Below the pieces are notes generated by a model. That model was given only the letters and a program-made list of their open reading frames with translations. It ran no database searches and had not been told where the DNA came from. This document shows, piece after piece, positions 1 through 64,000 of a DNA stretch of 64,000 nt. The stretch comes from Ylistrum balloti (taxonomy: Eukaryota): the NCBI RefSeq assembly GCF_031769215.1, contig NW_026782129.1:806001-870000 (forward strand). Direction: 5' to 3'. Both the position numbers and the translations under genes were made by a program. Numbering within the stretch: the stretch's first letter is position 1; every line of letters starts with the position of its first letter.

Positions 1-99
1 TTTTCTGTGACTTTTTAAAAAGTCTGTTCTGCCTTTTTCCTGATTTTACTGAAGTGTTTGGGAATGTTTCTAACCTCGAAAACTTTCTTTCAATCTTGC

Positions 100-730
100 A
101 TAGACATGGCAACATAATCATAATTAAACACAAATTCCATAAAACTAGGGCAACCCATGAACAAAAAAAAAGATTTACACGGAGACTACTGGAAAAAAGG
201 TCATGGAGAATAGGACCATGTGCTCCGGAAGATTAAGCATCTTCTGCTTCATCGACAACACCCGCAATGTAAAACTTGGTCAATCCGTCTAAGTAATGTC
301 ACGTTCTCAAAAGAGAACAAGGTATACAACAACGGATCCAATGGGCAAACTAACGAGCATCAAATACTTCTTGTCACACAAAGAAATGAAACATTTCTCA
401 ATGAGATCTCTATGGCGACCATAAAACTTCCCTATAATGTTCATCAACCTGCATCGTTTGAAACCGTGTGTTACAAGTTTGTCAGTCAGTTGACGACTTC
501 TTGCCCGAAAATAACGGTACATTTAGAACAGACCCTTCGATATCGAATTAACTATGACATGTAAATTCCATAGGCTGGAGATGCTATCAAGAAATTTGAA
601 ATTGACAATAGGGAAATTGAGTCATCACGTTTATCATACAGCTTGATGGAAAGCTTTCCATTGTAGTTTCGTTACAGGAAAGGATAGAGATAAGCAACTA
701 GTGTAGAAGAGTCTGTCTTCTATCTGAAGG
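100..730 (-). mobile_element. Penelope-like element (PLE), 3' fragment
   Basis: Minus-strand relics TDSST, KLYDKRDD, PAYGIYMS*LIRY, DKLVTHGFKRCRLMNIIGKFYGRHRDL, followed by the shared 3' non-coding end. Confidence 0.8.
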
Positions 731-904
731 TGAAAGTAAACTTCACCGTCTAAGCATGACAAGAAGCATCTTTGATCTTACTTCCGTGCAGATTGCTAGC
801 TCTGGTTAAGCATGAATCATCTGCTATTATTTAATGGAATTGAGTTTAAATTCCTCGTATATGCTTGACCTTTAACCTGATTCATACTTATTATTATTAT
901 TAAG

Positions 905-3654
905 GAATGGATTCTTGTGTCTACTTGTTCTGTTTACCGGAGTAATGATTGGCATGTATTCCACATGGGTTACCATATTTGGAATAACGTTCGAACATCT
1001 CGGTATTGCTCAGGTAAGGTACTTTTATATATTAAACTGTGTTGGTCATGTTCTTCACACTTGGTTCATCTCCTTTCAAGTGTCGTGCATCAATGACAGT
1101 TCCTTCTTAATCATTTCAATAAGCCATTCTAGGTACGTTATGTGAATTAAAATATCATTTCATCGAAACATCGGTTGATGTAACGGATTCTTTTATTTCT
1201 ATGACTTTATGCTGTGAAGTATTTGTTGTGTAAAAAGTGTCAATGCTTTCATACATACGGACAAATCATGAAAGTAAAACAAATAAGACTTCTTATAAAA
1301 TGTATCAAGTGATAAATTATGTTATATTTAAGGCAGTTGCTACCCTTTGCAGTTGATCATGATTTTAGCACCCACTAAACTTTCCTGTGATGCATACAGT
1401 ATGTGATTTATTCAATGGGTAGGTTTCTGAATGTTGATACTAGATTCAACAGTAGACAACATGACTCTGGTACGGTAGAATGTACTATTGTTTTTGTGGC
1501 TATAGATCTTACTTAATTTGTTAAATACTTTGCAGACAGAAGCTGGATGGCTTGGGTTTTCTTGTCTGATAGCCAGCAGTGTTGTGGGATTTATATCTGC
1601 AAGGTAATGTAGAGCTTATCTGTAACTTACTATGTATCACTTTAACATGCAACATGATATAACTAGTAATGTCAGTTAGCCCAGCTATCATTCGATCAAT
1701 GTTACATTAGATTCATGGAAGCATTTATTTGTAATTCCTTACGTATGCTATATGTTATATCTCCAGGTTTTCTGATATCTGCGCTCGGAGATTGAAGACC
1801 ATCTTGATGATAATGTTGATTATTGCCAGTCTTATGTTCCTGTGGGTTTCCTTGTTATGTAGTCAGTACATTGAATACAGTGAAGGTATGATTATAACCC
1901 CCATGTAGTATAAATCACAGTTGGTGTGCAAAACAAGTAGCAGATACTTGTGAAACGAGTTCAGTAATATGAAATTATTATTACTTAATATGATTTCAAG
2001 AGCATAAGTAACAAATAACGTATAGGGACAGGCGCTTGATATCATTCCGTTAAACATCTTTTAAATGATACTCATCGTCATTTAAATGAAGACTACTCAT
2101 ATCCCAATCAGCTTGAATTTTCTTTGATATAAAAAACATTTTGTTAAGTGTATCTACAAATAAGTTGTTCCTACAAGTTCTTATAGTTTTCGTTGATCAC
2201 ATACGCTTGAATGATCATTATTTTCTTTTTAAATTATTTCACTCGATACCAAACCTTTGGTCGTCCACATTTACAGGTATTTAGTTGGATATGGAACTGC
2301 AAGAGTAGAAAAAAACAAGGTCTCCAATGAAGGTTTTCCTCTAAATTTCACGAAACCACTAACTCTTGGCAATTACAAAGGTCGAAAACATTTGAAATCA
2401 TCTCTTTCATAAAGCTTAGTTTTTATCACGATCAAAGCTATTTTTCTAACATTAATAAACTTTTCGTATTTTGCTATAGATAGGTAATATGTTATTTAAG
2501 TGAGTCCTATTTTTGTTTTAGAACAACTGTATGCATCGACAGTTATTGCCTGTGCCTTCCTCAACGGTTGTGTACCGTTACTATATGAACAGATGTGTGA
2601 TGCCGCTTTTCCTATTCCAGAGGGTATCATTGTTGGAATATCTGGACTTATAACAATGCTAGGAGGCATATTTTACATACTGCCAATCTCCCTCGTCGAG
2701 TTTGAAGGCACGTGTATTTTAATTGACCAGGTTTGACTGACGCCTTTCAATGTATCCTTAAAACCAATCCCATATGAAATGGATGAAGTATGATACTTTA
2801 TTGAAATATACGGTAATGCGCTCTATTTGCCCAATCTGTTATTAGATTCGTGGTTAGCGATTGTAATTAAAACCAAACAATAGGTCCAAATCCAGAAACA
2901 TTTGCTAAGAGGAAACTGTGTACATGAAACTGATTATAAGTTAAACAAGTAACATATGTACATCAGTAACAAAAATTATAAACATAAGGTCATTGCCTTT
3001 CGCTCATTTAACACTATGAACGTGTACACACTGAACTCACATAGTTATGAAAAATGTTGCCAGATATTAGCAGAAATGCTTGAACAAGATATGATGTGTA
3101 GTACATGTTTCACATTTGCTGATTGGTTTTGAAAATTCAAAAATATTGGAATTTACATGTACCGAACTACAAAGATACACGTTTTGAGAGAGGCTATTGA
3201 TATATATCGTCGAAAGGTTCAATGACCAGGTGATAGTAGTGTGAGTCTTCAGATTTAAGTAGACCCCCANNNNNNNNNNNNNNNNNNNNNNNNNNNNNNN
3301 NNNNNNNNNNNNNNNNNNNNNNNNNNNNNNNNNNNNNNNNNNNNNNNNNNNNNNNNNNNNNNNNNNNNNNNNNNNNNNNNNNNNNNNNNNNNNNNNNNNN
3401 TTTGGTAATCTATTCAGAGGACAAATTATAAAAGATATTTACTTTTGCTGTTTTCAGATAACTCATGGTTGGAATGGTCAATACTAGTGATATGTGTGAT
3501 TGGTTGTCTCGTAGTGCTGATCACCCCCCAGAGGAATGGACGGAGCGATCTCGATTTGTCCATTCATGTGACTAAGACCACTCACTATAAAAGATTCGGA
3601 GAAGATCAGAATAACTTCCTTGTTACAGAGAAAAAAGATACTGAAAATGCCTGA
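905..3654 (+). CDS. SLC49A4: SLC49A4/DIRC2-like MFS transporter, copy A (3' part only, exons 8-12; 5' exons lie upstream of the window)
   Basis: Exons 905-1013, 1536-1603, 1767-1885, 2522-2707 and 3458-3654 join in frame. The four internal exons match copy B in size (109/68/119/186 nt). Peptides include NGFLCLLVLFTGVMIGMYSTW, EAGWLGF, FLNGCVPLLYEQMCDAAFPIPEG and WLEWS...PQRNGRSDLD. The intron 11 donor is GC (2708), or a weak GT 6 nt later. Confidence 0.88.
3270..3400. other. Assembly gap (N run) in intron 11 of copy A
   Basis: N characters. Confidence 1.
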
Positions 3655-6121
3655 TAAAAGCTAAAATTTTGTTCTCTGTTGATAAGTAGGACATTAGACA
3701 TTTATATTGAAATAGACCCTACATCATTATGTGTTGAGCCGTAAAATATGTTATATTTCGAAGTAAGAATTAGTAATTTATGTAACTCATTTTTTCTCAT
3801 GCTATGTTTTAAGACATTGTTGTAATTGGTTGCTATGATTGTTTTGTTAATGTTTTTGTTAAATTACTTTTTTTTTCATTATCATACGTGTATTTTCATA
3901 GTTTTTATTGCTATCTTTTTTAAATTGTTTGCGTCAATATGTTGAACTACATGCTATTTGTTTTACTTGTTATTTTGTAAACTTTCGTCAAAGTGTTTAA
4001 ATACATGATGTGTTGTTGTCAGAGATCTTGTCTATGTTTTCATTGCATGATTCTAATTCCGACGAAGAAACTTTAGAACGAATTATTGGTTATTAATTAA
4101 TGTTCTGTAATTTAGCATTTACTTCAACTCACCTGGACAATATGTAGCGACGCACGTTTAAATTAGTACTACTTTACAATTTTGATGCTTTGCCTGTTTT
4201 TCACAACCTCTACGTGTAATCTTGTCACACTTAACTTTACATGACAACTAAAAGATACACTGACCAGGAACCTGTTTGACAAACGTTTTCGTTCCGTCAG
4301 TCGAGAAGAATAACTGGTTTGTGGAAAAGAGGTAAGGAGGTATCGCTATATCAGAAACATACAACTGAAAAAAAAACGTTGGCATATTACCACGTTACGT
4401 TGATAAATTGATACTACTGCACTATAGTGCTATTGCTAGTTTGAAGTTGACCAAGCAATGACAGGAGGAAAGATATGTTCCACTAGGGCATTAACGCGCT
4501 CTAAACATTTGGATAGATATGTGTTATTCACAAACTAGTCATACGAAACCTGATGAATATTCCACACCAACTACAACAAACGTGAATTGCGTAAATATAT
4601 GATAAACAGGTTTTCAGCGCCTTTTGTATTTCTTGTCTCTGATATCTTAATCAATTAAACCCGTTTACTTAAATCACATATGAGTCACCATGATCGTTTG
4701 TCTGCTTATTCAAATTCCGTTTCAAATTGTCATACTGCACTGTTAGCATGTAAACAAAGATGACCTTGGCTTTTGTGCCAATAAACTGAGCCTTTCAACA
4801 GATGACTGTTGACATTTTATTCTTTCATTCATTCATTTAACTTTCAATTTGTTTAGGACACTTCTCAAACCTACATACTTATACTGATTTATAGTGTTTA
4901 ACAGTTCACTATTTATAAATGAATTTTGTTCGATTACGAAACTCACATCTGCAAATCACATGATAAAAGGAACCCTCCCCCCTTTACAAAACCTTGAATG
5001 GCCAATTAAATAAATAGAAATGATAAATATCGACAAACGAGATATACAAGGAATACATTAATAAACGTAATAAACAATCACTTCATCGACATTCAAATTC
5101 TGTCGCCTTAAGAGTTTTATATACCTGAGCTACGCAGGTCAGCTTAGTTAAAACATATAGTCATATGCAATATGTGTAAGAGTATACAAAAAGGAAAATA
5201 GGAAGAACATTGTCGGCAACATTTTCTCCCTCAATGTCCATTCAAAGACAGTCATTATAATAGATAAAGATAACATATTCTTCCCTTAGTGGTTGGAAGC
5301 ATACACGCTCAAGCGGTGAAGCACTATCAACTATTTGACCCTGTCTCTTTGCTCTGATCTTCATTTCTGTATTTTTTTGTTTACAGTTCACTGTTCCTCT
5401 TTTGATATTTTGTTTCAATATATATATGGATATATGGAACAACACTAACCGTGACTTAAGCATGATATATACACCGGTATCTATACGCACGTGTGTAATT
5501 ATAAATATAAATAAAAGGTTCAGTATTAACCTGTTTTGCCGCAACATGCCAGGATGAACACAATTTTTTTCCACTCTTTCATGTGACTTCAGTGAAAATC
5601 TTTATATTTCTGAAAGATGTCTTCATATAAGATTGACCAAGAATCAAGATACTATGCCTGCAACGAGTGCTTTCAAATGAATGACACTGATACCCTTTCA
5701 CAGAGTAACGTCAGCTATCTTTTTAAACATCAAATTATTTCTCTGTAAATAAGAGACAAAGATAAAAGATATTTATTTACGATTGTAGCATGCTTGGTTA
5801 AAGAGCTGAAAAGCTTGCGCAAATGAATTACATTAACCACTTTCACTCATAGTATAATCTTTAAACAACTAAATCATTTAAAATCCAAGTGTCTTGCTAT
5901 TATAATGAGATGGCAAAATGAAGGTTTTTCAAATGTTGTTCAAACTTTATTTGTCATTTGTGGTAAACATTTTTTCATACAAGTTGGTCTACTATTGACA
6001 TGTTTGTTCAGCAGCGTGTTTGAATGGATTAAAGTAAAAGTTCTTGCAAGCTTGTATGGCCAGATGCTAAAAGTATGTATGAGTTGTACCTTTTTTGATA
6101 TAGCACACCTGTGCCTTCATG

Positions 6122-6994
6122 TAAAGTAAAACACGTTTATAACGAACACGCTTATAACGAATTAACGGTTATAAAGTAGTCTTTTTCATTCCCCGTCAAT
6201 CGCCCTATCATTTATATGTTATAACCAACATATGTAACGATTTTCACATAGCGAATTAATGTCTATAAAGTAGCAGCTTTTGGGTCTGCTCAGGTGAATA
6301 TCAGTGCTAATTAATAACCATATAACGTAGCGGCCTCGGCCAGTCGTGACACCTGAGTGAAGTAAGTCGTGTGTCCTGTATCGACACCCGTGTCCAGGTA
6401 AGTTTCAATTACGTACATGTAAGATTGACGAATAAAGTGAGTTGTTATTATACGTACCAGCGTTCTATTGTTTTTTGAGTTTTGAGTTACTGAACTGATT
6501 TTTTTTATTCAAGTTTTTCTCCATAATCACATACAACTATACAATCTCACCTCACAATGATCCAAATTTGTGTACACACATACTTTGTAATAGTGTTAAA
6601 AATTGGAACCAAATACCAAATTATTTGTGAAGTAGACAATAGAGAAAAGGCTAAAAAGGATATTGCAGATAGCTTCGAAATTCCAGCAACAAAACTGAGC
6701 ACAATTTTAATTGAATGCATTACATACCATTCAAAAGACCCTTAACAAGATCTCAGACAGTAACAAAAAACAAACTGTTATTTGTGATTTTTTCAAGTAA
6801 CTATTCGAGTTTTTCCGAAGAAATGTGAATTGTTGTTTATGTGGACATAGTATACATGTAATGAAATATAATAATGAAATAAGACTCCTTTATTTTTATT
6901 GCATGTACAATTCCTATAACGAATTATGCGTGACTGTTTGCCAAAGTTCGTTATATGTGTCCCTAGAGGTTCGTTATAAACGTGTTGTAGTTTG
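6122..6994 (+). mobile_element. Internally deleted pogo/Tigger-type DNA transposon
   Basis: Perfect 18-bp inverted repeat AACACGTTTATAACGAAC (6130-6147) / GTTCGTTATAAACGTGTT (6969-6986). Internal peptide LKIGTKYQIICEVDNREKAKKDIADSFEIPATKLSTIL (~6596-6710) fits the CENP-B-type N-terminal HTH of pogo transposases. Confidence 0.78.
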
Positions 6995-7324
6995 ACAAGG
7001 TAAGGGTCGGACAGAACCAACGGAAATAACCGATTACTTAAAAGAATGGCAAAGTTGTAGGAACAAAAGAGAAGAAGACAATTGAATCATTTTAGTGAAG
7101 CGGTAGCCTACAGGAATAATTATTTGTTTGTTTTGTTTATTTGTTTTTGGTGTTTTGCTTTTATAGTAAACTTTCTCTTATAATTCTTACTCTGTTAAAA
7201 ACATTCCCGTTACAAGAACATATGATTTTCCTACCCTACTATCATACTCCATTCTTTGCTGAAAGAACACATTCGTTCTGTCTGTTGTAATATATCGAAA
7301 ATATAATCAAAACATGTCACAACG

Positions 7325-7960
7325 ACTTGAAAAGTGGTTTACTATCAATTTCAGATATATTGATGACGTCTTGTCTTTAATAGGAAGGAATGTATTGACC
7401 ACACCTGTCGTATATATCCACTAGAACTTGAAATCATCCGCTTATCGCGATCTTTTCCTACAAGGAACCAAAATGGACAGCTTTCCACCAAGCTGTATGA
7501 GAAGCGTGATGATTTCAATTTCCTTATTGTAATTTTTTCATGTCGGAATAACATTATCCCTACGCCTCCAACCTATGGTATTTACATGTCACTGTTCATT
7601 CTGTATTCAAGGGCCTGTCCCCATTATCACGATTATCACGGTCGTCATAGTAATCGCATTAAGAAATATTATATTTCTTTGAGCGATATGAAGTTGGACG
7701 TGCTTGATGCGCGTTAGTTTGTCTGTTGGTTCTGTTGTATACCTTGTTCCAATTTAAGAACGTTGAATTACTAACTTGGATTGATCGAGGTTTATAGGGC
7801 AGGTTTCATCGAAGAAAACGCTTACTTTTCGGAACTCCTGGTTTCATTCTCCTTGTACTTTTTTCGGGAGTCTCCATGTCTTTCTTTTGTTCATGTTTTG
7901 CCCCGGTTTTGTTGAATTTGAGTTTGGATTGTGGTTGTGTTGACATGTTGGTTTTTTCTT
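7325..7960 (+). mobile_element. Penelope-like element, RT C-terminal half plus 3' end
   Basis: FRYIDDVLSL, ELEI, LSTKLYEKRDDFNF, PTYGIYMSL..YSRAC with indels, followed by the shared 3' end. Confidence 0.85.
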
Positions 7961-8091
7961 GTTTTTCTTAAACGATAAGTAAGAATTTATGTTTATGATA
8001 TGGGGAGCACAGAAGACACAAAACTGAATTGCACCTTTTTTTATACAAGTTTATATTTAGGTACAGCAGAGCCAAAAAAGGAATAAAATTT

Positions 8092-8133
8092 CATCACACA
8101 ACTGTTTCGTCCCTCTAGAACTCATCAATGATG
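8092..8133 (-). ncRNA. Minimal type I hammerhead ribozyme motif H1 (decayed)
   Basis: Minus strand CATCA-TTGATGA-GTTC-TAGAG-GGAC-GAAA-CAGTTG-TG-TGATG. Stems I and II pair; C3 is U and the cleavage nucleotide is G. Confidence 0.8.
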
Positions 8134-9189
8134 CTTATGGTCTAAATTATGAAGCCTTAAAGATATGACTTACAATAATCCCAAAATGATAAAAAAATGT
8201 CAATATCTAGATTGGGATTAATAGATTTATATTATGGAATTAATATTTTTCCTCTTGTTTTAACGAAACCACGACGATAATGATTGGATGATTATTCTAA
8301 GCACCCTCGATCATTTTGTATCAAGAAATATAACGTGACAACTAATATTAAAAAAAAAGCATCCGAACTGAAGGTTAAACTATACATGCAATCACTTGTA
8401 AGATGTCATTTGACGCAATGTCACGTGGCTAGATGCGGGAGATATCATGGTACTAGAACGAACGTGCCATACAATATGTATAGGGGCACGATTCTCATCA
8501 TTACATGAAGGATAGGCCACAAATCTTGACGAATCAAAACATATTCGGTATAAACCAGTTTCGTCTGGACCTTGGTAAATGCAAAGCGGGTTGTAGGCAC
8601 AACCTATATTTAGGGTTAAACCCCGTGACTTTGAAAGTCATTAAAACTACATGGATGTATTTGTTCAAATAAGAGCTGTGATTGGAAAACATTTGCGTTG
8701 GCTGTAAAATTTTATTCGAGCAGTATGTCTATATAAGTAATGCTTGTCAAGACTGCAAATGCTACTGTTTTATTCACGTGTTTGTACAAACGCGAATATA
8801 GAAAAGACTATCGTTTTGATAAATATACACACAAGTACATGACATGGAACTATTTAAACATCGTATTAGGGGTTTTGGCTGAAAGCAAATATTTCAGTCA
8901 ATATGTGTTGTCCTCTAATTTGTAAAAAAAAAAACCACTTAATAAAATAAAATCCAAATTTCTATTTTCAGTGTGCCTTAAGACCCAATATGTATCTGTA
9001 TATCATATCTCACACTGGCATGTATTTTATGCTACAGCGCAGTTGATGTGCGCTTCAAAACCAGAAACTTATTGAACTTTATCTACACCTTTCATGCAAT
9101 CACACTTGATAACATATTTCAGAACGTCTAAGAAAAGCAAGGTGTTTCTTTTGAAAACGCTTAAGCGTGATAGACCACTTCTCAGGAAC

Positions 9190-9350
9190 AGATTATGTAC
9201 ATTACGTTGGTTCTTGTTCTCATCCTTATTGTTTTAAGCAATCGAAAAAAATCAATTGCCCTGCGGGCTTGCATATCAATCATTTGTTCACCTCGATGAA
9301 ACAACTTAACACTTACAAATGCACCATTATAAAAATGATTGGGTGGTTTT
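9190..9350 (-). mobile_element. Possible LINE RT C-terminal relic
   Basis: FYNGAFVSVK...QARRAIDFFRLLKTIR resembles the F.YNGSF..AK...QARKA.F.LLKKIR segment found downstream of the RT domain in some LINEs; short and unconfirmed. Confidence 0.33.
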
Positions 9351-10541
9351 AAGGCTATTAAAAGAGAGGAAACCATCCTCTGATATTCATTAAGTAAAAT
9401 AGATGGGCAAGGCATTTCTATAATTTCCAGGAACCAATATTTATATATAATATTCAGGATATTTTCCGACCAGTTTCAGACAAAACACTTAATAACGTAG
9501 ACTTACTTGTTAATACATCTCAAAAAGAAATTATTGGCCAGAATACGACGAAAACCTTAATAAAATGCACGTACTTAATATTTTTCACTTCAACGATATC
9601 AGCAAATGGGTTAAATTTGAGATGACATGATACTTGTACTTTTGCTTTACAATTTTATTATCTTTAATATTGTTTCTCCAATATGGAACTTAACTAACAA
9701 CGTTTAGGAGATTTTAACATGAAAAGTCTTCTTTTTTCAGTATAATTAATATCTTAACATTGCCTTAATTATCGAATCCATACTCCATATATGATGAATC
9801 TATTTATGCACTTGTAAAAAGAAGTTTTAAGTAATCCCAAAACAGAGAATTGTATCTCTAGAGAGCTACCACATCACGCAGTATCAAGGTCACATGTTCA
9901 GATGTCTGATTACAGATAAAACAACCTCATATACATAATCTCTCATTGTTATTGTTGAGGTATATGGCTATCCTGTTTTTGCGTAACCAGTTATAACTGC
10001 TCTTCTCCTGTTCCAGCAAAGACTTGGGCTAATAATAACTAACACTATTCTGTAGAGAAGTCTTAGTATAAATAGATCCACGAAAAATCAGTTGAGTAGT
10101 TTTTAAGTAACTTGTCATTCAAATAACCACGTTTGTACCTGAGGGATAAATCAGAGTAAGTATTTCGACAAGGTACATGTTTATCATTGTAAAGACCATT
10201 GATGTCATGCAAATAGAATACTGCCAGGTTGATTTGACAACGTTACTGTTAACATATTTACTTATTTTAAAACGATAGAACAAACGTCAGTTGTCAACGA
10301 TGTCCTTTAGGCTTGTCGATTAAAGCATAAGTCATTTACATGTCTTACGCCTTAATATCGAATAATTCATTCTTGCATTAGTTACAATAGAATACTTCAA
10401 TTTGATTGTCTCAATCTTATCCTCCCTTTAATTGATTTGAAATTTCACATTTCACCCCGACCGATGATTCATAGTTACAACAATGTAACAATAACATGGT
10501 AAATAACCGAAAGTAATCTACGTTTTTCAGAATTCATAGCA

Positions 10542-13500
10542 ATGGATGAGGTGAAGCCATTACTGCTCCTGAAACCAAAGGCGTACGCCCGCCGTTGGTG
10601 GGTTCTTATGTACGTCAGCCTGGTGATGGTATTCATCGTACTCAGTTGGAATACATGGGGCCCTATCAGTCAGTCAGTAGAGTATGGTTTTGGCTGGGAC
10701 AATTCCATTATAGCAGATATCCTCACGGTTGGACGAATAGGGGCTTTTTGTAGTATCATTCCATTAAGTTACCTGGCAGATATGAAAGGTAAGTGGAACT
10801 TGTAGTAATACTGATTAATTCATCACAATTTTCTCATTTTTTTCAGTCAAAACATGGAGAGTTGCTTTCTACGATAGTTCTTTTTGGCATTAATGTTTAG
10901 GTCATCCTGACCCATTGTGTTTCGTCCATCGTCGTGCGCTGTTCGCCATGCGTAAACTTTTCATTAAAATGATTTCTTTTAATAACCAAAAGGGCAAGGG
11001 TGCTGATATTGCGCTAATAAATGATATTGATCCACTTTCAAGGTCAAAGGGACTAAATGTTTTTTAAAAGTTTTTTAAACGATTTCTTTTCAATGACCAG
11101 TAGTCCCAGTGTGCTGAACATGTAGAATTCTGAGATGAAGTTCTACCAAGGTTTTTCTTATTGTCGACCCTAACCCACAAGAGATATGCACATATTAAAA
11201 ACAAATATGTTTTCATTTATAAATTCCGGTTGACCTGTATGTTTGAAATCTACATCTATCTTATATCATTATGTTTACTTACTACCTGATTTCACCAACT
11301 TCGTACAATGCTTAGCATAAGTTGGATATAAGATCTGCTCACTACTGGAATAATCATGATACATGAAATTAATTATTTGGTGTGATAATATGTCTGTGTA
11401 ACGTTTCCTCATTATTGAAAGTCTCCCACGTACGCAATTATCTTTCTTGTTTAACTTTTGACGTGGAATTTTATTCGCTTGACCTAAAATTCCAAATTAT
11501 ATATACCAGTGATGGGTCTTAAGTGGACAGCGTCATCACATTGTCTTGCATTTACACAAAGAAATATCTTGCGATGTCAATGAAACAAAGGGCAAATATT
11601 TCACACTAAAATATTTCATCATCGCAAAAAAAGCAGTTAGAAACATCATGAATTAAGAACGAATTCCTAATAAGGAACGAAATCGAAATTTTGTTAATTT
11701 CTAGGAAGATTCTATGACAGCTACCGTTCTTTTTGTTTCCTAAAGGGATCCGTTATGCTATGATTACAAGCACGACTATGGTACTCGCTGGATATGGATT
11801 TCGTTGCGCCATAAATCAATCAACTTCAACGTGGTTTGTATATTTTTTTCTTATTTAAATCTGACATGATGATGTTACTTAACTGAATTGTCATTGCTTT
11901 GTTAAAATATTGAATCTAAAGTTGTGATGTGAATTACGAGCTCACCGAAACATATTGGTACTCGACATGTGATCGATGTGATTCTACAAACCGTGTCATT
12001 TTGTTAGTATATTGTCAATTAACAGCATTTTGTCCGAGTGAGCTATGTTGATAAATGTTCTGCATCCATTCATAAGCGACAATTACCACTATTAATGTTA
12101 CAGCTAATTTTGTATCCACTAATTACTATGATGTGTTATAAATTGATATATCAGTCCTATAGTTAAGTCTTCTTTCCTGATATATTTCTCTGTATAGGCC
12201 AGCATTGTTAGGGCAGATATTTGTCGGTAGTGGGATGGGGATTGCATACAGTGGTCCAGTCGCCATGTCAGCAGCGTGGTTTCCACCAAAAGAACGTGCC
12301 ACGGCCACATCTATTACCGTTATGTGTACATATTTTGGATATGGGATGGCCTACATTATCCGTACGTATTTAATTCCCTGTCTCATCTGACTTTGTCGAG
12401 GGAGCTCTTTTGAGACCACTTCTCTTAACATATATTTATAACGTATATGTTATAAACTAAAATGTCTTAAACTTAATTCTATAACTTTAGATAGCTACTT
12501 ATAATTGGGAAATAGTTTAAACATATCTTATTCAATATGACATTGTGGAATGGGCAAGTATCATGATATATCTTCTGATCACTGCATATTAAAAACACAT
12601 TTAATGAATTGAGCATGTGATAACAGCAATGTTATCTATCATTAGTACAAAATAAGTGCTTATGGCTTCTCCTGAAGCCACAACTATGTTTGAACCGTAG
12701 ACGTTTCGATATTTTTCTGAAAACTGATATCGTGCATTTTCTTCATAGATCCACTACTTGTATCAACACCCGTATTTGGTGAGGATGTCTCCTCTTACTG
12801 GAATACTAACCAAACGTAAGTCTTTCATATAAACTTCTTGTCACTTCTTGTGCTAAAGCAGACAGAATGTTTGAATCGAAATTTATTACAGAAAACTCAT
12901 AATGTCCTCTATTAACATTTCCCAAAGCAATAAATTATTTCATGTCTAAAATACCCCGAAACAGCTATCGTGAAAATAATGAACTATTTGAAAATCTCGG
13001 GAATTCCTGTTTGGTGCTGGTATATACGTAATGAATGGTTGTAATATAATATGTCAAAATGTATCAATTGCATTTACTTTTTGATAGGAATTTTCTTTTG
13101 GGTGCAACTATTTACAGGCTATAAAAAAGATACATTTACAAAGTTATCCAGATTAATGAATGAACGTCTCATGTACATTTAAATTGCAGGGAGCGCATTA
13201 ACTATACCGATCACAATCTTAGTACCGCTGCCACCCTGACCAATGGTAGCTCTGGTAAAATTGGTATGTATTCGTATGCTATATTTTACCATTTAAATAA
13301 TAGAAATAAGAAAGCTGTACGAGCAGTAAATTTGAAGAAACAACCCATCAGAATTAGACTTCCTCTTCGACATATCAAAATCTATCGATTGTTATCAGTA
13401 TGTGACTTTGTATTATCGATTTTTATCAGTATGTGACTTTGTATTTGTAACATTGATATCTTTCGTCTTTCAAAATTTAACTTTAAGTAGACAAGTTTCA

Positions 13501-16500
13501 TGAATCTCATATGAAGTGGAAACAAATGTAGCGTGATGTTTATAAATTATTCATAAATACTTTCTCAAATTCCATGACACAAAGAAGTTATGATGTTACA
13601 ATGGAAACGATGGGAACTTTTAGTCAATTACAGCTAGGTTAAATGACACGTATGTCATGGCAAAAAATATGTAACTGATGATTAACGTGGTAGTGATATG
13701 ATGAACCAAGATCTCCGTAGAATACTGCGTGGTACAGCCCGTTCAAATAAGTACCAATTTGTTGTTAATTATTAAATGCTTATAACACGACGTCAAAGAT
13801 TATTCTACAAATGCCGTTGGTTTTTCGTTTTAATTTCAAACAGTTCAGACATACTTTCATAGTTTAACAATTGATCATAACATTGCTATATCAAGCTATA
13901 TCTATAAACTAGATTGTTGTTTACAATTCATTCAAAGAATTTGTTCGGACATGTAACAAAATGCAGAATAGTGTAAAAGTAGAATTCACAAAGTTAGATA
14001 TACAATTAAAATACTTTTTCAATGTGACATGACCAGGCATACAGTACATGTGGAAATGTAAGGGGCTCGAATTCCTTGTAAATGCGTTTCCATAGCACAG
14101 AAATGTTTCCAGTGTAAACATTGGTATTATCTGCCAGCTAACATTCTGCAGTGGAGAGTAATTGTTTTAATTTGGATGTTTTCCATTGCACGCAATATAT
14201 GATTATCGACCATATATCACTGATTGTTACGTCTGATGATACATATTAAACCTGAAGGACTATATAGATGATAACTTTACACTGGTATACAATGGCTATT
14301 AACCTTGTCTGCCTCTTTACATAACTAATCAGATAAACAAATTATTGTTTAACTATGCTTTATAAAGCGTCATTCATTTCTGGTGATTTTTCTGAAACAG
14401 AATATGATTTCATAACAATATTTCTGATTGAATCACTCAATAAAGCTAGCCTCGTTTTTTCAGTACTGAACAAAGACAAGATTCAAGAAGAAACAATGAC
14501 AATGACGTACATAGGTAAACAATGATTACACTAATATCTGTTAAACGCATGTGATTGTCTGTAATAATATCATTAAAAGGTTTGCAGCTGTTGATATTAC
14601 TTTTTGGCGTTAAGTAAGTGTGAGGGTTTATGTCTGTACATGGCACGGATGCACTTTCAACAGCTGTGCCAATACTGACTCGTTTTGTCTGATTAATTAA
14701 TGTGAAAAATACCTTTATTAACAAAATGGTGCATTCTAAATGCATACTTTTTATTTTATTTTCAACAACATTTCAATAGTGTTAGAATTTGTTGTATTAC
14801 TGTTTCAGAGACGGTGATTGCAGCAGTTCTCGTGGTAGTTGGAGTAACTCTGCTTCCGAACGTTCCACCCTCACCTCCTTCCTATAGTGCAAACGCAGTT
14901 AAGATGGGATATACCAGAGTATTTTTACACGTCAAAAGGTAGAATAGAAGAAAGGATTGCTATTTTCTGCATCATATCAAATTGAAAAGTCATCTCAAAG
15001 GGGTTGAAAGTCTGTCGAAAATTTAAGTACGTCATTGCACTCCTATAAGTAAATCATACATAGATATCTCTATATTTATCTCCAAGATGCAAGAAATGCG
15101 ACTATAATGTATTGTTAATGTCATACAGAACATTTAAGTGTGACTGTTTTTTTTTTATTTCGTCGCCTATTGATGGAATAACCTTTATGTATTAGGTTTG
15201 TTATACTTAATTTCGAACTGATATATTTTATTGTTTAGTTAGATAACATCAGATTATAAATGAATGCAATTGGTGAGCTTTTTTAGTAGTGATAACATAT
15301 AGATGTGTACTTATGTATTTCTTTGAAAGTTAGAAATTTTCTGATTAAACATAAATGTTTCGATTAGATACACACCTGAATCAACGAACGAATTTGAATC
15401 TAGGCTATTTCTGAGCATGTATCTATTAAATGGAATATGACAACTAACAATAACAATACACATGCAAACCAACGGCAAGTTTTTACAGTTTTATTTCTTA
15501 TGAAAGGAAAGCCGGCATTAATTCTCAATAAAAAAAAAAAACCCCAAAAAACAAAAAAACACAAACAGCAACATCCAGTCCCGTAACTCTGCTAACATTA
15601 GCAATTAGATTTATATCCAACGAATCGAAAACATAAAATAGAAATGAAATAACGTGATGCACTACACAACATCTCACTGGCGATTTGTTTTGATTACATT
15701 ATAAAACGAATGAATTCAGACCTCGGCTGGGCGTCCAGAAACGGTACAAAGTGACATACATTAGAAAGACCTTGTAATTAATACATTTTTGATATGTTTA
15801 AATGTAAATGTACATGGTAGTAATAAAAATACACATTTATTTTGGGAACCATTGGATTATGTAGCTGTTCCTTTATTGTAGAAATGACATTATATTCAAA
15901 GACAACAGTAGAAATTGTTCCTGATTGTATTTCATCAGTTTGCTGTAGATATGTTTTGTGATTATTTTAAACACAAACAAGATTGAGAACTTTCTGTGAG
16001 CATTTTTTTTTATCAAAGCGATATCTCTCTGGTAAACCGACGAACGTATGAAGTCGGCTTTAAAGATGACGTAAACATTAATAAATCATTGATTTTTGAT
16101 AGCCAGGATACCGAGGTTGTTTTATCAATACCTCTAAAGAATGATTCATAAATAACATCATTGACTATTATTATGAATGGATTCCTCTCGTCATGCCTAA
16201 CATTCCATCCTCGCTATATTTTCTCAAACACTCGAAAATGTGATTAAAAGTTCACAAATACATTGTCGTTGTTACATCATATGTATTCCAAATAAGATAT
16301 CAATGCGAAACTCAAATAGAAATCACGGGCAAATGTTGGGTCATCTGCATTTAAAAAATGAATATCGTACTATTTTCATTTGTTTTGACTGTTTACCATT
16401 TATGTTTTATTTCTAATAAGGAATGGTTTCCTGTGTTTGCTAATACTTTTTACTGGTGCCGTGGTCGGGATGTATTCCACATGGATTGCCATATTTGAAA

Positions 16501-18540
16501 TAGCGTTTGGCCATCTCGGTGTCTCCCAGGTAACAAGCCTCGATATACACAAGTATGATATTCATAATCATTTTAGAGCAACCTTATGGTCTAACAGTAC
16601 CTTACTGCCATGGTGATAACTGTTTGTTTTAAGTATTTCCTAATCCTGTGATCTAATTAAATAGTAGTCATAGAATGAACCAATAACACTGGTAACATGG
16701 GCTATATGTCTACCATCCAATGTTTCATAAGAGTACGATCGGTACAGTGTTCATTTTCTCTCATTTCGATAGCCCTAACTTTTAATAAAAGAGAATGTAC
16801 TACATCCCCGGATATCGGAAAATACATGATATTTAAATTAGGTTAAAATGGTGTATCATTCTAAAGCCATCAGGGAGTATAATTGCCTTTCACTTCGAAT
16901 GTTGTATTCAATACAGAAAGAAGCTGGATGGCTTGGATTTTCTAGTCTCATAGCAAGCAGTGTTATAGGATTTATATGTGCAAGGTAAGATTGCTCTTTA
17001 ATATATTCGGGTAGTTGTTTTGATTTTTGTTATTATTTCATTTGTTATTATTGTATTGATAAATAAGCATTTATCAGATATGAAGTTACCTTATTAGCAT
17101 TATTTTGTATTTCTATAGTTTGAATTGAGTTACCCATGTTTGATTGTATGCACTAATATGCATACTCATTATTTCACTTCGGGAACTATAAATTGTCAAT
17201 TGCACCGTTTATCTAATTCCATTTTGATTACCCATGCGAACTCTTGAAAATGTGTATTATATGGAATAAAAATAACCTTTGGATGCAATATTTAGGTTTT
17301 CAGACATGTGCGCTCGAAAGTCGAAGACGATCCTAATGTTTATGTTAGTAATTGCCACTGTTATGTACCTTTGGTTGTCGCTGCTGTGTAGTCAGTACAT
17401 CGCCTTTAGCAGAGGTAGGTGATACTGGGAATACATATCGTCAACTCGTTACATATGCCCTACCTCACCCCTATACATCACATATAACACTTGGCCATAG
17501 GTAAGGGACAATCAATTTCAGTTTGAAAATTTTGATGAAAACTAATTTTTCCTTTTGTTAAAATAAGCCTTCTCGTACTCAGTGCAGTGTCTCGTTTTGG
17601 TTTGGTGCCGTTTGCCACAAAGCGATACAACAAATTTAGTGATAACCGGGATTAAACTCGGGTACCCTTTACTCCAAAAAATACAAGTTTGTTTTGCCAT
17701 CAAAAGTAGCATTTGCACATAAAGTACTGGTAAATCATACACGTGATCAAATTGTGTTTAGAAATGGTACGTTGAAAATTGACAAAGGATGAAAGTTGGC
17801 AGACTTCTGAAATGGTTTATTATGGTATGACGTACAGGCAAGTTACTCCACCTCGAAAGACTACAACTAGAGAAAATATAGATAGGCAAGATGAGCCCCA
17901 TTCTCCCATGCGTAAGCTTGTGTTTACCGACCAGTAAAACGCCTTCTGCTGACTAGAGGGCACAAACAAGCAAATACTGCAACTGACACGTGATCACCAG
18001 CGTGCAATATTAGGTCTTGGTTTAGAGCGCCATGGTCTGATGAAAGCCGCTTTTTACATAGTACACAGACAGCAGGTTCTTGTTTTGTAATACGACATAC
18101 CATCAGAATCACATTATGGGATGCTTTTCTCTGAACAGTAAGCTTCTCTTGTATGTCCTTATCATGTCGAAAATGAAATGGGCAGAATACCGTGATAAGA
18201 CCCTTCGAAATTTAGCTGCATTGATTGAGTAGTAACAGAGGTTTCCTCCGAATAAGCTTCGGCGTCTGGTCAATAGTATGAGATTACGGACACAAGAACT
18301 GTACCAAAGGCATGGTGGCTATTCCCGTTATCGTCATTTTTATATCAACTAGAACTCGTTGATAAATTAATCTTCTTGGTTCAGTAACATATTGATGTGA
18401 TTCGATGATGTATCTTGAATAAGAGACAGGTACAGTCATTTTCCCTATAGGCCTGACTTTTGAGAATAAATTGTATATAGACGATGTGAACATTCCTATG
18501 TATCCTGTTGAGAAAATAAAGTTCAATATTTTTCCTGAAT

Positions 18541-18589
<49 letters not shown>

Positions 18590-20213
18590 AAACAAACAAA
18601 ATTAAGCCCAAACTAAAATACAGATTGTCTTTAACATATGGCCAATGTTTTAGATAAATGTCATTTATCATATACGCATGTACATATACTAAATTTACTT
18701 ACATTTACTAAATAAATAGACATAAATTGCATGGACATTGTAAGTGACACGAGTAACAATACAGAAATTGTTAATATTTATCATAGAAGTTGGTTATAGG
18801 CAATGATAAATACTGCTTAATTTTCCATATTTGAAAAGAGATGATTTAAAACCATGTAGGGAAAATACAAGAATGTACAGAACATTCTGATTTTCTGTTT
18901 TTAGAACAGCTGTACGTATCGACGATCCTTGCCTGTGCCTTCCTCAACGGTTGTGTACCGTTACTTTACGAACAAATATGTAACGCTGCTTTTCCAATCC
19001 CAGAGGGTATCATTGTTGGAATATCTGCCATTGTGACAACGTTGGCTGGCATTCTGTATACATTACCGTTGTCTCTCTTCGTGTTTGAAGGTAATTTAAT
19101 ATACAATTGCATCCATGTATCAATATATCATGGCACACATTACATTTTAACATAGTTTTACGCACTGAACACGAGAGGATTACATCCCTTGTAAATTTAT
19201 TGAGTTGTAAATGACACTTTAAATAATAAGAATCACAAACTATCATACAGCTGTTCCGTCCTTCCAGGACGCGTCAGTGATGTTAAGGGCCCAAAAACTG
19301 AAACCTACGAAGCGATAATTTCAGTAGAATATGTATATGCTGAACTGTGTTTCTATTGTAATGAACTAAAACATTGGATGCAGGTTTCGTCACACCCACT
19401 AACTGCAATCTCGAAGATTTGATACACAAACAAATGAATTACACTTTTCAATACCAGTTTAGAGTTCGAAATGAAGTAAATTTCATTATATAGATGTTTT
19501 GTCCTTCAAGGACTCGTCAGTAAAATAATCTGTTAATATGTTAATACAACAAATCAGTGAGAGCGGGCAAGCTTTCACACTTACAAATGTATCCGTATTG
19601 CGCTGTAATTGAACATACTATCCACAGATTGATCTTTGATGTGCTTCCAATAGCTTGTTCTATTAAAATGAAAGCAGATTTTCAGTATTAGTTCAATCGC
19701 TGCGTATAATGTATTAGTTAATCTATTTTTCAAAAATTGAAACGGATTAAACTTCACAGCCGGAGGACAGTCTGTTGAGAAAATGATTTCCAATAAAATG
19801 TTAGTTACAATAAGCAGTACTTTGAAATTTAATGCATTGTTATTGAAAAAAGACTCATCCGTATTTGTTATAGTAATATATTAATTTACATTTAGATGGT
19901 AAATTGCCACTTAACTGTAAGAAAGTGATTTCGTTACTATGTATATCAGGATATATTGTTATGGGATGTTTATTAGATATTCAAATAACGTTCAACATGT
20001 ATATATATTTCAGGTAACACGTGGTTAGAATGGTCATTACTCGTGGCGTGTGTGCTTGGTTGTATTGTCATATTGGTCACTCCCCAGAGAAACGGGCGAG
20101 AAGATATGGATTTGTCTATTCGCGTGACTAAACCTGTGCCTTATGAAAGATTCGGAAAGGAGCACAAAGTCTTGTTTGTGGAGTCTGAAACGAAAGTTCC
20201 AGAGAACGCTTGA
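10542..20213 (+). CDS. SLC49A4: SLC49A4/DIRC2-like MFS transporter, copy B (complete, 12 coding exons, 500 aa)
   Basis: Exons 10542-10788, 11746-11833, 12198-12361, 12749-12815, 13190-13263, 14464-14514, 14809-14938, 16421-16529, 16917-16984, 17296-17414, 18905-19090 and 20014-20213. All introns are GT-AG, phases are compatible, total 1503 nt with no internal stop. Family motifs: RRWWVL...WNTWGPI, MFS motif A (DMKGIR), SAAWFPPKERATAT, PPSPPS before TM7, N-terminal ExxxLL. Confidence 0.93.
10895..11175 (+). mobile_element. Possible non-autonomous Helentron/HINE-like repeat fragment in intron 1 of copy B
   Basis: Starts TTTAGGTCATCCTGA...CGTCCATCGTCGTGCG...CGTAAACTTTTCA, resembling the 5' architecture of molluscan HINE/pearl-type repeats; recalled similarity only. 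Confidence 0.3.
13384..13445. repeat. 31-bp tandem duplication
   Basis: ATCGATT(G/T)TTATCAGTATGTGACTTTGTATT twice, one mismatch. Confidence 0.95.
15670..15960 (+). repeat. Unclassified dispersed repeat, copy 1
   Basis: Shares TCTCACTGG.GA.TTGTT.TGAT...TTCAGACCTCG.C.GGGCGT..AGAAACGGTACAAAGTG with 46425-46690. Confidence 0.75.
17486..18460 (+). mobile_element. Old, heavily decayed Tc1 transposon in intron 10 of copy B
   Basis: Plus-strand peptide relics in the expected order: RKTTTRE (~17855), LTRDH, WSDESRF (18033-18053), TLRNLAALIE**QRFPPNKLRRLVNSMRLRTQELYQRHGGYSRY (to 18331), the last matching the C-terminus of the 54-kb Tc1. Ends are approximate, with only weak TIR similarity. Confidence 0.75.
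18545..18588. repeat. A44 homopolymer followed by (CAAA)n
   Basis: Direct reading. Confidence 0.98.
19241..19282 (-). ncRNA. Minimal type I hammerhead ribozyme motif H2 (decayed)
   Basis: Minus strand CATCA-CTGACGC-GTCC-TGGAA-GGAC-GGAA-CAGCTG-TA-TGATA. A9 and A13 are mutated. Confidence 0.8.
19484..19525 (-). ncRNA. Minimal type I hammerhead ribozyme motif H3 (decayed), 243 nt from H2
   Basis: Minus strand TTTTA-CTGACGA-GTCC-TTGAA-GGAC-AAAA-CATCTA-TA-TAATG. CUGACGA and stem II are intact; G12 is mutated and stem III is damaged. Confidence 0.78.
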
Positions 20214-21992
20214 TACATCAATATGTGTTATATTCTGCTAGAAATGACGAAAAATAGCATTTTGTGACTGATTGTCTAGATAAATATGATAAATGTCGTC
20301 TGTATACATGTACGAAATGTAAATTGATAACCGTTTGTTTCAACATGATTAATTGTTATTTGTTTTATTTTATTTAATTGTTGGTCTTTTGCCGCCTGTA
20401 ATAAATGTTTTTTGTAACATTTGTTTTTGTTTGTTTGCTATTTACAATGGTTTACATTTAGATATACTTTAATGACGTTCGCAGATGTCTCCTGCACCAT
20501 AACAAGTATGAAACTCTTTCTTGCAAACTTGACGCATAGAAGGATGTAATATGAATTAATATATAAAGAGTATTATCATATATGGAGTAGTAAAATATAC
20601 AGAATATATATATATGTAGATATGATGATCGTGGTTAATTGGTTCCAGTATTGTCAAATGTAGAAAAAAAACAAGTGAAAATCTCAACAAAGAAAGATAT
20701 TTGTGTGTACAAAAGACATCACTGGAATCATTGACGTCTATACATTTATAGCGAACACAGCGAGCGCTTTATGGTATTGTGTGTGATAATTCAAAACCAC
20801 CAGGCTTAAGCTACCCATACTATTAACTTTAAACAATGTATTTTAACAGGCAAAATATCTTCAAGCTTTCATGTGGGAATGAAAACTTACTAAAAATCTT
20901 AAATGATTAAAATACATTTAACTAACGTATATGTTAATGGTTTGAAACTCACATGACCAAAATTTCGTTAAAAAATTACAATTTATACCATTCAAGATAA
21001 GTACGTTTGTTCTCCGGTATACCTGATTTCCGATATAAGCTTCGGGAAATACATCGTCTCTTATACGGATGCAGCCGAAAGGTCCGGATTTGACGTGAAA
21101 TATGTCCCGTGTCCTTATTGCATCAAAATTACAACATTTTGATGTACTTACAATAAGTGTTTGAATGTGAGGCACAATAATCGGAAAACCATATATATAT
21201 GTTTTATCTTCTTCGTTTTCAGAAAATGGCAGTTCATGTAATATTAGTAACTTTCTCTTTGCAATTTATTTGAAAATACAATATTTATACTGATTTACAA
21301 TTTATTTTTACTGAATGACAGTTTATAGTAGAATTATCTCAATATTACTATATCTCAGATCGTGAACCAAGGTTAGTCAACATTGCGTAAAAACTGGAAG
21401 TTCTAAGGTACTTTATGATTTGTTAAACAGAAAGGGATTTCTCAATAGTAAAGAGAAAAGAAAACGGTGGGGAGAACACTCGATTTTAATAATAAAAACT
21501 GGTTTAACATATAAGCACTGCCTTTACAAATCTGGCTAAAACTATATTTGTATTCAAACCTGTTTTAACTACTATCTCATTTCTTTTTAAAGCAAAACTA
21601 AAGATAATCCACTCTGTAACTCTTAAAGGGAAAAATTGTACATTTATTTTGAAGTTTTTATTTATTTTTAGAGTCTAGATGTATTTTAGAAGGCTTCATT
21701 CATACATTTTTTTCTTTAAAGAAACATCTGCCTTTGGTAGTAACATTGAAAACAAAAACCAAGATTCCAATATGTCGCTTTCTTTGTTCATTTATTTAAC
21801 AGGTTTAGCGTCCGCTTTTACGGCCTTTCGGCATTTCAGCTTTTCAGCAGAAGAGACAATGTTGTCAGTCCGGTTATTCTTCTTATAAAACAGTGTCTAT
21901 ACACAACTTACACAAGTTACTAAATATCAATTCATTAAAAACTAGACATGTCGACCACATTAGTGAAAGACACAACACTGCTACAGGCGATA

Positions 21993-21995
<3 letters not shown>

Positions 21996-22042
<47 letters not shown>
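21996..22042. repeat. (AT)n microsatellite
   Basis: Direct reading. Confidence 0.98.
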
Positions 22043-22045
<3 letters not shown>

Positions 22046-22387
22046 TCTATCTGCCTACAATCATCTAATTGAATCTCCTTCCTGTAGTAGCAATACAATT
22101 CACTACACTAAGGGCCTTTAAGGCACATATCCCTTATGTCCTTGAGGCCCTTACCCACTAAACACCGCAAGGTTTTACCTTTTTTTATTCCTCCATTTTG
22201 TTTTATTTGTACCTCAACATAAATAACGTCTTTCCACTCTCTTAGAAGAAAAAATGCCAACAGAATTTGGACAAATCAATAAAGTATAATGAATCCAATA
22301 ACATAATGAATAGATATTATATATAAGCGGCAAAATATAGAATAAAATACAGCATGATTTATATATTTGTAAATTCATTACGTTAGT

Positions 22388-22571
22388 NNNNNNNNNNNNN
22401 NNNNNNNNNNNNNNNNNNNNNNNNNNNNNNNNNNNNNNNNNNNNNNNNNNNNNNNNNNNNNNNNNNNNNNNNNNNNNNNNNNNNNNNNNNNNNNNNNNNN
22501 NNNNNNNNNNNNNNNNNNNNNNNNNNNNNNNNNNNNNNNNNNNNNNNNNNNNNNNNNNNNNNNNNNNNNNN
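22388..22571. other. Assembly gap (N run)
   Basis: N characters. Confidence 1.
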
Positions 22572-24859
22572 AAATAATGATAAAAAAAAAACCCCGCTGC
22601 AGTGCAGACATGAATCAGGCTGTTAAAATGTGTATCTTGTTGATCAACTTGCGCTCGCTTTTAGGTAGTGCCAATTTCATATTATGTGCTTTGCAGATGT
22701 CAAACTTCAAGAAGCTTTTGCAGCAATGTGAAATGTGTTTCTTTTTCTTTGAAGCAATTTCACAGGCGGTGAAATTATCATCGTTTAACGTACCTTTTAA
22801 AAATAATTCGTTTTATAACAACATGAATATCTATTACACGAATACCACATAAATCGTGAAAACTAGAATGCTTTGTATTATTCTGAATATTTTACTGTCA
22901 AAATCTTATTGACAAAATACAAAGAAAAGAAAAGAAAGGGGCCACAATCATTACCTATGAAAGCCTTCTTCTTAAAATAACAAACAGTTATGCAGACACA
23001 TCAATCAAATGGTCGGTAGCTTATGGAATGATATTATATGAATAACATGGAGACTGGAATCTAGAGCACAGTTTTACATAAATTTTAACAAAATGCCACC
23101 ATCAGTTATCATCAACGGATGATTAAGTTTTATAATTATGTCAAAATTAAGTGCAACATTTCCCTTAAATGGAGGCAGGCACAGACTCAACCAGTCAGTA
23201 CACTAACAATCCTGTGGCTGGTCCATACAGTTAATAAGCATACCCAATCTTGAAACAGTATTTAAAGATTGAGTGAATGGAAAATCTGAATTAACATATT
23301 AACAGGTTTACACGTTGTCATCATGTGTTATCAAATTTTTGAGTATTTCGATGTAGATAATCATTTAGACTAGAAAGGGAGATAAAGAGGGACTGTCTGT
23401 GAATAGTAAATAGAGGATAATGGAGGCAAAAGTGTGTACATTCATCTACAGGCTGACTTACAGCAATTACAGCCTATCAGCAAAGTGGGAACGGAATAAA
23501 CTAAGTTTAAATTACTAGCAGAGATTCTTAGTTGACATAACTATTAAAATCAACCTGGTGTTTTTCGAAGAGTTCTTGTTAGAGGTACACCAAAGGTTTT
23601 ATTTTGTCGTAGAGGATAATGATTAGTATCATCATTATTGATAAAAGGTTGAATTCAATTAGTAACATTAGGAGGACATCTGAAGTCTCAGATCTTAAAA
23701 AAAGTTGATGTTTTGATGCAAGTATTTTCGTTGAACTATTGGAATTAGGACAGACCCATTATATAGTATGAATGTATGACTCGTGCCCCTTTGTAACGAG
23801 CATTATAACGTGTGAAAATTATGTCTCCCGATTACATATGTTTACTGCGCATGATGTAAATCGCTGATCATTTTTAACGTGTTATTTGCGGGTTGTTCTA
23901 AAATTATTTTCTTTCACTCTGTACCAGCTTCGATAAGCACCTGAGGAAAGATGTCGAATTTCCAGAATTTCACGCCTGCTACAATTGCATCTTAGATGTT
24001 AGATGGATTATACCTTCTTTTTCCTCCTTGACATACCTCCATTTTCACATATCACTAATCAAAATTCAACATAACCAGCAGTTGTGGTCTAAATATAAGC
24101 ACCATATACCAGCAAGATAATGAAAAGTTTGAGGTAAAACCTACACCACGTTTATCACCAGGGCGCTATGGGACTTTTAATCAAAACGTCTTTGATATAA
24201 GTTCCGTAATCATTAAATCAGTGAATGAAAGCTGCAAGCAGGGAAAGTCAAATGGCCTGTACTGATCTCTTGTATAAATTGTTAAAATCTGAATGGGTAA
24301 TATCGCTTGTGACAAGAATTGAAGTTTTGATGTTAGCATTGAGCTACGCCCAACGGCATTTGACAAGCTAAGCTACACAAAGAAGTGTTGAAAATCATTC
24401 TTGTGTGAAATTGTACACCGGCATGTTTAAAGCAACACCAGTGTTCTGGTCAAATCAGGCAAACAACAAATAGTTGAACTTAAATTCAAAACTAATATGA
24501 ATGTGTGACAATATGACCCCAAGTTAAACCGATACGATTAACAATGTATCAACAACGAATGCGACATAAATGGAATTAAAAGTAGTCTAATATGTTATAT
24601 ATACAGTGTTTGAGGAATGTTTTTCATATTTCAATACATGAAATGGCCAACAGGACAGTAAAGATCATATTGTTACTTGTTATGTCGCTTCGATATCTTC
24701 CATTTGATACTAGTGAAGCTCTAACCAGGTTGTTGGTTTGCTTTTGTTTTTAAAGGAATCTGGCTGTAAATAGGACGTAATTCAACATTACAAAAACAAT
24801 CTTTCCAGTCGATAACAAGATCAAAATGCCGATGTGATCATTATGGCCACCATAAAACT

Positions 24860-25270
24860 ACTACATAATCTGTATCATTACGCATCTCTGGAATCCCGTA
24901 TTTTGGGTTTGTATGTCAGTTGCCGACATCTTTGGCAAAAATGAAGATCTTGGGAATTTGGAATCACCAGAGGCATATAAACCCTTCAGGTTTTGAAATA
25001 TTGGGTTATTTTCCAGATATGGAACATTCACAATAGCGAAATTGAAATCGTCACGTTTATCAGCTGGATGGAAAGCTGTCCGTGTTCGTTTCATTGTAGG
25101 AAAAAGAGTCTGCCGTTTGCTTAATTTCCAATACCATTGGGTATATACCATCGACATTGTAAATAGGTCAATATGTCATCAGACGTCATCAATATATCTT
25201 AAAATGAAGAAGAAGGATTTGCAGGCTCTTTGTGATTTGATAGGCATTTGGATATATTCATATTAGTATG
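24860..25270 (-). mobile_element. Penelope-like element, RT fragment
   Basis: Minus-strand LRYIDDV and DKRDDFNFAIVNVPYL. Confidence 0.8.
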
Positions 25271-25491
25271 AAATTAAAAACTAGTAAGTAAAAGAAAGTG
25301 GGATAATTTTTCTCTTAGATATACATATAGTCGTATGGGAGATACTGCGAACCAGATAATCAATCATATTAGGAATTTTTTCTGTGTATATTTTCTCTTT
25401 GATTTGAACATAATTTTAACGAAATACACTTCAGTTTAATTTGAAAGCATGGCTATTGATCACCGTTCATCATTCGTTGAAAGTGAATGTT

Positions 25492-25533
25492 TATAACACA
25501 ATTGTTTCGTCCTTTTGAGACTCAACAGTAATA
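25492..25533 (-). ncRNA. Minimal type I hammerhead ribozyme motif H4 (decayed)
   Basis: Minus strand TATTA-CTGTTGA-GTCT-CAAAA-GGAC-GAAA-CAATTG-TG-TTATA. Stem III is still a palindrome (CAATTG); A6 is mutated and the cleavage nucleotide is G. Confidence 0.78.
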
Positions 25534-27493
25534 CTATGGGCCTATGCACATTTAGTTAGACATATGTAGATAATACACAGATAAACTAATGCATTTACAA
25601 TGGCATTGCGATATAGACACCAAGACGGAGAATGTGACAAATTGACATTCGAAATTAAAAAACCTGGAGTATTGTGAGAACGGTTGCTTTGTACTTGATG
25701 TTTTGAGTTGAGCGACCCGGCTAGGTAATCTAATATTTATACTGTCATGCACAAGTACACAGACTTAAAAGGACATCAACAATGTGTATTTGAAAGTCGA
25801 AATGTGTTTTTCATATCGTAGGTCTTCTACTTGATGTTAGAGCGAGGGTATGTAAGAGTGCGGGAGTGTGACGGAGACATTCATTCACTTAGACTAGGTT
25901 CATATATTGAGTTGATATGAGGAACGAGTTCAAAAACTCTACCGTATATCACCACGTGTACGCTTAACTGATTGGTTTGTATACCGCTACAGGATCATTA
26001 GTATTTGTAACATTTATGAAATGTGCCCGACAGAGTTAACTGGACGTTGCAAGACAACCGGAAACATTAAAGTAAGTAACATATAAATTTTCTAGGTAAC
26101 ATATAACTTTTCTAAGTACATATCAATTTATTTACGTTTCCCGTAAAAAAGAAAATATGAAAATCGAGAAAAAGAAATTGATTTGCTGCAGCTGTTGTCA
26201 CACTTTCCACAGGACTATTAAATACAGTCCTTGTGCTTATTTTACGACCCTCAAAAAGTTAAGTGTATTGATATGTCTATCGTAAAATTTTGATGTTAAA
26301 TGACAATATTTTTCTAAATAAAGAAATACATGATGTGAGTACTGAATTCACACCAACACATACTAAACAATGTAACATTCTGATGGTGATCTTTTTAAGG
26401 GGACATTTATTCCCAGATTAAATTAAACCGTCACTATTCATTTGGATGAATTCTCCCTTACTTTTTTATTACATGATAGACTAAACATTGTTGTTCATTG
26501 ACTATCAATATTTCCGGAGGATCACTACCCTCACCGAACAAAAACAATTATGAAAGATTTTACAACTTCTAGTACCACCATAGTTTTGGGGACAAGGGGA
26601 AAACCTGGGCCATTTTATCTACGCAGAAGACCATTTGGAATAACTAAACTCTATGAAATATAAAACAAATTGAAAATATTTTGTGTCGTCACTGTTAAGA
26701 CATCATTGAGATCACCTTACTAAAAAGTTAAGTAATAAAAGTCCCAGAAGACTAAACAGACTATTGACCAGTAATAAAAAAACTCGCACCACAGTTACCT
26801 GATGTGTATTCCATAATGACCATCGGTCAAGTGTTAGGTTGGTTTGGTATATGCAGGAGTTAAAATGTCTTCTCAGATACAACTACTATATGTTTATCAA
26901 AGAAAACCAGATCATTAGTTCAATGACGAGATCGAGCACCCGTGTTCTTTGAAGTAAGGTTTCACTGTATATAAATCGCAAATAACACACGTATCATTGT
27001 AATTTAAAGATGATTTACTGTGCCTCTGGTTTTGTAGATGACGGGCAATACGAATTGACCTATTATTATTCAAGTCGGAAAATAAATAACTTGAAATATT
27101 ACCAGAACAAACAACTCTATATGCGTTTTACACATACACATATCATGTGTCTCTTAACTACTTTTTCTCAACACAATACACAGGTACGTTCTCCGACATA
27201 CAATAAATTCTTCGCGGTATTCACATGTATATCAGATATATCGTAGATATAATATTTCAAATATAGGCAGCCTTATGTTCCAAGAATCCTTTTTATGTCC
27301 ATTATGAAAACCAGAATTAGCAGTATGATGACAGACATATGTTTGTGACACTGTCTGTTTTTATTTCCTGAAAGAATTGAATGGTATTACATTAATGTAA
27401 ATACTTCTCGGTAGACGACGCGTTTACTTTAAACTGTTCCATTTTTACAGTAACTCTTGCTATGATGAACGTAAACTAGATTCGGGGGCAATT

Positions 27494-30400
27494 ATGAACG
27501 AGGAGAACCAGTTACTTGAGTCGCCCAGTCGGATCTATCGTGCACGCTGGTGGATGCTTTTGTTGTCGTCTCTTCATTTCCTTCACCAGAATGTCGGCCT
27601 TAACACCTGGGGACCAATAGCACAGTCAGTCAAAAGAGCATTTGACTGGGAAGATACCACTGTAGTTTTTATTCTCAATATGGGTCGAGTGGGAAGCATC
27701 CTTTACATGTGCGTTGGATCATACGTGTTGGACAAAGCGGGTATGCATGATTACCATATGTGTCGTTAAAATAAGAACCAAAGTAAGATATTCCAGAAAT
27801 ACATCGAAGAAGGTTTAACTGATAAAGGATTTATTCTACGAAACTGATTGAACAAAACATTCTAAAATAGCATAACTGGTGTCTTCACTTAGATGGTATA
27901 AAAGACAAACATTGTGTTAAACTGCATCATACAGCTATTTCACCCTTCTAGGTCTCGTTAGTAATATTAAAGACCTACATTTAGAAGCCTTGAAGACGAC
28001 AGAAGAAAACTCAGGGTGATCGAAAGGAAAGAAAAGAAAAGCCTCTAGGTTAAGCTTTTGAAAGAGAGGGAATGTATTCTATCAATAATGGACTATTATG
28101 TTCTCAACGAATCTCCGTTAGTTAAAGCACAATTGCCCATGCAAGTTCGTTGGAAAGTATCAAGCGAAACAAATGAGCGCGTGGATTTTAAGTGGTTGGC
28201 ACTTTGATGTACTTTAATGTATCGTTTTTGTGATGATCATTTGAATCCACATTAAAGCAGAGATTAGATACATCAAGAAAAGGATAACTGCTATTGTTAA
28301 AACATATTTTATCATTGAAATAAGAAACATTCACTTGAAATAGGAATCATTTTCGAAAAGGCATCATCTCGGTTGATAATGCTAATTTTAGTAAACTTTA
28401 TTTTCCCCGAAATTAAAATTTTGTTTCAGGTTTACGAGTAGCAATGCTTATCTATTCTGTTACTATGCTATTAAGTAACGGTTTACGATCACTAAGTACA
28501 GACAAAGACGTAGCGGTGATGTAAGTATATATATCATATTGTTTATTTAGGAGAGAAAGTGTTATTGATTTCCGTTCAGAAATCATGTTTCAGTTGTTTT
28601 GTTCTTGCTAACATTTTGTAATTCTAACTTGAGATTGATTCACTCCATCATTGTCCAATCCAGTTCTCAATCATCTTGTTTAGCAATTATGGATACTAAT
28701 ATGGTATTTTTTTCATTTAAAGACTTATTACGATCGGAGAATTTCTAAACGGGTGTAATGGCGTAATAACATTTGCAGCGCCACCAATTATAGCAGACAG
28801 GTGGTTTCCACCAGGTGAGAGAATTACCGCATCAGCCATCATGGTGCTAGCTGCATATCTTGGTGAAGGGCTGTCCAGTATAATTGGTAAGTAAAAGAAC
28901 TTACATAATAAAATCGACAGTCTTGCAAATCTCATCTTAAAAGGGTTTTTTTAAGTAGCCCGCAAGGATACACACATTTACATACCTGAATCGTTTACGT
29001 TTGCTTGTGTGATTGCTAAAGTACATCTCCCTCACGGAGTGAGCCAGATGGTGTAAGTAAACAAAGAATGCTGTAAAACTACTTAGATCATGTATACTGA
29101 TGAGTTTTGTATCATGTTAATTAAAAACAGGTAGAATATAACAATAAGTCTACCCTCCACGTCGAAATCCGTCTTAAAACGTTAATTTACATATTATCTC
29201 GATTTGCTTTACCCTGTTGATAAGTCAAACGTATTGAGTGATCGTCACTGCCTGACAAACTCATAACGCGAGGGTTCAAAAGATGCAAGTTGATGAAAAT
29301 AATTGGGAAGTTTTATGATTGCCATAGTGATCTCGTTGAGAAATATTCAATTTCTTTGTGTGAAATGAAACTGGACGTATGTGATGCTCGTTATTTTGCA
29401 TATTGGTTCCGTTGTTTTATATCCTGTTCTCATCTGAAAGCGTGAGATTACTTAATTGGTTGACCAAGGTTTACATGTCGTCGTTGAAGCAGAAGACGCT
29501 TACTCATCCGGAACACATGGTCTGATTTTCATTGTCTCTTTTCAGGAATATCTCCTTTCATTTGTTTATATTTTGCCCTCATTTTATGGAATTTTAGTTT
29601 GAATTATTATTATGTTGCCATGTTGGTATTAGGTATGTTTCTTCTAATATCAATTGATTGATTAGAAACAAACATCCTCATGAATTGTTAATGCAATATT
29701 ATACAGAAACTGCAGAACTACGGACCTTTCAACATGTACAAACCGAACAGTCACGAACAACTTCAAGTCATGCAAACGATGCAAGCTTGAATACGGAGTT
29801 TCAAATATCTGTTTTAGTATCCGTTCAATGGCCTCTGGTTATGTATAGTTGGTGTTGAACAATCATGATGGAGACGGATATCGTGTTTAGTCTGAACATT
29901 GAATAGATGGACGTAAATAATGCTATTACGAAGGTTCGTCTGTTTTCTGTCATGGAAAGATCTTTATCGTTAAAAGCGCATTAAATTTGTCCTTGAAATG
30001 TACCTATAACTCCACCTTTTAACATGAAAATGATGAACAGGTATTAAGTAAAGTAAAGCGTCGATTGTTTAGATTCGAACATGCGAACACTTTTTTATGA
30101 AACACAATTCGTTGAAACAATGTGAAATGTACGACTAAAAACACGGTTTACACAGTGACCATTCAAAATATCAAAGCATGAGAAAACAGGGGGCCCCGGA
30201 AAGATAATCGTCCTCGTGCTTCATGGAGGTCACCCGCCATTTTAGTGAACACAAAAAGGTCATTTAAAAGAGAACTACGTTTACAATAACAAAGCCACCA
30301 GGCATTTCTGTAATGTTCCGATAATATCATCGCAAATTTCAATATCATATAAATAATATTTACATGAATTATCTAATGTAAATATACAAGCAAGAAATAA

Positions 30401-31938
30401 CACACCCGATACTTTACTCGAACATTCGATGTCAAAAACAATAATAATGCGTCTGTGCTGTCTTCGATTTTGGCTCGCTATTGGATTACTTTTTAGAGTC
30501 ATATTATACCAATTTATGTAATAAGAAGACAAATTTTAATCAAACACCTATGTAAGTGTTTTATAAATACACTTACGTACAGTAATTTCTGCTTAAACAA
30601 CAGCAGTTGAGATATAAATGTCAGTTTGGTTATAAAATTGAACGTAATTGGCATCACCTATTGCGTGAACATATAAAACAGATAACCAGATGTACATGTA
30701 ATGACTTTAAACTTCATCAGATTTCTTGAATTTTTTCAGGGCCGAAGGTGTTGGAGAAACCAATTTTCGCCAACGACAGGTATGGTCAAACATTTATATT
30801 TACTTTTTAAAGAATCATACCACTTTTTCTAGTCTCATGCTATGCCAAGCGAAGCTCAACTACCAGAAGCTTATTTTAAGGAGTAAAATATAGTTATGCT
30901 GACTTTCTTGTATTACAACAAGCTTACGAAATTCATCAACGTTGAAATGTGAAGTGTTTTTTATACGCTACATATTCGCTGGGGATTATCATATATTTCC
31001 GTTATGTTTCAGTGTCCTACAAAACTCAACAGTAACTACAGGATCGACGACAGGTTGTTCTCTAACATTTCATTTTTTTCCTTATGTTTATATCTATTGA
31101 CATAAATTTGTACATGAAGATCATTTACTAAATCTAAATCAGCTTTTTTTCTGTTTTATTTAGCGCTTAATGATGTACCTTCTTTTGTATATCGTGATTA
31201 AACACAATTTGAGTAGTGCAAATTCCTTTCTATATAACACATGTCTGTATTGTTATAGATATACGTATGTGTGTTTATATATTCTCTGTCCTTCCCTTTG
31301 TTAGTTATCAATGGCGAGGAAATTTTGGATGGACTGATGGCCTATCTTTATGTTCGTAAGTACATGTTTATTTCGTTTCTAGGTCAATAGTTGTTATCCT
31401 TTGTAATCGCCATTGAAAAGTAGTGACGGTTTTCATGTCTGTTAAGACGGTATATTTGGGTTTTGTTTGACTGGTATCACTGGCCATGATGTCTGATGAT
31501 ATCGGAGGGCGTACACGCACAGATTGTATCTAAAATTGTCGACATTTCAGGAATACTTAGAAATTCACAGTGAGCATGAATAGAACCCCGAAGTATTTTT
31601 GTTCTCATGTTGAAAAATATCTATCAATATAAAAGTCATAACAGAACAGTTTAACCGGTGAACACGCATATTAATGCAATGAGGTTATAAACAAAATATT
31701 AATATAAAATATAATTAATTTGATATGGTCCAATTTCATTTTCAATTATGTTAACAACAACCTTGGCATATCTTTAATGCAAATCAGGTCAGCAGTGATA
31801 AATTCCGAACATCACCTCCACCCACATCTTCACATTAGATTTTATACGGCTGAGTGATGAACAGTCTTTTTGAATAGAAACACACCCATTAATTTTCACA
31901 TCCTCACACACACCCAAACACACATACCCTACCACCCT

Positions 31939-31995
<57 letters not shown>

Positions 31996-34900
31996 GCACG
32001 CACGCACGCACACCCTCACACACATACAAAAATTCACATGACGGTCACTATTATTATACCTATATAATCTACATATAATATGTTTTATCTATCTTATAAG
32101 ATAGCACTTAGAGAGAGATACATTATCAATAAATCGATGTCAGTTATACAGATGAAATAACGAGCGATGGCAGGGTGTGAGACTTTTTTTTGGAATTGTT
32201 CCGAAGGCTTCATCTTACCTTGGATGATCTAAAAAAACAATAATGTAATAAATGTAAGCATTATAGCGTAGGTAAAGTATTAGGAAATAAACGAAAGATT
32301 ACTTTATCACTTGACTTGAGGAAAAGATAGCTCGGTATTTCGAATATGATCGTATCGGTATATAATACATAACGAACAATATGCAAGTATTCAAATATAT
32401 ATGCACTTCAATATGCATGTTACAAATCACATTATAAAAACTGATTCGTAATTTTGTTTTAAAGGACCTGTGTGTCATGTGTTAGTCTTTAATTCCGTTT
32501 TCTGGCGATTAGTGATCAGTGAACATTATAACTCCTGACTATATCATGAAAGTACGTTTCCAGCTATGAAGGTTTTCTTTTTATGTTTGAAATCGTTTAC
32601 TATGACCAAAGTTATGATGAATGACCATCTTTTAATGTCATCTTCTATTTCAAACGCCATATATACTTCCCATTAGTTTTATACCTGAGGTTTTCCCGGC
32701 GATAAAACACACAGATAAAAGTTTTGCTTACTTTAATTCATATTATAGTAAGATAAACCATCCTTTCATATCAAACAATGATCGAGTGCGACGATTCGAA
32801 ACCTAAACAGGAAGACCAATTCGCTGTGAAAAAATAAAACAAAGCACACCTGTCTTATTTATGCAATCGTTAAGTAGACGTGATATATACACAGACAGAT
32901 TGTTGCCATTTCGATATGGTTGCTAGATATGAGAAAATATAATTACCTAACAACTGCATTTAACACCGTTTTTAAAATACAATTATCTGAATACATTCTC
33001 AACATGCCTCAGTTCGACGATTGTTTGCATCGCTGCGGATTTTTAAGATGAAACTTTTATTGATTGCTACTAGTACACAAGGCATAGAAATATACTCATA
33101 GCACGGAAATTAAAAGGATCTTTCAGTGTTTATCTGAATTACTTGTTAAAAAAAGCAACAAGATGCAAACATGTCAACATAATCATAATCCAAACTAAAC
33201 TCCAATAAAACTACGGCAAAATAATAACAAACGAAAGAAGAGAATCCTGAAAAGAGCGAAAATAAATAAGACCATGCGTTTCGGGACAGTAAGCGTTTTC
33301 CTCTTCATCGACAACACCCGCCATGTAAGCCTTGGTCAATCCAAGTAAGTAATGCAATGTTTCTGAAATCAGAACAAGGTATACAACAACGGAACCAAAA
33401 GGGCAAATTAACAATCATAAAAATATGTCCAGCTTCATTTTACTAATACCATCTTACTGGCAAGTCAACAACAGTTATCGGTTAACAAGTCAAACTTGTT
33501 TGTCTTGTTCACATGGTATATTATGTTACTTTAAGTATGGTTAAGCTATTTCATTTTTGAAGTTTTTTAAGACACTGACTGAGTTATAATTCTCAGCAGT
33601 TCTGCTGTCAACGATCCTGCATGTATAGTGATATGTAAATACAATGTTATGGGCGTTTGATTTGGTGATTTTAAAATGAATAGAAGTGCATCTGTATATC
33701 GATCAAGAGAATGGTGAATTGGCATATCAATTAACAGGGGCCTGAATACCAGAAATATGTCAATGATTGATTAGCATTGCGCAGTACAATATGATATGTG
33801 TTACTTCCAATAGTGTACGGTGTTTCGGAATGATTCTTGTAATCCATTTTATCTTTATATCCTCAGAGTGTGGAGTATCGGTAGTGTTGTTCATTATGAC
33901 CGTTGCTTACTATCCTAATAAACCGTCCTCAGCTCCAAGTACCTCTGCTGGTATGTCCCGCCTTAGCTACCTGGAATCCTTCCGGAAATTTGTCAGGTAG
34001 CTATTCATTTAACGTTTTATCGACCTCACAAATATCAACCCAGTGTCTAGGACATCGGTTAAGTTTAAGATTTTAGCGTGAATTAACATGAATCATATGG
34101 TTCTTTATGTTTAAATCTGAACACATGTATGTTGACTTTCCCATAATGAGTCAAGTTCGGTGAAGGAGACCAATTTAACTTTTAAGAAATACTGATCAAA
34201 ACTGAATGTAAAACATAGCAAAATACTTGAAGACAAAATTAGTCATTAAAATATACTTTCTTTGCAAATCAACAAGGCTTTGTCATTATATCAATTAATC
34301 ATATTCTTTTGTACGTTTTAACAAGGTTACTTTAATTGGTAAATCAAGATCTATGTTATATAATATATATAATATATAATGCAACATACATTGCAGAAAC
34401 AAGCATCTGATCTTACTGGTACTGGTTTTCGGTGTGATGATTGGCGTCTACACGTCCTGGGTTCAAGTGATAGACATAATATACAACCCTATCGGCGTTT
34501 CACAGGTAATGGTATTGGTTTTCACTTCCTAATATACTAGTGGTTTTTAGTTCCATATATACCAAAACGAGATAATGGACATATTGGTTATCCAATTACA
34601 TATTATTCGACATTGAAAAAGATATATTACAAATTACACGTTTTCGAAATATGGTTGCCGATGCTTCATTAAATGTAGTTTTGGAGAAAAAAACAACAAC
34701 AAATGAACGTGGTGTTGTTTATATATACTTATATATTTAGCTTACGCAATCGATGTATTGTATGGATACCCCTCAAAATCCGATACTTTCATCCTCTGCA
34801 GATTCGTTTATCCACATAAAACAATATTGACATATGTTCTGCTATGTCTTCAGCTGAGCGCTGGGTGGATAGCTTTTTATACTATAATCATAGGCAGTGC

Positions 34901-37406
34901 ACTTGGGTTCGTTATAGCAAGGTAAGTCTTCAAAAATGTAATCTAGTTCTTTGTGTGACAATCGATTTTTGTCTTTGTGTTATCTTTTGATGTTTTTTAC
35001 GAGCTCTTTTTCCTTAAATGTAGCTATTCATTGATAAATACCATTCCTTGTATGTTATGAAAGTTGTTCAGAAAACTCCATTCGTTCATCTTTTCCGTTT
35101 GGTAATTGAAGGTTTTGTTAAATTTATTTTTAACTGCTCAGACAATGATGTACTAACCACAACTACTTTAAAACATCTATTTTAATTGTTATAGCCAGTA
35201 AATACCTATCGATTCAAAACTTATCATTGTCACATTTTATAAACAAATTTATCACTATTTAATCTCCAAATCGAAAGTGATCAATATTTGAATTATTTCA
35301 TTATTACAGGTACCAACTAAGTGATTCTTCCGTTTTATTACATGGTTTAGGCATGTACCTATGAAGCAACATTTAGTGATTATTTCGTTTTGTTGTAGGT
35401 TTTCTGATATATTTATGAAGCGACTGAAGTCAGTTCTTTTAGCTATGTTTGTACTCACCATAGCAACATCCCTATGGACGGCTTTAATTGCTAATGGATT
35501 ACTTCCTTACTCTAAATGTAAGATTTTTTATGCATTTCTAACAGTTAGTTCAGCGATTGTCAAAGTTTCATTGTGCATATGGCAAAGCTGTCTTCTATAA
35601 TAACATATGAATAACCATGTTAAGTCATTTTGTCGGCAAGTTTAGTCATAAGTTAATAAAAAGGGAGACGACTTTATTTACATCGATCGGATTAAGGTAA
35701 ATGCTGAAGTACATCCGCTGAAGTAACAGTCATTACATTCCATGAGCAATGCTATCTAGTATTCACCTTATATATCTGTGCGATTGTGTCCCGTGTATGA
35801 GAGCTCTCTACTGAATCACTATAGTAATAACATGTTTATTTATAAGACGTCAGATGAAGAAATGAATACCTAGTACAAGTAGAAGTAACTAAGTATTGAA
35901 AAATGAAAGTCTCAGATATTACGTAGGAAGATTGTACAAAAGGCACAGAAGCACATTTATAAGAATTAGATAAAGAATATTCAAATAAAGAATTAAACTG
36001 GATCTACAGAGCTGTCTACGATTTGTGTTCTGGAAGATTTTCGTTAAAGTTAATAATGGAATGATCAAACATGACAATTATACGTCCTTGAGTATATATA
36101 GACAAGATTTCCTTATCGAGATGGACTTTTCTTGTGTTTCCAGGCTCCTTTATCGATCTGGGTGTATTTCTGTTCCCTATGTATAAGTGAAAATTAGAAA
36201 AAATCAAGGAAGCCCAAAACACGTTATATGATTATACGAAAAAGCATTAGGAAAAAAAAGGTTCAGCGCACGACTATTTTTGTAAAATTCTTTGAATGAT
36301 TCTATAATATGTCAGTAACTAAGATAAAGATTTATGAAAATGTTTCATGTGGCCAATTCGAATTTACGAATTCTTATTAAACAGAAAAGTAAGTTTATCA
36401 TATATACAGCATAAAAAGTCTTCAGTTTAAATACTAGGAGGGATTTATAAGATTTAAAACTGAAATGAACACCTTTTCACAAAAGAATACAAGAATACAA
36501 ATGTATTAATTTTTCTAAAATACTGTACGTGGTAATTTGGTGATCGAAGATCCTCAAGTAACTTAATTCTTAAGTCTTAATTTTTTTTCCTCTTTGTTAA
36601 GTATGATGTTTAAAAATTCCGTATATTCAGTAAAAGTAGATATTAAATCATTGCCTATTTGTGATTCCAGGGCAGTTGTATGTATCTGCCATCGTGAGTG
36701 GTGCTATGATAAATGCCTCCTTCCCTCTGTGGTACGAGCTTATTTGTGAAATGTCCTTCCCTATACCTGGTGGAATCATTAACGGAATGTCTAACTTTTT
36801 CTTCCTCGTCTTCGCCAATGTTTTTTTCGCTCTCATGTATATTCCTGTATCCGGTAAGTATTTCATACAAATTTACTTCGGAAGTCGTAACATGTATGTA
36901 TCAAAGTAAATGTAAGTAGTAGAATACAGTTTGCAATTAAGTTATATCACACGATGAAATTATAAGAGTAGCTTTAAAGAGGAGGTTTATTCTTTCGGAA
37001 TACCATGCCAGAGGTCACCATACATCTAATGGGATGGGGATTTGAATTTTCTTTTGTTGTTGTTGTTGTTTATATATAATGTTGAAATCTATTTTTGTCA
37101 AACAGTTTTATTTATAAAAGTAAGCGATGATGTTTATAATGACATAAAGAAAAATGAACTTTGAAAACATTGTTTGATTTTTATTTTCTGAGTTGTCTCC
37201 CTTTCGCAGATCACCGATGGTTGACGTGGACTATGTTCGTTTGTTCCTTGCTTGGTTTTGTGACGTTGTTGTTATTACCGGTGACGTACGTTAGGACAGA
37301 TATCGATATGGAGGCTAAGGAAGTGGATGGCAGTCATAGTAACAAGGCCGACAATATCATGATGGAAACCTGTTCTCAGGAAAACGTTAAGAACGAAAAT
37401 GAATAA
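27494..37406 (+). CDS. SLC49A4: SLC49A4/DIRC2-like MFS transporter, copy C (complete, 12 coding exons, 479 aa)
   Basis: Exons 27494-27740, 28430-28520, 28723-28886, 30740-30779, 31013-31053, 31305-31355, 33867-33996, 34397-34505, 34854-34921, 35399-35517, 36671-36853 and 37210-37406. All GT-AG, total 1440 nt in frame. Motifs: RARWW...NTWGPIAQS, LDKAGLR, DRWFPPGERITAS, YPNKPSSAPS, PLWYELICEMSFPIPGG. Confidence 0.93.
27925..27966 (-). ncRNA. Minimal type I hammerhead ribozyme motif H5 (decayed), intron 1 of copy C
   Basis: Minus strand TATTA-CTAACGA-GACC-TAGAA-GGGT-GAAA-TAGCTG-TA-TGATG. Confidence 0.72.
29235..29625 (+). mobile_element. Penelope-like element, 3' fragment
   Basis: DKLITRGFKRCKLMKIIGKFYDCHSDLVEKYSISLCEM, then the shared 3' end containing GCTTACTCATCCGGAACAC. 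Confidence 0.8.
31947..32012. repeat. Compound (CA)n/(CGCA)n microsatellite
   Basis: Direct reading. Confidence 0.98.
33170..33420 (-). mobile_element. Penelope-like element, 3' non-coding end only
   Basis: Reverse complement of the shared end (TTGACCAAGG...GCGGGTGT...GCTTAC); clearly similar to 200-350 and 51290-51430. Confidence 0.75.
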
Positions 37407-37786
37407 GTGGTCTGTTTAATTCATCATAGCTGGCTTTTTATCTTAATGCATTTTCGACAATAGTATGACAAGTATCAGTGTAACGTTGTCAAGACGATAG
37501 TGATAATCATTCTTATTCATTCGATTTTTGGCTCAAATATTCCCTCAATGACAGCTATCTATGAAAAAGCGCTGTAACGCAGGGCGCCATATTATTGAAA
37601 GCTGACGTTGATTGAAACAAATTTCGTGTGAATTTCATCAAGTCCAGTATTAGTTGTTTATATGTGATGACACCGTATATGCGTGGATAAATGATTTTTG
37701 CACGTTCGATGCATGTCACATTAATGAGGCTTTAAATATGTTTGGTGATTTTATATTAATAGAGTATAGGCTGTCTTCGGTACGTT

Positions 37787-37938
37787 NNNNNNNNNNNNNN
37801 NNNNNNNNNNNNNNNNNNNNNNNNNNNNNNNNNNNNNNNNNNNNNNNNNNNNNNNNNNNNNNNNNNNNNNNNNNNNNNNNNNNNNNNNNNNNNNNNNNNN
37901 NNNNNNNNNNNNNNNNNNNNNNNNNNNNNNNNNNNNNN
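37787..37938. other. Assembly gap (N run)
   Basis: N characters. Confidence 1.
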
Positions 37939-38099
37939 TTTTAATGGAATCTACGATATGTTTCAGAGTGTGTAAAGCTTATAGGGAAGAAACTTGTTTC
38001 AGTGATGTTAAAGGGACATAGGATTTGTATAGTGTATGCAGTGTTGATCGAGAATTAAATATGATCGTTATATACAATGTTCATGGGTTATAAGATATT

Positions 38100-38230
38100 T
38101 ACTGATTATAAGATATGTGTGGTGTATATAATGATAATGGAGTGAAAGATATTTCTGGTATATGTCATTATAATGGAGTATAAGCTATGTTTGGTGTATG
38201 TAATTATAATGGAGTAATAGATACGTTCTA
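38100..38230. repeat. Degenerate ~37-bp minisatellite downstream of copy C
   Basis: Recurring GATATGT.TGGTGTAT.TAAT.ATAATGGAGT; a related array lies downstream of copy D at ~61720-61900. Confidence 0.65.
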
Positions 38231-38244
38231 GTTTCTGATCGAGT

Positions 38245-38865
38245 ATGACCAACAGGCTATTTACATCCCTATGATAACTAGCTGCGCCCCTCGGTTTGCT
38301 GACTTATTTTTGTTGCCATACGAGGCAGAATTTATTAAAGATCTTATCAAAACAGGTTACAAACAACACATTGCAAAGCCATTTGATTTCACTTTCAGAT
38401 ATATTGGTGACGTCTTTAAACAGCAAAATTTTATTGACAAAGTCCATCGTATATACCAATCTTAATATTGCAAATCTAAAACACGACATACTCTTCCAAA
38501 TCACCTTCTTATCTCGATCTTTTCCTACAACGAAACCATCACGGACAGCTTTCCACCAATCTGTATGATGATAAACGAGATGATTTCAATTTCCCTATTG
38601 TGTATTTTCCATTTAATAGAAATATTCTTCTTCTTTGTGTGATATGAAACTGGACGTGTTTAATGCTCGTTAATTTGCTTGTTGTTTCCGTTGTTGTGTG
38701 CCTTGTACTCATTTGAGAACGTTACATTACATAGCTGGATTGACCAAGGTTTACATGGCGGGTGTCGGTAGAAGACACTTACTCTTCCGGAACACGTGGT
38801 CTTATTATCCTGGTATTTTTTCAGGAGTCTCGGTCTTTCTTTTGTTCATATTTTGCCAATGTTTC
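38245..38865 (+). mobile_element. Penelope-like element, RT fragment plus 3' end
   Basis: IPMITSCAPRFADLFLLPYEAEFI, FDFTFRYIGDV, QLSTNLYD..KRDDFNFPIV, followed by the shared 3' end. Confidence 0.85.
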
Positions 38866-41800
38866 CTTAATAGGTTGATATGTGGTGGTTTCCCGTTCAA
38901 CATGTCTGTATTAAATGAAGAATTTAGCAGAAATTCCTCTCGTCCAATCTGTGGCACCATTAATATATCAGGTAAGGTATGATGTCCTTCTTTGGTGATA
39001 TAGACGGTGGAATTGCTTGGAAGTTCCAGCATTGTTGATATGAATCCTTGTCGATAGGTTAGATCCTGATTTTCATGACTGTTGTATGATTCAAATGATG
39101 AAATCTTGTAATGCGACCATGATCATAAAATAATCTCACATCATCGCAAATTTCACCATGAATCATAGTATTTCACGTAACGATGTTATCTAGATGGTTT
39201 TTAAATGTGCGCTTCGAATATTGGTAGTTCAAGAATGAATAAATCGATGTTTGAAATTATGAATCAATTAACACATTTGTTTATATCGAAGCTTGATAAG
39301 CCGCAATGTTTATAACGAATTAAGGATGTTACCGTCTGCAAGATTAAGAAAACCGGTCATTTCAACATTCCAATGATGTTTCTATTGATTTGCACAATGA
39401 TATTTCATGGCGGGTTCTTTAATTTTGCTTAGGTGAGTATTTATAAAAAATCAAAATCGTCAATGACATTTATGCAATAAAAAATATGGCTTTTGATCAC
39501 TGGCGGCTTTAATGAAACCAGGATTCCAAATGCTGTCGCAGCTGTTGTTGCTTCATTGTCATGGAATAGCTTGTTAACTGTAGCGGTGCTGAAAGTCAGG
39601 GAATTGTTTGTTCACTGCAGTGATGCTAGGTTGTCAAGAAATTTGTTGTTCACTCAGGGCATGCTGGGTGGTCAGAGGAATATTCTTGCTAGTGTGCTGG
39701 ATAGTAAGGTAATTATGATTTACCACTTTTGTATTTCTTGATTGTAACGGGTTATTTGTTCACTTTGGCGGTAGTGGGTTGTTCACTTACCATTAGGTGT
39801 TCATCATGTTCGACCTACCTTATACTCGCGCGCGCGCTCTCTCTCCAGGTTAGTTTATCGATGTGCCAAGTTAATACTTTGCGTCATATTACAGCGTGTC
39901 AGCCGCTCACGGCGTAGTGATCTGTTTGTTTATCGTGTCGGCGTTATCATGGAAATGCAATCGGAGTGATACTTACAATATTAAGAGGAAATAGTCCAGG
40001 TGTGTAAGAATTCTTTCCTTTGTAAATGACGAGAAAGATATAAAATGTTTAAGGGAAGACGTTCATTGAAGAGAAAATAATGGCTATGTTTTCAATTTTC
40101 CTATAATTAGTGACCAAGCTGACAGAATATAAGCGAAACTGTGAGCGGGAGAAACATCGTTTATTCACATAGCAGTGATATTTATTGTATATAGAGATCC
40201 AAAGTGCATAATAACATTAACCACTGTATACGTTTGAAAGGTGTGTCTTTTGTGATCGTAATAGCGGGATGATCTGAATAGTATCTCCGACTAAGCAAGC
40301 CGACTTTCGTAACGAACCCTTTCACATGTTAAACACAGTAACTGCAGTTGCGAAGACAGTTTCACAACAAACTATTGTTAACTGATCTAAGTACACGGCC
40401 TAATGCACACCTGTAACCTCTAGAGTTGACTGTTCAATGTTCTGATTAGTGAGTCGAAACTTAAAACAAAATTAGTTTTTATGACTTTTTAAGAACTTTC
40501 AGCAGGATTGTTTATTGATGAGGTAATCATTAAAGAGAGGTGTCTTTATGATGAGCTTACAATACAAAACATGTCATGGATTCAACTGAGGTGATCTTTA
40601 AGTATTACAAAAAAAAAAAAAAAAATGTAGACATCACTTCTATCTGATGAACAGTAAAGTTGCTTATTCTTGTTAATTACAAGTACATTATGTAGTATGT
40701 ATACAAGTGGAAGACGGCTCTGGATACATGGTAGAAGAACTACAGCTTGTCTCGCTTGTCTCATCATATAAGACAGATACAACAGTTCCAAGAAAAGAAG
40801 ATTAAATTTGTGTGCTTTCTGTTTGCAATTACATATTTAATGTAACATTTCATACCTTACATGGCTCCTCACATTTATACCATATTTATATAAAATTTGC
40901 TGATGTAAGTAAATATCGTACATTTCCAATCAATGTATCGATAATGTTAAGACTGTAATCTTTGTGCAGGCCTAATCCTAAAGCATAACTATCGATTAGT
41001 ACTAACTATGGAGTTGGAATACCTCGACCTATGCAACAACAAATTCCGACATCATTAAATAATATAAGACACGCAATATACACGGACATTTTCATAACAC
41101 CATTTAGATAATCATGATTAACATGAGGTCTCATGTGTCTCTGACAACTTGTTTACGTCTCAATGCAGAATGCACAATTATATATACAGCATAAGTAAAA
41201 GGTTTTGTTGGTCTCTTCAGATAAACAGGATGTTGTTAAGCGAACACAATATTATGTCTGCACCAACAATACAAATGCAAAATACATGAACAGGATATTT
41301 AACAGACAACAGCCATTACGCAACTGCGGTGACCGGGAGTAACACGAGTATATATATAAACATATATACACTATAACGTATTAACACTACACATCTGACG
41401 TGTTTGCAACATAATCATTTGACCTGTGGACGCATTTGGCTCATCTCTTCAATGTAAATTAACAGATAGCTGTGAAGCTGCTGTGAGTGGAGCCGAGAAA
41501 CAAAAGACACAAACCTAATATCACAGGTACATGGGAGCTCAATTTTTATAGCACTTGAAAACCATGCAATAGCCTTATAAAAAACTAAAAGGTTGTCAAC
41601 TTCTCACATTATCTAGCTCTCCGCCTACCCTCTCGCAGGACGTCTTAATCCTTCTCAACACACGAAATATTCTTGCTACAGGCCTACATGTGGGTTGGTT
41701 AACAAATTACCTTCTTCACAACAAGCCATGACTTGTGTTTCGGTATGTTCGCAAGATTCAAATGTTGGTAATATTTTCTTTCGTTGACTAGAAGTGATAC

Positions 41801-42256
41801 CATTTGATAATGAAAAAGCACCATAAAGCCAGTGTAAACTACGTCAAACATAAATATATGTATCGTTTTAATAGAACGTAGCATAACTGTTAGATTGGTT
41901 TTAATTCATATTGTTTATTGTCCTTTTAACAGTTCATGCCATTTAAAGACAATCTTCCTCCTCAATGAATGCGAGATGAGTGCATGTAATGGGTTCGAAT
42001 GACTGCAGACGTCACAACAACGCTGCAACCAGGTTAAAGTGTGAACTTTACAATTTAGAGTTGAAACGTTTGAATTGCACCTGTTAAAATTTTGTCATAA
42101 CATTGCACGCATATGTTATGGGGAAGTTACATGGAAACGTTTTAAGAATCCATAAAGTTTTGTTATATTTTTGGGGATGATGAATAATAGGAATGAATAC
42201 ATCCAGTAACAGACTAAATGTCTGTCGGTTTTTTAAATTTCTTAAATGTCTGTTAA

Positions 42257-45200
42257 TCATTGTTCACTTTTATTTTTCTTCTCGCGACTTTTATAAGCCA
42301 TGAAACCGTCCCCAAGGGCCGCAACTCCGCCGATCGCCGCAGTGTATGTCAAGGCAGTGTCTACCTGGAATGAAATAAAACGAGGAGTAGCATCATTTCG
42401 CCCTTTCGATGTGTGATAGGGGGATGTAAAGTTGGCAAACACTAGGCTTGCCCAATGTTTGCAACTACATAACCTTTCTGCTAGGACTGAAATCCAACTT
42501 TCTCATCTACAAAAAGTGGATTGTTATTTTTGTATACCCCTGTTGGTCTTTGTATTGTTATCACAATTCTTGGGATAATCAGTGTCACCTTGTTGTAAGT
42601 AAAGAGGAAATCCTCCGTCTGAACCTTTGGTTACGACAAAAAAGTCTCTTTTGTTGGACAGGTGTATACATACTTTTGGAATATGTTTCATAATTAATAA
42701 GTGATAAGACAAAGGCTCGCCACTTTTGTCTTTTTTCGCCTCCGCCAAAATACAACTTACATTTTAAGACACTGACCATGAATTATATTTATCCTGCAAC
42801 ATTGATTGAAAATCAGACTATTGGAATAAACAGAGTTGCTGTTTAACCTGACATTGACGTTACGCTGAATTTTGCCTGATGACGGACGCCAAAATGATTG
42901 CTTCGCGACGAAGCGTAGTTCCAAACATCATCAAATATTACAGCGATTTTTTTAAAATTTTCATCAATCAACTTGTTCATTACAACATGTAAAATCGCCT
43001 ATTTCAACAACTATTTATATTTCTAAACGTAACATTATAGTAAATTCAGAAAGGGATTCTGTCGAATTACCGCATGTGATAAAAATACTGCTGTTTTACG
43101 TCACTGCCGAATACATAAAAAATATATGTAGGAGGCGTACTGCGATAACGGCAGTGTTTTATACCGCCCTTGTTGAATACAAGCTATTCTGTATAATTCT
43201 TTGACTCCATTCACTATATAGATTAGTTTAAGTTCATCTACAATGTATATGTAGGAGAATTTCATTTTTTAATTTCTTTTTTACATTACTCTTGTTATCA
43301 TCAATATTGACTGCTTTCGTGGCGATTGAGAGATATTTACTCCAATAACCTTTTTATTCAATACTGCGTACTCAATAATCGCAAATATCGCTAGGCTCCT
43401 TGTTATGTCATATCATACTTGTTCTAATCGGTGCAATCAAGTGCATAATTAACTTCTTTCACATTACCAATTTAAATGCGGAACATCCCTATTATTGTAT
43501 GAAGTTGGTTTGTTTTTCTCGATTAAATGTCATTTTCCATATTTTAGAATTGACATTTTAATTAAAAACATTCATGTGGACCCAGTTGTCATCATAATGT
43601 GTGGTGATTGTATTTCATGTAAAATGACCGGTTAATTTCTACATAAATTCTTTCTACTAGAATTCCTTGATTAAACAGTTTCCATGTCGTTAATGGCAAT
43701 ATCGAACATCATTCCCAAATAATCTTCAATTTTGAATTATCTGATGTACATGGTTACTAAGTAGCCCCGCTTCATTGTAAGTGATTTACAGCTTTTCAGC
43801 TGAAATAAATATCCATATAACAAAACTGGTCACTGGTCAGTACTAATTGAACCATATATGCTAATTATGACTTACTTTTATAAAATTTCGTGTGTCTCAC
43901 TTCCAATCAATAAAAACAGGTACATTATTTTTCAATGAATTATCTGCTTGTGTACATGCAGATATATATGCTAATAGATTTATTTCTCATTTCATGCTAT
44001 ATAGAGGTATTATTACTAGTGCTAGCAACATTTTAATTATCGACACTGTAATTCAGCTGAATAATGGGAGTATAAAATTTCAAGTCATTACCGTCACCTG
44101 ACTGGAATATTAGACTACAATTATCGGTAGTTTTAACGAACTAAAGTAGCTACTAAAGGTTTTAAGTATATGCCTGGTATTATGATGTCGCACTCTCATT
44201 CAATAAATAGAATGGGTATTTACCTGTTTTGAACTTCTTTTATCATATCTAAGGTAGGATGCAAAGTGTTCACAGTTATTCCATAGAATATTGTAGCCAA
44301 TGACGCCAACCATTTCGTATGCTTTCTTTACAATTTCCTCTGCTTTTAAAGGTCTAAAATTGAAAAAAAGACATAACAATGAATTTTTTAAATTTATAAA
44401 ATATATGTTTGTCAATTAAGTGGTGTTATTCAAATAAGTATATTATTATTGCTCATTCGTCGCGTGTCTTTATAGTATGCGATATCTACTAATGGGGTCT
44501 GAGGTAGATTTAGGTCATTTTTGTTACAGTACATAATCGTATAGCATATTCCTAATAAAATGCCGACGTCTTAAACCATATTGAAACATTTCTGTGGTAT
44601 GAATTGCAAAACGATTCCCACACTTAAGAGATGGTAGTTGATCTCTCCATAATATTCAATCAACTTTACATTTACAAAGCAAACAAATTATGATGCTTTC
44701 TAATATGCAACATAAAGTAGTAGGTTCTTGAGATTGCAAAACTAGTAAACAAATACTTGCTCCCAAGGAGACGTTTAATGATCCCCAATTCAGTCCCCTC
44801 ACTGAATTAATCATGCCATGTTGAAAGTATATATGAGATATGATATTTACATACGTGGAATCCCGGTCCCTTGTTATTTATTCTTGTTTTACGTCCACTG
44901 GCAACTTTCCAAAAGTCGTCAATCCTTACAAAGGCTTTGTTAAACATCTTTCCACCAACAGAAAACATGCTACCTGGTGTAAAAGCATCAACACTATCCG
45001 CATCGTCAGCTCCGGATAAATGCACGTTCTTTTCGTCACCTTATCAAAAATAATAGAAAAAAAATAAACAATATTTTTCCTCATGCTAATCATTTGTCAC
45101 ATTATCTTTCCGTAAAAGGTATCAATTTCAATATGGTAATTTGGGTAATGTTACACTATATATTTGACATTGACATGTAACGTAATATGTCATTAATGGT

Positions 45201-45427
45201 CTATATAACAGACAAACCTTTACAGCCATCACACTGGATGTTATTTATCGCACCATAACCAGAATTCTTTCTGGTTAGTTTAAATCGTGAGATTACGATG
45301 TAAATGTTTATATAAAATGCAATGTCCGCCTATTTCATACCAAATAAGGTTACATAGCAGCGCATCACTTACCTATATATACACCCCAGTGTGCATATAA
45401 TGTTCTGGGAAATTCTGTTTCATACAT
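42257..45427 (-). pseudogene. PLAAT/HRASLS-like LRAT-domain phospholipase A/acyltransferase gene, probably frameshifted, 5' end unresolved
   Basis: Minus-strand exons 45373-45427 (EFPRTLYAHWGVYIG; 5' boundary uncertain), 44855-45039 (DEKNVHLSG...AFVRIDDFWKVASGRKTRINNK), 44224-44353 (PLKAEEIVKKAYEMVGVIGYNILWNNCEHFASYLRY) and 42257-42364 (hydrophobic tail AAIGGVAALG, then basic end). Catalytic HW, VHL and NCEHF motifs are present. Exon 2 ends in phase 0 but exon 3 starts in phase 2. Confidence 0.75.
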
Positions 45428-46424
45428 TTTAATTTTGTTTTCGCTATTTCGAAACGTTATTTCGTTGTATCGATGATTATTTAGTTTCATCGAAAAAACA
45501 ATTTCGTTGTTTTCAAATTAAATAAACTGAACATTTCTTCATTTGGAAATAATTTTTCGTTCCATCGAAACAATATGTCATTATAACGGAATTATATTTC
45601 CATATTTGATGGCGGATATGCGAGGATCATTCTGCTTTGAAACTTACAAATACTTATTTTAACCACAGATGAGCTGGAGACTACGTACAAAACATTTACT
45701 TTATTGACTGGTTCACCAAGTTATACCCTAACCCCCAACCCATCCAAAGGTTGGGATTTGTGGTATATAGTTATTACTTTTGGTTCTGTCATCACCTCGT
45801 GTACAGTATATGTAATTCGCACTTAACACCAAAAAATGAAACCACCAAGGCCTACACCTAAGGTTTGAATTCATAGGTTGCTCTTGAAAACTTTTGAAAT
45901 AAAGAACATGTCAACAGAACATAGCTCTCAAATGAATTATAAAAGGAAAAAGGTCAAGATCTGAGGGGGTATATGTATAAATCCCCTAACTCACTTTAAA
46001 CATTCCGTTCTGTAAAATAGAGGTCACAAACAGTAAGTTGTGAAAGTCAAAATCTAAGATGACATTCCGATGTTTATTTTGCTAGTGTGTGAAGTCGATA
46101 AACTGTATATGTCCTAGTAAAAGCACTTCTTAAATATGAGAAGTTTTTCGTTCGGTTTTCATTAAAACTTGTCATAATAATATTGTCAAACAACTGGGAA
46201 AAGGCGATTTGAACAGTCTACCCAATGTCTTTCTTCAATTGCAAAATAGTACACCTCAGTGGCGACAGTGTAACGAACTACTCAATTAATGCTATTATTT
46301 CATTAGATCATTTGTCGAAATGATGTAAAACTATTTCAAAATAATGAAAGAACAATTCGTAAAAAATAGAATAAAAAAAGTGTGAAGGATGTCAGTAATT
46401 GGTTTCGTAGTTACAATATAAACG

Positions 46425-46690
46425 TCTCACTGGTGACTTGTTCTGATCACTGAGTAAAATAAATGATTTTCAGACCTCGACCGGGCGTTAAGAAACGGTA
46501 CAAAGTGTCAGACATTACGGAGATCATGTAATTAATGTACAAGATGCGTTTATATATGTTTGAATGTAGATAATGACCACAAAGATATGTGTGGAGAATT
46601 AAAGTATTGGTATTCATAGACAAAATAGGATTTATTCCGGATTGAATTTGGAATTGAAATATTTTGAAATATGTTTATCTTTAACAGAAA
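46425..46690 (+). repeat. Unclassified dispersed repeat, copy 2
   Basis: Colinear with 15670-15960. Confidence 0.75.
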
Positions 46691-47295
46691 ACATTCTGTA
46701 TTCTGTATATGGCGAATGTATTATATTGTAAAGTAACCTCCCGAATTGTAATGATGCTTATCATCTGTGTGTCGTTTGTACAACCGTTGAGATAGCAGGT
46801 AGTAGACACTGCTGGTAAACTATGAGTCCCGGAGTTTACTTTATCTGAATGGTGACACGTTTCAGAATATACATATGCACTTGACTTTTTTTCTTAAATC
46901 ATCAAATATAGAAATGTTACGAAATTTACTGAATTATTTGTCTAGTGCACTTTCCTAGCTCTGGCATTTATTCGGTCACTTTAGATTTTACCATGCGCCG
47001 CCCAGTAGGTTCTTAGAATCATTGGCGAGTCCTAGAATAACGAAACGGATATATAATGCAGTTTAAGTCATTGCTTGGATTTGCTGCATCTTATCCAATC
47101 TTGTTTTATTAAATGTTGCGATAATTTTGTGGATACTTCTGTACAATCTTTGAAGTATTGGAGAAGTAAAACCAATCCAAACAACCATTAAGTACAAGAG
47201 CTCTCAACATGGGATGTTTTTGTTCTATATCGTACAATTATCATTAATATATTTTGACATTTTGGATTTTCCTCAATCGTCATCAGGAGTTTTAG

Positions 47296-47337
47296 CATCA
47301 GTGAGGATTCCTAGAAGGATGGGACCTACAATATAGA
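47296..47337 (+). ncRNA. Hammerhead-motif relic H6 (strongly decayed; the only + strand copy)
   Basis: CATCA-GTGAGGA-TTCC-TAGAA-GGAT-GGGA with the same spacing; the upstream flank resembles the H1 flank (AATCC..AAAATG). Confidence 0.5.
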
Positions 47338-47818
47338 GAAAGCTCGCGCGACGTTTATACTAGGACGCATTCGGACGTTAACCGAAGTGTCTTTGTCATA
47401 AGTTCCGAAATCATCATCAATATATCATCATATAAGGAACTGAGCTTGTGTATGAACCATTTTGAAGTTTGAATGAGCAATACTGCTTGTGACTGAGAAT
47501 GTTTGATAATAGTATCAAAAATCGTTATTTACCCAGCTTGGCTTCACAAATAAGTGTTGGAACTCAGCTTACTGTGAATGTATACGCCAGTACGTTTAAA
47601 GCGACACTAGAGTTCTGGTTAAAACAGGCAAACAACGAAAAGTTTCAAGACAAATTTGATATAAACATACGACACTGGCATCCTGCAATGTATCCACAAG
47701 AGATATAAGTTGGTGTTTTTTCAGTACATCAAATTGTCAAGAGGAAAGATCAGAATAATATTATTGCTTGGGACAAGTCGTATGTTGCTTTGATAAATTC
47801 TTGTAAAAAACTTGTCAA

Positions 47819-47914
47819 CTTCAATACTTCCCAGTAAAACATCTGTTACATTTTGTCAGCTTCGATACTCCTAGTAAAACATCTATTACATTATGTCATC
47901 TTCAATACATACCG
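47819..47914. repeat. ~41-bp imperfect tandem repeat (about 2.3 units)
   Basis: CTTC.ATAC...AGTAAAACATCT.TTACATT.TGTCA repeated. Confidence 0.8.
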
Positions 47915-48208
47915 ATATCTTTAGTGTTCGTTTGTATCAAAAGCAACTTATGAAGTTCAGAAGATTAAAATCCCAGTGAGATAAGTATGACCATCAGAAA
48001 AGTCCATGAACCTGTAACTCTTAAAATCCTGTGTTGAGAGTGTGTCAATTGCATGATATTGATAATAAGCCCTTGAATATAAAATCAACTGCGCCGGTGT
48101 GAATTTCCAGAAATGGAAAATTCAATCAATAGAGAGATGAAGATTTTTCCTCTTATTAATTAAATAATTGACTTTACAATGTAATAAAATGAATAATAAT
48201 ACTTCGAT

Positions 48209-48440
48209 GGTCGGGAGGCACAGTGGTAACGTTATCGCCTTTCACCTAGCCGCGGGAGTTCGATTTCTGGAATGGACGTGAAAAAGTATGGGTCACCTGC
48301 CCGACCACGTGGGTTTTCCTTGGGTAGTCCGGTTGCCTCCCACAGGAAAACCCCCGCACAGTTTCACCTGAGAGTTATCAATGATTAGCGTAAAACCTGT
48401 TTCGCAATGGTTGTAATATAAATAAAGTTCATTTATCTAT
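48209..48440 (+). mobile_element. tRNA-derived V-SINE (RUDI/BivaV-like), diverged copy
   Basis: A-box-like GGCACAGTGG, B-box-like GAGTTCGATTTC, V-domain-like GTGGGTTTTCCTTGGGTAGTCCGGTTGCCTCCCAC and an AATAAAGTT tail; colinear with 53078-53320. Confidence 0.82.
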
Positions 48441-49249
48441 TATCAGTACTTCCGAAGAATCCCGACCCGTACCAAACGAAATCGATTGATATAAGAGACA
48501 AAATGTTATATGACTTATTGCAATAATACCCTGGAGTTCATGGATAAAACTGTGATCAACACTGCAGACGACTTGGAATAACTGATCTTACATCAAAACT
48601 ATAGGAAATGAAAGACTCGCTGTGTCTTTGTATTGCAAATTAATCTTAAAACAGTTAAGACTGCTATTTCTCAAGAAATAAATTACAAATACACAAGGGT
48701 CCACGCATGTAATGTGATAAGTCCCTGATAGATAATAGATAAAGCCTTCTGATGGTATGGCCCACAGACTATACAACCCAATGCTACCTTTACCCGTACA
48801 GCTGTGTCTTTTCAAAAACAACAATCTAAAATGAGTGTTGTATCTCAGTAATGATAATAATGATAATAATAGTAAAGTAGTTGTACATCTGTATGTAGTG
48901 TATAGTTGTGTAAGCCCTCCGTTTGTTTCTAGACAAATGACCTTCCTAAAAGTCTCCTTTGCCTGGATTGCCACATTATCAATATCAATGATTTCCTTCC
49001 TTCGTTTTTGGATTACTGACTTATCGCCATCTATACTTACCTGGATCCATCTCCCCTGCAGTAACAGGTAGTTTGTTCTGATTAAAGTTTCTTCTACATG
49101 ATAAATTCTGATTCCTGCCTCCATCACTGTATCATTAAAACAAATTCATGTGAACAACTTCTTATAGTTTACCGACAAACAGAGATGCGCGTATGATAGA
49201 CATGTATATATCCTGTGGTCATACATGAATTAGCAAGCTTACTACTCTT

Positions 49250-49590
49250 TTCAATCAAATGGGTACGCTGAATCAGATACACGTATACATTTTGGACGAT
49301 ATGATAAGAGATACTTAAATAACTGTTCTTTTACTCTCTGATGATAGTAAGCTCGTAAAATGTATGAATAATTTATTATTGTCTGGTCTGGTACACGACG
49401 GATATTGCCTATAAATTGCTCAGATAGAAAAAACACACCCATCAAACCCCTCTTGACTACTTTTTCTTAACACGATCAAAATGTACTTTCTCCGACATAC
49501 AATAGAGTCTTTATCATATGTTCAGCGGGTGTAGAAGAGTCTGTCGTGCCTTTGATTTCATGTGTATATGCTGTCAACGTCTAGATGGAT
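49250..49590 (-). mobile_element. Older Penelope-like RT fragment
   Basis: Minus-strand VDSIYTHEIKGTTDSST at ~49500-49590; GTGTAGAAGAGTCTGTC is shared with position ~680. Downstream similarity is weak. Confidence 0.5.
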
Positions 49591-49694
49591 TAAAATGTGG
49601 TATGCAGGTTACTGTTTAAAAAACGCATACTTTTATAGCATCTGTTAATACAAATTTAGAATTAGATACAAACATCAAATGATGAATTAATATG

Positions 49695-49724
49695 CATCAC
49701 ACAGCTGTTTCGTCTTCAGTGTAA
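49695..49724 (-). ncRNA. Hammerhead-motif relic H7 with most of stem II deleted
   Basis: Minus strand TTACA-CTGA-[deletion]-AGAC-GAAA-CAGCTG-TG-TGATG, about 120 nt upstream of the copy D start codon. Confidence 0.62.
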
Positions 49725-49842
49725 AGCAAATTCAGCGTTGAGAGAAAATGGAATTATTTAACACTTCACTATGGCACTAGGGATAACTTTCAGTCAAAAC
49801 TTTAACTTTTCGTCCAGCGACTTCAGATGAACATAATTGGAT

Positions 49843-52800
49843 ATGGAGACAAATGTCGACGAGGAGAACCAGTTACTTGGGGCGTCCAGCCGGATCTACC
49901 GTGCACGCTGGTGGATACTTTTGTTGTCTTTTCTTCATTTTCTCCAGCAGTGTTTCAGCATAAATACCTGGGGACCAATAGCCCAGTCAGTCAAAAGAGC
50001 ATTTGACTGGGAAGACACCACCATAGTTTTTATTCTCAACATGTGTCGAGCGGGAAGCATGGTTTACATATGCATCGGATCATACGTATTGGACAAAGCA
50101 GGTACGTAAGGGACTTATAAGTACTACTTATTGACCAATAAAGGATTGTTTAAAATTGATAAGTTTGAATGCACCGTATCTGTTATACTTAAGAAATAAC
50201 GAATTAAGTTAGACATTTAGTGAATATTGAACCCATATAGAATTGATTATCAAAAAATGTAAATGTACCTTACCTGTCATAGCCGTTTTATCCTACGATA
50301 TTATTGCATGCCATTGAAGAAAGCGTTAAACATAGTAGGAATATTTTGTTATCATCATGGAATGGTATGTATTAATTCCCATTCGGACAAACGTGCAACC
50401 GTTCGCGCGAGTTCATTGGTCTTTATCGAACGAAATCATTGGTCATTAAAATGATTAGTTCTTAGCAAGGTGTCTTCAAAACTTTTAAGTATTTTAATGT
50501 TAGCACATACGTTGCACACATCTTTTAGCATTAACAACATAACACTCAGGTTTCGCTATCTAAAATATCTAAAACTCCGTTAGCATGAATGGCATTTAAG
50601 ATTCAAAGTAGTTTATTTTCTTGTAACTAGTAACTCTTTGTTTTCTTTTAATTCCACTTCAGGTTTACGGGTTGCTATGCTGATGTATTCTGCTACTGCG
50701 CTATTTAGTAACGGTTTACGGTCGCTAAGTAAAGACAAGAGCATTGCGTTGGTGTCAGTATATTTATCATTTTTATTGATTACATTTTTATTCATGATAT
50801 AATTTTTATCGATATCGGTTCAACAATCATGTTTCATGTACTCTTGCTAACTTTTTGAGATCATTATTCTCCATCAATTTAATTCTCAATCGATATATTT
50901 TCATCATTATTAATACTAATATGTTTTTTCTTTAAAAGGCTCATTACCATCGGGGAGTTTCTCAAAGGATGCAATGGAGTAATAACATTTGCAGCGCCGC
51001 CAATTATTGCAGACAGGTGGTTTCCACCAGGAGAGAGAATTACCGCATTAGCTATCATGATACTAGCGGCATATGTTGGAGATGGGGTCTCCAGTATCAT
51101 TGGTAAGAAAAATAACTTACAATAAAATCGATAGTTTCATTATCGAGAGTGGTTTAGGCTATACTGCAATCATATAATGTAAACCAACTAAAAATAAACG
51201 TAGTTATATGTACCAAAACACAGCACAAAAAACTATGGCAAAATATGAACTACAGAAAAATTTACACGGAGACTCATCAAAAAGTACAAGGAGAATAAGA
51301 CCAGGTGTTTCGGAAGAGTAAGCGTCTCCTGCTTCATTGATGACATGTAAACCTTGCTCGATCCAAGTAAGCAAGTAAGTAATGTAAAGTTCTCAGTTGA
51401 GAACAAGGTATACAACAACAAAGCCAACAGGCAAACTAACGAGCATAATCATAATCATGCATTGAACCCCTGTGTGACGAGTTTGTCAGTCAGTTGCACG
51501 AACATCGTGATAATGAGAACAGGCCCTTGTATCGAATCATCTGTGACATGTTAATTTCATAGGTTGTATATGCATTGAAATTGATATTGAAAATCCACAA
51601 TAGGGAGAATGAATCATCACCAAACTCGACGAAGAAGTTGTCAACCATATGGATATATATTATATGGATTCTTTTGAAGTTTAGGGATCCAGTATAAACA
51701 GGACAGGTCTGTAACCTTATCATTAATTGGCAATCTAAATAATTGTAATACCGAAGCATGATTAGCTTTTTTGAAAAATTGCATAATTCATAGGTTGGAT
51801 TTCCTTCTTTGTCAAGAAAGCCTAATTCTTTTTGTATACAGGAAATGTATGCAGACGAGGATCAAGTTATTGGAGGCCGTATCTGCAAGTACAATATTAT
51901 ACCTGTCATTTAAATCTTAAAGAGTGGATTGAACTTCAAGGTAGAGGAAAACTGATCTGTGTTTTGTTTTCCTTTTCGATTTCAAGCTGCAAATTCTTTT
52001 TCGCATGATGGACCGAATGGACTTATCCCACTCTTGTGGATCCAACGCAGAATGTTCTTGTTTCACCTATCCATGACATAGTTTTCAACAGAACACATAA
52101 GTATATTGGAATTCACATTCAGGGCCCTCGTTGCTTTAATGCTTAAATCACCAGTTACGATCTGCCCAGTTGGACCATAGTTACAAGTAGAGGTAGCACA
52201 AGAACAAGCTGACGGTTCTAAGGTCATCTGCATTCAGTTGCTGCAGCGTTAGTTGGTAGTTGAAAAGTTTGTATGCAATGGGCCTGGAGTAGCTGTGGGA
52301 AATTACAGGTTGTTTCTACTTGGAAAGTATTGTGGAATGCTAGTCTGAACAGACTTCTGGTGTAAAATATTGCTGATGTTCATAGCATCCACTTCCTTCT
52401 TTTTTTTACAAACTCAACCTTCATAAAATAGCGAGTTTTTGGAGGATCTATACTGACAGGTTTAAAGAGGTTAATCGTTTCCTTTTTTGTCTAGCCGATA
52501 GTGTAAATCCCCAGAAGATGCACGCTGACCAAATATGCTTGAAAACTACGTTGATCACTTATTCTAAAGATGTTTTATAATGATGGATACGTTTTTCGCG
52601 ATTTTCTACATAATGTTGCTTTGTGTCAAAATTCTCGAGGGATTTTGTCTTTTATCAACAGATTGATATCTTGATAGAAACAATAGCAGAACTTCCCCAA
52701 ACCGACCATTTATGAAACATCATTATTTGGCCGGTTTAGGGAGGGTGTGGTTTGCAGAAGTCAATGATTCCGTGTTTGTACATTACATTAACCATTACGT

Positions 52801-55800
52801 TCGCTCTGAGTATTTGCACTGTATATATCTTACTGGATAAGTAAGAAACATCACAGAGTAAAATATTCTGAGTGCAGAAACACACAATAAATAACCAATC
52901 GGATGCGAATCTGCGGCGTTCTAGCACTAAATATTCGTGAATCGTTGGCGCAATATTCACTTCAGTTTTCGGAATGGCAAAGAAATCACTGGGAATCATA
53001 TACCCATCAGATTTGATAGACATAAGGTCATACCATCCTTGTAGAAACGAGTGTGCATGTACACATATATTTTGAGTGGTCGGGTGGCATAGTGGTAACG
53101 CACTCGCCTTTCACCTAGCCGTCCGGGGTTCGATTCCCGCAATGGATGTGAAAAGATATGGGCCACCTACCCCACCACGTGGGTTTTTCCCGGGTACTCC
53201 GGTTTCCTCCCACCCTAAGACCCCTCGCGCGCTTCCATCCGAGCAAACAAGAGTGATTTATATAAGTTGGAAAAACTTGCTTCGCACCTGTTGTAAAACA
53301 AATAAAGTTTATGATTTTTAATGTTTTTAAGTATTGGTTCAATAACCACCATGTAGGTATGATTGTTGTTGAACACAAACTGTCAAGAACCGTTTGTGTT
53401 GAGACAGAAACAAATAGCCGATTGGCTTGCTAACAAACGAATACCGGTACCCAAAGGTATAAAATGCAAGTGACCTGTAAAACTGGTAATCATTTCAACG
53501 TTGACCGTGCTAACTTAATTAGAGTTCTGGATCTTTTTCAGGGCCAAAGGTAGTGGAGAAACCAATTTTCACCCACGATAGGTAAAGTCAATTATTTTGT
53601 ATTATGTTCAACAAATTTTGAAGAATTTAATATATTTTTCTGATCTCATGCTTTATCAACATTAGTTAAACTTTCATCAATTTATTTTTAGAAATGAAAT
53701 AAAATTTAGATGACTTTCAGTTATTATCCTTCTAAATTAAATAATAATTTATGTATGTTATGTTTCAGTATTCTGCATAACTCAACCGTAACTGCAAACT
53801 CGACGAGAGGTTTGTTTCCTTGTTTTCTTTTATTTAAAATGTGTAAATCTTTTAAACATCGTACAGACCGTTAATTAAATATAAATCAATCACAGGTGAC
53901 ATTGCTCGTTAGAGACAATGTTTTAAGTGTTATTGGTGACATTGCTCGTTAGAGACAATGTTTTAAGTGTTATTGATGCACCTTCTTTAGTGCATCTTAA
54001 ATCAAACACAACATAAGTTACATATTTCTTTCTATACAACATATGACTATTTTGTTATCAATAGATATACTAAACAAAAAAAGAAAGGTAACACTAATTT
54101 ATTCTGTGATTAATTAATGAACCCCTTCATAAATCCTTACCAATCATGTATGAATAAAGTAATTGATCAATATGATAAAACTGCAGTCATGGTTCATCAT
54201 AAAACTTTGCGTTCAGTTGATTTTATTCGACTGTAAAGGACGTTGGGGTCAATTTCAAAGTAACACCATTAGTAACGGGTATGGCCACCGTTTGCGAAGT
54301 AAACAGCATTGCAGCGTCGTCGCATGGAACTCGTAAACCGGCGGATAATTCGATGATAGATGTTGTCCCATTCAGCGATCAAGGCTTGGGCCAGCTCCTG
54401 CAAGTTTGACGGCTGATTTTGACGTTCTCTCACGCGTCGCCCAAGAACGTCCCAGACATGCTCAATCGGTGACAAATCAGGTGATTTAGATGGCCAATCT
54501 AACACCTGTACGTTATTCTGCTGCAAGAAAGTTCTGCTGACGCGACTGGTGTGCGCTGGTGCGTTATCCTGTGGAAAAATGGCACCAACGCCATGGCGTC
54601 TTAAGAATGGCAGAACCACTGGTCTTATAATTTCGTCCCGATATCGAATGCTGGTTAAATTGCCATTTAACACAACAAGCCTGGTACGAGTCCCCCCACA
54701 AATACCACCCCAAACCATTACACTTCCGCCGCCAAAGCGGTCCCGTTCTGTGACGCAGCAGTTCGCAAAACGCTCCCCTCGTCGCCTCCACACTCTGCGC
54801 ATTCCGTCACCGTGTTGCAGACAAAACATGGACTCATCTGAAAACAGAAAATTTTTCCATTGTCGTAAGGCCCAACGACGGTGAACACGGGTTCAGTTAC
54901 GCCGATTATTACGGTGGGTCCAGTGTAGGGACGCCGCGCTTTCAATTGGTAGGCCCTCAACCTGTTGCGGACTGTTTGGAGAGACACACGACGCCCAAAC
55001 AATGTCCTCGTAGTCTCTACTGCGGTTACGAATCGATTGCGCAAGTGTATCAATCGTATACGACGGTCATCCCTGGCGGTCGTTTTACCCAGTTTGGTTT
55101 AAACGACTAACCAACTGTCAAATTGTCTTAACACTGCAACCAAAATGCCGTGCAACTCGACGGCGAGACTCCCCAGCCTGAATCATGCCTACAGCCTTTT
55201 CTCTCTGTACTTGTGACAGCCGGGTCATAATGATAAAGTTGATAGATAGCAAGATTCGGTGATTTCTAAGTCCTAACGATCTAAGGAACAGTTGTCAGTT
55301 TGAATATTTATGAAATTCTTTCTTTTTTTGTTGAGTATATGTGTGTATATACATTCTCTGTCCATCTCTGTGTTAGTTATCAATGGCGAGGAAATGTTGG
55401 ATGAAGTGATGACCTATCTCTATGTTCGTAAGTACACGTTGATTTCGTTTTAACCTAAATACTTTGACAAAAGATTATAAACATTAGTAGAATAATCATA
55501 AAACTAAATGAAAGCTATTGATACTCAGATCTAAAATACTAAATATAGAACTCATGAAGCCAAGAAAAGTATCTAACTGGCCTAAGTATAGACGCAGAAC
55601 ACTGGAGGCAACTAAATATATCTGCATGGCAATCGACGCTTATAAAGTCTCCCTTGTAAATAATTGCCTTTAACGTAAATCATAATCCGAAAGCCTAAAA
55701 CTATATGAAGAAAAAATGCTTACCACCAAAAGAGTAAACGTCACATAATTTTGAATTATTTACATTGATAACCTGCCATTTCTGTTTCAATTTTGCATTT

Positions 55801-58800
55801 AAACATATTTGACAAGAACCCCGACTTCTTTCGAATAAAAATCAGCATAACATCCAACATACTTGATTTTATATGCTGAGTGACGAACAGCTGAACACAT
55901 ACATATACACACACATATCTACATTTATGGACGACAATATTTTTATTCCTATATAATGTAGTGTTGTACATAAATAATGATACCAGTCAATAATGTGTTT
56001 TAGAACAAGCTGAGAGAAATTTATCTATACGATTCAATGGGTGTTGATAGGGTTTAGAATATATAAGAGAATGTTTGTCGTCCGAAAAAACATGTTTTAA
56101 TCAATGTAACGCCAACACTCGCTGTAAGTTAGCTCATTAAAACTACACTTATATGAAAGTACCGACCCCATCACCCCGCCCAAAATAATGATAAAAAAAT
56201 GAATAACCTGGTAAAGAATATTAATCTTTGTTACAAAAATGAAAAATGGCTTTCTTACGATGAAATATTTCTTTCTACCTTTGAAATCACATAAAATAGC
56301 CATGGTAATGATGACTGGTCGGCTTTAAATGCTATCTTTTGTTTCAGTTCACAAATATAGATATCTCCCATTAACTTAAATTGAGGGTTTACACAGATAA
56401 GAGTATTTTTGACAAATCCTTCAATACCTTCAAGAAACAGATTTTTTATTATGCATAAGTCACACAGTTATGTTTGTCTTTCGTATGAAGGCAACTGTGT
56501 TGTCATTAAAACTTAAAGTTTTCTAATTGTTTATACTATCAGAACATCTATGCAATATAAGTTACCATCCCGAGACGGACTGGTATACATGTAATGTGTG
56601 CTGTGTTGTCAGTGTATCATTCTGTATAGTATTCGACAGATATGGTATTAGTGTTATTAGTGGGCATTACTGTGTGGCACAATAAAATATGTATTACTTC
56701 ATAATGTGTGGAGTGTCAAAACTATTATATGGTCCAACAGTGTTCAGAGTGTTCTGAATGTAATATACTGTGCATTACCTCGTAGTGTGAAGTACTATAT
56801 AATACATGTATGCATTACTTCCTCAGAGTGTGGAGTGTCGGCAGTGTTGTTCATTATGACTGTAGCTTACTTCCCTGATAAACCGTCATCGGCTCCAAGT
56901 ACCTCTTCTGGTATGTCACGTCTTAACTACCTGGAATCCTTCCGGAAACTCGTCAGGTAGCTATTCATTAAATGACTTTTGAACTTTTCCAAAACTGACA
57001 TATTGTTCTGAATATTACTTTTTTTATTTTTGTGTTGATTTTTAACAAAGTCGTTTGGATTTATATATATTGCATGATTGTTTGTGTTATAGATCCGGAT
57101 GTATTTAAGAAGTTATTGCAATTGCATTTCTATGATATATTTCGCGTATTGAAACAAAACACGCGCAAGAAGACCGTGCTAACATATAGTGTGTAAAGTC
57201 TTACTAAATATATAGCAAACCCATTTCGGTCAAAATTGATGATTACAAAACTTTGATCACAATCAAATTCTACTGTACGTTTTGACATGAATATTTCCGT
57301 TGTTGAGACAATATTTTTGTTAATACTGAAACATACATTGTAGAAACAAGCATCTGCTATTAGTAGTGGTGGTTTTGGGTGTAATAATGGGCATCTACAC
57401 GTCCTTTATTCAAGTGACAGACATAATATACGATCCTTTGGGCGTTTCACAGGTAATTGCATTGGCTTTGTACATGCTTATACACTAAAAACCGATAATG
57501 CACATATTATCTACACATTATTCGACACTAGTTATAACCCCTTTAAAGAACAGTTTGTTAATTTAAAAACCAATTAATCTAAATTACATATTTTCGAACT
57601 GTGGCAGAGTTTTGTACGATGTCCAGAGTAAAATAAGACCGTTGTTATATTCAGTCCGATATTGGATAACGAAATCTCGTATATCTCTTTTCATCAACGA
57701 CATCCACTACTTCCATCAAAATGTGTTTGCTCTAAACAAATTGTATAATGCAGTATATTAGATCCAGTTTCCTCGACAGGTTGAAGTTAGAACCTGAGCA
57801 ATATAACCGATTTGATTTTTATGTGATGATCGGAAATCTAAATTTTCTCCAAAACCAACTTTTTGGACAGATCTCAAATCAAACCGGTTCCGAGACCGAA
57901 GTCTAGGTTATACGCACACGAAACACATCACAATTCTGAAAACACAAATTTGGGAGGACTTCGGTATCCCTACGATTTTATATTTGTACGTAATAACGGT
58001 TTCGTGGAAGTGACACAACCGGACGGATAAAAGATTTAAGTCACAAACACCAACAACTGTTTTCGGTTTGTTCTGTTCGTTTCCTAATGTGATAAATGTT
58101 TTCTTGTTACAGAACTTACAAAATGTTTCTATCAATGTGGCAAATATCAAGGAAAATGCATTGAAAAGATAAGATATAGAGATATCAATCAAAGAAAAAG
58201 TTTTTCAACACTATATTGCGTATACTAAAACTAAGATTTCTGTAAGTAATTTTTTTTTTATCTATATCGGCATTTTATACATCTGCTCTCTGTTCCAGTT
58301 GAGCGCTGGGTGGATAGCATTTTATACCATAATCACAGGCAGTGTACTTGGGTTCTTCATAGCAAGGCAAGTTTTTCTTTTCTGTGCGAGAGTGCCAGTT
58401 CCAAGTTAATTACATCGGTGTGTGTTTTTTTCGATGTTTAGATCATTGATCCGCTTACTGCTATACCAGGCTTTGTATATCATCTTTGCCATTGTATTAT
58501 TTCTTAATGTTAAACTACGGATGGAGTACCGATAAATGAAGCTACTATGTTGAACAAAGAACAAAACATTCCTTGCCTTGTATGAAAACTTTTCACCGAG
58601 CTCCGATTTGTTCAAAATCTCCTTATGTAATTAAACTAGTTTCGTTAGAAGTACAACCACTACATTAAATCATCTTTAATTTGAATGTTATATCCAGTGA
58701 ATACTTATCAACACATTTCATAAACATCGGCTACTATATAGCCTCCAATATCGAGGATCGATATTTGTTTCATCAATGCAGTTACCATCTATCACAATCA

Positions 58801-61015
58801 ACTGATACAATGCGTTATTTCATACTTGTCTGATCGTTACGTTGTATTGTGGGGGTTTAAAACGTGCATTAATGAAGCGACATTTAGTAATTATTCCGTT
58901 TTGTTGTAGGTTTTCTGATAAATTTATGAAGCGACTCAAGTCAGTTCTTTTAGCTATGTTTGTACTCATCATAGCAACATCTCTGTGGACGGCTTTACTT
59001 GCTAATGGATTGCTTCCTTACTCTAAATGTAAGATTTTTATGCATATTGTCAATGTCATTGTCCCACTTACACTGTACATGTGGCAAAGCTGTCTTATGT
59101 GAATAAGATGCGAATAACTCTTATTTTGTAGTTCAACATCAAGGCACTTTATTTCTTGTCATCAATTTTATATACCTATATTCATTAAATAGACCCGTTA
59201 TGATTTTATTCATATCAAGGGATATAGGTAAATGCTTTAATAAAATTTACCAGCACAACAGTCTGTAAGACATTTTATCAATTGAATGTTTGCTGTCGGT
59301 ATGAACTATGGGTTTGATCTTGAAAGGTCATATTCTAGAAACTAATTTAAAAGCAAAGCAAGAACATGCTCCTGAATGGGGTTAATAGGAAACAGTCTTG
59401 TTTTATTATTATTTCGGGGCAACATATCTTTTCAGTATTTTTCTTCTTTGATTGATGGTCATTTGAAAATTCTAAAATTAAGTTTGATTTTTAAGAACCT
59501 TCCTGGCAATTAAAAAAGTTGAAAAATTCTAGTTAATCCTTTTAAATGTTTTTCATGCAAAACTTGAGATAACAACGAATCGAAAAGCTTCCTTTATCAC
59601 GTTAGGGACTAACTAGCGATAACTACCGATATTGATCTTACAAAGATAGAGTAGAATTAAACATAGAACTGAAATGAACACATTTTGATCCGACTTTTAT
59701 ACGTCCTGAAACATTAACTCCAGTTCCAGTATGTTTAAGTCTTAATAAATGTAACTTGGCTACCTGTTTGATATAGGAGAGCGAAACAATGATTATGCAT
59801 ATTTGTCACCATCACCATCTAAATAAGGGAAACCTCTACAACCAATCACGATTCTGCCATTGGTTTGTACAGTTTTGTTCAAAACATAGTTAATGTACTT
59901 TCTACTAATATTCCACGTTTACATTCGGATCCATATGTGTAAGGTAGATATAATCAGTCTAAATACAAAATCACGAAAGAGTAAAACAGATATCGAAACA
60001 AATGTATAACTTTTTGTCCGATCTTGTGTATAATCATGTATGCTTATCTCACTTGATGTCATATCTTCAATGTTCGCAGATATATCCTTGCTTCCAATTT
60101 AAACAATAACGTTATCTGAAAAACAGCAAATGGCATACAATGTATCAAATATTGCATATTTATGATTCTAGGGCAGTTGTATGTATCTGCCATCGTGAGT
60201 GGTGCTGTGATGAATGCCTCCTTCCCTCTGTGGTATGAGGTTATTTGTGAAATGTCCTTCCCTATACCCGGTGGAATCATTAACGGAATGGCTAACTTCG
60301 TCGTCGTCGTCTTTGCCAATATTTTTTTTGGTCTCATGTATATGCCTGTATCTGGTAAGTCTTTTACGAATATTAATTTCGGAAATGAAAAAAATATCTG
60401 TTCCATTTAAGTAAATTTAGAAGTACATGCATTAAACTGTATCATACAGCGGTTTCGTTCTTTGATGACTTGCCAGTGATGATAAAAGTCTAAATTTTAA
60501 AATAATCAAATCTCTAAATGGAATAAGGTCGAAGGGCAGCTTTGAATAAAACGCTTACCTTTCTTGGTACTTTTTCATAAGTCTCCATTGCCATCTTTCC
60601 TTTATTCATATTTTGCCTTCATTTCATCTTATGGAATTTAAATTACATTGACATATTTGTATTTTCGTTAAGGGAAACTAGATTGTTATTTATCAAAGTA
60701 ATTTTCTCAGGGTTATTCTTCTGTGAAAGTAATAATAAATCCATACGTCTGCAAACAAAAATGGCGTCAAACTAAATCAACATCAAATACATTTTTTATT
60801 ACCTGAGTTGTTTCTCTTCTGCAGACTACAGATGGTTGACGTGGACTATGTTTGCTTCGTCCTTGCTTGGTTTTATGACGTTGTTGTTATTACCGTTGAC
60901 CTACATTCGGACAGATATTGATAAAGAGGCTAAGGATGAGGATGACAGTCGTAGCAACGAGGCCGACAATATCATGATGGAAACCTGTACTCAAGAAAAT
61001 GTAGGGAAGGATTAA
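49843..61015 (+). CDS. SLC49A4: SLC49A4/DIRC2-like MFS transporter, copy D (complete, 12 coding exons, 481 aa)
   Basis: Exons 49843-50101, 50663-50753, 50939-51102, 53542-53581, 53769-53809, 55377-55427, 56827-56956, 57344-57452, 58299-58366, 58910-59028, 60172-60354 and 60825-61015. Total 1446 nt in frame. Internal exon sizes are identical to copy C. The intron 9 donor is GC (AAG/GCAAGT). Confidence 0.92.
51200..52470 (-). mobile_element. Penelope-like element with the RT core deleted, in intron 3 of copy D
   Basis: Minus-strand relics FMKVEFV..VDAMNISNILHQKSVQTSIPQYF, CSCATSTCNYGPTGQIVTGDLSI, CIQKELG...GNPTY and LYWIPKLQKNPY, joined directly to GDDSF...AYTTYEINMSQMIRY and the shared 3' end. 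Confidence 0.82.
53078..53320 (+). mobile_element. tRNA-derived V-SINE (RUDI/BivaV-like) in intron 3 of copy D
   Basis: A box TGGCATAGTGG (53085-53095), B box GGTTCGATTCC (53127-53137), V domain GTGGGTTTTTCCCGGGTACTCCGGTTTCCTCCCAC (~53179-53213), AATAAAGTTT tail. Confidence 0.88.
53895..53974. repeat. Perfect 40-bp tandem duplication
   Basis: GGTGACATTGCTCGTTAGAGACAATGTTTTAAGTGTTATT twice, no mismatch. Confidence 0.97.
54070..55335 (-). mobile_element. Tc1 (DD34E) DNA transposon, near full length, defective transposase, in intron 5 of copy D
   Basis: TA at 54068-69 and 55336-37. 18-bp TIRs CTAAACAAAAAAAGAAAG / CTTTCTTTTTTTGTTGAG with one mismatch. Transposase remnants 55228-54269: MTRLSQVQRE..., ARRPY, FSDES, GGGSVMVWGGI, QDNAPAH, SPDLSPIEHVW, GGHTRY. 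There are 34 residues between the second D and E. Stops and frameshifts in the 5' half. Confidence 0.95.
60440..60481 (-). ncRNA. Minimal type I hammerhead ribozyme motif H8 (decayed), intron 11 of copy D
   Basis: Minus strand CATCA-CTGGCAA-GTCA-TCAAA-GAAC-GAAA-CCGCTG-TA-TGATA. Confidence 0.68.
60550..60655 (+). mobile_element. Short Penelope-like 3'-end fragment
   Basis: ACGCTTAC...GTACTTTTTCA..AGTCTCCAT...TTCATATTTTGCC matches the shared 3' end at 7820-7890. Confidence 0.55.
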
Positions 61016-62738
61016 TAAGTGGTCTGTTTAATTCACTAATGCTCTTTTGATCTCAACACGTATTCGATAACATTCTAACAATTTACAGTGTCTAACAAAT
61101 AACAATAGAAAGCAATTGAATTGTGTGAAGTAGCCCATTACAAATGGCATTATCATCTCGTCAAGTGTAACGTTGTCATTACGAAGATAATGATAGCCAT
61201 ACTGATTCCTGTGCCCTTTTAGCTCAAATAATATGCTCTTATTTCTTTCATGACAGTAACCTTTTACATACCATTTCTTTTATGGAAAACTCTTCAGAGC
61301 GTACGGCGCGATATTATCAGGCGTTAATTGAAGGGAACCTCGTTCAGTTGGATATATCTATGTCATATATACATCTAACTACGTTTCTAGTTATCATTAC
61401 AGTTTAATATCGTATTTATTTGGCGGGTAATACATAATTTATATATTTTTACGCGAAGCATAAATGAAAAATAAACATATATCCTGTCATATGGTTTAAA
61501 TGTATATCATGGGATACCATTTAATGTTCTATTTTACATTTACAAAGGAAAAACAAATAAAACAAATAAAAAAGTCGATCCTAACATAAAATAATGCGGT
61601 CTTAAAATATATTTGCGTGCTCTTTGACATTAGATAGTTTGATATTGACCATAAGACGACCCCATTTTGAATAGGCTGCCATACGTTGTGTTTCACCATT
61701 TTGTGTTGTTTTGTATGTTTGATAGGTTTGGTGTATGTACTATTAATGGAGTATAACAAATATATATTATATATAATGATAGTGTGGTATAAGATGTGTT
61801 CAGTGAATGTAATGTTGATGGAGAATGCATGTGTCATATGTCTTATGCATAATGTTATTGAATTAAAAGACATGTTTGGTGTCTAAAATGTCAATGGTGT
61901 GTTAGTGTTTATTGTATGTAATTTCAATGTCGTATTTACACACCAAATAGCAAACAATGACAAAATAAATAAATAGTATCTGTTAACAAGGTGTAGCAGT
62001 TAACGGGTGCCTGTCAAAATATCTTCAAAATAGCTTGCTCATTCAAGTGTCCAGGATCAAGGATGGTTGGGAGTTACATAAATTGGGCCTTACGTTCCAC
62101 TTACTGTCCCATCCTGGGACATAGGCAAAAGGTGTATGAGATACGAGGACCACAGCGCCAACCGGATACTGACATTATCATACATCATGATATAGATTTT
62201 GATATGCTATCTCTATATTGAATGTAGATAATGCCGTTATCCTTAGAGGTACAGGTGTTGGAACTGAAGGCCAGGATCGAATAAAAGATACAGTTCAGTG
62301 TCAAATAAAATAATTTCATTTTAAATTCTTATCAGAAACTGGCTTGTCTAGTTACTGTTTTTATAGTATGTGTTCTGTAATATTTTTTATCATTTGGAAT
62401 GCTACAATAAGACCGTTTAGATAAACTTCCTCTAAACGAATGCAAAGACATATAATTCCCTAAAAATCAACAGATTAGCACGTCACTACTTACGTTAATC
62501 CAACGGAATACAAATCCCATTATATATATTCTCGCCACATGAGTCCTGAGTAAATGTTGACTGACTAGAACACCACTACACGTTAACCCAAGGGGGTATA
62601 TACTAATCATTATATGTATTGTTGTTACTGTCAGCGGTTACTCATATATCACTGATTCGCAAGTGAAATAGACTAAGCTAATGAGTTGTGCATGTGAGTT
62701 CTTCAAATCTTAGGAATGCAAAGAAAGCTACACACCAA

Positions 62739-63588
62739 GTGATGATCATTTGAATCCACATTAAAGCAGAGATTAGATTCATCGAGAAAAGGATAACTGC
62801 TATTGTTAAAACAGATTTTTATTATCATTGAAACTAAAACAACATTCACTTGAAACAGGAATAATTTTCGTAAAGGCGTCATCTCGGTTGATAATGATAA
62901 TTTTAGTAAACTTTATTTTCCCCGAAAGTGACATTTCGTTTCAGGTTTACGAGTAGCAATGCTTATCTGTTATGCTACTATGTTATTAAGTAACGGTTTA
63001 CGATCACTAAGTAACGGCAAAGGCGTGGCGATGATGTACGTATATCTATCTTATTGTTTAATGAGAGAAAGTGTTATTGATCATGTTTCAGTTGTTTTGT
63101 TCTTGTTAACGTTTTGTAATTCTAACTTGACATTGATTCAATTCATCGTTGTCCAATCCAATTCTCAAACATCATGTTCAGCAATTATGAATACTAATAT
63201 GATTGTTTTTTCATGAAAACACTTACTACAATCAGAGAGTTTCTAGACGGGTGTAATGGAGTAATAACATTTGTAGCGCCACCAATTATAGCAGACAAAT
63301 GGTTTCCACCAGGTGAGAGAATTACCGCATCAGCCATCATGGTGCTAGCTGTATATGTTAGTGAAAGGCTGTCCAATGTTATAAGTAAAAGAACTTACAT
63401 AATAAAATCGACAGTCTTGCAAATCTCATCTTAAAAGGGGTTTTAAAGTAGACTGCAAGGATACACAAATATACATACCTGAAATCCTTTTGCGTTTGCT
63501 TATCTGATTGCTAAAGTACATCTCCCTCACGGAATGAGCCAGATGGTGTAAGTAAACAAAGAATGCTGCAAAACTACTTAGATCATGT
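62739..63588 (+). pseudogene. SLC49A4-like pseudogene fragment E (partial duplicate of copy C intron 1 to intron 3)
   Basis: Colinear with about 28220-29095 including introns. Exon 2 homolog at 62945-63035. The exon 3 homolog has acceptor AG changed to AC (aaaac/ACTTAC) and donor GTAAGT changed to ATAAGT. No exon 1 homolog between 61015 and 62739. Confidence 0.85.
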
Positions 63589-64000
63589 GTTCTGGTGGGT
63601 TTCGTCTCGTCCAATCCTTGACAACTGGAGTGATTGTTATATCAGGTAGGACACAATGTTATTTCATGTGATAATGCCGGTGGTGCTGTTTTGAAATACT
63701 GGAATGGTATATTTAGTTATTTGAATGCGTGGTAGTGGGGAAGTTTCTTTTACAAAATCACATTTCACCATTAAGTTACGATGTATTATGATTATGGTAT
63801 GGTTCAATTGATAAGCTCTTGTAAAATGACATTCTGATCAACCATGCCCTTTAAATGAAAGTTCTATATTTCAAAGTTAAGAATTTCTCTCTAATACTAT
63901 CTCTAGCACATCGATTATCATATTTTGATATCTAAAACAAATACTAAGATAATACTGTTAAATATTTGTCTAATGCCGTGGTAGCATTTTCTTTACACAA

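What the first reader, a model, noticed from the sequence alone, without database searches (positions are those of the whole stretch)
8092..60481. Hidden family of eight minimal type I hammerhead ribozyme motifs
Seen: seven 42-nt motifs at 8092, 19241, 19484, 25492, 27925, 47296 and 60440 share the spacing 5-7-4-5-4-4-6-2-5; an eighth at 49695 is deletion-shortened. Majority consensus: CATCA CTGAYGA GTCC TAGAA GGAC GAAA CAGCTG TA|TGATG. Stem I (CATCA/TGATG) and stem II (GTCC/GGAC) pair, and stem III is a palindrome (CAGCTG, with a double-substituted variant CAATTG). Flanks are also homologous, so this is a repeat family. Established: CUGANGA/GAAA/UH is the hammerhead core, and minimal type I hammerheads with a tiny palindromic stem III occur in PLEs and metazoan retrozymes, where they can cleave as dimers. 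Inference: the consensus is a self-cleaving RNA, but every copy here has at least one core lesion (C3, G5, A6, A9, G12, A13 or G at position 17), so these are probably fossils of a family with active copies elsewhere. I cannot tell whether this family is already described.
Basis: partly seen in the sequence, partly recalled or inferred. Interest (0 to 1): 0.85.

Follow-up and report, generated by a model that had tools for sequence, protein, structure and literature searches.

The report
Decayed hammerhead-ribozyme repeats in scallop
The window holds about ten worn-out copies of a short mobile repeat whose ancestral sequence was a self-cutting hammerhead RNA; this kind of element is already well known in molluscs and other animals, and every copy here is dead.

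Summary
Six ungapped 42-nt motifs (8092, 19241, 19484, 25492, 27925, 60440) and the deletion-shortened one at 49695 lie on the minus strand. They match one consensus far beyond chance. A covariance model built from unrelated intact hammerheads also finds all seven.

The motif at 47296 (+) is at chance level on sequence alone. A partial copy lies near 35930-36050 (-).

The majority consensus is an intact animal type I hammerhead. It has a 4-bp helix II and a 2-bp helix III with the palindromic loop AGCU. All nine copies carry core lesions, and their pairing is no better kept than in shuffles, so they are drifting fossils.

Homology runs from about -45 to +170 around each motif. The two pairs (243 and 279 nt) align end to end. 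No reverse transcriptase or endonuclease remnant was found.

Best reading: dead copies of a roughly 240-280-nt non-autonomous, retrozyme-type retroelement, possibly derived from Penelope-like elements, lying in and around tandem scallop gene copies.

This is a new member of a known kind. The scan has already noted such hammerhead families many times elsewhere in this genome. Cleavage and living copies remain untested.

The parts
8092..8133 (-). Hammerhead relic, 36/42 to the consensus. Lesions: C3->U, and G at position 17. All helices can still pair.
   Evidence: model R1 34.1 bits, E 3.7e-10
7941..8270 (-). Full extent of the repeat unit around the 8092 motif (about -134 to +190). It abuts another repeat family at 7440-7948.
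19484..19525 (-). First hammerhead relic of the 243-nt pair, 34/42. Lesion: G12->A, at a CpG.
   Evidence: R1 30.5 bits
19241..19282 (-). Second hammerhead relic of the pair and the best copy, 38/42. Lesions: A9->C and A13->G. Family homology continues only about 25 nt beyond it.
   Evidence: R1 39.6 bits, E 3e-12
19283..19525 (-). The 243-nt unit, measured from hammerhead start to next hammerhead start. GC 0.34, no ORF. It lies antisense in the intron after the plus-strand exon at 18899-19091.
25492..25533 (-). Hammerhead relic, 30/42. Lesions: A6->U and G at position 17. Loop 3 reads CAATTG. It is the only copy that Rfam Hammerhead_1 reports (26 bits, below the cut-off of 34).
27925..27966 (-). 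Hammerhead relic, 35/42. Lesion: G5->A. The unit spans about 27776-28110 and ends about 33 nt from the exon at 27464-27743, antisense to it.
47017..47058 (+). Lesions: C3->U and A6->G; helices II and III are damaged. It is the first motif of the 279-nt pair.
47296..47337 (+). Marginal second relic of the 279-nt pair, 25/42 with four core lesions. It is supported only by its position and by the collinear alignment of the whole pair with the 243-nt pair. A different repeat starts right after it.
   Evidence: (nhmmer E 5e-4); not found by R1
46753..46886 (+). Weak partial unit upstream of 47017, similar to the body of the 243-nt unit. If real, this locus holds about 2.1 units.
   Evidence: E 3.4e-4 to 4e-4; E 0.56
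49695..49736 (-). Relic that lost 12-13 nt (part of the core plus the helix II 5' strand). Its 3' half is intact apart from G at position 17. Its body matches the 243-nt unit out to about +190.
   Evidence: (E 0.0035)
60440..60481 (-). Hammerhead relic, 34/42. Lesions: A6->G and G8->A. It lies antisense, 86 nt from the splice donor of the exon at 60143-60354.
   Evidence: E 0.054
35930..36050 (-). Partial tenth copy: the 3' part of the hammerhead (..ACAGCTcTGTAgATc) followed by the conserved downstream segment.
   Evidence: E 0.0057; sequence read

Best explanation
These are dead genomic copies of a short, non-coding, hammerhead-bearing retroelement of the animal 'non-LTR retrozyme' type, with a unit of about 240-280 nt. 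The family may itself derive from the terminal repeats of Penelope-like elements.

The copies lie in introns and spacers of a tandemly duplicated scallop gene cluster, mostly antisense to the genes.

Inferred life cycle of the live element, taken from the published model and not shown here:
1. Multi-unit transcripts cut themselves at the hammerhead, after the A that follows GUA.
2. Because helix III is only 2 bp with the palindromic loop AGCU, cutting probably depends on two units pairing through ACAGCUGU.
3. A host ligase circularises the monomers.
4. A reverse transcriptase supplied in trans, with Penelope-like elements the favoured candidate, copies them into DNA of one or more units with variable end points.

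Shown here: the copies, their homology, their unit length, their broken cores and their neutral decay.
For: - The motif copies are far beyond chance.
- The consensus is an intact hammerhead.
- Intact relatives with the same core, helix II and helix III pass Rfam Hammerhead_1, and their helix I covaries.
- Homology covers about 215 nt around each motif.
- The two head-to-tail pairs, 243 and 279 nt apart, align with each other along their whole length.
- Single copies carry unit sequence on both sides of the hammerhead, as expected for copies of a tandem or circular template.
- Unit GC is 0.32-0.34 and there is no ORF.
- Pairwise identity is highest in the hammerhead (64.5%) and falls to background across the body (56, 45, 42, 36%). 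This suggests the source elements kept the ribozyme while the body diverged.
- Many lesions are CpG transitions.
- The dimer fold is predicted to be the stable one.
- The architecture and unit size match published invertebrate retrozymes, including mussel (PMC7229834, PMC4209133).
Against: - No copy is intact.
- No Rfam match reaches the gathering score: the best is 26 bits against 34.
- The copies here show no covariation beyond shuffles.
- The two units fold no better than shuffles (z about -1), whereas live retrozyme RNAs are described as highly self-paired.
- Only two loci have more than one hammerhead, and there are no long tandem arrays.
- No intact same-family copy could be retrieved: the collections on hand hold no scallop DNA.
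- An otherwise identical hammerhead type also occurs beside a GIY-YIG ORF in a Penelope-like metagenomic locus (L015). The ribozyme's shape therefore does not separate retrozyme from Penelope origin.
Confidence: 0.72

Rival explanations
1. The copies are fragments of autonomous Penelope-like elements, either solo pseudo-LTRs or truncated ends, and do not form a separate non-autonomous retrozyme family.
For: - Penelope-like elements carry hammerheads in their terminal repeats and are abundant in bivalves (PMC4209133, PMC8557442).
- A 2026 preprint derives vertebrate retrozymes from these repeats (10.64898/2026.07.22.740005).
- Metagenomic locus L015 has a GIY-YIG ORF, then a hammerhead with the same helix II/III, then a 675-aa ORF.
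Against: - The hammerhead pairs are 243 and 279 nt apart, not about 3 kb.
- No ORF of 110 aa or more lies next to any copy, and Pfam gave only an unrelated DDE_3 hit at 54269-54829.
- tblastn with three ORFs from hammerhead-bearing metagenomic loci (one with a GIY-YIG domain, so probably Penelope-like) found nothing below E 0.03. This test has limited sensitivity.
- The ribozyme has a 4-bp helix II, no extra base after A9 and a real helix III. The published Penelope min-HHRs differ on all three points (PMC4209133).
Confidence: 0.18
2. They are functional, host-conserved intronic ribozymes that act on the transcripts of the transporter-like genes.
For: Four loci lie 33-150 nt from exon boundaries. 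Two of them (19241 and 60440) lie in the equivalent intron of two paralogs.
Against: - All nine cores are broken.
- The copies lie antisense to the genes.
- Pairing is no better kept than in shuffles.
- The corresponding places in the other duplicate show no hammerhead.
Confidence: 0.02
3. The resemblance to a hammerhead is incidental: this is an ordinary dispersed repeat, or one copy multiplied by the local segmental duplication.
For: The window does contain a tandem duplication of about 22-23.5 kb and older paralogs. 47296 is at chance level on sequence alone.
Against: - The consensus satisfies every core position and all three helices at once.
- A model built from unrelated hammerheads finds seven copies.
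- The copies are not at corresponding positions of the duplicates.
- The hammerhead is the best-conserved part of the unit.
Confidence: 0.05

Closest known systems
Metazoan non-LTR retrozymes (Cervera and de la Pena 2020, PMC7229834), e.g. the Mytilus galloprovincialis family with about 5000 hammerheads
   Same: - A type I hammerhead in a short, AT-rich, non-coding unit.
- Head-to-tail units.
- Helix III of 2 bp capped by a tetraloop.
- A mollusc host.
- Heterogeneous bodies around a conserved ribozyme.
   Different: - The unit here is 243-279 nt, against 350-390 bp in mussel.
- The copies are mostly single or paired, not long arrays.
- All are inactivated.
- No loop 1 or closing stem could be found.
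- RNA circles and cleavage are not shown.
- No scallop family appears in the papers searched.
Minimal hammerheads of Penelope-like element terminal repeats (Cervera and de la Pena 2014, PMC4209133)
   Same: - Type I topology.
- Short helix I (5 bp).
- Palindromic 15.2-16.2/loop 3 that allows dimers.
- Massive dispersed occurrence in invertebrate genomes.
   Different: - Published min-HHRs have helix II of 6-8 bp, an extra base between A9 and 10.1, and little or no helix III. Here helix II is 4 bp, there is no extra base, and helix III has 2 bp plus a 4-nt loop.
- No reverse transcriptase/endonuclease ORF lies beside these copies.
Amphibian satellite 2 / axolotl retrozyme hammerheads that cleave as dimers
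   Same: A weak helix III with a palindromic loop. The double-hammerhead is predicted to be the stable fold for the consensus.
   Different: Those motifs have a 1-bp helix III (HHR_Amex1) and conserved loop 1-loop 2 contacts, in 330-350-bp units. Dimer dependence is only predicted here.
Rfam RF00163 Hammerhead_1
   Same: The consensus has the family's core and helices. Intact relatives with the same helix II/III score 34.9-52.4 bits.
   Different: No copy in the window reaches the gathering score of 34 bits; the best is 26.0.

Membership tests
Hammerhead ribozyme, type I (Rfam RF00163) | Conserved core: C3 U4 G5 A6 N7 G8 A9, G12 A13 A14, A15.1-U16.1, H17 (not G) | tested here: not met
   The majority consensus has every core base. 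Each of the nine individual copies has 1-6 core lesions. The family ancestor qualifies; no copy here does.
Hammerhead ribozyme, type I (Rfam RF00163) | Three helices around the core, with helix I open (type I order) | tested here: met
   The order is helix I (5 bp), helix II (4 bp, G10.1-C11.1), helix III (2 bp plus AGCU). 78.6% of pair cells still pair, against 27-46% when the partners are slid.
Hammerhead ribozyme, type I (Rfam RF00163) | Score at or above the curated gathering threshold (34 bits) | tested here: not met
   There are no hits at the gathering threshold. The best hit is 26.0 bits, at 25491-25534. Intact metagenomic relatives with the same helix II/III pass at 34.9-52.4 bits.
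Hammerhead ribozyme, type I (Rfam RF00163) | Covariation that supports the helices | tested here: inconclusive
   Within the window there is none beyond shuffles: 78.6% paired against 78.4%, and 4 double changes against 3.5. This is expected for neutral decay. In 20 metagenomic relatives, all six helix I pairs covary, with 0 of 500 shuffles reaching the score.
Hammerhead ribozyme, type I (Rfam RF00163) | Site-specific self-cleavage | not testable with these tools
   This needs in vitro transcription of an intact family member or of the consensus, as monomer and as dimer.
Metazoan non-LTR retrozyme | A type I hammerhead inside short head-to-tail units of about 170-400 bp | tested here: met
   There are two pairs, 243 and 279 nt apart and collinear with each other. 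The other loci hold a single hammerhead with unit sequence on both sides. No arrays longer than about 2 units were seen.
Metazoan non-LTR retrozyme | Low GC and non-coding, with no LTR, PBS or PPT | tested here: met
   Unit GC is 0.34 and 0.32. There is no ORF of 110 aa or more at any copy. The only direct repeat in each pair is the hammerhead itself. PBS and PPT were not searched for specifically.
Metazoan non-LTR retrozyme | The unit RNA is highly self-paired | tested here: inconclusive
   Minimum free energy z-scores are -0.95 and -1.01 against shuffles. The copies are decayed, so this does not bear on the live element.
Metazoan non-LTR retrozyme | Expressed as linear and circular RNA of unit length | not testable with these tools
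   No RNA data are on hand.
Penelope-like element pseudo-LTR (min-HHR) | Hammerheads flank a reverse transcriptase/GIY-YIG ORF, about 3 kb apart | tested here: not met
   The spacings are 243 and 279 nt. There is no adjacent ORF. Pfam gave only DDE_3, elsewhere in the window. tblastn with three ORFs from hammerhead-bearing metagenomic loci gave a best E of 0.03 (low sensitivity for decayed remnants).
Penelope-like element pseudo-LTR (min-HHR) | Min-HHR architecture: helix II of 6-8 bp, an extra base between A9 and 10.1, helix III absent or 1 bp | tested here: not met
   The consensus has a 4-bp helix II, no extra base, and a 2-bp helix III with a 4-nt loop. The definition is taken from PMC4209133.

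The most novel reading that the evidence does not exclude
This is a scallop retrozyme family that has not been described. Its live members would make RNA circles of about 240-280 nt. Their hammerhead, lacking a recognisable loop 1, would cut only as a double hammerhead through the ACAGCUGU palindrome. The family would insert preferentially antisense and close to exon boundaries of host genes: four of seven loci lie within 150 nt of an exon. That pattern would differ from the intron depletion reported for vertebrate retrozymes.
Probability: 0.3. Interest if true: 0.4.

Novelty: new member of a known kind. Interest (0 to 1): 0.2.

Why it matters
The finding adds a scallop family to the known hammerhead-bearing retroelements of invertebrates. 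It also shows how densely such relics can populate gene regions: about eight loci in 64 kb.

Its practical value is for annotation. These relics should be masked as repeats and not called as ribozyme genes.

The gradient of conservation, with the ribozyme kept and the body divergent, is indirect evidence that the hammerhead mattered to the live elements.

It does not open a new question. The class, its likely life cycle and its link to Penelope-like elements are already in the literature.

Tried and rejected
- **Rfam over the whole window.** The gathering threshold gave nothing. The E-value mode gave one sub-threshold Hammerhead_1 hit, plus spurious microRNA hits on an (AT)n run.
- **Covariation among the window copies.** There is none beyond shuffles.
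- **A consensus fold with flanks, to find loop 1 or a closing stem.** Only helix II was predicted.
- **Rod-like folding of the two units.** z is about -1.
- **Live same-family copies.** An exact-pattern scan of metagenome contigs found 24 loci, but all belong to other families, with a different helix I and loop 2. A family-specific pattern found nothing in viral or prokaryote-genome contigs.
- **Penelope coding remnants.** ORF listing, Pfam and tblastn all found none.
- **Do 27925, 49695 and 60440 predate the local duplication?** The corresponding places show 19/42 identity, 16/42 identity and a 33-nt gap. The introns are mostly not alignable. This stays unresolved.
- **Naming the host gene from single exons.** Pfam and PDB sequence searches gave no hit. 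The large protein search was not used, because its length window excludes full-length relatives of a single exon.
- **The 164-aa ORF in the 565-nt metagenomic hammerhead repeats.** Substitutions fall evenly over codon positions and there are indels, so it is probably not coding.
Full report
**What is in the sequence**

The window is AT-rich (34% GC) animal DNA with three runs of N. Earlier notes of this scan identify the genome as a scallop, and one names Ylistrum balloti. I did not verify the species.

Seven of the eight read as hammerheads on the minus strand; 47296 is on the plus strand.

| Copy | Strand | Identity to consensus (of 42) | Note |
|---|---|---|---|
| 19241 | - | 38 | best copy |
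| 8092 | - | 36 | |
| 27925 | - | 35 | |
| 19484 | - | 34 | |
| 60440 | - | 34 | |
| 25492 | - | 30 | |
| 49695 | - | 25 | 5' half lost to a 12-13-nt deletion |
| 47296 | + | 25 | at chance level on sequence alone |

Shuffled windows never exceeded 26/42. The core/helix II/helix III pattern with up to 3 mismatches hits twice, against 0 expected. A partial copy lies near 35930-36050 (-).

No motif lies within 1.8 kb of an assembly gap, and neither pair spans one. The gaps therefore do not touch the observation.

**Is it a hammerhead?**

In standard numbering this gives:
- helix I of 5 bp;
- C3-A9;
- helix II of 4 bp with G10.1-C11.1 and a 5-nt loop;
- G12 A13 A14;
- helix III of A15.1-U16.1 and C15.2-G16.2, closed by AGCU;
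- A17 as the cleavage-site base.

Rfam finds nothing at its curated threshold. In E-value mode it reports only 25491-25534, at 26 bits against a cut-off of 34.

I then scanned metagenome contigs for the intact core, helix II and helix III, and found 24 loci.
- All have a different helix I and loop 2, so they belong to other families.
- 13 of the 20 scanned pass Hammerhead_1 at 34.9-52.4 bits.
- Their helix I was not part of the search pattern. It shows compensatory changes at all six pairs, with 0 of 500 shuffles reaching the score.

A covariance model built from these 20 sequences finds seven of the window's copies with the filters off, at E from 3e-12 to 0.054. It finds nothing else credible. 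It does not find 47017 or 47296.

**State of the copies**

Every copy has core lesions:

| Copy | Core lesions |
|---|---|
| 8092 | C3, G17 |
| 19241 | A9, A13 |
| 19484 | G12 |
| 25492 | A6, G17 |
| 27925 | G5 |
| 47017 | C3, A6 |
| 47296 | C3, A13, A14, U16.1 |
| 49695 | the deletion, plus G17 |
| 60440 | A6, G8 |

Several of these are CpG transitions.

Pairing is kept in 78.6% of cells, which equals the shuffled mean of 78.4%, and there is no excess of double changes. The copies therefore inherited their pairing from the ancestor and have drifted since. The single CAATTG variant does not count as covariation.

**The repeat unit**

Sensitive pairwise and profile comparisons show homology from about 45 nt (in some pairs about 130 nt) upstream to about 170-200 nt downstream of the motif.

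Two loci hold two motifs head to tail:
- 19484 to 19241, 243 nt apart;
- 47017 to 47296, 279 nt apart.

In each pair the hammerhead is the only direct repeat. The two pairs align with each other along their whole length (nhmmer E 5e-4). That alignment is the only real support for 47296.

Weak similarity to the unit body upstream of 47017 (46753-46886) suggests about 2.1 units at that locus. After the second motif, family homology stops within about 25 nt at 19241. At 47296 another repeat begins immediately.

Single-motif loci carry unit sequence on both sides of the hammerhead. This fits copies of a tandem or circular template with variable end points.

Units are 32-34% GC and have no ORF. They fold no better than shuffles, with z about -1. 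For decayed copies that result is uninformative.

Mean pairwise identity is 64.5% in the hammerhead. It falls to 56%, 45%, 42% and 36% in successive 45-column blocks downstream, and is 35% in the 50 nt upstream. Part of this fall may come from alignment difficulty and truncation. It is also what one expects if the source elements kept the ribozyme while their bodies diverged.

**Context**

The plus strand carries paralogous exons of a membrane-protein-like gene:
- 2516-2708, 18899-19091, about 36641-36850, and 60143-60354;
- 27464-27743 and 49826-50104.

A tandem duplication offsets 27.4-37.5 kb from 49.8-61.1 kb by about 22.3-23.6 kb.

Copies 19241/19484, 27925 and 60440 lie antisense in introns, 33-150 nt from splice donors. 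Copy 49695 lies 90 nt upstream of an exon.

The corresponding places in the other duplicate show no recognisable hammerhead: 19/42 identity, 16/42 identity, or a 33-nt gap. The introns are mostly not alignable. Whether these insertions came before or after the duplication is therefore open.

The copies are not simply one element multiplied by the duplication. There are seven or eight separate loci in 64 kb. Six of seven clear loci are on the minus strand (binomial p 0.125), which is not significant.

**What it is**

The published description of the 'canonical' animal type I hammerhead is helix I of about 6 bp, helix II of 4 bp, and helix III of 1-2 bp capped by a 2-4-nt palindromic loop (PMC4209133). 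The description of invertebrate retrozymes is AT-rich, non-coding head-to-tail units of 170-400 nt, including about 5000 motifs in 350-390-bp repeats in mussel (PMC7229834). Both descriptions fit.

The Penelope 'min-HHR' definition is a long helix II, an extra base after A9, and no helix III. It does not fit.

No reverse transcriptase or GIY-YIG remnant was found.

The distinction is soft, however, for two reasons:
- A metagenomic locus (L015) has a GIY-YIG ORF followed by a hammerhead with the same helix II/III.
- A 2026 preprint derives vertebrate retrozymes from Penelope terminal repeats (10.64898/2026.07.22.740005).

I therefore read these as retrozyme-type non-autonomous copies (about 0.7), with Penelope fragments as the main rival (about 0.2).

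**How it would work (inferred)**

ViennaRNA predicts that the consensus monomer prefers a non-hammerhead fold: -10.4 kcal/mol, against -4.4 for the hammerhead fold. Two strands give the double hammerhead with an 8-bp intermolecular helix III at -26.5 kcal/mol.

This agrees with the dimer mechanism described for hammerheads with a weak palindromic helix III (PMC4209133, PMC7229834). The later steps are taken from the published model and are not shown here: cleavage of multi-unit transcripts, ligation to circles, and reverse transcription in trans.

**Novelty**

The class is well known. I found no paper in the searchable library that describes a scallop family, so this is at most a new member.

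The scan itself has already noted hammerhead repeats many times elsewhere in this genome: 259 notes mention hammerheads, and 35 mention retrozymes. These include dispersed families of about 230 bp and 360-400 bp, and 45-bp hammerhead satellites. Interest is accordingly low.

Noticed in passing
window 27400-37500 and 49800-61100; also exons at 2516-2708 and 18899-19091: There is a tandem segmental duplication (offset about 22.3-23.6 kb) of a plus-strand, multi-exon, membrane-protein-like gene, plus two older paralogous exon copies. Exon blocks are 81-90% identical between the duplicates, and the introns are mostly not alignable. The gene could not be named from single exons.
   Followed up: partly
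window 104-695, 7440-7948, 29242-29623, 33146-33443, 38498-38915, 51226-51566, 60496-60660: This is a second dispersed repeat family (up to about 600 nt, 70-80% identity). Two of its copies abut hammerhead units in the same relative orientation: downstream of the 8092 unit and upstream of the 60440 motif. It may be chance (rough estimate p about 0.2) or a shared insertion preference.
   Followed up: partly
window 19241-19282 and 60440-60481: Two hammerhead relics lie antisense in the equivalent intron of two old paralogs, 150 and 86 nt after homologous exons. The exons are only about 65-70% identical, so these look like independent insertions into the same intron. Overall, four of seven loci lie within 150 nt of an exon boundary. 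This was not tested against a full annotation.
   Followed up: no
window 54269-54829 (-): A 186-aa ORF carries a DDE_3 transposase domain (Pfam E 2e-14). It is a DNA-transposon remnant unrelated to the hammerhead family.
   Followed up: no
L018 1-1839, L014 and L006 (freshwater lake metagenome contigs): These contigs hold tandem repeats of 565-569 nt, each with an intact hammerhead that has the same helix II/III. The whole spacer is an open frame of 164 aa on the ribozyme strand. Differences between copies fall evenly over codon positions (10/7/7) and include indels, so the frame is probably not coding.
   Followed up: partly
L015 210-4071 (metagenome contig JAAUYI010063516.1): This is a Penelope-like arrangement: an ORF ending in a GIY-YIG domain, then a hammerhead with a GUCC/GGAC helix II and the ACAGCUGU helix III, then a 675-aa ORF. 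It shows that this 'canonical' ribozyme type also occurs in autonomous elements.
   Followed up: partly
window 21975-22059: An (AT)23 microsatellite produces several sub-threshold microRNA-family hits in Rfam (mir-297, mir-1277, mir-568, mir-466). These are low-complexity artefacts.
   Followed up: yes
window 24136-24475 and 47339-47637: Another repeat pair (nhmmer E 1.9e-26) starts exactly where the 47296 motif ends. It marks the 3' limit of that hammerhead locus.
   Followed up: no

What the first reader, a model, noticed from the sequence alone, without database searches (positions are those of the whole stretch)
19241..19525. Tandem hammerhead pair delimits a 243-nt retrozyme-like monomer inside intron 11 of copy B
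Seen: H3 and H2 are in the same orientation, with predicted cleavage points 243 nt apart (19489 and 19246). The spacer segment GAATTACACTTTTCAATACCAGTTTA (~19436-19461) recurs at the equivalent side of H1 (GAATTGCACCTTTTTTTATACAAGTTTA, ~8028-8055) and more weakly beside H7 and H8, so the spacer is part of the repeat unit. Established: metazoan retrozymes are non-coding tandem units of a few hundred nt, each with one type I hammerhead, whose double self-cleavage yields monomers that circularise. They have been reported in mussels, corals and salamanders. Inference: this is a decayed dimer junction of such a circular-RNA replicon family.
Basis: partly seen in the sequence, partly recalled or inferred. 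Interest (0 to 1): 0.8.

Follow-up and report, generated by a model that had tools for sequence, protein, structure and literature searches.

The report
Decayed hammerhead retrozyme insertion in intron
The two self-cutting-RNA (hammerhead) motifs 243 bases apart are real but both broken; they belong to one old, partly deleted insertion of a roughly 400-base mobile repeat present thousands of times in this bivalve genome, so this is an ordinary relic of a known kind of element.

Summary
Two type I hammerhead-like motifs lie on the minus strand at 19240-19283 and 19485-19526.

Both motifs are dead. They score 18.8 and 18.5 bits against Rfam's cut-off of 34. H2 has A9>C and A13>G; H3 has G12>A.

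The interval is not a 243-nt monomer. It is one unit of a dispersed family whose hammerhead-to-hammerhead spacing is 394-397 nt, shortened here by three deletions of 16, about 30 and about 112 nt. The largest deletion's junction occurs nowhere else in the 648-Mb genome, so no 243-nt subfamily exists.

Family copies share a sharp 3' end about 95 nt past the ribozyme and have scattered 5' ends. Of 87 copies, 19 run into a preceding unit and 10 carry a second, upstream hammerhead. That is the partial-tandem insertion signature of Penelope-like elements.

The window copy (about 19154-19537, minus strand) is such an insertion, antisense in an intron of a plus-strand MFS transporter gene. It fits the published non-LTR retrozyme kind. 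This scan had already found the same family elsewhere in this genome. RNA circles cannot be tested here. Interest is low.

The parts
19154..19537 (-). Whole insertion: about 1.3 units of the ~400-nt hammerhead repeat family. It consists of a truncated leading copy plus one internally deleted unit plus the 3' tail.
   Evidence: Three colinear nhmmer hits to the family profile: 19521-19426, 19437-19328 and 19315-19169. Colinear alignment with six other two-hammerhead copies. The 3' end near 19154 and the 5' end at 19526-19537 are approximate, read.
19485..19526 (-). H3: upstream hammerhead remnant (leading, 5'-truncated copy). G12>A and the 15.2-16.2 pair is broken.
   Evidence: Rfam RF00163 at 18.5 bits against a cut-off of 34. 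The sequence reads GGAC-AAAA where the family has GGAC-GAAA.
19426..19484 (-). Carries a 16-nt deletion.
   Evidence: Profile positions 355-423. The same segment lies beside H1 at 8009-8060.
19316..19437 (-). Body of the unit, with a ~30-nt deletion. The ~112-nt deletion junction lies between 19328 and 19315.
   Evidence: Profile positions 13-154, then a jump to 278 across 12 nt. Alignment. The junction is unique in the genome.
19284..19315 (-). Conserved segment immediately upstream of the ribozyme (U).
   Evidence: Genome hits to H2 plus its upstream segment span window ~19237-19315; their upstream limit is 19315. Profile positions 278-309.
19240..19283 (-). H2: downstream hammerhead remnant, with A9>C and A13>G.
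   Evidence: Rfam RF00163 at 18.8 bits against a cut-off of 34. Core check. 93% identical to the 45-nt family ribozyme unit.
19154..19239 (-). Decayed 3' tail (D'), ending at the family's fixed 3' terminus.
   Evidence: Profile positions 355-421 reach 19169. The last ~15 nt are read by eye against the family terminus.
18850..19099 (+). The exon's 3' end (19099) and its open frame, which is stop-free from 18850; the acceptor was not mapped. Exon of the host MFS-type transporter gene (copy B), followed by a GT donor at 19100.
   Evidence: Stop-free frame, paralogous to 2500-2733 and 60120-60407. Neighbouring exons hit Pfam MFS_1.
19989..20210 (+). Stop-free frame holding the last exon of the same gene, running to its stop codon; the acceptor was not mapped. 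The insertion therefore lies in the intron between this and the previous exon.
   Evidence: Stop-free frame paralogous to 3409-3651.

Best explanation
This is a single old insertion of a non-autonomous, non-coding retroelement of the 'non-LTR retrozyme' type. The family unit is about 400 nt: a body of ~230 nt, a 45-nt type I hammerhead with a palindromic helix III, and a ~95-nt tail that ends sharply at ...TTGTACAATCT.

Inferred mechanism: the family RNA was copied into DNA starting from that fixed 3' end, by the reverse transcriptase/endonuclease of a Penelope-like element. Copying often stopped early, giving 5' truncation. Sometimes it ran past the start of the unit into a preceding unit of a multimeric or circular template. 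That yields a full unit preceded by a truncated one, i.e. a partial tandem or pseudo-LTR.

In the window copy the leading piece begins just at the upstream ribozyme (H3), so two hammerheads frame one unit. Later neutral decay removed about 158 nt and mutated essential core bases in both ribozymes.

The element lies antisense in an intron of an MFS transporter gene. It is expected to do nothing now: it cannot self-cleave, cannot release a 243-nt RNA, and is not read in the sense orientation by the host transcript.

Shown here: family membership, unit length, the deletions, dead cores, the fixed 3' end with variable 5' ends, and the intronic antisense position.

Inferred only: mobilisation by a Penelope-like element, and a family life cycle through self-cleaved or circular RNA.
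For: - Family membership and colinearity across the unit boundary.
- Family abundance: 3751 first-look candidates for one unit and about eight copies in this window.
- Unit spacing of 394-397 nt in 6 of 6 clean cases, with none between 201 and 350 nt.
- The deletion junction is unique.
- 56 of 87 copies end at profile position 428 or later, while 5' ends are scattered from 3 to 346. Nineteen copies cross a unit boundary and 10 include most of an upstream ribozyme.
- Sharp 3' boundary seen in the alignment.
- Intact family ribozymes pass Rfam's cut-off (35.8 against 34), whereas the window's two score 18.8 and 18.5.
- Open frames encoding RVT_1 plus GIY-YIG, the Penelope-like architecture, exist in this genome.
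- Published descriptions match. Mussel retrozyme repeats are 350-390 bp with type I hammerheads (PMC7229834). Penelope-like insertions are 5'-truncated partial tandems with the hammerhead near the 3' end (PMC8557442). Retrozymes are related to the pseudo-LTRs of Penelope-like elements (bioRxiv 10.64898/2026.07.22.740005).
Against: - No autonomous partner was tied to the family. Only 4 family hits fell within 1.5 kb of 30 GIY-YIG loci, about what the family's density gives by chance, and no hammerhead was found there.
- No target-site duplication was evident by eye at the window copy.
- Predicted folds of the 243-nt interval and of a 363-nt family unit are no more stable than shuffled sequence (z = 0.22 and -0.54). 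The compact structure expected of retrozyme circles is therefore not supported, although both copies are decayed.
- No RNA data were available.
Confidence: 0.85

Rival explanations
1. Two independent insertions of the same family landed next to each other by chance, so the 'pair' is not one partial tandem.
For: The family is dense in this window, at about eight copies in 64 kb. One such chance neighbour pair exists here: a complete copy ends at its 3' terminus at 47149, and a separate fragment lies at 47254-47325, placing two hammerheads about 270 nt apart.
Against: In the H3-H2 copy the tail of the leading piece (profile position 423 at 19426) runs without a break into the start of the next unit (profile position 13 at 19437). 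The same is seen in 19 of 87 family copies at unrelated loci. No foreign sequence lies between the pieces.
Confidence: 0.06
2. The 243-nt interval is a shortened but functional mini-retrozyme that is cut at both hammerheads and circularised.
For: The two motifs share an orientation. Published animal retrozyme RNAs range from about 170 to 400 nt (PMC7229834).
Against: Both cores carry substitutions at bases essential for catalysis (A9 and A13 in H2, G12 in H3). Rfam scores are about half the cut-off. No other copy has this length or deletion junction. The copy is 62-68% identical to other copies, whereas those share about 77% with one another. The fold is no better than shuffles.
Confidence: 0.02
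3. The repeat is the pseudo-LTR remnant of an autonomous Penelope-like element that lost its coding region, rather than a dedicated non-autonomous family.
For: The hammerhead lies near the 3' end, and the architecture is 5'-truncated partial tandems. This is what pseudo-LTRs look like (PMC8557442), and retrozymes are reported to be related to them (bioRxiv 10.64898/2026.07.22.740005).
Against: Dozens of sampled copies are complete ~400-nt units joined head-to-tail with no coding sequence between them. None of the 30 best GIY-YIG loci carries the family's ribozyme in its 1.5-kb flanks beyond chance.
Confidence: 0.07

Closest known systems
Metazoan non-LTR retrozymes (Cervera and de la Pena 2020, PMC7229834), especially the Mytilus galloprovincialis family
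   Same: Non-coding, AT-rich (35-40% GC) repeat of about 400 nt. The mussel repeat is 350-390 bp. Each unit has one type I hammerhead. There are thousands of copies in a bivalve genome, some joined head to tail.
   Different: In the sample examined here copies reach at most about 2 units. They share a fixed 3' end 95 nt beyond the cleavage site. The ribozyme alone is often expanded into a 45-nt minisatellite. No RNA evidence is available. The window copy is dead and shortened to 243 nt between cleavage sites.
Pseudo-LTR / partial-tandem insertions of Penelope-like elements, and their non-autonomous derivatives (PMC8557442; bioRxiv 10.64898/2026.07.22.740005)
   Same: Strong 5' truncation. A full copy is preceded by a truncated copy. 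The hammerhead lies near the 3' end. Coding elements with RT plus GIY-YIG are present in the same genome.
   Different: No sequence link between this family and any coding element was found. No 30-40-bp 'tail' extension or inverted leading copy was looked for systematically.
Dimer-dependent type I hammerheads of salamander satellite 2 / axolotl retrozymes and of Penelope-like elements (minimal helix III)
   Same: Helix III is the palindrome ACAGCUGU. Rfam models it as a loop-less 4-bp stem. As a single motif it can form only 2 bp closed by a 4-nt loop, so pairing between two ribozymes is the likely active form (PMC7229834).
   Different: Activity as a dimer is inferred from sequence only. In the window copy H3 has lost the palindrome (ACAUCUAU).

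Membership tests
Hammerhead ribozyme type I (Rfam RF00163) | Covariance-model score at or above the curated gathering score (34 bits) | tested here: not met
   The window motifs score 18.8 bits (H2) and 18.5 bits (H3) and are absent from the whole-window scans. Intact copies of the same family elsewhere score 35.8 and 34.1, so the family qualifies but these two copies do not.
Hammerhead ribozyme type I (Rfam RF00163) | Intact catalytic core: CUGANGA ... GAAA ... U-H at the cleavage site, and a paired helix II | tested here: not met
   H2 reads CUGACGC and GGAA (A9>C, A13>G). H3 reads AAAA for GAAA (G12>A) and has a broken 15.2-16.2 pair. Helix II is intact in both.
Hammerhead ribozyme type I (Rfam RF00163) | Self-cleavage of the transcript | not testable with these tools
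   Needs in vitro transcription of the locus.
Metazoan non-LTR retrozyme | Type I hammerhead embedded in a non-coding repeat unit of roughly 150-450 bp with low GC | tested here: met
   The family unit is 394-397 nt between ribozymes. GC is 35-40%. Only short chance ORFs lie across the element.
Metazoan non-LTR retrozyme | Head-to-tail tandem organisation (dimers to multimers), so that two ribozymes frame a monomer | tested here: inconclusive
   19 of 87 sampled copies cross a unit boundary and 10 carry two ribozyme positions. None exceeded about 2 units. Only the best 40 of 3751 candidates were scored, so long arrays could have been missed.
Metazoan non-LTR retrozyme | Monomer-length linear and circular RNAs in vivo | not testable with these tools
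Penelope-like-element-dependent (pseudo-LTR type) insertion | Common 3' end, variable 5' truncation, and a full copy preceded by a truncated copy | tested here: met
   56 of 87 copies end at profile position 428 or later, with 5' starts scattered from 3 to 346. Sharp 3' boundary. The window copy starts at about profile position 315 of the leading unit.
Penelope-like-element-dependent (pseudo-LTR type) insertion | Sequence similarity of the non-autonomous element's 3' end to an autonomous element in the same genome | tested here: inconclusive
   RT plus GIY-YIG frames exist. Their 1.5-kb flanks show no excess of family hits and no hammerhead. Wider flanks could not be fetched.

The most novel reading that the evidence does not exclude
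At family level, the sharp common 3' end lies about 95 nt downstream of the hammerhead cleavage site, and copies run continuously through that site into a preceding unit. This would mean that integration uses uncleaved multimeric RNA (or rolling-circle copying from one fixed start) primed at a specific 3' motif. The self-cleaved or ligated monomer would then be a by-product rather than the transposition intermediate. This concerns the family, not the window copy, which is only a dead example.
Probability: 0.3. Interest if true: 0.45.

Novelty: new member of a known kind. Interest (0 to 1): 0.15.

Why it matters
It matters little in itself. The locus is one decayed copy among thousands of a repeat type described in mussels, corals and amphibians, and this scan has already reported the same family at other places in this genome.

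It is useful in two minor ways. It shows that a 'tandem hammerhead pair' in this genome is the routine partial-tandem product of insertion and not evidence of a replicating RNA at that locus. The family's fixed 3' end and ragged 5' ends also give sequence-level support to the view that animal retrozymes are moved by the machinery of Penelope-like elements.

Tried and rejected
- Rfam at gathering and at E<=10 over the whole window did not report H2 or H3. They appear only when the short stretch is searched alone.
- A fuzzy-regex ribozyme scan timed out and was replaced by blastn-short and nhmmer.
- Direct-repeat and tandem-repeat finders saw no 243-nt periodicity around the locus.
- Searching the genome with the whole 311-nt interval found no second full-length match. 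The deletion junction alone matched only itself.
- Folding the 243-nt interval and a 363-nt family unit gave no excess stability over shuffled sequence.
- The search for an autonomous partner covered the flanks of 30 GIY-YIG loci with the family profile, a strict motif scan and Rfam. It found nothing beyond chance.
- A target-site duplication at the window copy was looked for by eye only, and none was evident.
- My script's core check for H3 used a register one base off. The H3 substitutions reported here are read instead.

Full report
**What is at the coordinates**

Read on the minus strand, window 19240-19283 (H2) and 19485-19526 (H3) each have the layout of a type I hammerhead: a helix I strand, CUGACGN, a 4-bp helix II (GUCC/GGAC) closed by 5 nt, a GAAA-like segment, a short helix III, then the second helix I strand.

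Rfam's Hammerhead_1 model finds neither motif at its gathering score, nor at E<=10 over the whole window. When the 361-nt stretch is searched alone it aligns both end to end, at 18.8 and 18.5 bits against a cut-off of 34.

By homology with intact family ribozymes (GAAAC-AGCU-GUA|UGAUGU), cleavage would follow the bases complementary to 19246 and 19489.

The core pattern occurs 8 times in the window at up to 3 mismatches, against 1.28 expected by chance.

Both cores are broken:
- H2 reads CUGACGC and GGAA, i.e. A9>C and A13>G.
- H3 reads AAAA for GAAA, i.e. G12>A, and has lost the helix III palindrome.

**The family**

The window is contig C272:806001-870000 of a 648.5-Mb assembly. Searching that genome with the interval returned many hits, but only to H2 plus the ~35 nt upstream of it. 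Many of those hits lie in arrays whose 45-nt unit is the ribozyme alone.

Alignment of the flanks showed conserved sequence on both sides of the ribozyme. One locus held a 308-nt direct repeat at a 371-nt offset.

Searching with that unit gave 3751 first-look candidates, of which the 40 scored were 75-81% identical.

Thirteen copies aligned with their flanks show a sharp common 3' boundary (...TTGTACAATCT) about 95 nt after the ribozyme, and ragged 5' ends.

The unit is therefore a body of about 230 nt, then the 45-nt ribozyme (single or expanded into a minisatellite), then a tail of about 95 nt.

The distance between ribozyme positions separated by one unit is 394-397 nt in six of six clean cases. 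No spacing between 201 and 350 nt was seen.

Intact family ribozymes pass Rfam's cut-off at 35.8 bits. Most copies, however, are decayed: only 8 of 49 solo ribozymes and 42 of 219 array units keep a perfect core.

**How the window copy fits**

A profile built from the 13 copies hits the window copy as three colinear minus-strand pieces:

| Window position | Profile positions | Content | E-value |
|---|---|---|---|
| 19521-19426 | 315-423 | H3 and tail | 4e-9 |
| 19437-19328 | 13-154 | start of the next unit | 3e-9 |
| 19315-19169 | 278-421 | upstream segment, H2 and tail | 1e-18 |

The first 36 profile positions repeat the last 36, so the first two pieces join seamlessly across a unit boundary.

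Alignment with six other two-ribozyme copies shows three deletions in the window copy, of 16, about 30 and about 112 nt. Together these account for 243 nt rather than about 396.

The junction of the largest deletion matches nothing else in the genome, and no other copy matches the interval end to end. There is therefore no 243-nt subfamily.

The copy is 62-68% identical to the six others, which share about 77% with one another. It is older or more decayed than average.

The same segment follows H1 at 8009-8060.

**Why two ribozymes**

Across 87 copies in 58 loci:
- 56 end at the common 3' terminus.
- 5' starts are scattered along the whole unit.
- 19 continue into a preceding unit.
- 10 include most of an upstream ribozyme.

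This is the insertion signature described for Penelope-like elements and their non-autonomous derivatives: strong 5' truncation, and a full copy preceded by a truncated one, forming a pseudo-LTR with the hammerhead near the 3' end (PMC8557442).

The window copy starts at about profile position 315 of its leading unit, like loci L048 and L010. The 'tandem hammerhead pair' is therefore a routine product of insertion.

Open frames with RVT_1 plus GIY-YIG are present in this genome. I could not link any of them to this family. The flanks of 30 GIY-YIG loci held only four family hits, about the chance expectation, and no hammerhead. Longer flanks could not be fetched.

**Context**

Stop-free frames on the plus strand, paralogous among four tandem gene copies, mark exons of an MFS-type transporter. 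Pfam MFS_1 hits at exon level have E = 1e-7 and 1e-3, both below the family cut-off, as expected for single exons.

The element lies between the exon ending at 19099 and the last exon within 19989-20210. It is therefore intronic and antisense to the gene, and the host transcript would not carry the ribozyme strand.

**Comparison with known systems**

The family matches the published non-LTR retrozymes in its main features:
- a non-coding unit of 150-450 bp with one type I hammerhead;
- low GC (35-40%);
- thousands of copies, some joined head to tail.

The mussel family has 350-390-bp repeats (PMC7229834). A recent preprint relates such elements to the pseudo-LTRs of Penelope-like elements (10.64898/2026.07.22.740005).

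The palindromic helix III (ACAGCUGU) suggests that the ribozyme works as a dimer, as in amphibian retrozymes. This is inference.

Predicted folds are no more stable than shuffles. RNA circles cannot be tested here.

**Earlier notes of this scan**

Earlier notes already describe this ~390-400-nt family and its 45-nt ribozyme minisatellites at other places in the same genome. My independent tests agree with them.

**Verdict**

The locus is an ordinary, dead, internally deleted copy of a known kind of element, and its interest is low.

Noticed in passing
L022:1529-1810, L003:1528-2205, L035:1865-3277; also G000:C214:901520-909453 (listed only): The family's 45-nt ribozyme is often expanded on its own into head-to-tail minisatellites of 5 to more than 170 units with no spacer. 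These lie between the unit's body and its tail. Earlier notes of this scan describe the same thing.
   Followed up: partly
window 46752-47149 (+) and 47254-47325 (+): A nearly complete family unit ends at its proper 3' terminus at 47149. A separate fragment follows 105 nt later. Its hammerhead lies about 270 nt from the first, a look-alike 'pair' made by two neighbouring insertions rather than a unit junction.
   Followed up: partly
window 8009-8217 (-), 27901-28031 (-), 49618-49714 (-), 60427-60500 (-), 25483-25544 (-): Further decayed copies of the same family. The one at 25491-25534 gives the best Rfam hammerhead score in the window (26 bits, still below the cut-off of 34).
   Followed up: partly
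window 10503-20210, 27401 onward, 49837 onward, and 1-3651 (+): At least four tandem paralogous copies of an MFS-type transporter gene lie on the plus strand, recognisable from near-identical exon frames.
   Followed up: no
window 54272-55294 (-): A long open frame of 207 aa plus neighbouring frames. By eye it looks like a Tc1/mariner-type transposase remnant. It was not scanned against Pfam.
   Followed up: no
L066, L067, L072-L075, L089 (G000:C129 and C422): Open RT plus GIY-YIG frames of up to 755 aa (Penelope-like architecture) recur at a regular spacing of about 5.36 kb on contig C422. This suggests a tandem array of a coding element. No hammerhead lies within 1.3-1.5 kb downstream of the frame.
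   Followed up: partly
   Followed up: no
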